Shown: positions 1 to 63,492, counted from the whole stretch's first letter. The stretch is 63,492 bases of DNA, filler included, from Reclinomonas americana ATCC 50394 (GCA_048213135.1; 21 parts of 21 records of this genome joined end to end with filler, not necessarily neighbours in it), one strand, 5' to 3'. A program made the numbers and translations. Notes: a model not told the origin generated them from the letters alone.

Positions 1-1704
1 ATCCGAAATGCGCTCGCCTCGACCGCCGACGAGATGGCGCTGATCGTGATGCGCTCGGCCTATTCGCCCGTCGTGCGCGACATCATGGATTACTCGACCG
101 CGCTCTGCGATGCGAAGGGCCGGGTGATCGCGCAGGGTCTGACCCTGCCGATCCAGCTCTGCTCCTTCCCGCGCATCATGGGCTTCGTCAGGGAGCGCTA
201 TGGCGACCGGCTGAAGCCGGGCGATGTGCTGATCGCCAACGACCCCTACGGCTCCGGCGGCCAGCATCTGCCCGATATCTACATCCTGAAGCCGATCTTC
301 GTCGGCGGCCGGCTCGCAGGCTTCGCCGCGACGGTGGCGCATCACACCGATCTCGGCGGCATCGTGCCCGGCTCGGTCGCGATCTACGCGACCGAGATCC
401 AGCAGGAAGGCCTGCGCCTGCCGCTGCTCAAGCTCTACGAGGCCGGCGAGCCGGTCGACTCGGTCTTCCGCATCATCGAGGCGAACACACGTTCGCCAGT
501 CGAGGTCCTCGGCGACATCCGGGCCCAGATCGCCGCCTGCAATGTCGCGGAGGAGGGGCTGAAGACGCTGATCGGCCGCTATGGCGCGCTGGAGCTCGAC
601 GCCTATATCGACGCGCTGCACGACCACGCCGAGGCGATGATGCGCGACGTCATCCGGGCCTTGCCGAACGGCGTCTATCGCGCCACCGACTATATCGACG
701 GCGTCGGCGAGAACCCGCAGCCGCTGCCGATCGTCGCGACCGTCACCGTCGCCGACGACACGATCGACATCGATTTTACCGGCACGGCCGACCAGGTCGC
801 GGCCTCGATCAACTGCCCGATCTCACTGCCGGAATCGGCGTCCTTCTGCGCGATACGCTGCCTCTCCCAGCAGGACATTCCGAATTGCGAGGGCTATCTC
901 AGGCCGATCACGGTTCGCGCACCCGAGGGCTGCCTGGTCAATCCGCGCTATCCGGCCGCCTGCGGCGCTCGCGGCGTCGTCGGCTACCGCGTCTTCGATG
1001 CGATCATGCAGGCGCTCGCGCAGATCGTGCCGGAACGGGCCATGGGCGGCTCCGAGGGCGGGCCCTATCTGCTGGCCGCCGGCGGCACGCATGAAGGGCG
1101 GCCCTTCGTGCTCAACGAGATGGTGGTCGGCACCTGGGGCGCCCGCGCCGGCAAGGACGGCATCGAGGGCATCTCCAACCCCGCCGCCAATCTCTCCAAC
1201 CAGCCGGTCGAGATGATCGAGGCCGACATGCCGGTCGAGGTGCTGCGCTACGGCCTCGTGCCGGATACCGGCGGTCCCGGCGAGTTCCGTGGCGGGCTCT
1301 CCTTCATCCGGGAGTTCCGCTTTCTCGCGCCGATCCGCTTCGTGCTGCGCGGCGACCGGCGCGACCACCCGCCCTTCGGCTTCGAGGGTGGCAGCCCGGG
1401 CGCTCCCTCCGCTCACATTTTGATCCGCGCCGACGGCACGGAGCAGAGCCTGCCGACCATGCCGATGGAGAGCTTCACGGCGCGAGCCGGCGACGTCTTC
1501 CGCCTGATCGGCGCCGGAGGCGGCGGCTATGGCGATGTGCTGCGGCGCGATCCGATCCGCATCGAGGACGATCTGCGCGAGGGCAAGGTCACGGCGGAGG
1601 GCGCCGCGCGTGATTACGGCGTGGTCTTCGCCGCCGATGGCGCAACAATCGATCAGGCAGCCACCATGCGTCGGCGGGCCGAACTTGCGGAGGCTAGGAC
1701 ATGA
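1..1704 (+). CDS. Hydantoinase B/oxoprolinase family protein (5'-truncated)
   Basis: Motifs NDPYGSGGQHLPD, AHHTDLGG, QEGLRLP, PVEMIE, DTGGPGEFRGG, GGGGYGD; frame is open from position 1. Confidence 0.92.
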   Translation: MRNALASTADEMALIVMRSAYSPVVRDIMDYSTALCDAKGRVIAQGLTLPIQLCSFPRIMGFVRERYGDRLKPGDVLIANDPYGSGGQHLPDIYILKPIFVGGRLAGFAATVAHHTDLGGIVPGSVAIYATEIQQEGLRLPLLKLYEAGEPVDSVFRIIEANTRSPVEVLGDIRAQIAACNVAEEGLKTLIGRYGALELDAYIDALHDHAEAMMRDVIRALPNGVYRATDYIDGVGENPQPLPIVATVTVADDTIDIDFTGTADQVAASINCPISLPESASFCAIRCLSQQDIPNCEGYLRPITVRAPEGCLVNPRYPAACGARGVVGYRVFDAIMQALAQIVPERAMGGSEGGPYLLAAGGTHEGRPFVLNEMVVGTWGARAGKDGIEGISNPAANLSNQPVEMIEADMPVEVLRYGLVPDTGGPGEFRGGLSFIREFRFLAPIRFVLRGDRRDHPPFGFEGGSPGAPSAHILIRADGTEQSLPTMPMESFTARAGDVFRLIGAGGGGYGDVLRRDPIRIEDDLREGKVTAEGAARDYGVVFAADGATIDQAATMRRRAELAEART

Positions 1705-1954
1705 GCAAGGCCCTGTTCGGTGCGGCTGCCCTCAACGAAAAGCTCGTCAATCAGCCTGGCAGCCGGGCGCGGCTGGAGACGCCGGCCGCTGTGCTCGACC
1801 TCGACCTGTTCGAGCACAACATCGCGCTGATGGCGGAAACCTGCCGCAAGGCCGGGCTGAACCTCAGGCCGCATGCGAAATCGCATAAATGCGCCGAGAT
1901 CACCCGCCGGCAGATGGCGTCCGGCGCGCTCGGCAATTGCTGCGCCAAGCCGGG
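1701..1954 (+). CDS. DSD1/D-threonine-aldolase-family PLP enzyme (fold III), N-terminal fragment
   Basis: LETPAAVLDLD...LRPHAKSHKC motif; ATGA overlap with upstream stop; cut by linker. Confidence 0.85.
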
Positions 1955-2055
1955 NNNNNNNNNNNNNNNNNNNNNNNNNNNNNNNNNNNNNNNNNNNNTT
2001 AATTAATTAANNNNNNNNNNNNNNNNNNNNNNNNNNNNNNNNNNNNNNNNNNNNC
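1955..2055. other. Artificial contig linker (N-run, TTAATTAATTAA, N-run); recurs at every gap in the window
   Basis: Identical 12-mer giving stops in all six frames, flanked by N runs at every break (e.g. 3174, 5977, 13434, 17952, 61327). Confidence 0.98.
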
Positions 2056-2576
2056 CGGCGCGCGACGGCTTCTTCCCTGGTACCGGCATCGCCATGGCGC
2101 TGCCGCGGGTCTCGACCAATCTGATGGCGGGTCTGATCGAGACCATCGCCGGCGCACCCTACAAGGGCGAGGCCGACCTGCCGCCGCTCGCGGCCGAACT
2201 GCATCTGGAGATCGACGATCTCTTCCCGGTGGCCGAGACGCTGCAGCTGCTGCGCTTCGCCGATCTCGAAGGCGGCGACATCAGGCTGACCGCCGCCGGC
2301 TTGCGTTTCGCCGACGCCGATGTCGATGGGCGCAAGCGCCTGTTCGCCCAGCAGCTCGCGGCCTATGTGCCGCTCGCCGCCCATATCAGGCGGGTGCTCG
2401 ACGAGCGCTCCAGCCACAAGGCACCGGCGCCGCGCTTCCGCGACGAGCTCGAGGATCACATGTCGGAGGACTACGCTGCGACGACATTGAAGGCGGTGAC
2501 GAACTGGGCCCGCTATGGCGAGTACTTCGCCTATGACGAGGGAGCCGACCTGTTCACGCTGGACAATCCGAGCTGA
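2056..2576 (+). CDS. C-terminal AAA-associated domain of nitrate/sulfonate ABC transporter ATP-binding protein (fragment)
   Basis: GEADLPPLAAELHLEIDDLFPVAE...NWARYGEYFAYD is typical of this domain. Confidence 0.8.
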
Positions 2577-2655
2577 CGCCCGGGCTGGACAGACTGGCCT
2601 GCGGCCTGTCTTGTCCGATCGGACGATCAGGCGGGCCGGCGGCGAAGGGCTAGGC

Positions 2656-3829
2656 ATGAGGCGCGATCGCGAGCGCATGCGCATCGAAAGACCATGGCTC
2701 TGGCTCGGCCTGATCGCGACGGTAGCCGCGATCTTCTTGGCCGACACCTTCACCAGCCTGGAGATTGCAGTCGCCGTCCTCTATGTCGCGGTGATCCTGA
2801 TCTCGGTCAGGTTCGACCGGCCCGTTGTTGTCGTCTCATTCGGCGCAGCCAGCGCGCTGCTGACGGTGTTGAGCTATCTGCTGACGCCGCGCGGAATCCA
2901 GGAGACCGGCCTGGCGAACGGAGCGCTCAGCCTGATCGCCATCGGCGCGACCACCTATCTCGCCTTGCGGATCGAGGCGGCGGAGGCGCGCGTCCGCCAG
3001 ACCCAGGCCGAGCTCGCCCATATGGCGCGCGTCACCGCCATGGGCGAATTGACCGCCTCGATCGCGCACGAAGTCAGCCAGCCGCTCGCCGGGATCGTCG
3101 CCAGCGGTCATGCCGCGCTGCGCTGGCTCGCGGCGACGCCGCCGGATGCCGGTGAGGTTCGGCGAGCGTTGGAANNNNNNNNNNNNNNNNNNNNNNNNNN
3201 NNNNNNNNNNNNNNNNNNTTAATTAATTAANNNNNNNNNNNNNNNNNNNNNNNNNNNNNNNNNNNNNNNNNNNNGTCGTCGCCGATGCCGACCGCGCCGG
3301 TGAGGTGATCGGCCGCGTGCGCAACCTCGTGGCCAAGGCTCCGCCTTCTCGCGACAGGCTCGATCTGGTCGCGCTGATCGAGGAGGTTCTGGCACTGACC
3401 CGTGGCGAGCTGCGCAGAAACCACGTGACGTTGCAAACCGATCTCGCCGATGACCTGCCGCGACCGCTCGGCGACAAGGTCCAACTGCAGCAGGTGGTGC
3501 TTAACCTTGTGATCAACGCGGCCGAAGCGATGGGCGGGCTGGAGACAGGGCCGCGTGACCTGCTGGTCGGAGCCGCCAGCGATGGCCGCACGATCACGGT
3601 GAGCGTCCGCGACACCGGCGTCAGCCTGTCGCCGGCCGCGATCGCTCAGGTGTTCGAGGCCTTCCACTCGACCAAGCCGGGCGGGATGGGCATGGGCCTG
3701 GCGATCAGCCGCTCGATCGTCGAGGCGCATGGCGGGACGATCTATGCCGCCGCCAATCATCCGCGCGGGATGGTCTTCGGCTTCACCTTGCCGGTTGCCG
3801 GCACGGCATTGGATCGACAGCATGGATAA
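2656..3829 (+). CDS. Membrane sensor histidine kinase (split by linker)
   Basis: N-terminal TM segments, H-box GELTASIAHEVSQPL; next contig carries QQVVLNLVINA, DTG, FHSTKPGGMGMGLAIS. Confidence 0.9.
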
Positions 3830-4451
3830 GCAGCCAGCCACCGTCTTCGTCGTCGACGACGACCTCTCCGTCCGCGAAGGGCTCGACAGCCTGTTCCGCT
3901 CGGTCGGCTATGCGGTGTCGGCGTTTGCCTCGGTGCGGGAGTTCGCCCTGGCCCGGAGGCCTGACACGCCGTCCTGCCTCGTCCTCGATGTCAGAATGCC
4001 CGGCCCGAGCGGCATGGATTTCCAGGCCGAGCTCGCCGCGCTGAACGATCCGATCCCGATCGTCTTCCTCACCGGCCATGGCGACGTGCCGATGGCCGTG
4101 CGGGCGATCAAGGCCGGGGCGGTCGAGTTCCTGCTGAAGCCGTTCCGCGAGCAGGACCTGCTCGATGCGGTGCGTGTGGCGATCGAGAACGATGTCACAA
4201 GGCGCCGTGACGAAGCGGCGCTCGCCGAGCTGAAAGAGCGCTTTGCGACGCTGACGGTGCGGGAGAAGGAGGTGCTCGCCTTCGTCGCGCAAGGGCGTCT
4301 CAACAAGCAGATCGCGGCCGATCTCGGCCTCAGCGAGGTGACGGTGAAGGTCCATCGCGGCCAGGTGATGCGGAAGATGGGCGCCGCGACCTTGGCCGAG
4401 CTGGTCCGGCTCGCCGACCTCATCTCCGGCAAGGAGCAGGCGGTCCGATGA
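3822..4451 (+). CDS. FixJ/NodW-family response regulator (REC + LuxR HTH)
   Basis: VFVVDDD, LVLDVRMPG, LTVREKEVL...NKQIAADLGLSEVTVKVHRG; overlaps kinase stop. Confidence 0.92.
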   Translation: MDKQPATVFVVDDDLSVREGLDSLFRSVGYAVSAFASVREFALARRPDTPSCLVLDVRMPGPSGMDFQAELAALNDPIPIVFLTGHGDVPMAVRAIKAGAVEFLLKPFREQDLLDAVRVAIENDVTRRRDEAALAELKERFATLTVREKEVLAFVAQGRLNKQIAADLGLSEVTVKVHRGQVMRKMGAATLAELVRLADLISGKEQAVR

Positions 4452-5410
4452 GGGTGGACGTTCTCGGACTGCAGGCCTTCGTCAGCATCGCCGAGCGCGG
4501 TAGCTTTCGCGCAGCGGCTTCGCATCTCAACCTGTCGCAGACGGCGCTCAGCCACCGCATCCGCAAGCTGGAGGAGTCGCTGGGCACCCCGCTCTTCCTG
4601 CGGACGACACGGCAGGTCTCGCTGACCGCGGCCGGCACGACGCTGCTGCCGCGGGCGCGGCGCATCTTCGAGGACCTGGGCTTCGCCATCAACGAGGTCA
4701 GGGTCGAGCTGCGCGAGGGCGACGAGCAGGTCTCGCTCGGCTGCCTGCCGACGGTGGCGGCCCATTGCATGCCAGCGGTGATCGCCGCCTTCGCCGCGCG
4801 CCATCCGGGCGTCGGCGTCAGGATTCACGACAACTCCGCCTCCGAGATCGCCGACAAGGTCCAGTCGGGCGAGGCCGAGTTCGGCGTCACCATCGTCGCC
4901 GCCAATCGCTGGGACCTCGAGCTGAAGCCGGTGGTCAAGGAGCCCTTCGTTCTGGTCAGCCACCGCGCGATGCCGCTGGCGCAGGCGGCTTCGCTGACCT
5001 GGGCGCAGTTGCAGGACGAGCCGCTGGTGCGGATCAGCGCCGAGACCGGCAACCGCATCCTGATCGACGATGCGCTCGGCGCAAGGCGCGAGAGCCTGAC
5101 CTGGCGCTACGAGGTCCAGCGCGTCGTCACCGCGGTCAGCCTGGTGCGCTCGCGCATCGGTTATGCCGTGGTGCCGCAGCTTTCGCTCGATGTCGTCGAT
5201 GCCGGGGAGCTGGTCGCCGTTCCCTTGCGCTCGCCGGCCGTGACCCGCACGCTCGGCATCATCACGCGCAAATCCGTGCCGCTGCGCCCGGTGACGCGTG
5301 ACCTGATCGCGCTGCTGAGCCAGGTGTTGAAGCGCAGCATCGCGCCGCGGCGAGATGAAGAAAGTAATCAATCGCTGCATTCTTATCATTTGATGGCAGA
5401 ATGGCTTTGA
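4448..5410 (+). CDS. LysR-family transcriptional regulator
   Basis: N-terminal HTH GSFRAAASHLNLSQTALSHRIRKLEESLG..LFLRTTRQV; ATGA overlap with the response regulator. Confidence 0.93.
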   Translation: MRVDVLGLQAFVSIAERGSFRAAASHLNLSQTALSHRIRKLEESLGTPLFLRTTRQVSLTAAGTTLLPRARRIFEDLGFAINEVRVELREGDEQVSLGCLPTVAAHCMPAVIAAFAARHPGVGVRIHDNSASEIADKVQSGEAEFGVTIVAANRWDLELKPVVKEPFVLVSHRAMPLAQAASLTWAQLQDEPLVRISAETGNRILIDDALGARRESLTWRYEVQRVVTAVSLVRSRIGYAVVPQLSLDVVDAGELVAVPLRSPAVTRTLGIITRKSVPLRPVTRDLIALLSQVLKRSIAPRRDEESNQSLHSYHLMAEWL

Positions 5411-5453
5411 CCGAACCTCCTTGCGGGACGAAATGCGCGAGGAGAGGCCAGCC

Positions 5454-5976
5454 ATGGCATGCGCCAACACGAGTGCGATCGCCTTTATCGGCTTCGGCGA
5501 GGTCGGCCAGACCTTCTCGCGCGGCCTCTTGGCCAATGAAGGCATCGCCATTCGTGCCTATGACCTGCTCTTCGGCAGCGAGGCCGGTAGCCGGCTCGAA
5601 GCGGCGGCGCAGGAACTCGGCGTCGCCTGTTCGTCCTCGGCGCAGGAAGCCTGCGCAGGCGCGACCTTCGTGTTTTCGGTCGGTCACTGCCGACCGCGCC
5701 GAAGCGGTGGCTACCGAAGCCGCAGCCTGGCTGAAGCCCGGCCAGGCCTTCGTCGACGTCAATTCCGCTGCGCCCTCGACCAACGCAGCGGGCAGCGCAG
5801 GCTGTGACCGCAAGCGGTGCCGACTATCTCGAAGCCGCGGTGATGGCGCCGGTGTTGAAGCCGGCCTCAAGGTCGCGATCCTCAGCGGTGGTCCCAAGGC
5901 GCAGGCCGCGTCCGAGGCGCTCACGGCTCGGCGAGTGACCGTCGACGCCGGTGTCGGAGGTCGTACTGGCCGGGCG
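5454..5976 (+). CDS. NAD(P)-dependent oxidoreductase (3-hydroxyisobutyrate dehydrogenase-like), frameshifted fragment
   Basis: RBS GAGGAGA; IAFIGFGEVG Rossmann motif; continuation (VTADRAEAVA...FVDVNSAAP, YLEAAVMAPV) moves between frames near the contig end. Confidence 0.75.
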
Positions 5977-6076
5977 NNNNNNNNNNNNNNNNNNNNNNNN
6001 NNNNNNNNNNNNNNNNNNNNTTAATTAATTAANNNNNNNNNNNNNNNNNNNNNNNNNNNNNNNNNNNNNNNNNNNN

Positions 6077-7049
6077 GCTGGCGGTGATGGGCTCGCCCGA
6101 CAAGCGTCAGGTCGACGGGCTTGGCGGCGCCCATCCTCTCACCAGCAAGGTCGCGATCGTCTCACCGTCGGACGAGCCCGGCTGCGATATCGACTTCCTG
6201 TTCGCGCAGGTCGGCGTCGAGACCGCTTCGGTCGATACGACGCCGAACTGCGGCAACATCCTAGCCGGGATCGGGCCGTTCGCTTTGGCGCGGGGACTGG
6301 TCAAGGCGAGCGGTGCGCGCACGACGGTGCGGGTCCGGACGATCAATACCGGCACGATCGCCGATCTCACTATGGATACGCCGGATGGCGAGGCGAGCGC
6401 CGAGGGTGCAGCGCGCATTGACGGCGTGCCGGGAACCTCGGCGCCGATCGATATCGGCTTCCTCGATGCCGAGGGCTCGGTTTGCGGGGCGCTCTTGCCG
6501 ACCGGAAACGTCGTCGACGTGATCGAGGGCGTGCCCTGCACCCTGATCGACAACGGCATGCCGGTGGTCGTGATGCGGGCCACGGATGTCGGCCGCACCG
6601 GCTACGAGCCGCGCGACCAGCTCAACGAGGATGCCGAGCTCAAGGCCAGGATCGAGGCCATCCGTCTTGCGGCCGGGCCGCTGATGAAACTCGGCGACGT
6701 CGCCAGGAAGGTCGTGCCGAAGATCGCGCTGGTCGCGCCGCCGCAGGCCGGTGGTGCTATCTGCACACGCAGCTTCATCCCGCATGAATGCCATGCCTCG
6801 ATCGGCGTCTTCGCCGCGGTGACGGTCGCGACTGCGGCCGCGCTGCCTGGCTCGCCCGCAGCCTCCGTCGTGGTGATGCCGGAGGGGCGCGAGCGGACGC
6901 TTTCGGTCGAGCACCCGACCGGCGAGTTCACGGTGACGCTGACGGTCGGGGGAACCGCGGAGCAGCCGGTGATTGAGCGGGCGGGGCTGCTGCGCACCGC
7001 GCGCATCCTGATGGCCGGGCAGGCCTTCGTGCCGGCCGGCAGAGTGTGA
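6077..7049 (+). CDS. galD: 4-oxalomesaconate tautomerase (PrpF/FldA family), 5'-truncated
   Basis: MGSPD.RQVDGLGGAHPLTSKVAIV, NCGNILAG, IDNGMPVV, RSFIPHECHASIG, VEHPTG. Confidence 0.88.
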
Positions 7050-7065
7050 GAGAGGAGCGCACGTA

Positions 7066-7788
7066 ATGAGCGCCCAGAAGACAGGCCTGGTCATTACCGC
7101 CCATCCGGGCGATTTCGTCTGGCGCGCTGGCGGAGCTATCGCGCTGCACGCCAAACGGGGCATGCGCGTCAAGATCCTCTGCCTGTCCTATGGCGAGCGC
7201 GGCGAGAGCCAGTTCGCCTGGAAAAAAGCGGGCGTGCAGATGGCCGAGGTCAAGGCGCAGCGCCGCGAGGAGGCGGAGGCGGCAGCTGCGCTCCTCGGCG
7301 CCGAGATCGAGTTCATGGATGCCGGCGACTATCCGCTGCGCACCACCGAGCCGATGCTGGAGCGCGCCATCGACATCTTCCACGAGATGAACCCGAGCTT
7401 CGTGCTGACCCACGCGCTCGAAGACCCCTATAATGTCGACCATCCCGAGGCGACGCGCTTCGCCCAGGAGGCCCGCATCATTGCGCAGGCCGCCGGCCAC
7501 AAACCCGATCCCGGCCGCGCCTATGCCGCCCCGCCGGTCTTCCTGTTCGAGCCGCATCAGCCCGAGCAGTGCAACTTCAAGCCGAACGTGATCCTCAACA
7601 TCGACGAGGTCTGGGAGCAGAAGCGCAAGGCGTTCGAGATCCTCGCGGCGCAGAAGCATCTCTGGGAATACTACACCCGCGTCGCGCTGAACCGCGGCAT
7701 GCAGGGCGGGCGCAACTCCGGCAAGGCGATGACCTATGGCGAGGCCTATCAGCGCCTCTTCCCGGAAGCATTGGAGACGCTGGCATGA
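7066..7788 (+). CDS. galB: 4-oxalomesaconate hydratase (PIG-L family)
   Basis: [39 protein letters not shown]; sits between galD and the aldolase. Confidence 0.85.
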
Positions 7789-8164
7789 ACCCCGTCGTCA
7801 TCCGCACCAGGAAGCGCGCCCCGGCCGCGGCGATGGCCGATCTCGCCGCGCTCGGCGTCTCGACCACGCATGAGGCGATGGGCCGGAGCGGCCTGCTGAA
7901 ACCCTATATGCGGCCGATCTATGCCGGCGCGCAGATCGCTGGCGGGGCGGTGACGGTGCTGGCCCAGCCCGGCGACAACTGGATGATCCATGTCGCGATC
8001 GAGCAGGTGCTGCCCGGCGATGTGCTCGTCGTCGCCTGCACGACCGACAATACCGACGGCATGTTCGGCGACCTCTTGGCGACATCGCTCCAGGCGCGCG
8101 GCGGCATCGGCCTTATCATTGATGCCGGGGTGCGCGATGTCCGCACGCTGACCGAAATGGGCTT
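7785..8164 (+). CDS. galC: 4-carboxy-4-hydroxy-2-oxoadipate (HMG/CHA) aldolase, N-terminal fragment
   Basis: [52 protein letters not shown] (RraA-like LigK/GalC). Confidence 0.88.
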
Positions 8165-8263
8165 NNNNNNNNNNNNNNNNNNNNNNNNNNNNNNNNNNNN
8201 NNNNNNNNTTAATTAATTAANNNNNNNNNNNNNNNNNNNNNNNNNNNNNNNNNNNNNNNNNNN

Positions 8264-9289
8264 NCGACCTTCGACCCGACGCCGCAGCTCTCCAATCCCG
8301 GCGACCTGAAATTCTCCTCGACCATGGAGGCGCTGCGGCGCGAGGCGCGCAAGCTGAAGAGCGAGGGCGCCGACATCCTCGTCGCGGTGGTGCATGCCGA
8401 CCGGGCGATGGACTACGAGATCGTACGCTCGCGCGTCGTCGACATCGTGCTGACCGGCCACGACCACGATCTCGCCATCGCCTATGACGGCAAGGTGGTG
8501 ATGGTCGAGTCGAACGAGGAGGGCAATTACGTCACCGCGATCGACATTGCCGCAAAGGCTTCGGGCGAGGGCGCCAATCGCAAGGTCGAGTGGACGCCGA
8601 CCTTCCGCGTCAACGACAGCCGCGCCGCGACGCCCGATCCCGAGGTCGCCGCCATCGTCAAGGGCTATGAAAGCGAGCTCTCGAAGGAGCTCGACATCGA
8701 GATCGGGACGCTGGGCGCCCCGCTCGATTCCCGCACTAGCGTGATTCGCTCGCAGGAGACGGCCATCGGCAACCTGATCGCCGATGCGATCCGGGCCGCG
8801 ACCGGCGCGCAGCTCGCCATCACCAATGCCGGCGGCATCCGCGCCAACAAGCAGTATCCCGCCGGCCACAAGCTGACGCGGCGCGACGTGCTGAGCGAAC
8901 TGCCCTTCGGCAATGCGACGTCCATGGTCGAGATCACTGGCAAGGATGTGAAGGACGCGATCGAGAACGGGTTGCGCGATGCGCCGCAGGGTGCCGGCCG
9001 TTTCCCGGTGGTGTCCGGCCTTTCCTTCGAGGCCGACCTCAAGCAGCCGCAGGGCTCGCGCGTCATCTCGGTGAAGGTCGACGGCAAGGAGATCGATCCG
9101 GCCGGCAAATACACGGTCGCCACCAACAACTTCATGCTGACCGGCGGCGACGGCTACACCGCGCTCGGCCGCGGCAAGACGCTGATCGGCATGACCGACG
9201 GCAAGCTGATGGCGAATGAGGTAATGGTCTATATCCGCCGGCTCGGCACGGTCGAGGCCAAAGTCGAGGGACGGGCTGTCCTGAAGTGA
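8264..9289 (+). CDS. Bifunctional metallophosphatase/5'-nucleotidase, C-terminal part
   Basis: VLTGHDHD, ETAIGNLIADA, NAGGIR, LPFGN, GRFPVVSG, TNNFMLTGGDGY. Confidence 0.9.
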   Translation, partial: XTFDPTPQLSNPGDLKFSSTMEALRREARKLKSEGADILVAVVHADRAMDYEIVRSRVVDIVLTGHDHDLAIAYDGKVVMVESNEEGNYVTAIDIAAKASGEGANRKVEWTPTFRVNDSRAATPDPEVAAIVKGYESELSKELDIEIGTLGAPLDSRTSVIRSQETAIGNLIADAIRAATGAQLAITNAGGIRANKQYPAGHKLTRRDVLSELPFGNATSMVEITGKDVKDAIENGLRDAPQGAGRFPVVSGLSFEADLKQPQGSRVISVKVDGKEIDPAGKYTVATNNFMLTGGDGYTALGRGKTLIGMTDGKLMANEVMVYIRRLGTVEAKVEGRAVLK

Positions 9290-9448
9290 GTGGCTATCGC
9301 GCGGCGCTCGACGCCTTCCTGGCCGCGCCGGTGTCCGTTTCCTGGCGCNNNNNNNNNNNNNNNNNNNNNNNNNNNNNNNNNNNNNNNNNNNNTTAATTAA
9401 TTAANNNNNNNNNNNNNNNNNNNNNNNNNNNNNNNNNNNNNNNNNNNN

Positions 9449-10368
9449 GCCTCGTAGACGAACAGCGTCGATTTGTCGTCATCGGGCATGAAATAGGCGC
9501 GCACGCCGTCGCCTGACGGCTCGACCCAGAACGGGTTCTGCGTCATCGGCAGGCCCGAGGGCGACCAGAGCTCGACCGGCAGCTGGAAGACCGGGCGGTT
9601 GTCCTTGAGATCGACGATCTCGAAGCCGCCGAGGCGGAAGACCGGGCCGTCCTTGCTGGCGCGGTAGTTGTTGAGGCCGGAGCAGAGCATCCGGCTCATG
9701 CCGATGAAGTGGCAGTCCTGATAGTCGATATAGAGCGCCGGATTGGCGACGCGCAGGCTCTCCGGCGCGGCATCGGCATTGGTGACCTTGCCGTCGGCGC
9801 CGAGCGGCCAGGCGTAGAAGCGGCGCGAGCCCCAGCTGACGCCGTGCAGCGACTTGCCGTCGGTGTTGTGGACGATGCCGCCGACATGGTCCTTGAAGCG
9901 GAAGACCTCTGTCGCCTTCAGCGTCTGCGGATCGACCTTGTAGATGATCGACTGGCTGTTCGGCCGGTATTCGGCGACGGGGACCCAAAGGTCTTTGCCA
10001 TCGAAATCGATGCCGCCGGGGTGGTAGACGGAGCCCTCGCCGAGCGTGACGCTGCCGATGAGCTTGCCTTGGGCATCGACCTTGAAGAGATGGCCGGCGC
10101 CCTCGCCGGTGTCGCGGTCATAGCCGTCCTTCGGCTCGGTGTAGCGCGTCGTCGGCTTCCGGATCTCGACCGAGGAGATGAAGAAGGCATCGCCGATCTT
10201 GACCATGCCTTGCGGATGATGCGTCGGGAACTGCAGCGCGATCGCGGCAACTTGCGTCCACTGCGTCGACCGCGTCAGCTTCGGGAGCAGCGTGTTGAGC
10301 GCGGGGTCGGCGGCCTGTGCCGTCGTCGCCAGCGCTGCGGCTGCGAGCGCCATCATTGCGGTCTTCAT
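9449..10368 (-). CDS. Secreted protein, DUF6454-like (3'-truncated)
   Basis: Signal peptide; HPQGMVKIG, YHPGGIDFDG..LWVPVAEYRP, FKDHVGG, GVSWGSRRFY. Confidence 0.6.
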
Positions 10369-10446
10369 CGCGATCCTCCTCCGGCTGCCCCGTTATCGGG
10401 CGTTGCCGGCATAGTTGCGCTTCGTGACGAGGATGCAAAGCCGCGT

Positions 10447-10714
10447 TCAGCGCAGCGGGTCGTTCTCCAGGAGGATCGGCTTGCCATGCGGCGTCGCTTC
10501 GGCGGCGCGTCCCCAGGCGGCGGCTCGGGCGTCGACGCTCGTCTGCGAGGCGAGACCCTTCTCGATCAGGAGGTGCTCGAGCGCCTCGCACCAGCGCTCG
10601 TAATAATCGGAACCGTCGCGGCAACCGCCATTGGCCAGCGCCTCGCGGATCTCGCCGCCGAGCGCCTGCGCCCATTCGTCGGCGCTGAAGACGCCACGGT
10701 TCTGCAGGGCGACG
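10447..10714 (-). CDS. Nitrile hydratase accessory protein (NHase beta-like), C-terminal fragment; absent from the ORF track
   Basis: Hand translation: VALQNRGVFSADEWAQALG...DYYERWCEALEHLLIEKG...AWGRAAEATPHGKPILLEND. Confidence 0.8.
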
Positions 10715-10814
10715 NNNNNNNNNNNNNNNNNNNNNNNNNNNNNNNNNNNNNNNNNNNNTTAATTAATTAANNNNNNNNNNNNNNNNNNNNNNNNNNNNNN
10801 NNNNNNNNNNNNNN

Positions 10815-11068
10815 TCGATCGTGGCGAGGCTGCCGGCCGGACCACAGGCCTCGATCGCATGGACCTTGCCGCCGGGCTCGTGCACCAGCCAGAAGCCGTC
10901 GCCGCCGATCGCGTTCATATGGGGATAGACGACCGCGATGGTCGCGGCCATGGCGATCATCGCCTCGATCGCGTTGCCGCCCTCGGCGAGGATGGCGCGC
11001 CCCGCTTCTGAGGCGAGACGGTGGGGCGCCGCGACCGCGGCAGAGGCGAAAACCGGAGAATCGGGCAT
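10815..11068 (-). CDS. Gamma-glutamyltransferase family protein, N-terminal fragment
   Basis: APHRLASEAG..IL.EGGNAIEAMIAMAATIAVVYPHMNAIGGDGFWL. Confidence 0.88.
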
Positions 11069-11179
11069 CAGGTTCTTTTCATTCAGGCAGGCGGGACCAT
11101 ATGCCGGTAGGCGCGATTTTGTTGCATGCCGCCGCCGGCTAGGCTAGGCGGTCCGTGCATGGGTTCCGAGGGTAAAAGC

Positions 11180-11419
11180 ATGGCGGCTGGCCGCACCAAC
11201 TGGCGCAACGTGATCATGGTGGTCTCGCTCGCCATCCTGATCGCGGTCGAGATATTCGGCGTCGCGCTGGCGTCCGGCTGGGCGCTGGCTGGCCTGTTCG
11301 AACTCGGACATGGCGTCGCCTATGTGCTGATGGGGTTGTTCTCGGTGCTCGCCGCCTATGGGCTGGTGAATTTCATGCGCCGGGTCGTGAAGGTCGAGCG
11401 CCTGACCCACCGCGGCTGA
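11180..11419 (+). CDS. Small two-TM membrane protein
   Basis: 79-aa hydrophobic ORF, preceded by GAGGG. Confidence 0.6.
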   Translation: MAAGRTNWRNVIMVVSLAILIAVEIFGVALASGWALAGLFELGHGVAYVLMGLFSVLAAYGLVNFMRRVVKVERLTHRG

Positions 11420-11421
11420 GG

Positions 11422-11784
11422 TCAGCCGCAAGGCTTCATCACGACCGGATCGGCTTCTGCCGGCAGCACTTCGTCGAGCGCCCGGCAGCGGCCCTCCACG
11501 CAGATTCGCCAGTCGGCGGTCGCGCCCGAGCGGCGCATCACCACTTCGCGCAACGGCGTTAGATCCGGCTTCCAGCGCCAGAACCCCCCGACCAGTTTCG
11601 CGCCATCGGGCGGGTCCATGCCGGCGCCAGAGCCCTGGATCCGCGCCTCCGCAATGACGAGGCCTTCACGCGTCTCCTGCCAGACCTCTTCCCACAACGA
11701 TTTCTGCACCGAATGCCGCCAGGACAGCGTGATCTCGCTCGCACCGAGCGGGATCAGCAATGCGCCAGCGGCGAGGCAGATCAT
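11422..11784 (-). CDS. DUF1850 domain protein (TRAP-associated)
   Basis: ITLSWRHSVQKSLWEEVW...EARIQGSGAGMDPP; ATGA overlap with the TRAP permease stop. Confidence 0.75.
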   Translation of the reverse strand: MICLAAGALLIPLGASEITLSWRHSVQKSLWEEVWQETREGLVIAEARIQGSGAGMDPPDGAKLVGGFWRWKPDLTPLREVVMRRSGATADWRICVEGRCRALDEVLPAEADPVVMKPCG

Positions 11785-11930
11785 GTCGCCGGACGTGTGT
11801 CGGTCCGAGCCCGCCAGAGATGCTGGCCGAGCATCGCGGCGGCCAGCGCGAAGCCGATCTCGTCGGTGAGCGGGACCGCCGCGACGAGGAAGGCCGCTGC
11901 GATCGCCGCCAGCGCCCGTTCCCACAATGC
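11781..11930 (-). CDS. TRAP transporter fused permease, extreme C-terminus
   Basis: LWERALAAIAAAFLVAAVPLTDEIGFALAA; adjacent to DUF1850. Confidence 0.6.
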   Translation of the reverse strand, partial: ALWERALAAIAAAFLVAAVPLTDEIGFALAAAMLGQHLWRARTDTRPAT

Positions 11931-12030
11931 NNNNNNNNNNNNNNNNNNNNNNNNNNNNNNNNNNNNNNNNNNNNTTAATTAATTAANNNNNNNNNNNNNN
12001 NNNNNNNNNNNNNNNNNNNNNNNNNNNNNN

Positions 12031-12266
12031 GTCTTGCCGACGAAGCGGGCGCCGGCCTCCAGGAACGCCTTCACGATCGGCGCCGTCTTGGTCTTGATCC
12101 CCGACAGCGCCAGCATGGTCGGCGAGCCCGCGCCGGTCGGATAGCCCTTGACGTCAAACAGGTCCTTGACCGCCAGCGTCAACCCGGCGAGCGGGCCTGA
12201 GGAGGCATGTTTCACCGCTGCTTCGGGGTAGGGCACGAAGCAGCGGAACGGATCGTTCTCGATCAT
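12031..12266 (-). CDS. Amidase (amidase-signature family), N-terminal fragment
   Basis: GPLAGLTLAVKDLFDVKGYPTGAG...LEAGARFVGK. Confidence 0.85.
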
Positions 12267-12296
12267 GGTCGTCTCAGATCTCCCCCAATATCCCAA

Positions 12297-13433
12297 TCAG
12301 ATGCCGCGGGCGTCGCCGTCCGAGCGCGGATCATGCGTTGCCTCGACATGACCCTTCTGGTGCTTGACCAGCATGCCGGCATGGCCGAACTGGTCGGAAT
12401 AGGTCTCGCTGTATTCCTCGACGGGGTGGCCGGCCGCAGTGAGGCGCGCCAGCAGCATCGGGTCGAAGCGGTTCTCCAGCTTGAGCGAGATCGAGCCGGC
12501 GCCCCAGGTCCGGCCGAAGAGCCAGCGCGGCGCATCGACCGCATCGGCGACGCCCTGGCCGAAGCGATAGCGCGACAGGATCTGCGCCTGGAATTGCGGC
12601 TGGCCGTCGCCGCCCATCGCGCCATAGCTCAGGATCCGGCCGTCGTCGAAGCGGGCGAGCGGCGGGTTCAGCGTATGGAACGGCTTGCGGCCGGGCGTCA
12701 GCGGGTTGAGCGCCTTCGCATCCAGTGAGAACGAGACGCCGCGGTTCTGCCAGTTGACGCCGGTCTTTGGCAGGATGCAGCCGGAGCCGTATTCCCAGTA
12801 GAGCGACTGGATATAGGACACCGCGAGGCTGGAGCCGTCGATCGCGCCCATCCAGATCGTGTCGCCTTCCCCGGGCCGGAACGGCCAGCCCGCGGCGCGC
12901 TTGCGGTCGATTCTGGCGGCTTCGCGTTCCAGGGCGGTGTCTGTGAGCAGGCTCGCCGGGTCGATTGTCATGAAGGCGGGGTCGGTGATGACCTTGTCGC
13001 GGATGGCAAGGGCCCGCTTCACCGCCTCGACCAGCCCGTGATGGTGGTCGAAGCTCTCCGGCCGGGTGACGCCGAGCTTCTCGAAGATGCCGAGGATCAT
13101 CAGGGCGGTCAGCCCCTGCGTCGGCGGTGGGAAATTGTAGACGATGAGCCCCGGCAGCTTCAGCGACAGCGCCTGGACGGTCCGGGCGCGGAAGGCTTCG
13201 AGGTCGGCCCGGGTGACGGGAGTGCCGAGACGGCCGAGATCCTCGGCGAGCTCGCGGCCGATGTCGCCGCGATAGAAATCGTCGAGCCCGGCATGGGAAA
13301 GCTGCTCCAGCGACGCGCCGAGCGCCGCAGGCTTGCGGCGGTCGCCCGCCTTGGGGCGTTCGCCGCCCGGCCAGAAGAACTCGCTGAAGCCGGGCGCTGC
13401 CTTCACCGCATCGACTTCCTGCGGCCAGGTGCG
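12297..13433 (-). CDS. Gamma-glutamyltransferase family protein, C-terminal part (likely the same gene as 10815-11068)
   Basis: PPPTQG, GDTIWMGAID (nucleophile Thr), IQSLYWEYGSG, QNRG, KPFHTLNP, GAMGGDGQPQ, DPRSDG. Confidence 0.9.
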   Translation of the reverse strand, partial: RTWPQEVDAVKAAPGFSEFFWPGGERPKAGDRRKPAALGASLEQLSHAGLDDFYRGDIGRELAEDLGRLGTPVTRADLEAFRARTVQALSLKLPGLIVYNFPPPTQGLTALMILGIFEKLGVTRPESFDHHHGLVEAVKRALAIRDKVITDPAFMTIDPASLLTDTALEREAARIDRKRAAGWPFRPGEGDTIWMGAIDGSSLAVSYIQSLYWEYGSGCILPKTGVNWQNRGVSFSLDAKALNPLTPGRKPFHTLNPPLARFDDGRILSYGAMGGDGQPQFQAQILSRYRFGQGVADAVDAPRWLFGRTWGAGSISLKLENRFDPMLLARLTAAGHPVEEYSETYSDQFGHAGMLVKHQKGHVEATHDPRSDGDARGI

Positions 13434-13533
13434 NNNNNNNNNNNNNNNNNNNNNNNNNNNNNNNNNNNNNNNNNNNNTTAATTAATTAANNNNNNNNNNN
13501 NNNNNNNNNNNNNNNNNNNNNNNNNNNNNNNNN

Positions 13534-13962
13534 CACACACACAAACAATGGCCGTGAGCATGACAAGAGAGAGGAGAGAGACAGACAGACAGGTGAGAGT
13601 GAGAGAGGGGGAGAGTGACAGGGAGGGAGGGAGAGTAAGAAGTTGTGTGCAGCTGAGTCAATGCATGTCAGGAGGAATATACGCAACGATGCCGAGGCCA
13701 CCAGTGGAGGCGGAGGAGGAGGAGAAGAAGGCGGCACAGCAAGCAACGTTGTCGTCGTTGTTGTTGTTGTTGTGGTGACTGTGGTGGCAATCGCTGGAGA
13801 CACACTCACTCGTGCGCGACACGATGCATTTCCACTGAGAGCAGTGGTGGTGGTGGTGGTGCCACTGAGCGCAGCAAGACCAGCAGCCGAGGGCGAAGGT
13901 GGAGGCCGTGAGGGCGACAGAGGGTTGCCAAAGGGCAGAGAGAATGAGCGCGGGCGACTCAT
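13534..13962 (-). CDS. Eukaryotic low-complexity protein, 5' part
   Basis: ATG at 13962, Ser/Pro/Thr-rich reading frame, divergent from the phosphatase gene. Confidence 0.3.
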
Positions 13963-14271
13963 GGGCTGCGCAGTGAGAGAGAACGCGCGCGTGTGTGTGA
14001 GAGAGAGTGTGTGTGTGTGTGTGTGTGTGTAAGTGTGTGTCACGCAACGCCGTGGAGAGAGAGAATGTGTCGGACGCGTGCCCGCTCACTTGGGCCCGGC
14101 TGTGTGCTCAAACAAAACACAAACGCGCGCGCAAACACACATCAGCTCCTCGCGCACTCTCACTCACACACACACTGTGACACACACACACCGCTGCCTG
14201 CGCCATTGTCGGCGCACGTCTTTCACAAACACTCTGCGTCCCGCGCAAGTCCCACTCACTCACTCGATACA

Positions 14272-14980
14272 ATGTCACTCTCAAGGCAACGTTGCCTCCT
14301 TATGTCGCTGTCTGCCTCTCTGTCTGACAGTGTGTGCACATACACACAGGTACATTCCACCCATCAACTTTGCCAACGTGGAAGAGGACTTGTACCGATG
14401 TGGGCAGCCTTCTGAGCTCAACTTTCCCTTCTTGGAGCGCCTCGAGCTCAAGAAGATCATCTATCTCGCCCCTGATGAACCCTCAGAAGCATTGTTATGT
14501 CACACACACACACACATTCCCTTCTCTCTCTCCCTCTCTCACACCCTTGTGGTGTCACAGTCAAAACTTTGTGCTCGACCAAGACATCACTCTCGAGCAT
14601 GTGGGCATGAGTGGTGCATCGATGCTGATGGGACCCATCACGGAGACAATGGTGTTGCAGGCGCTGGAGCACCTGCTCGATGTCAACAGCTATCCCATGT
14701 GCATCATGTGCAACTTGGGCAGGCATCGCACTGGTCTGTGTGCCTCTCTCTCTCTCCACGCGCTGGCATCATCATATGTGTGTGTGTCTCTGACGTGGGG
14801 GGTTCTTCAGGCACGGTGGTGGGCTGTTTGCGCAAGCTGCAGCGATGGAACCTGACGTCGATTCTGGAGGAGTATCGGCGCTTTGCCGGCTCAAAAGTCC
14901 GTCTGGAGAACGAGCAGTTCATTGAGCTGTTTGACACGGATCTGGTGCGTTTGCCGGCGGCCAGACCCAAGTGGATTTGA
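14272..14980 (+). CDS. OCA1/Siw14-family (PFA-DSP) tyrosine phosphatase, spliced; start uncertain
   Basis: YIPPINFANVEEDLYRCGQP..LNFPFLE; P-loop CNLGRHRTG; VVGCLRKLQRWNLTSILEEYRRFAG; GT-AG introns restore frame. Confidence 0.9.
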
Positions 14981-15033
14981 GCGGCTGTCGTCGTCGTAAA
15001 AGAGGGCGATTTGTGTGCGTCATTGAGATTACA

Positions 15034-16739
15034 CTATGCTTCTGTAGCTGTTGCTGCTGCTGCGACAGGTGCCTTTGTCGCCCTGTCGCTGTCACCCCGG
15101 GGGTGTTCCGCCGCCGCCGCCGCGCCTTCATCCTCCTCTTCCTCGTCGTCTGTGAAGCGGCCGCGCATGTCGGCGTCGTCTTCCTCAGACGACGGGACAG
15201 GCAGCTCGCGAGTGCGATGATTCGCGGATATCACCGAGGCGACTGGTGCTGGTGCTGGTGCCGATGCCGATGTTGGTGGCGGGGCACGATTCCGTTTCGG
15301 TGGTGGCTGCTCGAGCGTGGGTACCGCCACCTGCACCACCACGTCGTCGGGCCGAGTCACGCTGCGGTCACTCGGCGACTCGGCCGTCTCTTGCGCCACG
15401 CCGAGGAGTCCGGAGAGGCGCTTGAAGGTGGCGCTCGACGAGTCCACGTGGCTGCTCGACGAGCGAGCCGAGCGCGGAGAGTGAGGCCCACCGGAGCGTG
15501 CCGATCGCGGACTCGTTCCGGCAGAGCGACTTTCATCGCTCCGGACGCGAGAGTGACGGTTCAGCGACAGCGGCGGTACCGTGACCGCTGGTGCTGCCGC
15601 TGCAGCGTCGGCGTCGGCGTCGTTGGTGCTCCCCGAGGTTCGTCGGGCGCTGAGTGGACGCTGTCGCAGCCATTCGCGCGTCTCCTCGGCCGTCATCAGC
15701 GCGCCGTCGCGCGGATGCTCCAGCGATTGCGTGCGCTGCGAGCGTGCCGAGTGATTCGATCGATGTGACCGCTCCGAGTGCTCGTCGCCGTCATGCTGAG
15801 AGAGAGAGAACACAAAAGTCAACGCACGATCGACACGGACAGAACCGATCAGCGGCACTCACCGCATCGCGCGCACGGGGCGAGCGAGACACTTGCAGCG
15901 CGTTTGGCGCCGACGCCCGAGTGCGCGACAACGACTCGGGCGGCGGCTGAGACGAGCTCGATCGTCGACTGCTGCGCGATCGCCGGCTCTCCACCGATCG
16001 CCGACTTTCATGCGATCGTCGACTGGCCGTATCGTCAATGCTCCGACGCGACGAGCGCGATCGCGACGACCGCACATCGTCATGCGCCGACGACCGATCA
16101 CCACGCGGTGTCGAGGCCTTGTTCCGCCGTCGGAATCCCTGCTCGGCCTCCAGTTGATCCGACTGTCGCCACCCGCTGCGCGCACACACACACAAGTCAC
16201 CACCAACGGAATCGCGCTCAACCGTGAGAGAGAGAGAGAGATAGAAACGCACCCCCGGACGACGACTCCATTAGCAACCGCGGGCTGCTTGCGAGCATCG
16301 CGTCGGCGTCGCTCAATGTCCGTCAGATCCGTCACCGAGGTGACACTGGCCGACAGCCGCTGAATAAAGTTCTGCGCGCACACTGTGGCGTGAGCGATCC
16401 AGCAGCGCAAACCAGCACGCAACATGGCGCATGTACCTGTCGCGCAACAGGATCCTCAATGAACTCGGCCGTGGCCAGCGCCAACAATGCTGTGTGACGT
16501 TACTCTCTTTGTGTCACCACCGACCGCCATCATCATGACCATAACAAGGGAGCGCAAACGCAACATCGGGTCGCCCGCGAGCTCTCTCGAACGCGCACTG
16601 GCGTTGGCTCGGCGATGACTCCGTTCGGAGGCGATGAGGGCGCGTGGCCTCGGTGCTTGTGCCGATGCGCCCTAGGCGACGCGCCATGGCGAGCAGCAGA
16701 CACCTCGCCACCGCCTTCCCCATCGACGCCACTGCTCAC
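15034..16739 (-). CDS. Uncharacterised Ser/Arg/Pro-rich spliced protein
   Basis: Consecutive ORF segments joinable by GT-AG introns; convergent with the phosphatase gene. Confidence 0.45.
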
Positions 16740-17069
16740 TGGTGGAGGAGGATCGCCAGTCGTTGGTCCGCGCGACGACTTGCCCTGCTACATAATGAAG
16801 AGAGAGAGAGAGCGGAGAGAGAGTCGGTAACGTTGCACGGATTGAGCGGGAGTCAGAGAGAGCGAGCGAGTCAGAAGCGCAACTCGTCGACGGCGAGGAG
16901 AGTACAGATGTGCGGGGTTGACGCTGCTCAGGGGCGCAGTGGTGGCCGCGTGCGTCTTGGATCCGCGACAGCCCATCGCGCACAACGCAGCGAAGTTCAG
17001 ACGCGGTGGTGGGCCGCGGTGTGACAAAGCGAGACAAATGACGTGCGCTCACTGTCCACACATCCAACC

Positions 17070-17951
17070 ATGGAGGAAGACTACGATGAGGAGGAGGAAG
17101 AGGTGCCTCGTGTGCATCAGAGCATGCACGTTGAGTCGTCATCATCGGCAGCGGCGGCGAGGCATCCTCCGCCTCCGCGACGGCCGGTGGCCTCGTTGAG
17201 GACGGCGATGCGGAAGGGTGAGCAGCAGCATCACGATGGCGGTGCGCGACCGAGGACGCTGGCGAATCGTGTGTCGATCTCCAGTGGGGAAGCTGCGCGG
17301 TTGCAGAGATCGCATTCACAGCAGTGCGTTCGGTGTTAGAGATGCTGGCTCTTCAACTCTCTCGCTAGCGCTCACTCACACTGACAGTGCGCCTGCGGGA
17401 GAGCGTCTGAGCTCGTCGAGAGAGCCGAGTCTGGGAGCCTCGTCGCTGGCTGGCGACAATGAGTCGATGTTGCGTGGATACGAAGAGTTGTAATGTGCGC
17501 ATGGATGTCGCTTATATATGCGGTCGCTGGGCAGGGGCGATGTGGAGAGTATGGGTGGCTACTCGCGTACGCGCTCAGCCAGTGGTCTGTTGGTTGACGA
17601 CGAAGATGAGGACGATGATGAAGCTGGCGACAGCCCAGCCCCGCTGCCGACAACGTTTGCCGGCAACGTTTTCAAACTCGGTGGAATCTTTGGCAGCTCG
17701 TGGCAGAAGCGGTGTGTGCTGCCATCAGCAGCAGCAGCAGCATTTCCTCGTTCTCCTCGCTCACCAATGCGTCTCATGCAGTCAACTGCGATACGATGGT
17801 GCTGCGCAAATGTTGTACTATAAGAAGATGGGCAATGGCGACCAGCCGAGAAAGCTATCGACGGCCGGCATGCAGGTGGATTTCAGTCTGCCAACTGCCA
17901 CCAAGGGCGACACCACACTCTACGTGTTTGCGGTGCACCCCGTGGAGCATT
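17070..17951 (+). CDS. PH-domain protein (3'-truncated)
   Basis: Spliced FAGNVFKLGGIFGSSWQKRQLRYDG...MLYYKK matches PH beta1-beta3. Confidence 0.6.
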
Positions 17952-18051
17952 NNNNNNNNNNNNNNNNNNNNNNNNNNNNNNNNNNNNNNNNNNNNTTAAT
18001 TAATTAANNNNNNNNNNNNNNNNNNNNNNNNNNNNNNNNNNNNNNNNNNNN

Positions 18052-21000
18052 ACTGAGTCGCACGCTGCCCCAAATCGACCTGGAATACACTCCGCACAAC
18101 TGGGGCCGGTGAAGTTTCCGTTGCAGATGCATCCAAGAGTGGCGTCACAAGTGGAGTTGCTCGGACTGATTGTAAAAGGTGAGAAGTGCGACGACATGCA
18201 TGACATAATGAACAGCGCCGCGAGTGCCATACCATGCGGCACAAATGGCAGGCGGGATTTCACAGTTTGTGCCAGAGTACCCTGCATCACAACCTGCGCA
18301 GAGTAATGTGTGGGAGGCGTGAATGTGGGACCGTATTGGCTATCGGTTGTCGGACTCACTGCAATTCCCTTGATCATCATAGTGGCCGTGGCTGCTGCAT
18401 GTTTTGGTCAAACAAGTCCACTCCAGTCGCAGGTACTTGAATGTTGCGGGACACTACGGGTTCTCCCGCCGGTTAATTCGTCGCAAAGTCGATGCGACAT
18501 CAGATGAGGAAACAAGACTTACCGGATCGCCTTGATTGATCTTGTTGACGTTGCCGTCGAGCGCAGGGAATTCGTAACACCACGGCGTCGGCGTGGTGTA
18601 CGAAGGCGTTGCGAACTGGCACAGCAGGCGCAAGTGCCACGTTACGTCTGAGACACATGTGGTGGTCGTGGTGTCCAGGCCAGTGGAGCCAGCGTCGGCG
18701 CAGACAGTGGCTGTTGACGAGATAGGTGAGCATTCTTGTCGGCAGGAAGCGACGACAATATGCAACGCAACCGGAATCGCGACCCCAAAAGGCCGACTGT
18801 ACAAACACGTAGGAGCCGGTGGGACATGTTGCGCGCACTGCATCACCACCCTGGCAACTGGCGGACACCAAGAAGTCTTGCGGGTGGCAGTCCTCGCCAG
18901 TGTAGCCCGGCAAACAGGTGGCACAATCAGTGGCGGGATCGCGGTTTCCATTGCAGGTGCACATGCCGGTCCCCGTTGCCCCGGCGTTGCATAGGCCACC
19001 GTTGGTACACGGCCGACACTGATTTTCGCACCGGGCCCCCCAGTAATTGCCCTGGCAAACACAGCTTCCGTCACCTCCAAGTCCATCGTTGCATCTGCAA
19101 CAGCGAGGTCAGCCACTGTTGTGCACTTTTTTTGCCGTGCAGCAAGCATACACACCGTGCGCCATTTTGGCACTGACATACACCGCTGCAGGCTGCTCCG
19201 AATCGCCCAGCGAGGCATGTCGTGCAGTTTGTGGCAGCATCAAATCCACTGGTGCATCGGCACACGCCAGTGCCAGTGGAGCCGTCGGAACAGGTGCCTC
19301 CATTGACACATGCAGGACACACTCCGCTGCAGGTGGTGCCGTAGAAACCAGGCAGGCACATGCATGCCCCAGTGCCAGTGAGGCCATCGGAGCAGCTGCA
19401 GATGTGTGTGTGTGTGTCAGCCACCACACGCGCATGTTGTGAAGTCAACGCGACACCGTACCTCGCATTATTGGCGCACGCACATTGGCCAGCGCAGGCG
19501 GTGCCAAAGCGACCAGGAAGGCACTGAGAGCAATTGGATGCAGCAGAGAAGCCAGCGCTGCAGGCGCACTTGCCAGTGGCGTCGCATGTGCCTCCGCCAT
19601 TGGTCGAATTGCAGTCTGTGTTCTTGCATTCACACTGCGTACATCGTGAGCGCCGATTACAGCCTTCGCCTCTTTTTTGCTGCTGCGCACTCACCAATGG
19701 TCCAGCGGTGCCTGCTGGACAGATGCACGTGTTTCCAGTCGCGCTGCATGTGCCGCCATTGCGGCATGTGCACGGAGCGGTGTTGCTGACAGTGATGCTA
19801 GGCGATCGCGCCACCACAATGTAGCCTCCCGTGGGGTAGTTCTGGAAGCCGCGAACCTCCCACGTCGTTCCAAGTACGGCCGAAGTAGGCATGGTCAGCA
19901 TCATGGTGCCTGCAGCGCGTCCACTCAAATACGCCCACTGCGACGAAATAACAAAGTGTCCGCAACACAACAGTCACAGGTGCGGCAGCGAGAGAATGTG
20001 TGCGTACCACGCTGACGGACGAGCTGAGGGCGGTCGATTGCACCAGGTTGATCCAGTCTGTGGTTGTGGTGGCCGGGAATCCACTCCATGTCACCGACAC
20101 GGAGCCGCCCGGTGCAACAGTGGTAGAGCCAACACCCAGCGTGGGCACGTTTGGAGCTGCTCGAACATTTCAGTTGCAAGCCGTTATCGTAAAGATCGAC
20201 ACACAAGCGACCGACTCACTGGTGGCACTGGAAACAATCACTGGCCCAGCAAGCGCGCCACTGTGTTGACGCACAAGTCCGGCAGCATTCTGAAACTCCA
20301 CACGGAAGTAGTAGGTGCCGGCGGCCAGTCCGGTCAGTTGCACAGTACTGGTGATCCCAGGCGCCGCAGCATACGAGCCAACATCGTCCTTGGTGAGAAC
20401 TGCGCTGCCTGTGAGGCTGGTGTACACCATAATCCTGCGCCACACCATCGTCAATGTCTGAGAAGCATTCTACTGCATGAAGATAAGATGTTCACCTGCG
20501 GCGAGACAGCACGCTGCCTCCGCTGTGCGGCGGATGATTCACGGTAATCGCCACGGTCCCAGCAGTGCTGCTGCTAACAACAACGCTCGGTGCGCTGAAC
20601 GCAAACGGTGCAACTGCAATGGTCCGTGAGCAACTGGCAGCACCATCACGCGTGTTGGTGGTGGTGCACGTACCGACAATGTTGGAGCCACTGATGACAA
20701 GTGAAAAGTCTTGCGCACCCAATGGGGTGGTAATGGCGCGCACTCGCACCGAGTACAAGCCGGCGGAAACTGCCGACAGCACCACACGCTCCTGAGTGTG
20801 CGCACCATCCCACGTATCCTAATCATTGTTACTTTCGTGAGCACGGGAAAGAGAGAGATGTCGTCATGGAACTTGTGTGGTGCACTCCACACACACCGTG
20901 AAGCCGAGGAGCTCATTTCCACGCTGCAGCGAGGTTCCAGCGGCTCCAGTGCCGGCAAACACAGCGAGGTCGAGATCAGAGACCAGCGCTCGACTGTTGG

Positions 21001-23457
21001 CCGTCGCCGGTGATGATGGCGGAAAGTCGGTCCACACCAGAGACAAGGAGATGCGCGGCGAGGCGGCAGATATGAAGAAATCGGCGACGAAATCCTGCCC
21101 CGCTGCTGTCAGAGGCACGTCTTCGGCCGCCAGCACAAATGTCTGTGCAGGCGCCAGCACATTATCCAACTCGACGAGACCCCAGCCAATGATGGTGGCC
21201 CGCTGCGTGTCCGACAGCGACGACAGCGGTTGTGCGCCCTCTCCATTCACTGTTGCAGCGGTGGTGAGCGAGGTGCGTCCGCAACACTGATGGTTACTGA
21301 AAATGTCGGCACTCACCTCGACCACCATAGTTGCCATTGATGGGTCTTGCAGCATTCAGCAGGGTCGCGCGCAGAAGAGAGCCAGGGGGCGAGGCAAACG
21401 GCACCGGAGGCACAGTGGGTGATCCGATCGTTGGTGGTCCCGGGTACATTGTGCGGAAGTATTGGCGAAGTTGAGCGGCGACTCCGGCCACCACAGGTGC
21501 CGCAACACTGGAGCCTGCCATGACGGCGCTGTGCGTGAAAGCCGCCGCGGACGTCAGGCTGCTGCACAGAGGGGACGTTGCTGCGCGCGGACTCCATGCA
21601 CGAGCGGATCGGATCCACCATCCACTGCGTTGCGGAGGTAAGAAAACAGAAAATCGCACGAGAATAAACATGCACACTGGCAATCGACGCAACGGAGCCA
21701 TCACCGAGACACCGCTTCGTCCGTCAGCCGTCGGTCCGCGAGCCGACAACGGAGCGACAGTGCTCGCATCGACTCCGTTGCGAGTGGCTCCCACGGAGCA
21801 CACGTTTTTCGCAGTGGCCTCGGGCGACAACGAGCTGGCGTCCGTGCCGCTGCCGGCGGCCGTGACGATCAGCACATCTTTGCGCTGATTGGCAAACGTG
21901 TCAATCGCCAGAGCGACGGCGTCGTACGAGCCACCGCTGCCAGTGGAACCCCAGGCATTCACAAAAATGCGCGCTCCGTTGTTGTACGCAGCTCCCAGGT
22001 ACTGCACGTCGATGGCGTCGGGCAGCACAATGGAGAGTGCATCTGAGGGGCATCGGCCGAGTGGCATCGAGTTGCACAAGCACGAGACACCTGTTGGGCA
22101 CTGACAGCCAGCCGCCGACGAGCAACCAAAGTCGAAGATCAGCAGGCGAGTCTTGGGAGCGACTCCTGTTGTGAAAAGTAAGAAACGTACGACTGGAAGA
22201 GAATGAAGCGAGACACCAACCATTCAGTGGCAGCAGCGTGGTGGCCGTTGCGTCTCCAGAAACTGTGCCGGCCACGTGCGTTCCATGACCCGTCGGCGAG
22301 TCTACGCGATCCATGAAATCGACGTAGCCGAGAACCTTGCGATGAGCAGAGGTGAATGTGAACCCGCTGGCGGCAGAGCGTGTGTATTGCACACTGGCAC
22401 TCGTGTCCACAAAGAAGCAGGCGCTGGTGTCGAGACCGGCGTCGGCGACGGCCACCACTTCGTTGCTTCCATCCAGAACGCCAGTGTAGGGCTCGGAATT
22501 CACCAGACCCGACTGCACGACCCAGCGCGCGTCATTGACAGCGGCATGTGTGCGTACTGGCATGACCTTTTCGATCCATCGCACGTGCGGCAGCGTGGCC
22601 AGCACCTGCGCACCCGAAAAGGCCGCGTGCTCACTCTCAAACGTGAATAGCACCACTGGGTGTGCCGTGTCGCTCACAACGCGCACATGCACGAGTGACG
22701 ACGCCGCCTCGTCTCCGAGTTCTTCCGCCAGCGTCTCTCGCACAATGCTCAGTAGTGAGCGCTGACCTTCGTCGGCCTCGATCACCATGATGACGCGTAG
22801 TACGGTGGCTTCTACCGTGGCTTCGGTGTGCACACGCAGAGCAGGCGACAACTTGTGCTCCACCAGCAGCGGGGTCGACCACACCACCAGCGGCGACAGC
22901 CGTCGCCGAACGGCAGTGGGTGTGGCAAACACCATGTACCCGTTGTCGGGCACATATAGCACATGGCGCAACTGGGGTCGGCAGACGAAAGATTAGGAAG
23001 GAAGAGAGCGAGAGAGCGAGAGAGAGAGGGAGAAAGCGGACACCGAACGCAACTGGACTGTCGACTGTTTCCGCCACCAGTGCGTGCACTTCGGGCGATG
23101 CGTCGACGCCGTCAGCAAGCGCCACCAGTTGCCACTCCCGTGCCTCGTCGCCGTCCTCCGCTGCGACGTGCGTGCTGCTTACACAAAAAACACACAATCA
23201 GCGCTGCGCCCCGAATGCATGCGGCCACCATCATCACTCAACTGCAAGTCGGCATGGGGTGGCTGGTGTACGGCGTGACCATTGATGTGCAGCGTGGACT
23301 GAGGTGCGACACAAGAGCGAGTGAGTGACGCGATTGGTTGGGAGAGAGGAAAAAGACAACAACGCACCGCAGCAGCAGCAAAGCCGGCGCCACTCACGAC
23401 AGCCAACCCAACAACGACGAGGAGGAGCGACAGCGGCAAAAGTGCAACACGCCACAT
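18052..23457 (-). CDS. Large secreted S8 subtilase (KP-43/TagC-like) fused to an Fn3-like module, laminin-type EGF repeats and a SUEL-type lectin (3'-truncated)
   Basis: Signal peptide MWRVALLPLSLLLVVVG; VAVADAGLD, GHGTHVAG, MAGSSVAAP; GWGLVELD, LVWTDFP, LVSDLDL; repeated C..C..G.FG..C EGF units; CPTGSYVFVQSAFWGR. Confidence 0.82.
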
Positions 23458-23585
23458 CGCTTCTCGCGCGCGCCACGCTTAAAAACGAACTTGCTCTCTC
23501 TAGATCTTATGTTGTGCGAGTCGTTTCGTGTCCTCTCGTCAATTGATTCATTTGGAAAAACGGTCAGTCCTCGTCACAAGTGTCC

Positions 23586-24725
23586 ATGTTGCGTGGGTTC
23601 GCCGCATTGCAGCCTCTGGCGGGCGTGCGAGTGCTCGACCTCAGTCGTGTGCTGGCGGGTGAGTGCAGCCGCCATCTGGCGCAAAAAATCCTGCCTCTGA
23701 CGATTCGCGACTTGGGAGCGCAGGGCCATTCATGACACAGCTGTTTGGCGATCTCGGCGCCGATGTGATCAAGGTGGAGGCCATTGGCAAGGGCGATGAC
23801 ACGCGGCACTGGGGTCCACCGTTTGTCGAGGTGCGTGTGTGTGTATATGCTGAGGATTGTCTCTTCGAACACTCTGCTCACCAGCTGCATGTGTACAAAG
23901 GGCGACGAGGCACAGCGCACGGCGGCGTACTTTTGGTGCGCCAATCGCAACAAGCGGTCGGTGGCGATTGATGTGTCGACGAGTGAGGGGCAGTCGATTG
24001 TGCGCGACTTGTCGACGCGTAGTGATGTGGTGGTGGAGAATTTCAAGCGTGGCAAGCTGAGCGAGTACGGCCTCGACTTTGAGTCGCTAGCCGCGCATAA
24101 CGCACCGCGAGGCATTGTGTACGCCAGCATCACGGGGTTCGGGCAGACGGGTCCGCGGAAGGATCTCGCTGGCTACGATTTCGTCGCGCAAGCCATGTCG
24201 GGTCTGATGAGTGTCACGGGCACAGATGAGCCGNNNNNNNNNNNNNNNNNNNNNNNNNNNNNNNNNNNNNNNNNNNNTTAATTAATTAANNNNNNNNNNN
24301 NNNNNNNNNNNNNNNNNNNNNNNNNNNNNNNNNAGCGGTGAACGGGGGAGTGGCAAAGGCATTCTAACACACTCCTCATCCATGCAGAGTGGGTGGACGC
24401 ACTGCTGGCGCGCGGTGTGCCATGCGGACCGGTGAATGACATGCAGCAGGCGCTGCGTGACCCGCAAGTGGCCGCGCGTGAAATGCTCTGCTCGGCGCAA
24501 GTGGACAGCACAGGTCGCCAGGTGGAGATGGTCGGCAATCCGCTGCATTTCTTCACGACGGCAGCAGCCGACCACCAAGACGCCGCTGCGCATGCCCAGC
24601 CCAGACATCCCAGCCGCCGGCCGCCCAATCTCGGCGAGCACACACGCGAGGTGTTGCGAGAACAACTCGGCATGACGGCGGAGCAAATCGACGCGCTGTA
24701 CCAGCAGCAGGTGGTGGCCGGATAA
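23586..24725 (+). CDS. CaiB/BaiF family III CoA-transferase (SUGCT-like), split by linker
   Basis: [66 protein letters not shown]-terminal [12 protein letters not shown]. Confidence 0.92.
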
Positions 24726-24755
24726 TGAAACACACGCAAAACACGCGACTATTAT

Positions 24756-25873
24756 TCATGACATGGCCGTTCTGCCTCTCCCCGCCGACGTTATTGCTCT
24801 CGTGGCCCACACAGGGTGGGATACACGCTCATCGCCGTCGAAATACACGAAGCTTCTGCTGCCATTGGCCTCCGTTGTCGCTTCCCACTGCAAATCCAGC
24901 GATCGCGTCAGCGCCTCCATGACCACGTCCGCCCCAAACGTGCCGACAATAGCCGCCACGCCGCGAATCAGTCTCTCAACACGCTCATCCACCGCGGCAC
25001 TCTCCACCGCCGCGGGTGGTTCCACCTGTCGCTGCTGCGCTGGCGCCACATCCCAGAATGGATCGTGCGAGGCCAGTGTCCACGACACGTCGAGCGGAGT
25101 CGGCGGCAACCCACCGCTCACCATTTGCGCCACCACCGTCACCCGCACACGAGCACGAACGCGCTGCGCCGCCGCCTGCACCGAGCGAATCACATGCCGC
25201 ACGCGATTCACACGTCCAGCCACCGGCGACAGCAGTAGCACTGCCAGTCGCTGCGATGGGCGGGAGGCGAGTGCGGGTCGCGATTCGTGCGCGTGCACTC
25301 GTGCGGTCTCCACCACCTCAGCCTCCTGCAGCTCCAGTTCGTCAGCGGGTGGCGCGTCTGTCTCGGGGAGGGCGGGTGGTGTTGTTGCCGACTGTAGTTG
25401 TTGTTGTTGTTGTTGCAGGCGTACAGAGCGTGACTGCGTGTGTGCATGCGTGTCAATCAGAGTGTGTGTGGAGTGAGAAGAGTGGCGTCGTTTGGTGACT
25501 GACCCATTTGAGATGAGGGGCGCTTGGTGACAAGGCCAGCGCAACGGCCGAGCAGATGAGCACGGCCAGTGCTAAAGTGTGCGAGTGAGGAGAGGAGGCA
25601 GAGGCAGAGGGAAAGGCAGAGGCAGCGATTTGCTCACCTATATCCATTGGAATGGCGACGTTCGGCGCAGGACATTGAGTTTCTTTTCTTGAGGGATGCA
25701 CCCATCGTCTGAGCAATCCATGCTGCACTATCGAGCGACGATGGCAGCGCGCTGACATTACCGCTCTCTCTTGCAATGCATCAATGTCGACGTCGACGTA
25801 CCCTGGTTTTTAGCGTGCCGCGTGCGACTCTCCTGCAGCCTGTCTCGCTGCCACGCGCGCGCGCGAGTGCTCA
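24756..25873 (-). CDS. Uncharacterised spliced protein
   Basis: Long open terminal exon ending at 24756, upstream ORF pieces. Confidence 0.35.
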
Positions 25874-26404
25874 TCGCCAATGCGCTTGTCGGGTACAGTG
25901 ACGTCGGCAGGAATCTTGGGCAACCCGCGGCTGACCCCTGACCCCGCGCGCCCGCGGCGAACTCGCGCGCAAGATTCACAATGCAGCAGTGAGTGATGCT
26001 GTGTACAAATACCGAACCCCGCCACCACCGCACCCGCGGCACACACGCACACCCCGCCACCCCGCTGTGTCTATATATTCTCGCTCGCTCGCTTGTGGCC
26101 ATGGAGTTTTAGCGCGCGAAACTCCGTCCACGGAGCGAAAACCGTCGCAGACGCGGCCAATTATGCGTGCCCTGTTCGGCAATCAGTGATCAACTGGGCT
26201 CAAAAGAAATCACACACGCACGCTCGTTGCACTCGTACGCTGGCCTCCTCCGCGCACACGCCTGCCTCACACTACGCACCACTGCGCGCGCGCGCATCGC
26301 TCACCGATCCGAAGAACAATCGTAGAAAGCATCTTTCATCCAATTCGGGCTTGTCGTTTTCACACACCCCCACCAGACACACACACGCGCACACCAAGGG
26401 AAAA

Positions 26405-27103
26405 ATGGATACGTGGCTCTCTGCCGAGCTGAGCGAGACGACTGGCGATGAGACTGGCGACGACAGCATGGAGTTCTTTGCGAGGACACCCCTTGACGAG
26501 CACTTCAAGTCGCCCACACAACAACAACAGCAACAGCAGCAACAGCAACACCAGTCGTCATCATCGCTCTCTGTGGTCAGCGACCACCACCACAATGACG
26601 ACGTCGACGATGAGTTTAATGGAGTCGGCGACGGTCTGATGACCGCGCCACCTGCGCCATACTCAAGTGGCGGCCTCTACCATGATGTTGGTGATGACGA
26701 CGATGATCAGCAGGCAGACGGTGATGGTGGCGGTGGCGGCGATGTGTTTGCGGTGCCACAGCCCATGTCACTGGTGTCGTCGCTGTCAGCGGCCTCGCGG
26801 AACCGCTCGAGGCAGCGTGCGGCGGCCGCAGCAGCAGCAGCGGCTGCGAGAAGTTCACTGCCGCCGCCACCGATACTCCCGCCGCCGCCGCCGCTGTCAC
26901 AGCCCTCGCCGGCAGTGTTGCCGCCGCCACCGCCACCGCCAGCAGCACAGACACAGACGCAGCTGCCGCCACCGTTGATGCCGTACACGCCGCCGGGTCC
27001 ACCGCCGCCGCTGTACTCGCCAATGAACGCGGCATGGTATCACGCGCAGCAGCAGCCGCTGGCGGGTGGACCAGTGCCGGTGGTTATGGCGTACATGGCT
27101 GTG

Positions 27104-27135
<32 letters not shown>

Positions 27136-27957
27136 GCAGCAGATGATGATGATGATGCAACAGCAACAGCAGCAGCAGGCGCAGGCGCAGCAGCAGATGA
27201 TGATGTCGCGGATGCATACGCCGCAGAGTTTGCCGTACTCGACGCCGTCGCCGGTGCCGTCGCCGGCCAACTCGTTGCGGCGGCGCGATGTGACGATGGA
27301 TTCGCCGTACATGGCGGACTCGGAGGTCGGCGGGCGAACGCCGTCGATGAATAGCTGTAGTTCGTCGCCAGATCTCGGATGGTCGCCGCTCAGTCGTGGG
27401 TCGCCAATGGAGGGTGGAGTGTCGTCGTCGAGTGCTATTCTGGCCAGCGCGCTCAATGCGGCGTCGCTGGCTCGGCGACGGGCTCCCGAAATCGACGAGT
27501 TGTGGGCCACGCTGTGCGCCACCTTTCCGCAGTACGCGCTCCTGCCGTCGTCGCTCCACGTTCCTGTCCTGCAGCAGCTGCTCGGTCCGACGCTCGAGGC
27601 CACTCTCGACTCGCTGCGCTTGATGGTTGGTGCCTGTGTGCTCGCCGCATCGCCGCCGCCGCTGTCCCTCACCCACATGCTCGCACAGCGATCGTCGCCG
27701 TCGTTTACCTCACCAGGTCATCGTCAGATCCGCATGGATGTTGCGTCTTGTGTGCGGCTGTGCGCACGCTGTGGGGGTGGCCGTGATCTGACTGAGTGGT
27801 GCGCGCCTCGCAGTACATGTGGCACGCGCTGGAGAATGCACCCATCAGCGGCAGTGTGCTCGACAAGCACGGCAATGTGCTGCTGGTGCGCCACAGCACT
27901 TGCCTCTCCGTCTGTGTATTCCGCTGCTCACCACGCATCGTCGCAGATGAACGAAAA
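26405..27957 (+). CDS. PolyQ/polyP-rich protein with the start of a PAS-like segment (3'-truncated; may continue into 28058-28839)
   Basis: Long ORF with Q, P and A runs; spliced exon YMWHALENAPISGSVLDKHGNVLL-MNE. Confidence 0.55.
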
Positions 27958-28057
27958 NNNNNNNNNNNNNNNNNNNNNNNNNNNNNNNNNNNNNNNNNNN
28001 NTTAATTAATTAANNNNNNNNNNNNNNNNNNNNNNNNNNNNNNNNNNNNNNNNNNNN

Positions 28058-28839
28058 GTCCCCCCTTGCCCGCGTTATTGATAGACAAAAGTCTCACTTT
28101 CTTTTGATGGTGGTCGTGGTGGTGTAGACCGACCAGCAGGCAGACTTTTGCGACCGAGAGCGCGAGGCGTTCCGCCTCCTTGCCGACGCGTCGTTCGAGG
28201 CGCCGATGTCCGACAAGGTCGAATGCCTGCTGACACACACGCTGTTCAATCGCGTGGCACTGCCGGTGCTCAAGGTCACCGCCAAGTTCCCCTTCTTGGT
28301 GTGGGACATGAATCTGGAGGTATCGTGTGCTTTACACATACACAACTCGGCGTACGTGTGCGTCCACAAGAATGCTGACAATTGGCACAGTGTCTGGCCT
28401 TCCTCATGGACTTCCCTGCCGACTGTGGAATGACCAGTGAGGAACGCACACTGGTACTGCGCAGTCTGTACGACCACAAGCGCACCACGCCGTTCCTGGA
28501 CCTGCTGCGCATCTACGACGCCAATGCTCGGTGAGTGGAAGGAGGTGGCGGACTCTTCTTTTCGCTCTTCGTTGCTGACATGCCGCGTGCAGACGAGCGA
28601 TTCAGGCGGCACTGATGCACACGTCGCACCCCGACGCTGTGGCTGCGCACGAAAACTACACCCGACTGACGAATGTCACGGTGGTGGTATGCAACGGCGA
28701 GTGTGAAGAGATTCCGCGGCTGGTCGACCTGTCCATGGTCCTCATCGCCGACGAGTCACTGGAGCGAAAGGGATCCGAAGTGCAACTCGTGCGGCGGTCC
28801 CTCTATCTCGAAGTAACAATCTACCCTATTGATAGTTAA
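28058..28839 (+). CDS. C-terminal exons of an uncharacterised protein
   Basis: Three exons joinable by GT-AG introns, ending YPIDS-TAA. Confidence 0.45.
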
Positions 28840-29570
28840 CCTGCAATGACGGTCAATTAGTGAAGCGTGTGCGATGCCCTTGCTACATGATGGAGAAGGA
28901 GCTGAAGCGTAGAGAGACCTTGCGTCTAATGTGGTGAAGCGTCAGGAATGGCGAAGGAGCTAACCACCACAGCCACACCTTTGAAGCGCAGAGAGACCTG
29001 CAATGACGGTCATGCTTCCAACTCTGTATTTATTGCGGAGCACATTATCCCTGGCAGGAATGGCAAAGGAGCTGGCCGCCGCGTGGCCACCACCACCACC
29101 ACCACCACGACTTTAACAGAGAGACCGTGCATCTCATAAGACTCAGTTGACAGTGAACCTGCTGCAATGGAGTCAATTCGTGAAGCGTGTGCGATGACCA
29201 TGCAGCTCTAATACTTCCCACTGCATTTATTGCGGGGCACGCCATTGTTGAAAAACGCTGACAGAAATGGCAAATGAACTGGCCGCCGTGTGGCCACCAC
29301 CGCCCCACCTTTGAAGCACAGAGAGACGGTCAATAATTCTAATACTTCCCACTGCATTCATTGCGGGGCACGCCATTGTTGGAAATCGCTGGCAGGAATG
29401 GCAAAGGAGCTGGCTACCGCGTGGCCACCACCGCCCCACCTTTGAAGCACAGAGAGACGGTCAATAATTCTAATACTTCCCACTGCATTCATTGCGGGGC
29501 ACGCCATTGTTGGAAATCGCTGGCAGGAATGGCAAAGGAGCTGGCCGCCGCGTGGCCACCACCACCGTAC
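28840..29570. repeat. Decaying tandem repeat (131-bp unit) derived from the 3' end of the DHH gene
   Basis: CAATAATTCTAATAC at 29331 and 29462 (period 131); progressively degraded copies down to about 28840. Confidence 0.85.
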
Positions 29571-30616
29571 GCTTCCGACACCTTCGAAGTGTCTTCGTTG
29601 TCGGTGCTGCGCAGAGAGACCTTGATGCGATCGGGGGCCGAGTCGCCGGCGGCCGAGGCCACGGCGCCAATGCCACGCATGCCGTCGGCTTTGACGCAGC
29701 GAAAAACACAATTTACCAAACAGCCACCAAGAGATACAATTGCAAGCAGAGGAGGCACATACCGTGGCTCTTCTCCGCCAGCCAGTGGCCCAGATCGTTG
29801 ATCGGCACGCCGCGTGTGTCAGGCGGCAGCATCACAGCGTAGCAGCTGCCGAAGCGGCCCTCATTGCCTGGAGTGCGTGGGGGCAGAGTGAGCAGAGGAG
29901 GAGAAGAGTGCGAGTGCATTCATGGATTTCACGCAACTGCCGTCGACAGGACCGCCGAGGCGCAACACGAAGCGCTGCGCAGCAAAACGGGCCACCGTCG
30001 CTGCATCCTCCTGCAACTTCTCCGTGCCGCGCTTCACCATATTGTCGACATCCAAATTCATCAACTTGGCAAACGTCTGCTCCGGCTCGAAGCGCACGGC
30101 TCCCGCCAGCCTGGACTGGTGGAAACCGGCGCAGAATGCCTGCCAGCCAAGACCACAACAGTGAGTGAGCAGAGACAAGTGGGGGAATGAGAGAAAGAAG
30201 AAATATGCACGGACCTTGGAGTCGGCAAACTCCCACTTCCAAATGTCGCCATCCTCAATGTACTGGAACGCGCGATACACGACAGCAGCGCGCTCCGGAG
30301 ACGTGGCGAACAGGCGGGCGGCACGAGTGATGGCTGCGTGCACAGGTTACTCAATGAAGCAGGAAATAGAGAAGTGGTGGGGGTGGTGGGCATGCGCACG
30401 TGACTCATCGCTGGGCGCTCCCACACGCGCCGCAAGCTTCGCAGCAAAGTAGTTGAAGGAGAGCATGGCGCCGCTGCGGTCCATGTGCAGGTGGATGTCG
30501 GTGTTATTTGGAAGGGTTCCCCACTGTGGGATAATATGGGGAAGGGAAATGAAGGAGAAGGGATGAGTGGTATCAGCAATTGCAAGTCGTTTTGCATTCA
30601 GTGAAGTGGAGAGGTA

Positions 30617-30667
<51 letters not shown>

Positions 30668-31570
30668 ACGGNNNNNNNNNNNNNNNNNNNNNNNNNNNNN
30701 NNNNNNNNNNNNNNNTTAATTAATTAANNNNNNNNNNNNNNNNNNNNNNNNNNNNNNNNNNNNNNNNNNNNGGTGAGCGCAGCGGCACTGTTTCGACATG
30801 GGAAGGATCCGCAACATGCAATCAACAACGACAGCGGCCTTCCCTTCCGTCTTTTCTCCCCCCCACACACCTGACGACACTTATCAATCTCGCGCACAGC
30901 AGTCAAATGGTGATCCAGCAGCACCACTTGCGCATTGGGAAAGCGATGCGCGACTGCCGCAAACAAGTCGGGCGATCCCACACAGTCGACAAAGTACACG
31001 GCGCGAGTGGTTTGCGGATCGCCGGGAATGTCATTCGCCGTCGTCTTCACGTTGTGCTGGTACGGGAAGAGTGCGACGGACTCGCCACTGATCATCACCA
31101 TGAGAGAGTAAGCCACAAGTGATGCAACGTCTGATGCACTCTATCTCTCTCTCTGTCTCTTTCTCTCTCTCTCTGCGCCTGTGTATCTGTCTCTCCTTCT
31201 CTCCCTCCTCTCTCTCTCTCTCTCTTTGGTGTGTGAATGCAGAAGAATGCACGCAACACTCGCATGTGATAGGCGTGTGCGGCAAAGGCGGCGTAGAGGC
31301 CATCGGGGCACTGTGCATGTGTGCGTGTGAGCAATGATGTGCATGAGAGCGATAGGAGGCACACAAGCACCGACCGGGTAGTGATAGACGACGACTGCCG
31401 AGGGACCTGCCGCACATGCGTGCAACATGAGCAAGTGAAAAGCGAGTGTGTGTGTGTGAGAAAGAGACAGAAGGCAGCAAACCGGTGGTTTCTGCAGCGC
31501 TGATGGCACTCGCAGAGAGGCCCAGCGTGGCCAGCAGAGGCGGGAACGAGCGACACAGCCAGCGCAGCAT
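29489..31570 (-). CDS. DHH/DHHA1 phosphoesterase (NrnB-like), split by linker, possible organelle-targeting N-terminus
   Basis: VVYHYP-CPDGLYAA, VYFVD, LLDHH, MDRSGAMLSFNYF, YIEDGDIWKW, KVSLRS, YGGGGH. Confidence 0.85.
30619..30663. repeat. (GA)n microsatellite at contig end
   Basis: Direct reading. Confidence 0.95.
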
Positions 31571-31778
31571 ATATAATCGATGAATGTAGCTAGGAGATTG
31601 CGCGAGCACGCCAGGGACAGATCGCTCGTCAACGAATGGATGTTGGGGAAGTGGGCGTTGTTCACGCGTGAGTGGGAGGCGAGGGGGCGCTCACGCGAGG
31701 CGCAGAGAGCAAGAAAGAACGAGCAGGTGCTAGGCTCAGTGATGCCGTAAAGTCGGAGAATTAGTTGAATGTGGTCAA

Positions 31779-31849
31779 GGGCCCATGGTTTAACGGTAGA
31801 ACATCGGTCTACGGAACCGGAGACCAGGGTTCGACTCCCTGTGGGCCCT
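31779..31849 (+). tRNA. tRNA-Arg(ACG), 71 nt, U73
   Basis: Acceptor GGGCCCA/TGGGCCC, D arm GTTT/GAAC, anticodon loop CT-ACG-GA, T loop TTCGACT; poly-T terminator downstream. Confidence 0.93.
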
Positions 31850-32023
31850 CCTAATTTTTTGTTTTTTTTTGCTTCAAGCGATAGCTGTCGTGCTGTCAAA
31901 GCATTACGAAGCAGCAGTGCATGTGTTTTCCTCTCCAGAAGATCGACAACAGAATATATAATACGTGTTGTTTCTGAATGCGCATAAATGCGATCGCGAT
32001 ATCGAAACAGGGCTCCTGATCGC

Positions 32024-32575
32024 CTACATCCACCTCTCACTGAACGCATTCATCTCTGCCTCTTGTCTCAAATGCTCCGCCGACGGTGGGTACAGGAGCC
32101 GCACGAGGGTGTTTACCTCCATGCTCCACATGCAGTAAATTTCACCCGGGTGCAGCTCGCTCACTCGAGCATTGGCCTCCGACATCTCGCGCCTGCGGTC
32201 TCTCAACGCCGCCATGTCGGCCTCGTGCCGACGCAGCCACGCTACGACTCCGCGCAGATACTCGTCACAGAAGCGGTCGATGGATGCATCGGGAATGCCA
32301 ATCGCCGCCAGCTCTTCGAGTGTGCTCACGCTCACTCCTCCGCTGGCAAGCGCCGTGTACGCCTCGTCGGAACTGGCCCTCGTGTTTGGAGTGGCACGCT
32401 GCCCGCATTGCAATTGTGTAAGGTGCAACAACAACAACAGCAGACATCGACCTGCATGCACGACGGCAGACACGCACCTCACAACAGACGTCCTCCTCGC
32501 GATCGTCTCCCGGCTCTGGCGCATCGTCGCGCACGGTCGAACTGTCACTGCACGACATTGTCTCCACCGACACAA
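32024..32575 (-). CDS. Uncharacterised protein, C-terminal fragment
   Basis: Open frame with globular-looking composition ending at 32024. Confidence 0.35.
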   Translation of the reverse strand: MCRWRQCRAVTVRPCATMRQSRETIARRTSVVRCVSAVVHAGRCLLLLLLHLTQLQCGQRATPNTRASSDEAYTALASGGVSVSTLEELAAIGIPDASIDRFCDEYLRGVVAWLRRHEADMAALRDRRREMSEANARVSELHPGEIYCMWSMEVNTLVRLLYPPSAEHLRQEAEMNAFSERWM

Positions 32576-32783
32576 NNNNNNNNNNNNNNNNNNNNNNNNN
32601 NNNNNNNNNNNNNNNNNNNTTAATTAATTAANNNNNNNNNNNNNNNNNNNNNNNNNNNNNNNNNNNNNNNNNNNNGCAAAGTCCAACAAACCCGAACAAA
32701 AAGTCCGAAACGGCTGCGTTTTCTCGCTGCGCCCAAACTTCCACGGAACCCGCCCTTTCCGACCGCCGTACCCTCCACGAATG

Positions 32784-32854
32784 GGGCCTCTAGTTTAACG
32801 GTAAAATGTCGGTTTGCAGCACCGAAGTCCGGGGTTCGACTCCCTGTGGGCCTT
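32784..32854 (+). tRNA. tRNA-Cys(GCA), 71 nt, with G1-U72, U6-G67 and a C7/U66 mismatch
   Basis: Cloverleaf; anticodon stem TCGGT/ACCGA, loop TT-GCA-GC; U73; T5 terminator at 32858. Confidence 0.85.
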
Positions 32855-33140
32855 CTCTTTTTGCTCACCGCATGCCCACCGATCGCCGATCGCCATTTTC
32901 GATACTTTTTTGGAGCTGTCACACTCACCTCGGCGCACACCCAGCTCGAGCTCCCACATCACGCTGCTGCGTACCCTCACCAAACTCCCCCCTCCGTACA
33001 CACGTACCGTGGGTCGTCGGTCGCCATTAACATTTTTCCCCAAATCACGGCGCCAAATTTGGATCCGACGTGCGCCCATCGCGCCACCTCCCCTCACCGC
33101 ATCGCCGCCGCCCACCACCCGCAACACCTCATCCAACGAC

Positions 33141-33211
33141 GGGCCCATGGTTTAACGGTAGAACATCGGTCTACGGAACCGGAGACCAGGGTTCGACTCC
33201 CTGTGGGCCCT
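33141..33211 (+). tRNA. tRNA-Arg(ACG), identical to 31779-31849
   Basis: 71/71 identity with different flanks; T6 terminator at 33214. Confidence 0.93.
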
Positions 33212-33243
33212 CCTTTTTTGCTCCCCTCACATACAAATAAAGG

Positions 33244-34881
33244 TCACAGCAAACTTACACTGGTGGACTTCGCTGCCCGCAGTACGAATGCACCACCGAG
33301 TCGATGATGGCAGTGAAAGACACGAACCGCTCGCGGATGCGTGGCAACTCCTCCTGCGGACAGACACACGACAAGAGAGAGTTGAGTGTTGTCATGCAAT
33401 GTATTTTTGGCACGGCCAATATCACCGCACGCAACTTCCTGATACCCCTGCGAAATGCTGCGCAGTAGCGGGCCGTACTCACGCACAATATCCGTGTACC
33501 GTGTCCTAAACTGCTCCGCCAGGTCGCGGGCAATCGACGACGCCACTGCCTCCGGCGGCAGCTGGATGCGCACCTGCGACGCCGACAGCAGACCAGTGTC
33601 GCCGTTGACGGCCTCGGCAGCACTGGCAATCGCTCCCGACGACGACAGCGACAGGCGTTGCGGCCGCACCAGCTCATGTTGCACGCTCACGCGCACCAGC
33701 TCGTCGCCCTCGCAGCTCAGACGCGTGAGTCGGTCACGATCGGCAGACACACTGCGGCTGGTGGCAGTGGGGCCGGTCTCGCGCTGCGTTTGCGAGTACG
33801 CCAACGATCGGCCCCCGCCACCTCCACCCCGAGATCCACCACCGGCACGCTGCTGCGATCCGGCATAGTACGACGATGTGGAGATGTCCTCCAAGTACGC
33901 ACGCACGCCCACCAGACGACCCGAGGAGGAGCCTCCGCCACCACCACCACCACCACCACTCGTGCCGCCACCTCCCACACCGCCATTCGACGACATGGAC
34001 GAGGCGCCGGGGCTTTGGGCCACGCCCGACCCCACTCCCATCGCCATCAGCTGCGCCTCCAGTCCGCGCGGTGTCGGCAGCGACGAACCTGCAAGCACGG
34101 ATCAGACAACGCGAGAAAAATGACAAACGAGCTGTTTGCAAACCAAATCGTGCATGCCCCGAGCTATTGCCTGCACTGCCTCCGCCACCTCCACCACCAC
34201 CTCCGCCACCACCTCCACCGCTTCCTGCACCCGCACCACCACTATTGGAGGAGCTCACAGATCCATCATTGGCGGCCGCCGGTGCATTCGCAATGTCGTG
34301 CGCGAACTGGAAGAAGAACTTGACCAGCGCCGCCATGGTCTCCGCCGCTGCATCGCCTGCCACACACAAGCCACTTACACACCTAAGGAAGATACAACAA
34401 CAATCTCTCTCTCAAATATGTACCTGCAGGCGCCAGAGGCTCGCGCGCGACACCCGCAGAGGGCGACGACGGCGGCGAGAGTGCCATGGGCCACAAACGA
34501 TCGGCGAGACACACGCCACTGCGCGCATCGTAGACACACACTCGCCGAATGCGCAGTTCGTGGCCTGTGCGCGAGGCTGGCGCGCGAGGCGAGGCCGGGT
34601 TGCTGGAGACTTGCGACCCGTTGGGCGATGATGGTGCAGAGTCACCTATGTGTGCATAAGAGCGAGCGTGGTGGGGAGGAGTGAGGCAGGAGAATGCATG
34701 CACTTACCGCGAGGACTGCGTGCGATGGGTTGCAGTGGTACTCCGCTTGATGGTCCGCCCGACTCGCTCACAGGCAGTGGTGTGGGTCGTGGTCGCGACC
34801 GCTTGTCTTGCGCACTGGCAGTCGCCGCCGAGGCCATTGCTTGAAGGAAACGAAGTTGTCGACGACGGCGGGGTCCTGCAT
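33244..34881 (-). CDS. Uncharacterised Gly-rich spliced protein (ends uncertain)
   Basis: Long exons with poly-Gly; GT-AG joins such as YQE|EELPRIRERF. Confidence 0.45.
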
Positions 34882-34910
34882 GACACCACTCACATCCCTC
34901 CAGCTCCACC

Positions 34911-36340
34911 ATGGTGCGTGCACATGCGCTCGCTCTCTCTCTTGTGCACTGTCTCTCTGTTGTGCGCGTGTGTGTGCTTGTGTGCGTGCGTGCGTGTGTG
35001 GCCAGAGTCCAACACGAACCTGCCATGCCATGTTGTCCATCGTCGTCGTCGCGCGCGCTCTCCTCGTGTGCACTGACTGTGTGTGCATGTGTGTGTGTGT
35101 GTGCAGGCGGCACCCAGAACCAGCAAACTGTACCAGTTCATAGGGTACCGCATCAAGGTTTGCCTCTCTTTCGCGCTGTGTATATGTGCATGCATGCATG
35201 TGAGTGTCAGTCATTGTAACCACCACCACCACCACCGCTCGGCAGGTCACCATCCAGGACACTCGTAGCCTCATCGGCACCTTCCTGGCATTCGATCGGT
35301 GTGTGTGTTTGTGTGCAAGGGTGGCGGTCATTTCGCCAGCCATGGCGCGCGCTCACTCTCTGCCTGTTTGTGTGCACGCAGTCACTTGAACTTGGTCGTC
35401 GGCGACTGCGAGGAGCGTCGTGTGATTCGATCCAAGGCCAAGAAGGGTTGGTATTCGTGTCATGTTGCAGGTCACTTGCATTTCGCCTCTCTCTTATGTG
35501 CGTTCTGCAGAGGAGCGCGAGGAGAAGCGAGCGCTCGGCCTGGTGATCATTCGTGGCGAGAATGTGGTGTCGCTGATCATTGAGGGACCGCCGCCGGCCG
35601 GCGACAATCGTTTGAAGGCCACAGAAGCAGCACAGGCTGGTCCGGGAATGGGCAAGGCCGCCGCTCGTGGTGCGTGTTTTGCTGCACTCGGGAGTATGTG
35701 TGATGCAGCTGGTGCCGGCGACTGAGACCGCTCTATGTGTACCGATGCAGGTGTTCCACTGCCGCCTGGTGGTGCACCGGTGCCGGGTCTGGCTGCGCCG
35801 GGACGTGGTGTGGGTGCTGCTGGTGCGGCCGTGATGCAGCCACAACAGGCGCATCGTGCCGCGCCGCCCATGGCCTACCCGGGTGCACCTGGCGGCCCGC
35901 CGCAAATGGGTGGCCGAGGAATGCCGCCGGGCCCACCGCCACCGCCTCCAATGGGTGCGTTGTCTGTGTGTCTCCGCGTACGACGACGCGCAGTGTTGCT
36001 CACCTTGTGTGTTTTGCTTCGCCAGGCATGCCGCCAATGGGTCGTGGAATGCCCGGTATGCCGCCTGGAATGCCACCGATGCCAGGCATGCCGCCAGGCA
36101 GTTTCGTCCGCGTGTCTCTTTCCCCGTCGTCGCTGTGTGTTGACGTTCTTGCTCTGCAGTGATGCCGCCGGGTATGATGATGGGCCGTGGTGGTCCACCG
36201 ATGGTCAGTGACGCGTCACGTTGAGCATGCTTATTTTTCCTCGTCTTCTCATTCTGCTTCTCCCGGTACTTCAGGGCGTCCCCATGCCGCCAATGCCGCC
36301 CATGGGCCGTGGTATCCCGCCACCGCCGCCGCCTCGTTAA
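34911..36340 (+). CDS. SNRPB: Spliceosomal Sm protein B/B'
   Basis: Spliced [41 protein letters not shown]...[19 protein letters not shown]; Pro/Gly/Met-rich tail; start exon inferred. Confidence 0.93.
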
Positions 36341-36633
36341 TGATGGTTCGAGAGACGTGCAGCGTGGCCAGTGACTGTCGGCGCGACCCTTTGCAGCCAA
36401 CAAAGAGTGCGCACAGTCCGACCGTGTTGCTTCGGTTTTCTCTTGCCCTTGTCGTCAATAGTCTTTTGGTGGGTTGGTATGTGGGAGTGGGAGTGGGAGT
36501 GGTCATGGGTGCATGGTTTTCGGTGGTCGGTGAGTGAAAAAATGTGAGAGGTTGTTGTGGTGACCGCGTTGTAAGTAAGGGGACGGGACGCGTATGTACA
36601 CACATGCATTACGTTGTATTAACTAGCAAGAGG

Positions 36634-38935
36634 CTATGAACCGACGTGCTCGGAGATTACTTTGATGAGATTGGCACCTGGCGATTGTATCAGATTAGTT
36701 GCGTGACACGATGCATGCTCTCTTGCTGACCTTCTAACGCACCTATGAAGGATCCGCAGTCGCCTAGGAAGAGCCAGAAGGAGAGCGAAACGAGGTGGTA
36801 CTGGGATTTGACAGTGCGGTCGATGTGTTTGCACGACTGAGCGTATCTGCGGTGGTGACGATGATGTGTGAGACAAACAACAACTGCTGGTGGTGGTGGT
36901 GGACACGTGGAGACGCAGCAGTGATCCGTTGCCAAAGGCAACAAAGAAACTGCAGAGGGGCGCGATGATGGCCACGTGGCTGACGCCGACGACCTGTTGG
37001 AAAGAGGAGAAGTGTGTGCGTCAGCTGGAGGATGACATGGTCGAGGGCAGTCGAAAATCGACGCACGATTCCGATAATGTTGGAGATGAGCAGCCACATG
37101 GGATGGATAGTGCGGATTCTGCGTAGGAGAGCATATCAGCCAAAAGGGGTCGCGCGGTGGTGAGATTAGCGAAAACATACTTGTAGAAGATGCGCCGTCC
37201 AGAAGTGTCGCCGAGGAAGAAGAAGATATCGAAGATCATCAAGAAGACTGCACGCGCGGAGAGGGTGGTCAGAAGGCAGGCTGGTTGACACGCGTGGCGA
37301 GACGTAACAGTCGCGAGGAATGGAAGTGTGACCCCACAGCGTGACACTGCTTCCGGTGTAAATGTACAGAATCACTCCCGGACTGAACATGGAGACGGAG
37401 AGCATGTTGATGCTGTCCGTGGAACGATCAGTGAGTATGTCGGCGCAGAAGATATGCACGTTACAATCAAACCTCATTGCGGTCGAGTGCCATCCCATCT
37501 TTGGCATCCACTCACGCCACTGCTTCAAATCCTGCACAAGCACTCATCGTGATGAATGATCGCGACAACACCGGCCGTGTGGAGCACGCATACCTTGATG
37601 AAATCCTTGACATTCTGCGCCTTGACGGCTGTGGCGGGTCGGCCAGCCACAATGAACAGCCGAGCAAGATAGGTGGCTACGCGCGAGACCCGCATGCAGT
37701 CAGCGACATGTCTTCCCGCGTGAACGAGTCGGTGGCAGAGTGCAGCATACCGAGTCCAACAAAGAGCAGAACAGCTACACCCGAGTACAGTGCCACCACG
37801 GGCACTCCAAACTGGAGCAGCAGGAAACCGCCGACGGTGATGATTACAATACCCGACGGAATGCCCACCACCGCCCAGAACTGCACAACCGGGGGGTGAG
37901 CACAGCAGACCTCGATTCGCAGCACTAAAATCCCAGCGGTGGAACCTTGGTGTTCCCCAGCGGCGTGTACAGATTCAGTGCATTGGCCCTGCAGATCTGC
38001 GTTGGTGGAGGAATGCGACACCTCCTGAGCAAAAGCCCCACGCAACTCGTACGTGCCGATTCCTACACCACCAAAGCTGTAGGCCGCAAACACATCTGCA
38101 CACAAGCACGTCGGTGGCTGCATCCACAGAGGGCAGCATCGACCCAGACGCAACAGGCCACAGTCGGGTTAGCGACTTGCGTGACACACAGAAGGAGGAT
38201 CATGGAGAGGAGCAGGCTCGAGATGGCAATCAGCACACGCCACCGTGGATGACACCATGACTGTGTCACGCCGTAAGCAAGCAAGCGAAAGAGAGAAGAG
38301 CGCCGTCGTGCATCGCCACACCACGCACCATCAAGATCATGTGACCGGGCCGGAAGATGAGATTGAACAAGTACAAGAAGGACACCGCTCTGTCGACAAA
38401 GAGAGAGCGTGTGTAAGACCATCAGCTGTCACCGTAGGAGGAGGAGAAAGAGAGAGAGACGCGCACGCACAGATGAAAGACAGACGACGCCTCGGACTGC
38501 TCGTCGTGAATGTTGAGTGGCGCCAGCAACTGCGCCTGCAACGCAAACAGCGCCGCGTAGCCCGCAAACACAGGAAAGGTGACCAGAAAGGCGTCGTAGT
38601 AGGTGCGCTTGGTGGCCACCGGCACGCCATCCTCCAGTGTTTGTGTGTATCGACTGGCAGCATCATCATCATCATCACCATCATCGTCAATGCCATCACT
38701 GCTTTTGCCCTTCTCTCCTGGTGTGTGGATTCCATCAAAGGGCTCCAGCAGAGGTCGCGGGTCCACTGTGTGCGTGTATTGGTGCAAGCAAGCAAGTGAA
38801 GTGTCGGAGAAAGAAGAGCGCACTCGCACCTCCTCCACTGTGAGCTGACTTGGTGCGAGTGAGCGCTCCCGAGCCAAAGGAGTCGAGTCGCCCAAACGGG
38901 ACCGACATCACAGTGGTCGGCGTTGGCTCAGACAT
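36634..38935 (-). CDS. Multi-pass membrane protein, CLN3/battenin-like MFS fold
   Basis: Many hydrophobic exons; FAGYAALFALQ, GGVGIGTYEANALN, FWAVVGIP; family call from recalled resemblance only. Confidence 0.5.
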
Positions 38936-38978
38936 GCGATGTGTGGTGGGTGACAGAGAGATGACGTTTCACTGTCGA

Positions 38979-40471
38979 TCATACCCACTTACTGCCCGTA
39001 TTCAGCATGTGCGATTGGTGCTTGGGTAGTGGCAGTGGATTCTCGTAGTAGGCGGGTCCGGGCACCTTGGTGATCTTCGGGGGACTGATGGCGCGCTCGG
39101 TGCCACTCATAAACACAGAGGAGGAGATCAGGCGTGGCGTGTTGGCGGTCCGGCCGACTTCGTACTCGCCTGGACCGAGTGCTGGCGTGATGGCCGTCGA
39201 TCGGCGCTGTAGCACGTTGCCGAAGCGATCGCGCCCGTCCACCACGAATGGTCTGGTGAAGGGGCAAGCAACACAATGAGCGGAGGTTGCTTCACGCAAA
39301 GAAACACGACGACAACGAACCGTGACGGTTTCGGTGGACCTTGCACCAGCGCTGCTGATGCCGCCGACGCCGCCGACGGGTCGGAAAAGTATGTACCCGG
39401 ACCCGGCGGTCCCTCCGTGCTCCCCCTGCGCGCATGCAATCATCATCATCATCAGCACTCGGCACACACACCAGAGAAAATGAGGCAGCACCCGAGCGAA
39501 ACTTGGATAATAGCGCCGCAGCTGGCGTGGCACGGCGCTTGGCCGACAACGACGGCCGCTCAGTTGTTGAGCGGAACACGCTCGACTGCAGCGTGGTATC
39601 CTTGTACTTGGGTCCCACATCCACCTGCGGCGAGTACACTCCCGGTCCGAGACGCGGATTCGACGACGCCGCCACCGCATCGGCCAGCGTCCGTCGCGGC
39701 GGAGCCACAAACGACGATTGCGCGCCTGCCCGTGACGTACCCACCGAACCCTTGCTCGTCGTCTGCGTCCACCAGTCAGCAACCCAACCCCACAGTCTCC
39801 GACTCACATGCACTCAACATCGTACTCTCCAGGACCCGGCACCGCCTTCCTGTGCCTCTCCGGATCAGCTAACCGCGTCTCCTTGAACACCGCCGACGGC
39901 GCAGTCGCTCCACGACTCCCAATCGAGTCCGCGCGGTACTGACCAGGCGCCGGCGGGTTAAACGTCGGCCCGGGCGCCTCCCACCACAGCGAACTCTGCA
40001 CACGCTCCCTCTCAGTGACACACGCACACACACACACACACACACTGCTCTCTTCTCTATACCTTACTGGCCATGGCACCATATCCACGCTTGGAGAAGC
40101 TCTCCGCAGCACGCGCAGGCGCCGCAGCAGCAGTGTACGCACCCGGTCCCGGATTCTCATCCTGCCACACCCAGTCAGCTCCCTCCGTCTCTCTCTCTCT
40201 CTTGGCCTCATTAACACACGCAATGATGCACCTCACTGTACTGAAATCGCTCTGTGCGTCCCAGAAACCCGTCGGCCTCCTTGTACTGATTCGTGTTGAG
40301 CACGGTCTCGTACTTGGATGGAATCGAGGCTGTCGCCCGTCCAATCGGCACATAACCTGCAACCAAACAGTGAGACAAGCATAACACAAGCACACATACT
40401 CTCTTGTTTGTATGTGTGAGTGTACCCTTCCTGATCCGCCCTGTGGACGATCCGCGAGGCCGCTCGGTCAT
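38979..40471 (-). CDS. SHIPPO-repeat ciliary protein, STPG1/MAPO2-like
   Basis: Repeated PGPG.Y motifs (NPGPGAY, PAPGQY, PGPGEY, GPGVY, PGPAYY); SIPSKY, GFLGRTERF, SFSKRGYG. Confidence 0.8.
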
Positions 40472-40576
40472 GGTGTGAAAAGAAAACGTACGCGAGCAGT
40501 GTCCACGGGACAAACGCGGAAAATCACTACCTCTTTCGTGTGTGTGTGCGCGCGCGTGTTATCCCCTTCCTCTACA

Positions 40577-43374
40577 ATGGACGTTACTCAGCTCCTCAGC
40601 CTCCTGCGCCTGCGGTATGTGCTGTTGTTGTTGTTGTGGGTTACACTGATGCATGCATGCACTTTTGTCTCATGTTATTTTGTGTGCATGCAGCTGCGAG
40701 CAGCGCTTTGCCAACCCGCGTGCGCTGTTCCGCACGTTTGATCTTGATCGGTGCGTGTGGGCGTGCGTGGGAGTGGGGGAGCGCGTGCGGAGAAAATGTT
40801 GGGTGTGTGTGTGTGCCATGACGCACTCTCACTTTTTTTGCCTTGTGCACGTAGCGCATCGCGTTTGACTCGCAAGCAAATGACCGATGGCGTGGCCACG
40901 TTGCGTCTTCTGACAAGCATGCGCTGTTTAAAGCGAGATTCTGACTCTGGCGCACAGGGTAACTGGTGTGCAGATGAACGACTCACAGGTGTGCCTCTCT
41001 GTCGCTCTTGGTGTGTCTCTGTGTGTGTGTGTGGGTCACTCAAGCGCGCTGCAGGCCAATGAGTTCTACAACTTTTTCGATTTGGACGGTGGGTGTTGTC
41101 GCCTAAGGGTGATTGCATTGCCCGTATCCGCTCATTGTCTCTGTGGATGTATGTGCAGGCGACGGCCAGGTGTCGTACTCTGACTGGATCTCGGTGTTTG
41201 AGCGCAAGGAGACGTTGCGTTTCTGTCTCTCTCTTTTGATTCCTCCTTCTCTGTGCCAAGCTGCTGACTGCGTGATGTGTGTGCAGTGAGATCGTCCGCC
41301 CTGCGTTGCGTCATGTGCTGCAGGTCACGCGCTCGGATGCTGCCGCGATCCTCACTGTTTGCTGCATGTAGATCGGCTGTGGGCTCGGTGACCACGCCGT
41401 CACGCGCGGCTGTGGCAGGCACGGTGAACTCGCCTGGTCTGAAGCTGGCCGCCGCGTCGGGTGCCTCCTCGCCCACCGGCAGCCGCATCTTCCCGACTGG
41501 ATCGCCCGCTCGCCCGGGCTCTGCTGGTCCCTCGTCGGCTCGGTGAGCACATTCTGTGGGAGTGTTTGCATTCCGCGTCGTTGCTCACGTTGCTGCAGCA
41601 CTCCTCGTGACGTTGAGCCGCCGCGCCCCGGTGAGCCGCAGTTGGGTGACATGCTGAAGAAGCTGCGCGATACGCTCGCACGCCGCGGCACCACCACCAT
41701 TGCTCGCCTCGGCAAGGCCTTTGGCATCAGTTGCGCTGCTCACTCACCACACCAAGAGACGCACTTTGCTTGTCTGCACGCTGCTGACGACATTGCTTTC
41801 ATGCAGTCGACGACGATGGTTCCAAGTCGATCGACGTCCCCGAGTTTAAGAAGGTGCTGCGCGAGTACGGCATTGAGCTGTCGAACACCGAGTTCGAGGT
41901 GCTGCGCCGCCACTTTGATCGCAACAACGACGGTGTGATCTCGTACGACGAGTTCCTGTTTGCCATTCGAGTTTCGTGCACGCCGCGTATTTTCCGATCT
42001 CTCAACCCGGGCTGCTGACACTGTGTGTGTGTATGTGATTTGTCGTGTAGGGTGAGCTGAATGCTCGCCGTCGTGACGCCGTGTGGCGCGCGTTCAAGAT
42101 CCTCGACACCAACGGCAACGGTGTCATTGAGTTGGACGACATTCAGGCCAAGTACAACGCCGCCGGTCACCCCGACGTGCGCTCCGGCCGCAAGACCGAG
42201 GCGCAGGTTCTCCGCGAGTTCCTCGACACGTTTGATGCGGGCGAGAAGGACGGTCAGGTGCACCTCGACGAGTTCGAGGAGTACTACTCCGCCGTGAGCG
42301 CCAGCATCGACACGGACGACTACTTTGAGCAAATGATGGACTCGGCGTGGAACCTGCAGCACACGCACACGAAGCGCCAGTTGCGCCACTCTCCATCCAT
42401 CTCCACCCTTTGTTCTTGCAATACGAACCTCACTCTCTTTCTCTTATTCTCTCTCTATCTCTCGTGTAGACAAGGTCGCCGTGCCAACGAGGAGGCGCAG
42501 GCTGCGGCCACGGCTGCCGCTCGCAGTGGCCGTCGCGCACAGCCGACTCGCGCCCCCCTGGCGGTGCTGGAGGTGCTGGAGAACATTCGTCAGGCCATGA
42601 AGCGCCGCGGAACCTTTGACATCGCGTCACTCGGCCGCGCCTTCAAGATCTTCGACGACGACAACTCAGGCACGCTGTCGGCCGACGAGTTTGCCAAGGC
42701 CATGAGCGAGCGTGGCATTGACCTGTACGATGCGGAGCTCACCGAGCTCATGCGATACTTTGACCGCAACGGCGACGGCTTCATCAACTACGACGAGCTG
42801 CTGCTGGGCCTGCGAGTGCGTGACATGCCTGTCAGTCGAGTGCATACATCGACTCGGGTGTGCTCATGCAGTTGTTATTGTTTGACAGGGCGACCTGAAC
42901 GATCGTCGCAAGAAGGCTGTGCGGGAGGCGTACGCACGTCTGGACTTTGACAACAGCGGCGAGGTCGACATGCGCGACATTGTCGGCCGGTACAACGCAG
43001 CGGCGAACCCCGAGGTGCGTGCCGGCAAGAAGACCGAGCAGCAGGTGCTGCGCGAGTTCCTCGACAACTTTGATCAGGGCCAGAAGGACGGTGCGTGGAG
43101 GCATGCCTTGAGCAGAGCGGAGTTTTGATTCTCATCGTTCTCTTGTTGTTTCGGATCGTGCAGGTGTGGTGACGCTGGAGGAGTTTGAGAAGGCGTGTTC
43201 GATGTTGAATTCTGTTGCATTCAAGAGTGCGTCGTTTCCTGACCCTCCTTTTCTGTGATATTGCAGTACTACGCCAATGTCAGCAGCAGCATCGACAGCG
43301 ACGAGTACTTTGAGGCGGTGCTGGAGAGCTCGTGGAGGGATCGCTCGAACCCACGACGTGGCGTGGCTTTCTGA
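40577..43374 (+). CDS. Multi-EF-hand calcyphosin-like protein with a duplicated calcyphosin module
   Basis: EF loops DDDGSKSID, DRNNDGVIS, DTNGNGVIE, DDDNSGTLS, DRNGDGFIN; two copies of YNAA.(H/N)P.VR.G.KTE.QVLREFLD.FD...EF..YY..VS.SID.D.YF; about 14 introns traced. Confidence 0.87.
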
Positions 43375-43584
43375 GCATGCACACTGCTCCACCCCCCGAC
43401 TGTTCGATTGTTGTTCTTTTTCCACCCTCTCCACTCTTTGGTCCTTTCGGCCGCAAAGAAAACACGAAACGCCATTCTTCGATGCTGACAGGCAGAGTAA
43501 AATGGTGATGCGCACACACACACATACGTCCCTCCGTCCATCGCTGTCCTGGCGGAAGATTGTCGATTGATCCTCATTCCTCGC

Positions 43585-43830
43585 ATGCGGAGCGACGTGC
43601 GTCAGGTGTACAAGACGCTGCTCTTCATGCTCCGCGAGTACCCGGGCGGCGTGAGTGGCAACCGGGAGCGCCTGCAAGCGGCCTTCCGCAAGCAGAGCGC
43701 GTTGAGCGGCGAGAAGGAGATCTGCGCTGCTGTGGATCGCGGATGGTTTGTGGTGCGTGAGCTGGAGGCACTGCATTACCTCAAAAAGTACCGCACCCTG
43801 CGGCAGAGATATGCCACCGAGGAGTCATAG
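43585..43830 (+). CDS. LYRM5: LYR-motif protein 5 / ETF regulatory factor 1
   Basis: VRQVYKTLLFMLREYP...RG.FVVRELEALHYLKKYRTLRQRY. Confidence 0.85.
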   Translation: MRSDVRQVYKTLLFMLREYPGGVSGNRERLQAAFRKQSALSGEKEICAAVDRGWFVVRELEALHYLKKYRTLRQRYATEES

Positions 43831-43889
43831 TGTTGTAAAACAAAAAAAAAGCCACGTTGCAGCATTCATTGTGTGTGATGTGTGATCAG

Positions 43890-45132
43890 CTAGCTTCTTG
43901 ACATCCTCCGTGGTCTTCTTAGCGGTGAGCTGCCGACCTCGAGTGGGACTTGATACATGTCCTTGATTTCGGTTGCGTCGAGCTCGCTCTCGGAGGAGGA
44001 TGCCGACGGTGACGAGCACGAGTCGCGGTCGAGATCGCGGAAGCTGTTGGATCGTGAGCTGCCGCGTGAGCTGGCGTACTCGATCACCGACACTGACTCG
44101 GAGAAGCGCACGCTGCGACTCAGTAGGGACGACTGGCGAGAGGAGGAGTCAGTGGCGAGAGGGGAAAGGGAGCTCGAGGTTCTGTTTGAAACAGACTCAC
44201 CGATCTCCTGACGCTGGTGAGCGACGGGTACTTGGCGGGCATGGGACTCCTGGAGCCTCGCCTTGAGCTGAGGATCGACTCTGGTTGCGTGCCACCCTCG
44301 TTGTCGTGCTGACGCGGCGGGTGGCCTCGTGTCAATTCCGAGAGTGGTGCGGCGGTTCTGTGATGTGGAGGGAGTGAGCGCTGTGTGGTTGATTCGCAGA
44401 CTGACACAAACACACACACACGTGCGTACGCAACGAATGCTTTGGTTTTCTGGGCACACGTGCCTGCCCGCTGCCTTCCAGCGCCGCTGCGGCTCTGTCG
44501 ATGCCGTTGCTGACCACATCGGTCAGGGGAGCTGACCGGCTCGGACGCCGCCTTGGTGACGACGAAAAGTTACCGACCAGTGCCGCCACGCTCTGCTGTT
44601 GCTGTCGTGGTGACTGCGAGACCGCCAGTGCAGTCGACGATCTCCTTCCTCGCGTTGGCGAAGCAGCCGCACGAGGCGATCCGTGCCCCTCCGCAGCCCC
44701 ACCAATGATACGTGCAGCCGCGGCCTCGGCCGCCATCTGCCTCACCGACGCCTTGGGCGAACCCAGCGCACTTCCATCCGTGTACAGTGCCTCGTCGGTC
44801 ACATTGTAGGCAGATCCACGCGCAGCAGTCACCGCGGCCATGATCTCCTCCATGTCGGCATCGGTGCTCCCATCGTCCATCAGCTTGTTGCGGGCCACGA
44901 TGGAGTTGCGCTTCATGGAGCGTGTGGATCCTGGTGAACGTATGGCCGCTGCGGCTGCGGGTGATCCCACACGAGGAGAGTTGCTGCGCGAGGCCTCCTT
45001 TGCCTGCTGGTGTAGTACACGAGCGGCCAGTGACACCATGGTCCCATGGGCAGACTTGGTCGCCGGCAACAACGATGCGGTTGCTGCTGCGGCTCCTGGA
45101 GGCGCAACCACGACTGAAGCCCCACAGCCCAT
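43890..45132 (-). CDS. Ser/Ala-rich protein with N-terminal MGCGAS dual-acylation motif
   Basis: ATG at 45132 gives MGCGAS; two long exons. Confidence 0.5.
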
Positions 45133-45526
45133 CGACACTCACACACACTCTCTCTCCCCTGTGCACTCGAGATATCAGTTTTGTCGTTTCTGTTTGTGCA
45201 GGGGCACGTGCCCGTGTAATCAAAGTTTTTCAACATTGCTCACGCACCTGTTCGCTGGTGTTTTCTCGCTGATGGCGCGCGCGTTGTGTGGCACTTGAGT
45301 TTGCAATTCGTTCTGCGCACGACTCAAAAAACGAGCGACTTTTCAGGCACACTGAATGCCTTCTCTCGCTGTGTGCAATAAACTAATCGAAAAACCGACA
45401 TTAGACGAAAAAGGAAAGAATTTCGTTTGTGTCATTCTTTTCATTCGTCCTCCGGTTGCATGCGCTCGCTCGCCACCCGCGCACATACGTCCTTCTCTCT
45501 CTTTCTCTTTTCTTCGTCGGCTTCGA

Positions 45527-47192
<1,666 letters not shown>

Positions 47193-47300
47193 CTGTGTGT
47201 NNNNNNNNNNNNNNNNNNNNNNNNNNNNNNNNNNNNNNNNNNNNTTAATTAATTAANNNNNNNNNNNNNNNNNNNNNNNNNNNNNNNNNNNNNNNNNNNN

Positions 47301-49505
47301 TGCGTTTCCATGTCTTTGCAGTGCGTCTCATCACGCGTTTTTGTGTATCGTGCAGGCACTTGCCAGTCTGACCAAGAAGTACGAGACCATCACCGACTCG
47401 TTGATGTCGATCGAGCTGCTGGTCGACGGCAAGATGACAGGACGCAACCCCCTGCTGCAGTCGTACTATGGGCACTGGGAGAAGCGTGTCTTCCGTGCAC
47501 TCTGCAAGGTGGGCTGTTTGTTTTGGCAACCTCTCCACCTCCTGTTTCCTCACGGCCAACCCCCCCCCGCTGCGTACAGATGGTCATCAACAGCCTGAGC
47601 AAGATGCACCAGTACGTGAGACGTAGCAGCAAGGAGCTGCCGCTGTTCCGTGCTGTGCTCGAGCTGAGTCCGCCCGATGTGTTGGTGGAGCCGACAAAGG
47701 AGGACATGGAGCGAGTGCTTCGCCGCATTCCGGACAAGATCATTGAGAGCACGAAGCAGTTTGTGCGATGGATGCGCGGCACTTGCATTCCGGTGACGCA
47801 GGGCCAGATCGAGGCCGAGAACATGGGCGACGATGACGACACGCTGGCCGCAGTCACCTTCTTCCCCGACATCCAGTTGACGCCGCAGATCTCCAAGCGC
47901 CGCCGCGTGGTGCAAAAGTCCATGTCGTACGCTGTCAATGCCATTGAGCAGATGCGTGCCAAGTGGAAGAAGCACTTTTCGTTGTTCTGGACGCAAGACA
48001 GGGTGAGTGGTGGTGGTGGCAGTGTGTCGTGATCTTGCGATGGTGACCTGATGCGTGACTCGACTGCAGAACATGACGGCCGACAACTACAACATGGAGA
48101 TTCGACAGGCCATTGTCGAAGGCCGCAAGTCGCTGGGCGAGTCGGCCGATCTCGAAAAGGATCCACCTCTCATTCCGCTCACGGTTTGTGGATGTCTTTC
48201 TTTTCTTTTGTGTGTGCTTGTCGTCGTCTCACAGTCGCTCTTGTGTAGCAATTCGAGAGTGAGTTCCTGGATCTGGAGGGCTTCTCGCACCAACTCGATC
48301 ACTACTCCAAGATCGAAGTGGTCAATTTCATCAGCGTGGACCGTGAGAAGCTGATGGAGGCCATTCACGCGCAAGTGCGCAGCTGGATTGTCGCCTACGG
48401 TTGGTTGGACGTTGAAAGAGTGGCTCCTTTGTCCTGCTTTCGTAGTGTTGCTCACTGCTCTCATTGGTGTAGGCAAGCATGTGCGTGATGCAGCACAGGC
48501 GCTGGCGGTGTTTATCGAGGACCAGATCCGCGAGTTCAGCGACAATCTCGCCCGACCCACCAACGAGGTGGACGAGCTGGAGTTTGTGCTGAATGTGTTG
48601 GCCGGTGTCAAGGAGCGCGCCATGGAGGTCGAGATGAAGTTCAAGAACGTGCTGGATGCGTACGACTTGCTCAACGCGTACAATGTACCGTTTGACGCGG
48701 AGGAATTCGAGTTCGCCGTGGCGCTGCCCGACAAGTGGATGCAGCTGTTGGACGACGCCGAGGATTTGCAGAATCGACTGGCACCCATCAAGGAGCAATT
48801 CAAGGATGTTGCGTCTGCCAAATGCCTGTCGCACGCTGACTTGTGTGCGTCACGTGCCTGACCTATGTGATTTGTTGGTTTCGTGCAGACAACTCGCGTC
48901 GAGGCGAGCAAGTTCCACGCCGAAGTCAAGGCGTTCCGGCAAAAGTTCTTCGAGCACGGCCCGGGTGTGGGTGAGGTCAATCTCGATGGTGGACTGGAGA
49001 AGATGGAGTGGTACCGCACCGAGTTGGCCCGCCTGCAAGAACTCAAGTGCGTCCCACACTCAACATACAGTGTGTGTGTGCGTGCGTGCTTGCAACTCAC
49101 TGTCGTGTATCGGTTGTCGTGAATCAACAGGGACAAGAACAGCAAGTCGGAGCGCCTGTTTGACCTCGAGGTCACCGAGTATCCCGAGTTGATCGAGGTG
49201 TCCAACAACATGGAGAAGCTCAGCAAGATGTACGACGTGTACGCCAGCTGGAAGGTGTGTGTCTCCTCTCTCATTCCTGTCCAATCCGCGCCTATTCGGA
49301 CGCTGATGAATGCCGTTTCTCTCCCACGATGTGCAGAGCACCCTTGAAAAGTGGTCGCGCACGCTGTGGTCCGAGGTCAACATTGAGGAGATGATGCGCG
49401 GCACGCAGTCGTTCATCTCCAACATGAGCAAGAGTGCCGATCTGAGACCACTGCGCACGCACCACATTTACAAAGCCATTGACGATGCCATCAAAGCGTG
49501 CGTTG
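47301..49505 (+). CDS. Axonemal dynein heavy chain tail fragment, DNAH10 (inner arm I1 alpha)-like
   Basis: YYGHWEKRVFRAL..MVINSL, PLFR..LEL.PP, ESTKQFVRWMRGTC, F...GPG....LD.GL, ERLFDLEVTEYP, WSRTLWSEVN. Confidence 0.8.
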
Positions 49506-49605
49506 NNNNNNNNNNNNNNNNNNNNNNNNNNNNNNNNNNNNNNNNNNNNTTAATTAATTAANNNNNNNNNNNNNNNNNNNNNNNNNNNNNNNNNNNNNNN
49601 NNNNN

Positions 49606-49980
49606 CGCCGAACGGAAGAAGAAGATGGACTCGGCAGTCGCGCGAATGGCACGAGCAGTGCGCTCATCCTCATCCTCATCCTCGTCCGCCTGCTCCGCGA
49701 ACAAATCGTCGTGCTCCTCCGCTCCTCTGCTTCGCCGAATCGCCGCAGCCTCCAGCGCCGCCACCTGCCGCATCAGCTGCTGCTCAGCGGCCGCGCGATG
49801 CTCCTCCTCTTCCTCATCCATCTCCAAGCGCAACGTCAGCGCCGACCGCGACGATCGCCGTGCCGAAGTCGGCCGCGACGAGTGCGGCGTCATGATCGGA
49901 GGCGTGCGCTCCACACTCAGACACGCTGTGGCCGCTGTCGATGCGCCCGGCGGGGTCGCCGCCGGTGGTGTGCTGCTCAT
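49606..49980 (-). CDS. Uncharacterised protein, 5' fragment
   Basis: ATG at 49980; acidic, coiled-coil-like frame; divergent from TM9SF. Confidence 0.35.
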
Positions 49981-50290
49981 AATCTCAGATCCAAACCACA
50001 CACGCGTGCCACCCACAAAAATCTCGGACTGTCACTCAAGCAATGTTCGAAAAAGAGCTCACAACCGTCCAAATCACGCACTCCGCCGTCGAAATGGACT
50101 CGATGAAATGTTGAATGCATCACACAAAGTCACTGTTATCACCATCGTCCTCTCTCATGCTGCATGCCCTCCTGTGCAGCGGCATGTCGGGAAACAAAGA
50201 GAATGTGGGGAAAACCGCACTTTTTTTTTTTGATGAGGCGGACAGTGGGGGCTCGCTGCAACGCGATCTGTCCTCTATTGTCTTACGCAA

Positions 50291-51647
50291 ATGCACAGAC
50301 CGCCATTGCTGCTGCTGCTTCTGCTGGTGGCAGTGGTCGCTATAGTGGTGGTGCCAGCAGCTGCGCAGTTGCCGGGCATGTCTGCGCGCTCATATGCAGG
50401 CAAGTTCACTTTCGTTTTTTCGCCACTGTCGTCATGCACACACACACACGAGTGCACTCTCACTTGCACATGCACACACATTGTGAGAGAGCGAGAGATG
50501 GTAGCATGTGTGCTGTGTGGCAGAGAGTGTGTGTGAGAGAGCGATGGCCATGGCAACACCCTGCGTGTGTGTCACACGTGTCTTGGCGCGCGCTGTGTGC
50601 GCTTGTGCGTGTGCGAGTGTGATCATTCACACTTTGAGCGTTCGCGGTCGCAGACGATGAGGAGCTCGACTTGAAAGTCAACGCGTTGACATCGTCCAAG
50701 GTGCGTGTCTCTCTCCCTCGATCGAGTTGTCCTCACACACACACTCTCTCTCTCTCACTGCACAGACACAACTGCCGTACGAGTACTACACTCTGCCGTT
50801 CTGCCAGTTGCGTCGATGCTGCGGCGCTTGTCATTCTCAATCAACGCTGCTGACTTGCACATTCGCAGACCGAAGGATGGCATTCGTCAGGCGTCGGGTG
50901 CGGACAGAGTGCAGTGGGGGGAATCGCTCCTGCATGTGCTGTTGGCTGACTGTTGCTGGCGATACTCACAGAGAACTTGGGCGAGTTGCTCTTTGGCGAT
51001 CGCATCGAGAGTTCGGCGTACACGGTTGCGTTGTGGAGCGCGTTCTGGGTGTGTGAATCGCAAGCGATCTTCTAAATCGCGTGCACACAGCTCAAGATGA
51101 TGCAAAAGAAGACATGCAGCATCCTGTGCGATCCGACATACGACGCCACGCAGATGGCGGCCTTTGCACAGCGCATTCAGGAGGAGTATCGTGTGAACAT
51201 GTTGCGTGGCGGCGTCGATTCGATTCGGTGAGTGGCTGGCTGGCAATTCACTTTCACTGGCGCAGGTTGTTGGACGGGTTGCCGGCGTCGGTACTCAAGG
51301 GCAGCGGCACTTACGAGATCGGCTTTGAGCTGGGATTCCTCGGCGATCCAGAGGTTACTCGCTTGCCACGCGCGTGTTTGTGTGCGTGTGTGTTCCGTCA
51401 TCCTCACGCCCGTGGCACCGCAGCTGTACCCCAACACAAAAGCCAATGTGCCATACATTTATAATCACCTCGATTTCACCGTCAAGTACCACACTGAACC
51501 GTCGTTCACGGGCAAGCGTGTGGTGGGCTTCGAGATCAAGCCCGTCAGGTATGTGCTCGGTTTTTTCCTCTTATCATCCGATCACGACACACTCACCGAC
51601 CATTGTGTCGCCAGTGTCAAGCACGAGCCTGATCCAGAAAAGCCCCT
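50291..51647 (+). CDS. Transmembrane 9 superfamily (EMP70/nonaspanin) protein, luminal part
   Basis: Signal peptide, LPGM, LKVNALTS.KTQLPYEYY.LPFC, ENLGELLFGDRIESS.Y, EEYRVNMLLDGLP, YIYNHLDF.VKYH, RVVGFEIKP.SVKH. Confidence 0.92.
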
Positions 51648-51747
51648 NNNNNNNNNNNNNNNNNNNNNNNNNNNNNNNNNNNNNNNNNNNNTTAATTAAT
51701 TAANNNNNNNNNNNNNNNNNNNNNNNNNNNNNNNNNNNNNNNNNNNN

Positions 51748-51839
51748 TCGTGTGTGTGTGTCGTCGTCGTCGTCTCGTTCTCGTCGTGTCGTCGTCGTCC
51801 GTTCCGTTCGTCGTCGTCGTCGTGTGTGTGTGTCGTCGT

Positions 51840-51932
<93 letters not shown>

Positions 51933-51960
51933 CTGGTCAGTGCGTGTGTGTGTGTGTGTG
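51748..51960. repeat. (TG)n/(TCG)n compound microsatellite
   Basis: Direct reading. Confidence 0.95.
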
Positions 51961-52016
51961 GCCGTGCATAGGGGGGAGTGCGCGCGTGGCAGTGTGTGTC
52001 TTTCTGTTCACACGTA

Positions 52017-52605
52017 CCCGATTAGCCAACAAGGCGGCTTCCTGCTCCTTGGTGACCTTGAAAAAGCCTGCAAGGCTTGTCACGTTGATCTTGAGGGTGT
52101 GTATGCGGTCCCTCACGAAGCCGTCGGTCTGCCGCACCGAGGCGTTCCTTCCGGACGCAGAGGAGATGATAACCACATCACCATTCTTCAGCGCGCCTGT
52201 CTCCAGGACGGCCTGCGCCACACGCGGCAGCGGATAGTGCACGACGTACACGCTGGACGGCTGTGTGCATGCATGACACGTGGTCGTTGAGTGACGGATA
52301 GCGCGTGAGTGGTGTGCGACAGGACGACTTCTCACCGTGTCCTCCGGATCCCGACTGGCACAGTCGTGAAGCATGAAGGACATCGCCCACTGAGTCCTCG
52401 GCTCACCGCCAACGCGGCCCGCAGCCGCATTGGGACCGACGTTGATCTGCTTCGTCTCCAGTGCGGAGACGCGACCACAGACGACAAAGCTCCGGAACGC
52501 AAAGGTCGCGTTGAGCTCGTTGAGCGGCGTACGGCGTTGCAGAACGCTTTCCAGCAGCGGTGCATCAGCCGTGTTGAAGGAGAAAGGGGCAGAAGATTCG
52601 CTCAT
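52017..52605 (-). CDS. Uncharacterised protein, possibly an OB-fold N-terminus (3'-truncated)
   Basis: FVVCGRVSALETKQI...MSFMLHD...LKNGDVVIIS beta-rich pattern. Confidence 0.35.
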
Positions 52606-52774
52606 AGGAGAAGGAGAAGAGAAATAGTAACCAAGCGTGCGTTTCGAGTTGCGTTTTATGACCGCGAATCGGAGGAATACGGTACGTACGGTAGAATGCG
52701 TTTCGCATGTCCTATGTCTGTGAAAACTTCCGATGTGACCGCGAAACGGAGAAGGTTGTATACAATACTATGTA

Positions 52775-52854
52775 AACGGAAACCTGTCATCCGGAGAAAC
52801 CATGAAAAACGAACAACGGAAACCTGTCATCCGGAGAAACCATGAAAAATGAAC
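52775..52854. repeat. Two tandem 40-bp direct repeats (39/40 identical)
   Basis: AACGGAAACCTGTCATCCGGAGAAACCATGAAAAA(C/T)GAAC at 52775 and 52815. Confidence 0.9.
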
Positions 52855-53465
52855 TTTCGTGACAGGTTGCACCTCCATTCCCGGCAGATTTCAGCAACAT
52901 GCTTCCTGTGCCCGATGCCCAGGTCCGTTCAGCGTGCCAGCTCACCATTCGATGGCCACGAATGTGTTCCACCACCTCCCGAATATACTTCCGAGTTACT
53001 CTGAACTTCCATCGAGCAAGAGGCTTCACGAAATTTGGACCAAAAACCCGCCTGGGGACCCCGTATGCCGGGTTCCGTAATTCCCCCGGTCAGTCCGATC
53101 CTGCTGCCCGTTCACCCGTCACCCATACACCCGGCGGGTGCAATGGCTGGGTGGACAATTGCGCTCGCACTCCCACGGACGTAACGCACCGACGGACGCA
53201 CACGTGTACACACGCACTCGGCCGCAGGCGGGGGGTTTTATTGAAGACCCTTAACAAGCTGGCAAGCGCAGCGCGCAGCACGCAAGAGGTGAGAGGCAGT
53301 GTGCGTGTGCGCACGTGTGTGTTGATCCTCAATGACCACAGTACTAGTTCTTGTAGTGCACGTATAAGTGAGCGAAAAGATGTGTTTGGGGGGTGTGTGC
53401 ATGGAAATGTCTCGCACTCGCGCGCCTCTAACTTATATTTGCGCGCTCGCACAGCTTCAGCAAAC

Positions 53466-56400
53466 ATGGCGACTGCGCCTGCTGGGTTTTTGTTGCTCTC
53501 GGCGGGCCCGGTGGAGCACCCACTGCCCATGGATCCGTGGCAGCAAGCTATCGACGCGCTCGCCGACGAAGCGCAAGCATCGCCAAGTTTGCATGCCTTG
53601 CTTCTTGCGCAGCGACTGGCCAATGTTGGCAGCCCAGCGCCAGATGACTTCAAGCTCCTTTGCGAGATCGGCGCAGATGACTTGCGCCCTCTACTTGAGC
53701 GGAAAGCACGTCGTGGGCACAGGCCTGATCATCAGTGCGCATTCGCGTTCGAACCATACATCCGCTCTCTTTTCGTTACGTGCTTGTCGTGTCGATGCCT
53801 CGGCCTCTCTCTCTCTTGCTCACATACTTGTGAAACATGCAGCTTCATCGACTGCTGGTGAGCAAAGATCAATTCATGGCGTCTCTCTCACCGGAAAGGC
53901 GTCGCATTTGCGAGGACTTCCAGAGGGACGTTGTTGTGTATGAAACGAGAAATGCAGATGTATTGTTGAGCGAGGAAGGTGAGTGATGAGTGAGGAGAGC
54001 TGTACGCTCCCTGCGGTTGCCATTCAGAGCTTAATTACTTCGCACCACAGTCTCCGCCATGCACGCCGCACTCGTTTTTACATATGTGGGAGAGAAGACT
54101 TCACGTGGTCGACCCGACAAGGAGCGCAGATTCGATCTGCCGGCCACCAGCGACGCGCGGCTGATGTTTCTCCTCCTCCTCGTCGTGCAGTTGCGAAGTG
54201 ATCGATCGGTTCTTCTTCTCTGCCGCAAGACTACTCACCGTCCTGGCTGTGCGTGCATGCCCAGTGCGCCCAGCTTGTTCGCTTCGACGGACCTCGCACA
54301 CACGACTGCACTGCTAGGCACTGTGCAGGAGGCATTCAAGAGGCTCTCAGCAGGATCCCGCGCTGCAGCTGGCCATGGAAAGAAACCGGCGCTGGTGGTG
54401 CCCTCTCACGTCCAGGACTTTGCCACAACCGCGTCAATTTGCCTCCTACGGTGGAACGTCACGCAGCAACAAGTTTTCTGTGTGCCACCCGAGACTCTGG
54501 CAGCTGTGGATTTGGTGGCAGAGGTCGGCCGCCTCATGAGTCGAGCAGGGGATGGCATTGTGGTCGGCTTGGCGCAAGCCATGAAATCCAAGTTGTCGCT
54601 TCGAAAGTGCGCGCGGATGCCTAAAGTTGTTGTAGGTGATGTCTCGTGATAATTTACATGCCTTTGTGTTTCCGCAGCTATTTCTCCACCCCAATTTCGC
54701 TTGTGGTGAAGGAGATGCTGCAAGTCATTCGCGACTCGGACCTCTCCCGACTCAGGTATGTTGAACTTTATGTAGACAACACTGTGTAGAGTTACATCTA
54801 ACTGTTCACGCTGGCGTGCAGTGATCATGACGTGGATGTCGTCCACCTGTACGTGCGCGACGAGACGGAGATCGACACAAAGGAAAAGGGGCGCAAGTTG
54901 TTCGAGTCTGGCGCTGTGGGACACTCCTTCGCGGGCTTGTGCGACAAANNNNNNNNNNNNNNNNNNNNNNNNNNNNNNNNNNNNNNNNNNNNTTAATTAA
55001 TTAANNNNNNNNNNNNNNNNNNNNNNNNNNNNNNNNNNNNNNNNNNNNGACAAGAGGATGACTTGCTCCTTTGCAATCACTCACCACACCGCGCACCTGT
55101 GGCTATGGTGCACAGATGACGCGGACCTCGTTGTTCTGCGTGAAGCCCAGCAGAATGCACTGTTCTTGTCGTTCTCTTTCGCCTACATCGGCCAGGAACC
55201 TGCAAGTGCCTACGCCGATGTAAACGACTCTGATGCCGTGAAGCGGTTTCTCGACCACCTACCACAAGCACAGTTGAGGTCAGGGAGCGACCCGTTTGCC
55301 GAAGCGCAACTGAGCCTGGCCACGTTGGCATTCCAGAATGGGCATGCTTCCTTTGCCAGGCTGCTGCACGTGATGACGGATGTGATGCTCTTCGATGGTG
55401 TGTGCTATGCGTGTGTGTTGACTGTGTGTTTGGGAGTGACAGGGACAGGACAGCTGACTATGGTGGATTGATTTCACAGAATTCTACAGTTCATTCGAGG
55501 CCGGTGACGTGGACGCAGCTGAAGCTGTCGTCGCACATGTCGATCGCCTGCGACGGTCGTCCGCCAAGCTGGCGGAGAAGCTGCACGACGCGCTGCAAGA
55601 CTGTCGTTACGTTTCTCTCTGCCATTGGCCAATGCGAGATTTTTCGTTTTTCTCACTCTTTCTCTTTTCGCTTTCTCTCTCCTGTATGCTGCACAGGTGA
55701 CCAATGCAGGAAGCTGGTGTGCGCGCTCTTCCCGGCCGCACCATCAAAGAAGAAAAAGGAGCCCGTAGGTGAGTGACACGTCCGTCAAGCGCGCGCGCGA
55801 AACCTGCATGGCGCACCACTCATACAGCACGTTGCGCTTACACAGCGAGAGCACCTGCTGCCGTGCCGGCGCCGGAGTCCTCCAGCTGCATCCTGAGCAT
55901 CTCCCATCCTGCGGTGCACGCCCCATTGCAACGACTCGCTGACTCGCTGCGGAGATGGGCTGCCCGACTGGCGGCGAAGTGTGTCACTGGTCAGACTTGG
56001 AAGGCTGCGTGTCGTGCAGACGCTAAGGCGTTGATTGAGTCGTGCTCCGCGTGCGTTGCCGATCTGTGCCGTGGCGCCTCAGTCCCGCTCTCCTTGGTGG
56101 CCGTTGCAGAGGCGTTGGAGAACGTCGTCGATCGGCACCAATGCGTGCGGGGGCCAGCTGCCGAGGAGAAGAAGGACGAGGAGGAGGATGAGGTGGAGAA
56201 TGAGGAGGAAGACGACGACGACGAAGTGGTTGACGAGGAAAGATCCATTCGAGGCTGTGCGTGAACCTTGCACTCTTGCGTGTGCCTCACACGCTCAGCT
56301 CACTGATTCTTTGTGCATGGTGTGTGCAGTGCTGTTGGCGCTCATGCGGTGCCTCCAACAGGANNNNNNNNNNNNNNNNNNNNNNNNNNNNNNNNNNNNN

Positions 56401-58905
56401 NNNNNNNTTAATTAATTAANNNNNNNNNNNNNNNNNNNNNNNNNNNNNNNNNNNNNNNNNNNNCACGTGTGTGTTCACCGTTTCAATCGTCGTTTTGTGC
56501 ATTGTGCGTGCGTGCAGCATACGAGAATGTCGCCGTGGCCGCTGTCGCGCCCACCGTGTCTCTTCGTGTGGCTGAGACGAGTCTCATGCTCAAGACACTT
56601 GGGTTGTATCACGCGACTGCGGAGCAGCAACCACAACAACTTGGGCCCGCTGTTAACGTTGTGGACCCGAGTGCACCTGATTCCGGCAACCTGTCTTCAG
56701 TGTGTGAGTTGCTCGGCGAGTGGGCCACCGTAGCAGTGGAGAATGCTCGCAACGCTCTGTCGTCGATGCCGGTGCGCGAGGACTCGTGTCGACAAAGCTG
56801 TGATGTGCCAGATGCTCTCGATGCCGTGGCCCGCGTGCGACAATGCGTGGGGCTCGCCTCTGAGCTGCAGGTGGCGAGGCAGCGACTTGAGTGGCTGACG
56901 CGATGCTCGGCGGTCGACAGGGAGCACGACGTCGACGACGATGACCTTTTGCAGTCATTCATCACGCTGCTCGCCGCCCGCGGTGATGTCGGCGCATCCG
57001 AGCAAGAGGCAAAGATGCTTGTCTCTTGCGGCGTCTACGGATTGCTGCGGGTGGTGGAGATGTTGCCTGGGATCTGGGATCGGGCGGCTGCAAGCGTTGG
57101 CATTATGGACGCCGCCGATGTGGTCGTGCACGCATTGCTCCGCGTTCTGACTTTGGTGGCGGCGTCGGCAGACTCAGCATTCTCGGCCACCGCGTGTGAG
57201 GCTGCCAACGACCTAGGTGCGCACGCATTCTTATGATTGTTCTTCTAGATCTTTTGTATCTCCGTCTCATCCACGAGAGTGCACCGACGGCAGAGACAGC
57301 ATGGCGTTTGCTGCACGTGCGAGGCGAGAGAATTGGTACCGAAGACGATCAAGTACAGCAGCTCCGTGAGTTTGCATTGGCTGCGTGGAACGCTGTCAGA
57401 CACTGTGCCAGCAGCCTTTGCCGCTCTTATCACAAGCAGAATGATGGTACGCACCAATCTCTCTCTCCCTTTCTCACTCTCTTCCTTGCAATTGGTCTTA
57501 CTCTCTCTCTCCTTCGTCTCTCTCTCTCTCTCCCTTGGTCTTTCTCTCTCTCTTCCTCCGTTGGCCCTTCTCTCGCTCTCTCCTTTGGTCTTTCTCTCTT
57601 GCACCACCATCTCACGCACGTCCCCTCCATTGCAGTGTTCGAAGCTCGTGCACACGCATTGCGCATCGACGCACGTGTCAAGGCGCAGCTGACCTCCGCA
57701 ATCCGCATTCACATCGACCTCTTCACGCAGCAGATGCAGTCCGCAGAAGTGTCCGTCGACCAGATTGATGACCCGCACATGTCGCTCCGAGCTGTGTTGA
57801 GTAAGCGTGGCGACCGGGACAAACTGCAGGCGATTGCCGAACTGCGGCGCTCGCTGCAATTGGCCGTGGAGTCAGATCAGCTCATGGAGATTGATGTGGA
57901 CCCGGACGGTGACGTGCCTGCTGTGGCTCGACTCCTGGCCGTTCCCCGTGAGCTGGTTGGCGGAGTGATTGCCTATGTCGACGCGGTACAGCAACACGCC
58001 TGCCGATTGCTGTCTAGCAGCTCCCGACTGACCAGTGCGCTGACCGCCGCTCACGCCGCACATGCGTCGCCGGCTGCTGACGATGAACTGCCGGCCGTTC
58101 AGCGTGCCGAAGTTGTTGCCGCTCTCCTGTGCATTGAGCAACGATGGTTCGACGACTCGCGAGCGCGATTACAAGGACCGCAGCTGTCGGCAGTTCAGAC
58201 GGCGGCCAAGGCCTTGCAGGAGCGGCAGCTGGCGCTCACGGACGCAGATCGTGCCCGACTCCAAGCGCTTCGGCATCTTGACTCTTGCTTGAAGGACGTT
58301 GTCGCGGCCACGGGCACACTCTTCGTCAATGTGGTGTCATGGCGTGCTGTTGCCGGTGTGTACACAGCGATCCTGTTCTCTCTCTCTCTCGCTGTCTTGC
58401 GTTGACGCAATCTTCATCGTACACGTGTTACCAGGCGAAATGGGGAAGGAGCGAAATTGGTCGACGTTGGTTGCCGGCGGCGGCGGAGGAGGAGGAGAAG
58501 CAACCTCTGTCGGTTGGTGTTTCACTCCGTCTCTATGTCTCCCACCGCTCTTCTCTCTCTCTCGCTCATCACTCTCTGGCCGTGCAGCGACAGCGACAGC
58601 CGTGCGAAAGCGCGTCAATGACACTCTCACACGATTCGTGATGGAGACGAAGAACGATGCGGTGTGGCGACGTCGTATGGAGCGCAAACTGGCGACAGTC
58701 GTTATGGAATGCGGCACGAGCGAGTGCCCGCTCGTGTGCGACATTATGATCGCCAAGCGGAAACGTCAGTACATGGACGTCGTTACCAACAGGCGAGCTG
58801 CGGTGCACGGCGACAATGCCGATGCCGCCGTCGCCGCTGCTGTGGATCTGTTCGCCAGCTCGGGTCAGCAGTCTCGCAAGGACAAGGCCATTCTTCGCAA
58901 AAGTG
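53466..58905 (+). CDS. Large uncharacterised helical protein(s), exons spread over three contigs
   Basis: Series of Leu/Ala-rich + strand exons joinable by GT-AG introns; may be more than one gene. Confidence 0.4.
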
Positions 58906-59213
58906 AGCCTCTCTCTCACACACACACGCACACTCTCTCTCTCCATGTATTTCACTCTACTTCATTCTCTCCCTTTCGCTCCTATTACCCTATCCCCACT
59001 CATTCTCCCTTTGCTGCTGTGCTCCTCTCTACCCTTCCCCTTTCTCTCTCTCTCTCTCCCTTCACTCTTCCTCCATTTGCTCTTGCTCACCATGTCATAC
59101 TCATCCTCCCTTANNNNNNNNNNNNNNNNNNNNNNNNNNNNNNNNNNNNNNNNNNNNTTAATTAATTAANNNNNNNNNNNNNNNNNNNNNNNNNNNNNNN
59201 NNNNNNNNNNNNN

Positions 59214-61326
59214 ATCACTCACTTGCACCATCACTTGCAGATTGTTGCCCGTCAGACCAGCCACATTTGACCGCAAGCTACCGCCGCTGATGTTGAACGA
59301 GGACGCGTTGGTGCCGCCAATGATCGTGTACGTCATGATCTGACCCGTGTTCACATCCGTGGACGACAGCGTGCCGATCACCCCATTCAGCGCAAGTGGC
59401 GGAGTGTACGTCAATGATGAGATTGCCAACAGAGTCGGCGCCACATTGACTACGCGACAACATCAGCATGCGACAAGGCTGAACAAAGAAAAGCAATGCA
59501 TATGCAGGTCACACCTTCGTTGATCGTAAACGTCGTGCTCGCTGTCAGAGTTCCGTCGCTCACTTGCACAGTCACTTGCAGGCCATTACCATTCAGTCCA
59601 GACACGCTCGACCGCAAGTTGGTGCCGCTGATGGTAAACGATGCTGCGTTGGTGCCGCCCGTGATCGTGAACGACAGCGTCTGGCCCGTGTTGGGGTCGG
59701 AAGACGACAAAGTGCCAATCACTCCGTTCACGGCAAGCGGTGGCGTGTATGTTGTCGAGGACAATGTCGGTGCAGTAGGTGTCACATTCGCTGACAACAT
59801 CAACGGCGTTTTGCTCAGTCGCCCGACAGACAAACAATGAAACGAATGACGACATCAAACACACCTTCGTTGATCGTAAATGTCGTGCTAGCAGTCAGGG
59901 TGCCATCGCTTACTTGCACAGTCACTTGCAGGCCATTGCCAGCCAGTCCAGATACGCTCGACCGCAAGTTGGTGCCGCTGATGTTGAACGATGTCGCATT
60001 CACGCCGCCCGTAATGACATACGTCAGCGTCTGGCCCGAGTTTGGATCAGTCGACGACAGCGTGCCAATGACTCCATTCGTGGCAAGAGGCGGCGTGTAC
60101 GTCGTCGATGACAGCGTCGGCGCGGTCGGTACCACGTTCACTAACGCCAAGTGACCAACGTCAGGCACACGGCAGACATATCAAAGACACGATAACACCA
60201 ACACACCTTCGCTGATCGTGAAAGTCGTGGTTGCCGTACCGCCTGCACCGTCACTCACTCGCACAATCACTTGCAGATTGTTGCCTGTCAGGCCAGCCAC
60301 ATTCGACCGCAAGCTTGTGCCGCTGATGTTAAATGACGCCTGATTCGTGCCACCGGTGATGGTGTAGGTCAGTGTCTGACCCGTGTTCACGTCGGTCGAC
60401 GACAGCGTTCCGATCACTCCATTCGTGACGAGCGGCGGTGTGTACGTCGACGACGACAGTGTCGGTGCAGTCGGAGCCACATTGACTGTCGCAAACAGCG
60501 GGACACGATGAGAAGAGTGTGTGGGATCACCTCAACAAGCACGCATGACATGCAACCTTCAGTAATCGTGAATGTAGCACTTGCCGTGCCTCCTGTCCCG
60601 TCACTCACTTGCACAGTGACTTGCAGATTGTTACCGGTGAGACCAGCCACACTCGATCGCAAGATCGTTCCACTAATGTTGAACGAAGCCGAGTTGGTGC
60701 CACCCGTGATTGTGTACGTCAGCGTCTGACCCGTGTTCACATCCGTTGACGCCAACGAGCCAATCACTCCATTCACAGCAAGTGGTGGCGTGTACGTCGA
60801 CGATGACAGCGTCGGTGCAGTTGGAGCCACATTCGCTGAACCAGTCACCAACGTCAGTCAAAATGACAGACAACTGAAGAAACTCAGACAGCTACACACC
60901 TTCGCTGATCGTGAATGTCGCACTCGCCGTCAGGATGCCATCACTCACTTGCACAATCACTTGCAGACTGTTACCAGTAAGGCCAGCGAAATTCGATCGC
61001 AAGTTAGCGCCGCTGATGTTGAATGATGCTTGATTCGTGCCACCGGTGATAGTGTACGTCAGTGTCTGACCCGTGTTGGGGTCGGTCGACGACAGGGTGC
61101 CAATCACTCCATTCACAGCGAGCGGTGGCGTGTATGTTGACGATGACAGCGTCGGTGTCGTCGGCGCCACATTGACTATCATGGCACAGCAAAGTCAGCG
61201 CGAGTTAACGCAGAACGAAGACAACGGAGCACACAACAAACCTTCGCTGATTGTGAATGACGAGCTCGATGTGCCACCTGCTCCATCACTCACTTGCACA
61301 GTCACTTGCAGGTTGTTGCCCGTCAA
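59214..61326 (-). CDS. Tandem cadherin-like repeats (5 complete, 2 partial), one exon per repeat
   Basis: ~93-aa unit NVAPTAPTLSSSTYTPPLAVNGVIGTLSSTD.NTGQTLTYTITGGTN..SFNISG..LRS...LQV.VQVSDG...TFTI.E, separated by phase-1 introns. Confidence 0.8.
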
Positions 61327-61425
61327 NNNNNNNNNNNNNNNNNNNNNNNNNNNNNNNNNNNNNNNNNNNNTTAATTAATTAANNNNNNNNNNNNNNNNNN
61401 NNNNNNNNNNNNNNNNNNNNNNNNN

Positions 61426-61426
61426 N

Positions 61427-61484
<58 letters not shown>
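61426..61484. repeat. (GA)n microsatellite
   Basis: Direct reading. Confidence 0.95.
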
Positions 61485-61487
<3 letters not shown>

Positions 61488-61627
61488 CAAATGCAAAGTA
61501 AATGGCAGGAGTTGAGCGAGGACAGAGGCGGAGAAATGCCGCGCGCGCTGAGGGCGAAAGTGAGCGTGCGTGATCCGCCAACACTCACACAACCTTCCCC
61601 TTCCAGTTCCCCTTCTCCCTCCCTCAC

Positions 61628-62197
61628 CTGCCGTAAAATATACGGTGCTGCCAACACCACCGGCATTGCCTTGCCCCACAGTTCCTGTACCACCTGGAGT
61701 CCCCAGTACAGCAGCACTACCGCCGCCACTGCCACCCGAATTCCCCGGCTTGGTGCCATTCACAGTGCCACCGCCGCCTCCGCCAATCGCAATCACCGTC
61801 GTGCCAATGGACGAACTGGCGCCATTGGCTCCGTTGACGTTGAGGGTGGCGCCCAAGCCACCAGCGCCGACCGTGATGGCGTACGTGGCGCCATCGGGAA
61901 CCACATTGGAGCCAGTGAGCACACCACCCGCGCCACCTCCACCGCGACCAAACCACTGAGTGCCGGCCAGTGCGCCGCCGCCACCGCCGCCGCCGGCCAC
62001 CACCAAGTGCTCGCGGTTGACGCTGCCGGCGGGGATGCTCAGTGTGCCGCCGTTGGTGCTCGTAAACGTGTGCACTGTGTAGGTGAAGCCGCTGGCGTTG
62101 ACGGTGGTGATGGTGCCGCCGGTGCCGAGGAGCGTGACTTGCGCCGAGGCCAAGGTCGCGAGCAGAGAGAGGATGATGATGATGGACAGTGCGACGC
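61628..62197 (-). CDS. Signal peptide plus glycine-rich domain exon; probable N-terminus of the cadherin-repeat gene
   Basis: VALSIIIILSLLATLASA-Q; TGGTITT...YTVHTFTS, LVVAGGGGGG, GGGGAGG, YAITVGAGG, GGSGGG. Confidence 0.65.
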
Positions 62198-63362
62198 CTG
62201 CGTTGTTGTTGAATAATGAGTGCAAACTCCGCGCGCGCGAGTGTGCGTGAGAGAGACGTGCGAGAAGAAACCAGTGAGGGAGAGAGAGAGAGAAACTGGA
62301 GTGGAACATTTTATGCGTGCGTGACAGGCGCAAAGTGCATGTGTGCGTGCATGTGTGAGGGAAAGAGAGAGTGTGTGTGCACGACAACAAAGTGTGCGTG
62401 AGTGCGTGAGAGCGAGTGATAAATGCAGACGCACCTGGTTTGCATTGTGCGTGTCTCCGTTGCGGGAGAATGTCACATAGCATTGTGTGAGTGTGTGCAC
62501 ACACTCGGGCACACACACGCGCAGTCGGAGGAGTGCGTGTGCGCGGGGAAATGAGACGCAAGAAAAATAATCAGACAAATATCGGCTCGTTCGTCGACTA
62601 ATGGAACGGTGGAAATATTGTCGGTAGCATTCCGCCCGCCAGCAGCTTTGCAGACCGCTGGTCGCAGCATATGCAATTGTCAAAACAAACACCAGTCTTG
62701 AGGGCAGTGGCACGTGGAATTGGAGATTCATAAGTCGAACAAGCGCAAGTGTGGTTGAACAATGGATTTGACGCATTTTCCAACCCAAAATGGTCGACAC
62801 ATCAAAGTCGTGAAAGGCCAGCATTATGAGACAAAGTAAAGCCGGGTCCGGATCCGTGAAGCATGCAAAACAGTGAATGCGAAGTCGTTGATAATGAGTT
62901 TGTTTTTCTAGATCTTGCAAAAACGCCAGCTTTGCCATCTCGATCTCGACTTTCTCTCGGGTTTTCCGTAATGTCTGAGTTTCTGGTGCTCACTCAAGAT
63001 GGTGATCATCATGTAGCTGTGTTGCTGTTTGGATTCGGAAAGTTGTTTCAATTGTTGTGACGAAAGTAAAGCGCTCGTCATGCAGGACGCGCGGAAGAAA
63101 TCAATCGTCGCCATGCAGCCACCGTCGCTGCGCACTCTCCTCCTCCTCCTCTCTCTCTTACTTTGCTGCAGCCTCGCCTCCGCCTGTCAACCACCTGTGC
63201 AACTCGATTTTGGAGCACGCACAACGTCGGAGTGTGACACAGTGTGGCGATGGGAGGTGCAGTCGTGCCAGGCGCCGCCGCAGTTGAGCGCGCGATTGGT
63301 GTTTCGGAGGTTGTGTGATGGCGAGGAGGCGGTGGTGTGGAGTGCGCCAGCGGCACCGGTGC

Positions 63363-63413
63363 GAGAGAGAGAGGGAGAGGGAGAGGGAAAGGGGAAGATG
63401 AGAGGGAGGGAGG

Positions 63414-63475
<62 letters not shown>

Positions 63476-63492
63476 AGAAGGAGAGAGAGAGA
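63363..63492. repeat. Purine-rich (GA)n microsatellite
   Basis: Direct reading. Confidence 0.9.

Follow-up and report, generated by a model that had tools for sequence, protein, structure and literature searches.

The window, a stretch of 63,492 nucleotides from Reclinomonas americana ATCC 50394 (GCA_048213135.1), consists of bacterial contigs at positions 1-13433 and eukaryotic contigs at 13534-63492, the latter including Y_phosphatase2, subtilase, DHH/DHHA1, Sm/LSM, calcyphosin-like, Rpt4, axonemal dynein heavy chain and TM9SF/EMP70 genes. An initial annotation had listed 25 donors in which an extra T follows the GT, so that the conserved G falls at +6 rather than +5. The motif was found at the right coordinate and on the right strand in all 25 cases (17 GTTGCGT, 2 GTTGCGC, 1 GTTATGT, 2 GTTTCGT, 1 GTTGAGT and 2 GTTACGT), and each proposed intron starts with GT. 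Counted on the two strands, the heptamer GTTGCGT has 30 copies; 100 dinucleotide shuffles gave 14.75 ± 4.28, and none of them reached 30. All copies lie in the eukaryotic contigs and none in the bacterial first 13.4 kb; relative to the predicted gene spans 22 are in sense orientation, 5 are antisense and 3 fall outside.

Predicted introns at the listed sites

Genes were predicted with our own parser in three versions: a donor-agnostic one, in which all GT score alike, one using a single donor matrix, and one using a two-class donor matrix. The predictions are noisy: of the 8 Rpt4 junctions, 5 were placed correctly by the donor-agnostic parse and 6 by the two matrix parses. The listed sites were recovered in 17, 19 and 23 cases, respectively. 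GTTGCGT introns were returned by all three parses at 16490-16564, 18711-18771, 29868-29937, 33354-33435 and 37989-38046 on the minus strand, and at 27740-27813, 40900-40957, 41214-41286 and 41305-41371 on the plus strand. The intron at 29868-29937 belongs to the DHH/DHHA1 gene, and a search for Pfam matches in its flanking exons found none; that at 40900 lies in the N-terminal part of the calcyphosin-like gene. The three parses likewise agreed on a GTTGAGT intron at 39763-39818 (minus), a GTTGCGC intron at 42380-42469 (plus) in a linker between repeats, and a GTTGCGT intron at 45540-45630 (minus), possibly the last of Rpt4. In the HMM test the 40900 junction came first by 0.2 bits, 41214 had one alternative 1.7 bits higher, 41305 had alternatives within 3 bits, and at 42380 another donor/acceptor pair scored 2.9 bits higher; the Rpt4 homology test placed alternatives to 45630 within 0.4 bits.

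Agreement was lower elsewhere. The GTTTCGT intron at 36101-36159 (plus), in the low-complexity tail of the Sm/LSM gene and not anchored by homology, was predicted by the matrix parses only. The introns at 22972-23053 (minus, GTTGCGT) and 55606-55696 (plus, GTTACGT) appeared in the two-class parse only; at the former the other parses used an in-frame GT 12 nt downstream, and at the latter the donor-agnostic parse used a GT 3 nt upstream. The GTTGCGT at 31251-31257 (minus), described as less certain from the outset, and the GTTACGT at 53775-53781 (plus) were taken as donors by none of the three parses, the parser favouring a GTGCGC at 53735 over the latter, and these two entries lack support.

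Comparison with homologues supports the predicted shifted junction at eight of the 25 sites (14494, 21693, 41730, 41971, 48808, 50807, 51025 and 51201), three of which rest on 3-5 bits with a 12-sequence profile, and at no tested shifted junction did an alternative lead by more than 3 bits. For the GTTATGT intron at 14494-14560 (plus), also found by the donor-agnostic parse, the preceding Y_phosphatase2 exon (14351-14491, 47 aa) covers profile positions 1-46 and the next exon begins at position 49; the two exons are one split codon apart, and the intron therefore leaves no alignment gap. The subtilase intron at 21625-21693 (minus, GTTGCGT), recovered by the two-class parse only, is 69 nt long, in frame and stop-free. 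When the read-through ORF is aligned to PDB 1wmd, the match stops at VMAP; the PDB chain continues as VMAPG, and the spliced product reads VMAP/G (slashes mark junctions). At 41730-41806 (plus, GTTGCGC) the junction KAFGI/IDDDGS ranked at the top of 33 alternatives in the HMM test, 7.6 bits above a GC donor 3 nt downstream. The junction AIR/GEL at 41971-42050 (plus, GTTTCGT) came first among 9 alternatives in the same test, with a margin of 12.4 bits; its paralogous junction GLR/GDL at 42816 has the unshifted donor cga/GTGCGTGA, so that cga/GTTTCGTG and cga/GTGCGTGA form a paralogous pair within one gene.

Around the dynein intron at 48808-48888 (plus, GTTGCGT) the upstream exon aligns to 8j07_k8 through residue 1298 (query 110 of 111) and the downstream exon from residue 1301 (query 2), which places the junction gaplessly between residues 1299 and 1300; 8glv_Cn agrees. 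The TM9SF gene carries three plus-strand GTTGCGT introns with homology support. The junction at 50807-50868 ranked first of 9 alternatives with a lead of 3.0 bits and that at 51025-51090 first of 31 with a lead of 3.2 bits, the exon following the latter (51091-51198) matching EMP70 profile positions 40-75 end to end. At 51201-51265 the junction YRVNM/LLDGLP, another of the motif-anchored examples, ranked first of 18, 5.2 bits over a GC at +3 and 8.2 bits over a GTGAGT 27 nt downstream.

Frequency and consensus of the predicted shifted donors

In the donor-agnostic parse GTTGCGT was taken as donor at 12 of its 30 copies (40%), compared with 151 of 6623 for all GT (OR 31, p 8e-13), 8 of 99 for GTGCGT and 5 of 55 for GTGAGT. 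Heptamers of the same composition seldom served as donors (GTGTCGT 1/16, GTGCTGT 1/13, GTGGCGT 0/16, GTCGCGT 0/7). The shifted class is enriched at predicted donors. Across the parses the shifted class makes up 10-19% of the predicted introns (15-30 of 151-160), and GTTGCG donors (15-23) are commoner than their unshifted twin GTGCGT (8-15). Approximately one in 6 to 10 predicted introns of the eukaryotic part appears to start with a GTTGCGT-type shifted donor; the class is frequent, as had been claimed, although the original estimate of a fifth to a quarter was somewhat high.

The two-class model resolved the predicted donors into a class 0 with the consensus G(.72)/GT G(.63) N G(.78) T(.71) and a class 1 with /GT T(.85) G(.68) C(.76) G(.77) T(.72). 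Together with the donor use, it supports a distinct, frequent predicted class with the conserved G at +6, as originally described, and T at +7, and it supports a class 1 consensus equivalent to that of class 0 displaced by one base (U at +3, G at +6, U at +7). In the predictions the extra base is always T: GTTGCGT was used as donor at 12-18 of 30 copies, GT[ACG]GCGT at 0-1 of 24. At +5 the shifted donors have C over A at 23:2, whereas the matching +4 of unshifted donors shows C:T:A of about 15:19:9, so that the class is not just the ordinary consensus with a T added. The ordinary donor itself is better described as G/GT with a loose intron side than by the GTGCGT/GTACGT/GTGAGT/GTATGT set first given for it; Rpt4 donors include GTCTCT, GTAATG, GTACGC and GTTCGC.

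The exon side differs between the classes. In a parse without exon-side scoring the exon ends in G at 2 of 19 shifted donors versus 22 of 31 strong unshifted ones (p 3e-5), and in the homology-anchored sets at 1 of 8 versus 16 of 17 (p 1e-4). This scarcity is what a U1-type register moved by one position would give. G is also rare before GTTGCG at non-donor copies (4/40), so that the shifted donors lack an enrichment of G rather than being depleted of it; unshifted GTGCGT was used as donor at 5 of 24 copies after G versus 3 of 75 otherwise. The remainder of the intron is similar in the shifted and ordinary classes, with a median length of 71.5 versus 70 nt, the branch motif CTGAC/CTCAC in both, 19 versus 21 nt from the branch A to the 3' end, and C at -3 (a CAG end) in 26 of 30 versus 102 of 128.

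Possible modes of recognition

U1 is the first to find the 5' splice site, and U6 and U5 take over later. On balance, we consider it somewhat probable that the shifted sites belong to genuine GT-AG introns of the ordinary U2-type spliceosome, and that recognition of their 5' splice site is one base out of register. The common recognition motif would be G-N-T-G-C-G-T, as in the strongest ordinary donors. With G as N the cut would follow the first G (G/GTGCGT); with T as N the sole GT lies one base upstream, and the cut would consequently precede the first G (/GTTGCGT). At such shifted sites the intron G+1 would then occupy the slot of the exon's last G, opposite U1 C9, with U+2 unpaired opposite C8 and U+3 G C G U in slots +2 to +6, and the near-invariant GCGT could make up for the missing pair. 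Where the cut falls would be settled at a later step, by the catalytic centre's requirement for GU, and one base would be looped out opposite U6. In this reading U1 probably acts as the reader, in the shifted register, before a hand-over to U6.

Some observations sit poorly with this reading. A at -1, the expected partner of U10, is only modestly raised (8-9 of 19-25), and in pairing models the textbook U1 5' end gives the shifted donors a mean of -0.98 kcal/mol in the best register, compared with -2.58 for random GT sites and -4.79 for other donors. None of the registers gave the class a strong modelled pairing, and G+1 lay on C9 in 7 of 30. Since the shifted donors pair worse than random GT sites, the same U1 in a shifted position fails as an explanation unless U1 differs; because the textbook end pairs poorly with GUUGCGU, we infer that the U1 5' end of this organism may be changed at positions 5-6. 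For the variant U1/U6 or altered proteins put forward in the initial annotation, which are hypothetical, the modelled U1 pairing gives indirect support; a search of the window for snRNA genes found none.

The same poor pairing in any register makes a changed or second U1 plausible. A dedicated second U1-like RNA, or a U1 end altered by one extra 5' base, could bind GUUGCGU in register while ordinary U1 serves G/GT, giving two readers within one major spliceosome. All seven bases of the motif are conserved together, and an invented 12-mer with the extra base gave -8.9 kcal/mol for the class, -4.8 for random GT sites and -6.7 for other donors. However, these energies come from made-up U1 sequences, and an in-register reader should also favour a G at -1, which was seen in 2 of 19-30 donors. 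We consider two readers a possibility of modest weight; were they real, about one seventh of the introns would be defined by intron sequence only, with the cut lying one base off the position set by the ordinary register.

A bulge, in which U1 would pair normally with the exon side and G+1/U+2 while one of the two adjacent U is looped out, is unlikely. Either U could loop out, and bulged-U registers at +2/+3 have been validated in human cells (PMC4856993). Such pairing predicts an enrichment of G at -1, which the 2 of 19 versus 22 of 31 count does not display, and the looped-out base need not be U, yet is always T here. The missing exon-end G and the invariant T thus speak for a register that is shifted as a whole rather than for a simple bulge.

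Slightly less credit is due to an artefact, whereby wrong gene models or chance would conceal true donors at neighbouring GT or GC. The parser noise on Rpt4, the six listed sites that the donor-agnostic parse moved to an in-frame GT 3-40 nt away, and the lack of support at 31257 and 53775 all point that way. Against it stand the odds ratio of 31 obtained with donors unscored, the excess of sense over antisense copies, and the eight junctions that fit homologues.

A transformed minor-spliceosome (U12-like) class or a mobile intron family (introners) appears more doubtful still. A long invariant intron start and an exon side without consensus are indeed found in U12-type introns, whose start is nevertheless unlike GTTGCGT. 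In length and composition, in branch motif and its spacing, and in the CAG end the class matches the other introns, and in place of the branch motif near the 3' end particular to U12-type introns both classes have CTGAC/CTCAC. As to introners, only 2 of 804 HSPs (E<0.01) join two shifted introns, and the matches listed are CT/GT repeats, with no likeness of copies over their length. Least probable by our estimate are GC-AG introns, with exons ending in GTT and introns beginning GCGT: this alternative is in frame every time, and a GC donor does occur in the window (aag/GCGTGT at 43193, ahead by 11.7 bits), but GT outscored the GC at +3 in each of the four homology tests (by 7.6, 3.0, 5.1 and 5.2 bits), the subtilase would read VMAPF.G rather than VMAPG, and GTTATGT, GTTTCGT, GTTGAGT and GTTACGT cannot be explained in this way.

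Relation to known splice-site systems

Work on how the spliceosome chooses the exact phosphate to cut continues to rely on mutants and on rare sites in human genes. A large, uniform natural class with recognition register and cut one base apart would constitute a natural experiment on the hand-over from U1 to U6 and U5, and would reveal what U1, U6, U5, Prp8 and helper proteins tolerate. In practical terms, gene finders trained on one donor matrix will misplace shifted exon ends; our single-matrix run missed 6 of the 25 listed sites.

The shifted introns share with U12-type (minor) introns a long invariant intron-side 5' motif and the absence of an exon consensus, but have a different motif and the branch site and 3' end of the window's other introns. 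With introner elements and transposon-derived introns they share identical ends across many introns, whereas their bodies are similar only in microsatellites among the matches listed.

Roca and Krainer (2009), a study cited and summarised in PMC4856993 and PMC9311317, reportedly described shifted-register 5' splice sites of mammals. Those sites resemble the present class in having GU at the cut, the consensus one base deeper and G+1 in place of the exon's last G. They are scattered, rare and A/U-rich, unlike the single fixed GC-rich heptamer found here, which starts ~10-19% of predicted introns and outnumbers its unshifted twin. The rarity of shifted U1 pairing in mammals, noted at the start, agrees with the human figures in PMC4856993, where 68 +2/+3 bulge sites are predicted and all validated non-canonical registers amount to 1.5% of 201,541 5' splice sites. 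Human bulged and asymmetric-loop U1 registers, as presented there, similarly place one added nucleotide between the GU and the conserved G; in contrast to the human +2/+3 bulges, the present class has lost the exon-side consensus, and its added base is U in every case.

Frequency of GTTGCGT and its use as a donor

The window does not represent one locus, since 40 runs of 44 N, paired around TTAATTAATTAA, link its 21 contigs. The first eight pieces (1-13433) are bacterial, with uninterrupted, intron-free genes and ~65% GC, and encode hydantoinase B, LysR and LuxR-type regulators, PrpF, gamma-glutamyltranspeptidase and others; within a eukaryote assembly these pieces represent a contaminant or an associated bacterium. 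The remainder (13534-63492) is intron-dense, GC-rich (~57%) eukaryotic sequence with genes for Y_phosphatase2, subtilase, CoA-transferase III, a DHHA1 protein, a member of the Sm/LSM family, a calcyphosin-like protein, proteasome Rpt4, an axonemal dynein heavy chain and TM9SF/EMP70, among others. The evidence discussed here is drawn from these 50 kb of eukaryotic DNA plus homologues.

The initial annotation had listed by eye 25 donors of a shifted class, i.e. introns starting with GTTGCGT or a relative, in which the conserved G falls at +6 instead of +5, and the motif assigned to each was found at all 25 coordinates. GTTGCGT occurs 30 times, as compared to 14.75 ± 4.28 times in dinucleotide shuffles (0/100 shuffles reached 30). 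The observation of a shifted class holds. All 30 copies are located in the eukaryotic part, and within gene spans 22 are in sense and 5 in antisense orientation.

Donor use was evaluated with a dynamic-programming gene parser. Coding sequence was scored by 3-periodic statistics and introns by a composition model blind to their first 8 bases, to which an acceptor matrix and a bonus for the branch motif were added. In the donor-agnostic parse, where every GT receives an equal score and the exon side is unscored, 29 genes with 151 introns were obtained. GTTGCGT was the commonest donor heptamer (12, plus 3 GTTGCGC), and 12/30 copies were used, as compared to 8/99 for GTGCGT, 5/55 for GTGAGT and 151/6623 for all GT (OR 31 versus GT overall, p 8e-13); heptamers of the same composition were used 0-1 times each. 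A parse with a single donor matrix returned 18 GTTGCG donors in 160 introns, and a parse with a two-class matrix 23 in 158, or 30 (19%) when relatives matching GTT[GAT][CA]G are included. The listed sites were recovered in 17, 19 and 23 of 25 cases by the agnostic, single-matrix and two-class parses, respectively, while those at 31257 and 53775 were picked by none of the three. The parser is noisy, with 5/8 (agnostic) or 6/8 (matrix) junctions correct against the homology-fixed Rpt4 gene, and false introns dilute the shifted class, whose share is consequently put at roughly 10-19% of introns. A crude test for a branch motif followed by AG was non-discriminating (29% in background, 53% for GTTGCGT and 29% for GTGCGT).

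The two-class parse alone predicted seven further shifted-type donors (GTTGCGC/T, GTTGAGT, GTTACGT, GTTTCGC), absent from the initial list, at 16883, 23242, 25545, 37308, 38154 and 39502 (-) and at 17469 (+). GTTGCGT copies unused by gene models are found at 13687, 14048 and 44434 (-) and at 36698, 44284 and 52648 (+); several precede a CTGAC-type motif and CAG, and could represent donors of untranslated regions or of missed genes. At 16346-16448 (-), two GTTGCG motifs 25 nt apart, at 16448 (GTTGCGCG) and 16423 (GTTGCGTG), precede one acceptor and may be tandem alternative donors.

Junctions placed by homologues

Homologues were gathered with single-exon queries and converted to profiles, against which all GT/GC-AG pairs that kept the frame and lay no more than 45-60 nt from a junction were scored. 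Eight of the 25 listed sites were anchored in this manner or by structural relatives (14494, 21693, 41730, 41971, 48808, 50807, 51025 and 51201). With the calcyphosin-like profile (49/78 homologue matches used), 41730 topped 33 alternatives by 7.6 bits and 41971 topped 9 by 12.4 bits; 40900, 41214, 41305 and 42380 were tested without decision, having rival junctions within 3 bits. The gene (40577-43500, +) encodes a multi-unit EF-hand protein whose best relatives span 800-860 residues, the named ones being from ciliates (Blepharisma, Stentor). It also holds a GC-AG intron at 43193-43266 (+), gagaag/GCGTGT...CAG (/ denotes the cut), which scored 11.7 bits over all GT alternatives. With the TM9SF profile (12/62 homologue matches used), 50807 and 51025 were best by 3.0 and 3.2 bits, and 51201 by 5.2 bits, 8.2 bits over a downstream GTGAGT.

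In Y_phosphatase2, the 47 residues of the exon upstream of 14494 cover profile positions 1-46 and the next exon starts from 49; with one split codon between the exons, there is no gap in the profile. The subtilase intron at 21693 is 69 nt long, in frame and open; when the read-through ORF is aligned to PDB 1wmd, the match ends at VMAP where the chain has VMAPG, the G being restored by splicing. For dynein, the exons flanking 48808 place the junction on human DNAH10 (8j07_k8) between 1299 and 1300 without a gap, and the Chlamydomonas chain 8glv_Cn gave the same result. The TM9SF exon had no match in a word-indexed protein search, the dynein exon no relative among metagenome contigs, and a 40-base exon stretch was not found verbatim in either genome_contigs or metagenome_contigs.

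Ordinary donors were likewise fixed in Rpt4 (45540-47199, -), where the profile used 74/120 homologue matches and the best relatives are 78-83% identical, one being from a Heterolobosea transcriptome. Seven junctions were fixed by at least 8 bits: aag/GTCTCT, gag/GTGAGT, aag/GTCTCT, cag/GTGTGT, gag/GTAATG, ttg/GTACGC and aag/GTTCGC. Their intron-side consensus is almost nil (GTCTCT twice, GTAATG, GTACGC, GTTCGC), and G precedes the cut in 7/7 and AG in 6/7. The eighth junction, the listed site 45630, falls in the unconserved C-terminus and was, as the fifth such case, tested without decision.

A rival reading would start these introns at the in-frame GC donor three bases downstream of the GT. 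In profile scoring, this GC donor at +3 lost to GT in 4/4 cases where it competed.

Anatomy of the shifted introns

Shifted introns differ from others only at the 5' end. In the two-class model, ordinary donors read G/GT-G-N-G-T and shifted donors /GT-T-G-C-G-T, the same pattern one base later. The inserted base is always T (GT[ACG]GCGT was used 0-1/24), and C occupies +5 almost invariably (23 vs 2 for A), whereas the matching position of ordinary donors varies. When the exon side was ignored in parsing, G at -1 was present in 22/31 strong unshifted donors and 2/19 shifted ones (p 3e-5); the homology-anchored sets gave 16/17 and 1/8, respectively (p 1e-4). Unshifted GTGCGT was used in 5/24 cases after G and 3/75 otherwise, and such rare use without a preceding G reveals that a strong intron side does not free the ordinary register from the exon G. 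Most simply, these sequences can be summarized as one heptamer, G-[G/T]-TGCGT, with the cut placed 5' of the GT that it contains.

The remainder of the intron is shared. Median lengths are 71.5 nt (shifted) and 70 nt (other predicted introns), the branch motif CTGAC/CTCAC is common to both, the branch A lies 19 and 21 nt from the 3' end, respectively, C occupies acceptor position -3 in 26/30 and 102/128, and base composition is alike. Among the matches listed in an all-against-all BLAST of intron bodies, 2 HSPs joined two shifted introns, and the similarity there consisted of CT/GT microsatellites. With shared anatomy and, by these matches, unrelated bodies, the shifted introns do not form an intron type of their own and are not duplicates of one element. 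A homopolymer sequencing error that converts GTGCGT to GTTGCGT was rejected as an explanation, since it would neither erase the exon-end G nor strike donors so selectively. In a tandem Ig-like (Big_9) repeat gene at 59214-61326 (-) there is one intron per repeat, each after GAAG, and the paralogous copies have unlike intron starts.

U1 pairing and comparison with known donors

The shifted register, in which U1 pairing is displaced one base into the intron and the cut still falls before GT, was reportedly first described by Roca and Krainer in 2009. In this register G+1 would pair in the usual slot of the exon G, U+2 would be unpaired, and U+3 onward would take the slots of +2 onward. As judged from sequence, the donor pattern fits what this register predicts, in partial support of the initial interpretation. 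A simple bulge register, with one U looped out, fits less well, since it would retain the exon-end G that only 2/19 shifted donors carry.

Pairing to the textbook U1 5' end (RNAduplex) gave mean energies of -0.98 kcal/mol for shifted donors, -2.58 for random GT and -4.79 for other donors. Together with the near-fixed C at +5, these modelled values would argue that the human shifted-register model cannot simply be carried over. Hypothetical U1 ends reached -6.4 kcal/mol (G-C at positions 5-6) and -8.9 kcal/mol (one extra base) against the shifted class, values which, for invented sequences, are predictions only. It is therefore reasonable, but unproven, that 5' splice-site recognition is in some respect different in this organism, as initially proposed. 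No snRNA gene was detected in the window with Rfam, either at gathering threshold or at E<=1; the sole matches were three tRNAs, two tRNA-Arg(ACG) and one tRNA-Cys(GCA), within 1.5 kb at 31779-33213 (+) across a contig join.

Among the papers listed in our literature search, none reported that the shifted class is abundant in any organism, albeit the organism's own genome paper may do so, and none joined "shifted register" splice sites with protists. Likewise, none of those listed gave GTTGCG/GUUGCG as a donor motif, the matches being primers and unrelated papers. Excerpts of PMC4856993 and PMC9311317 describe the shifted U1 register at rare sites in human, and the former gives 68 predicted human +2/+3 bulge sites. 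Diplonemid donors, (G)/GTATG in an excerpt of PMC12621601, are unlike the GTTGCGT class. According to the excerpt of PMC4856993, all validated non-canonical registers in human amount to 1.5% of 201,541 sites, as compared to roughly 10-19% of predicted introns here.

Follow-up and report, generated by a model that had tools for sequence, protein, structure and literature searches.

Does the form of a 5' splice site depend on the last base of the preceding exon, and how might two such forms be read within the same genes? The question is raised here by DNA from Reclinomonas americana ATCC 50394, an intron-rich microbial eukaryote, of which one 63-kb stretch (the window) was analysed. We defined ordinary donors by G at +5, and shifted donors by GTT, G at +6 and a base other than G at +5. 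Somewhere between one quarter and one third of donors, in introns that are short, are of the GTTGCGT type, where ordinary donors have GTGCGT-like motifs, and both classes are present within single genes.

Introns were re-derived with codon log-odds and a chain dynamic programme, a sequence-based prediction whose signals come only from intron positions +3 to +9, the branch site and the acceptor, leaving exon bases unused. Because both classes went into the seed of the donor model, the shifted share (about 26/69 called introns and 7/21 in three checked gene models) should not be read as unbiased. In a control region of prokaryote-like contigs (1-13.5 kb) the caller made 15 false 'intron' calls, none of which reached a signal of 10; the cut-off was therefore set at a signal of at least 11. 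For a stricter set, chains overlapped by a stronger opposite-strand chain were dropped, leaving 36 ordinary and 26 shifted donors; the filter removed antisense calls in Rpt4 at 46080, 46721 and 46891, which were false. Protein colinearity with homologues fixed a subset of 19 GT junctions, six shifted and 13 other. The introns of Rpt4, of a TM9SF gene and of a dynein gene are as follows (a slash marks the exon/intron boundary):

45540..45630, minus strand: shifted-class, agat/GTTGCGTGC, last Rpt4 intron; signal 17.1, outside the homology alignment
45681..45740, minus strand: Rpt4, gaag/GTTCGCACA, +5 G; homology
45869..45940, minus strand: Rpt4, attg/GTACGCCCA; homology
46143..46212, minus strand: Rpt4, ggag/GTAATGCGG, canonical GTAA start; homology
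46312..46378, minus strand: Rpt4, ccag/GTGTGTTTT; homology
46503..46567, minus strand: Rpt4, caag/GTCTCTTTG, without +5 G or +6 G; homology
46681..46766, minus strand: Rpt4, cgag/GTGAGTGGC; homology
47004..47073, minus strand: Rpt4, caag/GTCTCTTGT, without +5 G or +6 G; homology
48808..48888, plus strand: shifted-class, ggat/GTTGCGTCT, axonemal dynein heavy chain (DNAH10-like); flanking exons abut at residues 1299/1300 of PDB chain 8j07_k8
50701..50765, plus strand: TM9SF, caag/GTGCGTGTC; homology
50807..50868, plus strand: shifted-class TM9SF, gcca/GTTGCGTCG; homology
50898..50971, plus strand: TM9SF, tcgg/GTGCGGACA; homology
51025..51090, plus strand: shifted-class TM9SF, cacg/GTTGCGTTG, -1 G exception; homology
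51201..51265, plus strand: shifted-class TM9SF, acat/GTTGCGTGG; RVNM/LLDGLP colinear with homologues
51354..51423, plus strand: TM9SF, agag/GTTACTCGC, without +5 G or +6 G; homology
51549..51614, plus strand: TM9SF, tcag/GTATGTGCT; homology

The coupling of donor class to the last exon base is confirmed within the window. G stands at -1 in 26 of the 36 ordinary donors against 2 of the 26 shifted ones (filtered set, eukaryotic contigs; Fisher p = 3.3e-7), a p-value that, like the others given here, is post hoc because the hypothesis came from the same window as the test. An independent caller thus bears out the preliminary description, in which shifted donors mostly followed A, C or T and unshifted donors mostly followed G. 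Before the overlap filter, at signal of at least 11, the counts are 29/41 for +5 G donors and 2/26 for GTT/+6 G donors (Fisher p = 2.4e-7), divided by codon phase into 9/13 versus 0/8, 13/15 versus 2/7, and 7/13 versus 0/11. Set against a phase-matched null of exonic GT dinucleotides, -1 G is enriched at ordinary donors (26 observed, 10.2 expected, P < 1e-5) and lies at or slightly below background at shifted donors (2 observed, 6.0 expected, P = 0.03). GTT donors that retain +5 G (GTTGGT, GTTTGT) carry -1 G in 8/9 cases, and the four homology-checked donors with neither +5 G nor GTT/+6 G (GTCTCT twice, GTAATG and GTTACT) all keep AG before the cut. Both GTCTCT donors, the AAG/GTCTCT sites at 47073 and 46567 (minus strand) to which the preliminary description had drawn attention, are confirmed by the spliced Rpt4 product, which matches homologue P0037 at 79% identity across 357 alignment columns, with 2 gaps.

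It is hardly credible that faulty intron calling, or a small sample tested post hoc, produced this contrast. False antisense calls did arise in Rpt4, and hypothesis and test share one window, but the caller is blind to exon bases and the control region is free of calls at signal 11 or above. The 19 junctions fixed by colinearity give the same contrast, with -1 G in 12/13 other GT and 1/6 shifted introns (p = 0.0029), and the effect is present in each of two non-overlapping parts of the window: 8/10 ordinary versus 1/11 shifted inside 40900-51201 (p = 0.0019), and 18/26 versus 1/15 outside it (p = 1e-4). At the level of sequence, then, the two motif classes can be regarded as demonstrated, as can the exact junctions of 19 GT introns (six shifted, 13 other) and the enrichment of -1 G in one class and its lack of enrichment in the other.

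Two of the 26 shifted donors follow G, at 18771 (minus strand) and 44284 (plus strand). The exceptions named earlier, 18771 and 51025, both exist, the former as a prediction and the latter with homology support; donor 51049, considered as an alternative to 51025, was rejected because with it the alignment to each of 3 homologues has 8 more gaps. Shifted donors called elsewhere in the window are:

18711..18771, minus strand: shifted-class, tccg/GTTGCGTTG, -1 G exception, predicted only; signal 16.9, single-intron chain
44284..44399, plus strand: shifted-class candidate, tctg/GTTGCGTGC, -1 G, weakly supported; chain score 17, 116 nt
Span 13966..37308, plus strand, predicted-only donors (-1 base): 14494 (T), 17469 (T), 27740 (T), 36101 (A)
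Span 13966..37308, minus strand, predicted-only donors (-1 base): 14048 (C), 16423 (T), 21693 (C), 23242 (A), 25545 (C), 29937 (A), 33435 (A), 37308 (T)
Span 49765..55696, predicted-only donors (-1 base): 49834, minus strand (C); 53775, plus strand (C); 55606, plus strand (C)

The stretch 40900-43266, which includes an EF-hand repeat gene, holds a pair of paralogous introns that differ in class:

40900..40957, plus strand: shifted-class, ccac/GTTGCGTCT, predicted only; signal 19.8
41214..41286, plus strand: shifted-class, agac/GTTGCGTTT, predicted only; signal 23.6
41305..41371, plus strand: shifted-class, ctgc/GTTGCGTCA, predicted only, after an 18-nt micro-exon; signal 17.0
41730..41806, plus strand: shifted-class, atca/GTTGCGCTG, EF-hand repeat gene; junction GKAFGI-I-DDDGS colinear with the second repeat and with homologues P0129 and P0141
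41971..42050, plus strand: shifted-class, tcga/GTTTCGTGC, paralogue of intron 42816; AIR/GELN colinear with homologues
42380..42469, plus strand: shifted-class candidate, gcca/GTTGCGCCA; 90 nt, in frame, stop-free, in a non-conserved linker, coding intact even if retained
42816..42888, plus strand: ordinary, gcga/GTGCGTGAC, -1 A, equivalent second-repeat position; GLR/GDLN colinear with homologues
43091..43163, plus strand: ordinary, gacg/GTGCGTGGA; caller and homologue alignment
43193..43266, plus strand: GC-AG, gaag/GCGTGTTCG; preferred over a GTTGCAT donor at 43214, rejected for 7 more alignment gaps

The paralogues read A/GTTTCGT (41971, shifted) and A/GTGCGT (42816, ordinary); as they share -1 A and differ in class, the -1 base does not dictate class. 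The exon side of shifted donors looks simply unconstrained: a phase-matched coding null scores -98.0 bits and the ordinary profile moved by one base -100.7, and because the coding null fits at least as well, the exon side gives no positive support for a shift. Both observations would suit a historical rather than functional origin, in which -1 G marks older introns or insertions into AG/G proto-splice sites, GTTGCGT arose by T insertion or drift at non-G sites, and the -1 base has no role in recognising them; statistically, the exon side cannot be told apart from coding sequence under no constraint, and in the paralogues the class has changed while the A junction stayed fixed. We nevertheless consider this origin very unlikely, since it accounts neither for how such donors function without -1 G and +5 G nor for the uniformity of their motif, and if G+1 of G/GTGCGT simply became T, the frame would shift. 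Nor do the introns point to a mobile family through common sequence or target-site duplication: in all-against-all blastn of the 77 called introns, the matches were all short, low-complexity CA/CT stretches in which introns of both classes were mixed, and neither blastn nor inspection of the sequences by eye revealed an introner-like family or target-site duplications. Intron lengths are alike (70 versus 68 nt), and composition and branch motifs are likewise undifferentiated between the classes.

The motifs themselves are closely related. Ordinary donors with their -1 G (GGTGCGT) and shifted donors (GTTGCGT) differ by one base, and intron-side preferences match with a one-base offset (ordinary +3 G 61% and +7 G 73%; shifted +4 G 77% and +8 G, C or T). 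The shifted motif is the tighter one, with +4 G in 20/26, +5 C in 24/26 and +7 T in 22/26, and its near-invariant +5 C is not accounted for by a plain one-base shift, given that C occupies the equivalent +4 of ordinary donors in 9/41. A is rare at +3 (3/41) and +4 (8/41) of ordinary donors. U12-type introns have a 5' RTATCCTT and a TCCTTAAC-like branch site. We rejected such a minor-spliceosome identity for the shifted class, whose donors are GTTGCGT and whose branch sites (CTGAC, CTCAC, CTCAT) are as in the ordinary class.

We propose that two 5' splice-site formats operate inside the same genes and that the GTTGCGT type is read one base downstream, a reading to which we give about an even chance. 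Ordinary donors, G/GTNNGT (mostly GTGCGT, GTGAGT and GTGTGT), would be recognised in the usual register, to which exon -1 G and intron +5 G and +6 T contribute; since -1 G contributes to recognition, G would be selected there. At shifted donors, H/GTTGCGT, recognition would take place one nucleotide 3' of the cleavage site: intron G+1 would occupy the exonic G's usual place opposite U1 C9, U+2 would be a tolerated mismatch, and U+3 to U+7 (UGCGU) would fill the +2 to +6 places. The last exon base would then lie beyond the critical contacts, so that A, C or T is permitted, while the cut would stay 5' of the sole available GU, a choice that U6 and the catalytic core would make at a later step. 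Six GTT junctions fixed by protein colinearity place cleavage at the GU one base upstream of the position that U1 would define. Because GTT/+6 G donors lack both -1 G and +5 G, they break the rule that each compensates for the other, unless the site is taken one base further into the intron; +1 G and +6 G would then substitute for -1 G and +5 G. We infer all three elements of this scheme: U1 snRNA as reader, a shifted rather than bulged register, and functional compensation.

Pairing was computed with the 5' end of textbook U1, AUACUUACCUG (the sequence given in PMC4856993), which may differ from that of this organism's U1. With this U1, shifted donors form on average 4.19 pairs in the canonical, 6.39 in the shifted and 6.52 in the bulge register, with nearest-neighbour energies of -0.21, -0.71 and -0.51 kcal/mol, respectively (n = 26). 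The gain from shifting register is thus only about 0.5 kcal/mol with the textbook U1, and shifted donors are far weaker than ordinary donors (mean -6.46 kcal/mol), including those without -1 G (-2.92, n = 10); their +5 C is a mismatch to position 5 of the textbook U1. The compensatory two-register interpretation is partly supported. In favour of the proposal that G+1 replaces exonic -1 G, the coupling is real, -1 G and +5 G are both missing and the pair count rises on shifting; against it, the energy gain is marginal, the bulge pair count is equal, +5 C is unexplained and the exon side fits a coding null. The further suggestion that introns could sit at non-G junctions without losing U1 pairing was not demonstrated, because shifted-donor energies are near zero in every register with the textbook U1.

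The similar pair count and energy of the bulge register lend themselves to another arrangement, in which G+1 and U+2 pair normally with U1 and later U6, the extra U at +2/+3 is looped out, GCGU supplies +3 to +6, and the missing -1 G is incidental. Such a bulge would preserve U6 pairing to the +6 G, and bulge +2/+3 is predicted for 68 of 201,541 human 5' splice sites in Table 3 of PMC4856993. A -1 G would, however, add a G:C9 stack to a bulged donor just as it does to ordinary donors, and weaker sites should need it more, whereas -1 G is found in 2/26 shifted donors against 26/36 ordinary ones and 6.0 expected from background. We regard the bulge as quite unlikely.

The near absence of textbook U1 pairing energy on shifted donors, together with the stronger constraint on their motif and the avoidance of A at +3 and +4 of ordinary donors, would also suit a separate reader of UUGCGU that can do without exon contact. 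It might be a protein, a different segment of an snRNA, or a U1 that is divergent or present as a second form and is complementary to UGCGU. If U1 carried G5/C6, it would pair at -5.8 kcal/mol in the shifted register, which would then be the best register for 20/26 donors. Against this stand the U1 5' end (ACUUACCUG in standard U1), which is very widely conserved, and the ordinary donors, which have no preference for +4 C (9/41); an Rfam scan of the window for snRNA genes returned three tRNAs only, and the idea is purely conjectural. We judge a separate reader unlikely. Joined to the register shift, the same substitution leads to a bolder proposal, a U1 or second U1 variant complementary to UGCGU (positions 5-6 changed) that would establish a two-register donor code genome-wide, which we offer as a rather doubtful extension. 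If it were true, such a U1 would bind GUUGCGU strongly, one base 3' of the cut, and about one-third of introns would be released from the need for an exonic G.

The shifted-register mechanism itself is already known from rare human sites, and a role for it as a major class of donor seems not to have been described in the literature searched. Shifted and bulge +2/+3 registers have been proven in human cells, as reported in PMC4856993 and PMC9311317. As in the shifted-register U1 sites of Roca & Krainer 2009, the donors here have GU, an extra U and then normal +2 to +6 one base late; all U1 pairs would be displaced by one, and the cut falls at the upstream GU. In human genes such sites are rare, of UAAGU type and pair well with U1, whereas the class here makes up about 26/69 called introns, uses UGCGU, carries a near-invariant C that mismatches textbook U1 and gains only marginal computed energy. 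The bulge +2/+3 register, as presented by Roca et al. 2012 and Tan et al. 2016 (PMC4856993), likewise has GUU followed by a downstream consensus and an equal pair count, but it retains the -1 G:C9 pair, and the present class lacks -1 G enrichment. The compensation rule of Burge & Karlin 1997 and Carmel et al. 2004, as summarised in PMC8283771, holds that -1 G is nearly invariant when +5 G is absent; it is obeyed by all four homology-checked donors that have neither +5 G nor GTT/+6 G (GTCTCT twice, GTAATG, GTTACT) and violated, in the canonical register, by the GTT/+6 G class (-1 G in 2/26). Ostreococcus lucimarinus, according to Irimia & Roy 2008 (PMC2483917), has GTGCGTG donors outside chromosome 2 and GTRNGT donors on it, and that report also asked whether snRNA changes match divergent signals. 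Common to both cases are two donor consensus types in one compact, GC-rich protist genome; the Ostreococcus classes, as given in that report, are split by chromosome and intron density with no one-base offset between them, whereas those described here are intermixed within genes.

In this window the last exon base (position -1) is coupled to the class of the 5' splice site (donor) that follows it, as the preliminary description had proposed. We term donors with G at +5 ordinary and those with GTT, G at +6 and no +5G shifted, while a third class has neither guanine; the filtered set comprised 36, 26 and 6 of these, respectively, and one GC donor. G occupied -1 in 26 of the 36 ordinary donors but in only 2 of the 26 shifted donors (Fisher p=3.3e-7; this and all other statistics here are post hoc, the window tested being the one that suggested the idea). 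Before strand filtering the counts were 29/41 and 2/26 (p=2.4e-7). The contrast persisted at every threshold tried (p from 2e-7 to 8e-6), when split by intron phase (9/13 versus 0/8, 13/15 versus 2/7 and 7/13 versus 0/11), and both inside the originally flagged region 40900-51201 (8/10 versus 1/11, p=0.0019) and outside it (18/26 versus 1/15, p=1e-4). The class contrast itself is therefore well supported in this window, and the two exceptions noted beforehand, shifted donors with -1G at 51025 (backed by homology) and 18771 (predicted), were both upheld.

The window consists of about 21 small contigs separated by linkers of the form N44-TTAATTAATTAA-N44 (for example 47201-47300 and 49506-49605), with stop codons in each of the six reading frames; contigs placed side by side need not be neighbours in the genome. 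The first contigs (1-13433) contain long intron-free open reading frames with a third-position GC content near 0.88, and one product resembles, by eye, a LysR-type regulator. These contigs look prokaryotic and may represent contaminant or associated-bacterium DNA joined to eukaryotic contigs. From 13.5 kb on the DNA is eukaryotic, with short exons, very short introns (median about 70 nt), moderate codon bias, and branch-like motifs (CTGAC, CTCAC or CTCAT) 10-30 nt upstream of YAG. Genes are cut at the linkers: Rpt4 lacks the N-terminal part, and both the TM9SF and the dynein gene are truncated. An Rfam scan of the whole window returned three tRNAs, all within 1.5 kb, and zero snRNA; two of the three tRNA genes have identical Rfam scores, and the trio straddles the contig linker at 32576-32675. 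The tRNA genes, and protein genes identified in or around the flagged region, are:

31779-31849, + strand, tRNA gene (Rfam)
32784-32854, + strand, tRNA gene (Rfam)
33141-33211, + strand, tRNA gene (Rfam)
40.4-43.4 kb, + strand, multi-repeat EF-hand protein gene
47.2-45.5 kb, - strand, proteasome ATPase Rpt4 gene
47.3-49.5 kb, + strand, axonemal DNAH10-like dynein heavy chain gene
50.6-51.6 kb, + strand, TM9SF protein gene

Motif-free intron discovery, using coding-only candidates, expectation-maximisation over clusters and a signal-free dynamic programme, yielded mostly spurious GT..AG pairs. Donor, branch and acceptor models were trained on 34 visually clear introns; the donor model had two components covering intron positions +3 to +9. 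A chain dynamic programme weighed the three signals together with codon log-odds. Since the signal score never includes exon bases, the -1 base cannot bias donor choice. As a negative control, the prokaryote-like contigs yielded 15 intron calls, each with a signal below 10, and the cut-off was consequently set at a signal of at least 11. Where chains on the two strands overlapped, the weaker one was discarded, and known false calls antisense to Rpt4 disappeared with this step.

The contrast could in principle be an artefact of calling, but this is unlikely given that it was replicated in the split window and that junctions are colinear with proteins. The spliced Rpt4 product aligns to homologue P0037 at 79% identity across 357 columns, with 2 gaps, and this alignment settles seven junctions (G|GTCTCT twice, G|GTGAGT, G|GTGTGT, G|GTAATG, G|GTACGC and G|GTTCGC, the bar marking the exon|intron boundary); an eighth, T|GTTGCGT, lies beyond the alignment end. 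This colinearity also upholds the two Rpt4 AAG|GTCTCT donors for which a full exonic AG had been described. Seven TM9SF junctions agree with three homologues, among them A|GTTGCGT, G|GTTGCGT and T|GTTGCGT, and each alignment gains 8 gaps if the G|GTTGCGT donor at 51025 is swapped for G|GTGTGT close by at 51049. In the dynein gene, the exons on either side of 48808 (T|GTTGCGT) run to residue 1299 and on from residue 1300 of PDB chain 8j07_k8. The junctions of the EF-hand gene, of which the first four are colinear with both homologues and the gene's internal repeat and the last rests on homology, are:

41730, + strand, junction A|GTTGCGC
41971, + strand, junction A|GTTTCGT
42816, + strand, junction A|GTGCGT
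43091, + strand, junction G|GTGCGT
43193-43266, + strand, GC-AG intron, AAG|GCGTGTTCG (AAG|GCGTGT)

The GC-AG intron gives 7 fewer gaps than the caller's choice, a nearby GTTGCAT donor. Within the colinearity-checked subset, -1G was found in 1/6 shifted donors versus 12/13 other GT donors (p=0.0029). Two further predictions concern the same gene: an 18-nt micro-exon (41287-41304, +) between GTTGCGT introns 41214-41286 and 41305-41371, outside the homologue-supported part, and a 90-nt candidate intron (42380-42469, +) in a non-conserved linker, which has all intron signals and is in frame and stop-free, so that its retention would also leave the frame open.

Compared with a null of phase-matched GT dinucleotides within exons, -1G is strongly over-represented in ordinary donors (26 observed against 10.2 expected, P<1e-5), whereas its frequency in shifted donors is at or slightly under background (2 observed against 6.0 expected, P=0.03). 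The exonic-G requirement is thus limited to the +5G class, a conclusion we regard as solid. GTT donors that retain +5G (GTTGGT, GTTTGT) have -1G in 8/9 cases, indicating that the position of the downstream G matters and that the extra T alone does not. Among all 30 GTTGCGT heptamers of the window, donor or not, G precedes 5, in agreement with shifted donors at background (G precedes about 21% of all GT dinucleotides), and G precedes 88 of 505 GT[AG]NGT matches; such model-free counts are uninformative for the class comparison, because ordinary-motif matches are mostly (GT)n repeats or non-donor sites. Within the ordinary class there was no signal of compensation (-1G in 6/10 GTGCGT versus 28/40 other hexamers, p=0.71).

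The -1 base permits a donor class and does not determine one. The EF-hand introns 41971-42050 and 42816-42888 (+) lie at corresponding sites of two internal repeats and follow the same CGA| exon end, yet their donors differ in class (GTTTCGT versus GTGCGT), so that a class switch has occurred since the internal duplication. Several other origins for the shifted class were considered and found no support. Shifted introns do not behave as a mobile or repeated family: their length, composition and branch motifs match those of ordinary introns, and all-against-all blastn of 77 introns gave low-complexity matches only, with the classes mixed. The motif does not fit U12-type identity, and the two classes do not differ in the base that opens the 3' exon, which speaks against sliding of introns by one base.

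Human donors that lack +5G almost invariably carry -1G (work of Burge & Karlin and of Carmel et al., cited in PMC8283771), and the four homology-checked donors with neither +5G nor the shifted motif all obey this rule. Shifted donors, lacking both guanines, would be expected to have almost no function in the canonical U1 register. Read one base downstream, GTTGCGT would match GGTGCGT, the form of an ordinary donor plus the exonic G before it, at all positions but one: G+1 would replace -1G, and +6G and +7T would replace +5G and +6T. This shifted register, and an alternative in which the extra U is bulged at +2/+3, have been demonstrated at rare human sites (PMC4856993, PMC9311317). Pair counts with textbook U1 for shifted donors are 4.19 in the canonical, 6.39 in the shifted and 6.52 in the bulged register. 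We favour the shifted register over the bulged one, because the latter would gain a G:C pair from -1G, for which shifted donors show no preference. Their exon profile at -3 and -2 fits that of ordinary donors at -4 and -3 better than at -3 and -2 (19.2 bits, permutation p=0.0016), but we discount this match as evidence of a shift, since a generic phase-matched coding null fits equally well (-98.0 bits versus -100.7 for the shifted profile). A shifted-register mechanism has precedent and is plausible, as yet unproven.

The standard U1 5' end is ACUUACCUG. With this textbook U1, the nearest-neighbour energy of ordinary donors is -6.46 kcal/mol (-7.83 with -1G, -2.92 without), whereas shifted donors reach -0.21 in the canonical, -0.71 in the shifted and -0.51 kcal/mol in the bulged register. 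On this measure the proposal that the shifted register keeps U1 pairing fared poorly: a change from -0.21 to -0.71 kcal/mol is close to no pairing gain, and fails to restore pairing even to the level of the weaker ordinary donors. The shifted motif is far more uniform than the ordinary one (+4G in 20/26, +5C in 24/26 and +7T in 22/26; the corresponding +4C occurs in 9/41 ordinary donors), and its +5C is, in the shifted register, a mismatch to U1 position 5. A hypothetical G5/C6 U1, considered solely to illustrate what the organism's own U1 would need to be like, would bring shifted donors to -5.8 kcal/mol in the shifted register, which would then be the best one in 20/26. Ordinary donors at 13.5-63.5 kb themselves have a profile dissimilar to the MAG|GTRAGT consensus, with A at +3 in 3/41, A at +4 in 8/41, +7G in 30/41, -3A in 20/41 and no preference for A at -2.

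To our knowledge, demonstrations that U1 can change register at 5' splice sites are confined to a small minority of human sites, studied with engineered suppressors. If GTTGCGT serves a quarter to a third of its introns, with neither of the guanines that usually anchor a donor, this genome would offer a natural large-scale test of that flexibility, bearing on how cleavage is uncoupled from the register in which U1 binds, on the handling of the extra base by U6, and on relaxation of the exonic-G constraint upon coding sequence. Single-register splice-site models (-3 to +6) would rate such donors very weak and could mis-annotate genomes of this kind. In the full-text literature searched, on the motif, on non-human shifted or bulged registers and on protist donors, a U1 register shift is known from rare human sites and we found no description of a GTTGCGT (GUUGCGU)-type donor class. 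The nearest analogue is Ostreococcus, for which two donor consensus types are described in one protist genome (PMC2483917); as described there, those classes are separated by chromosome and have no one-base offset.
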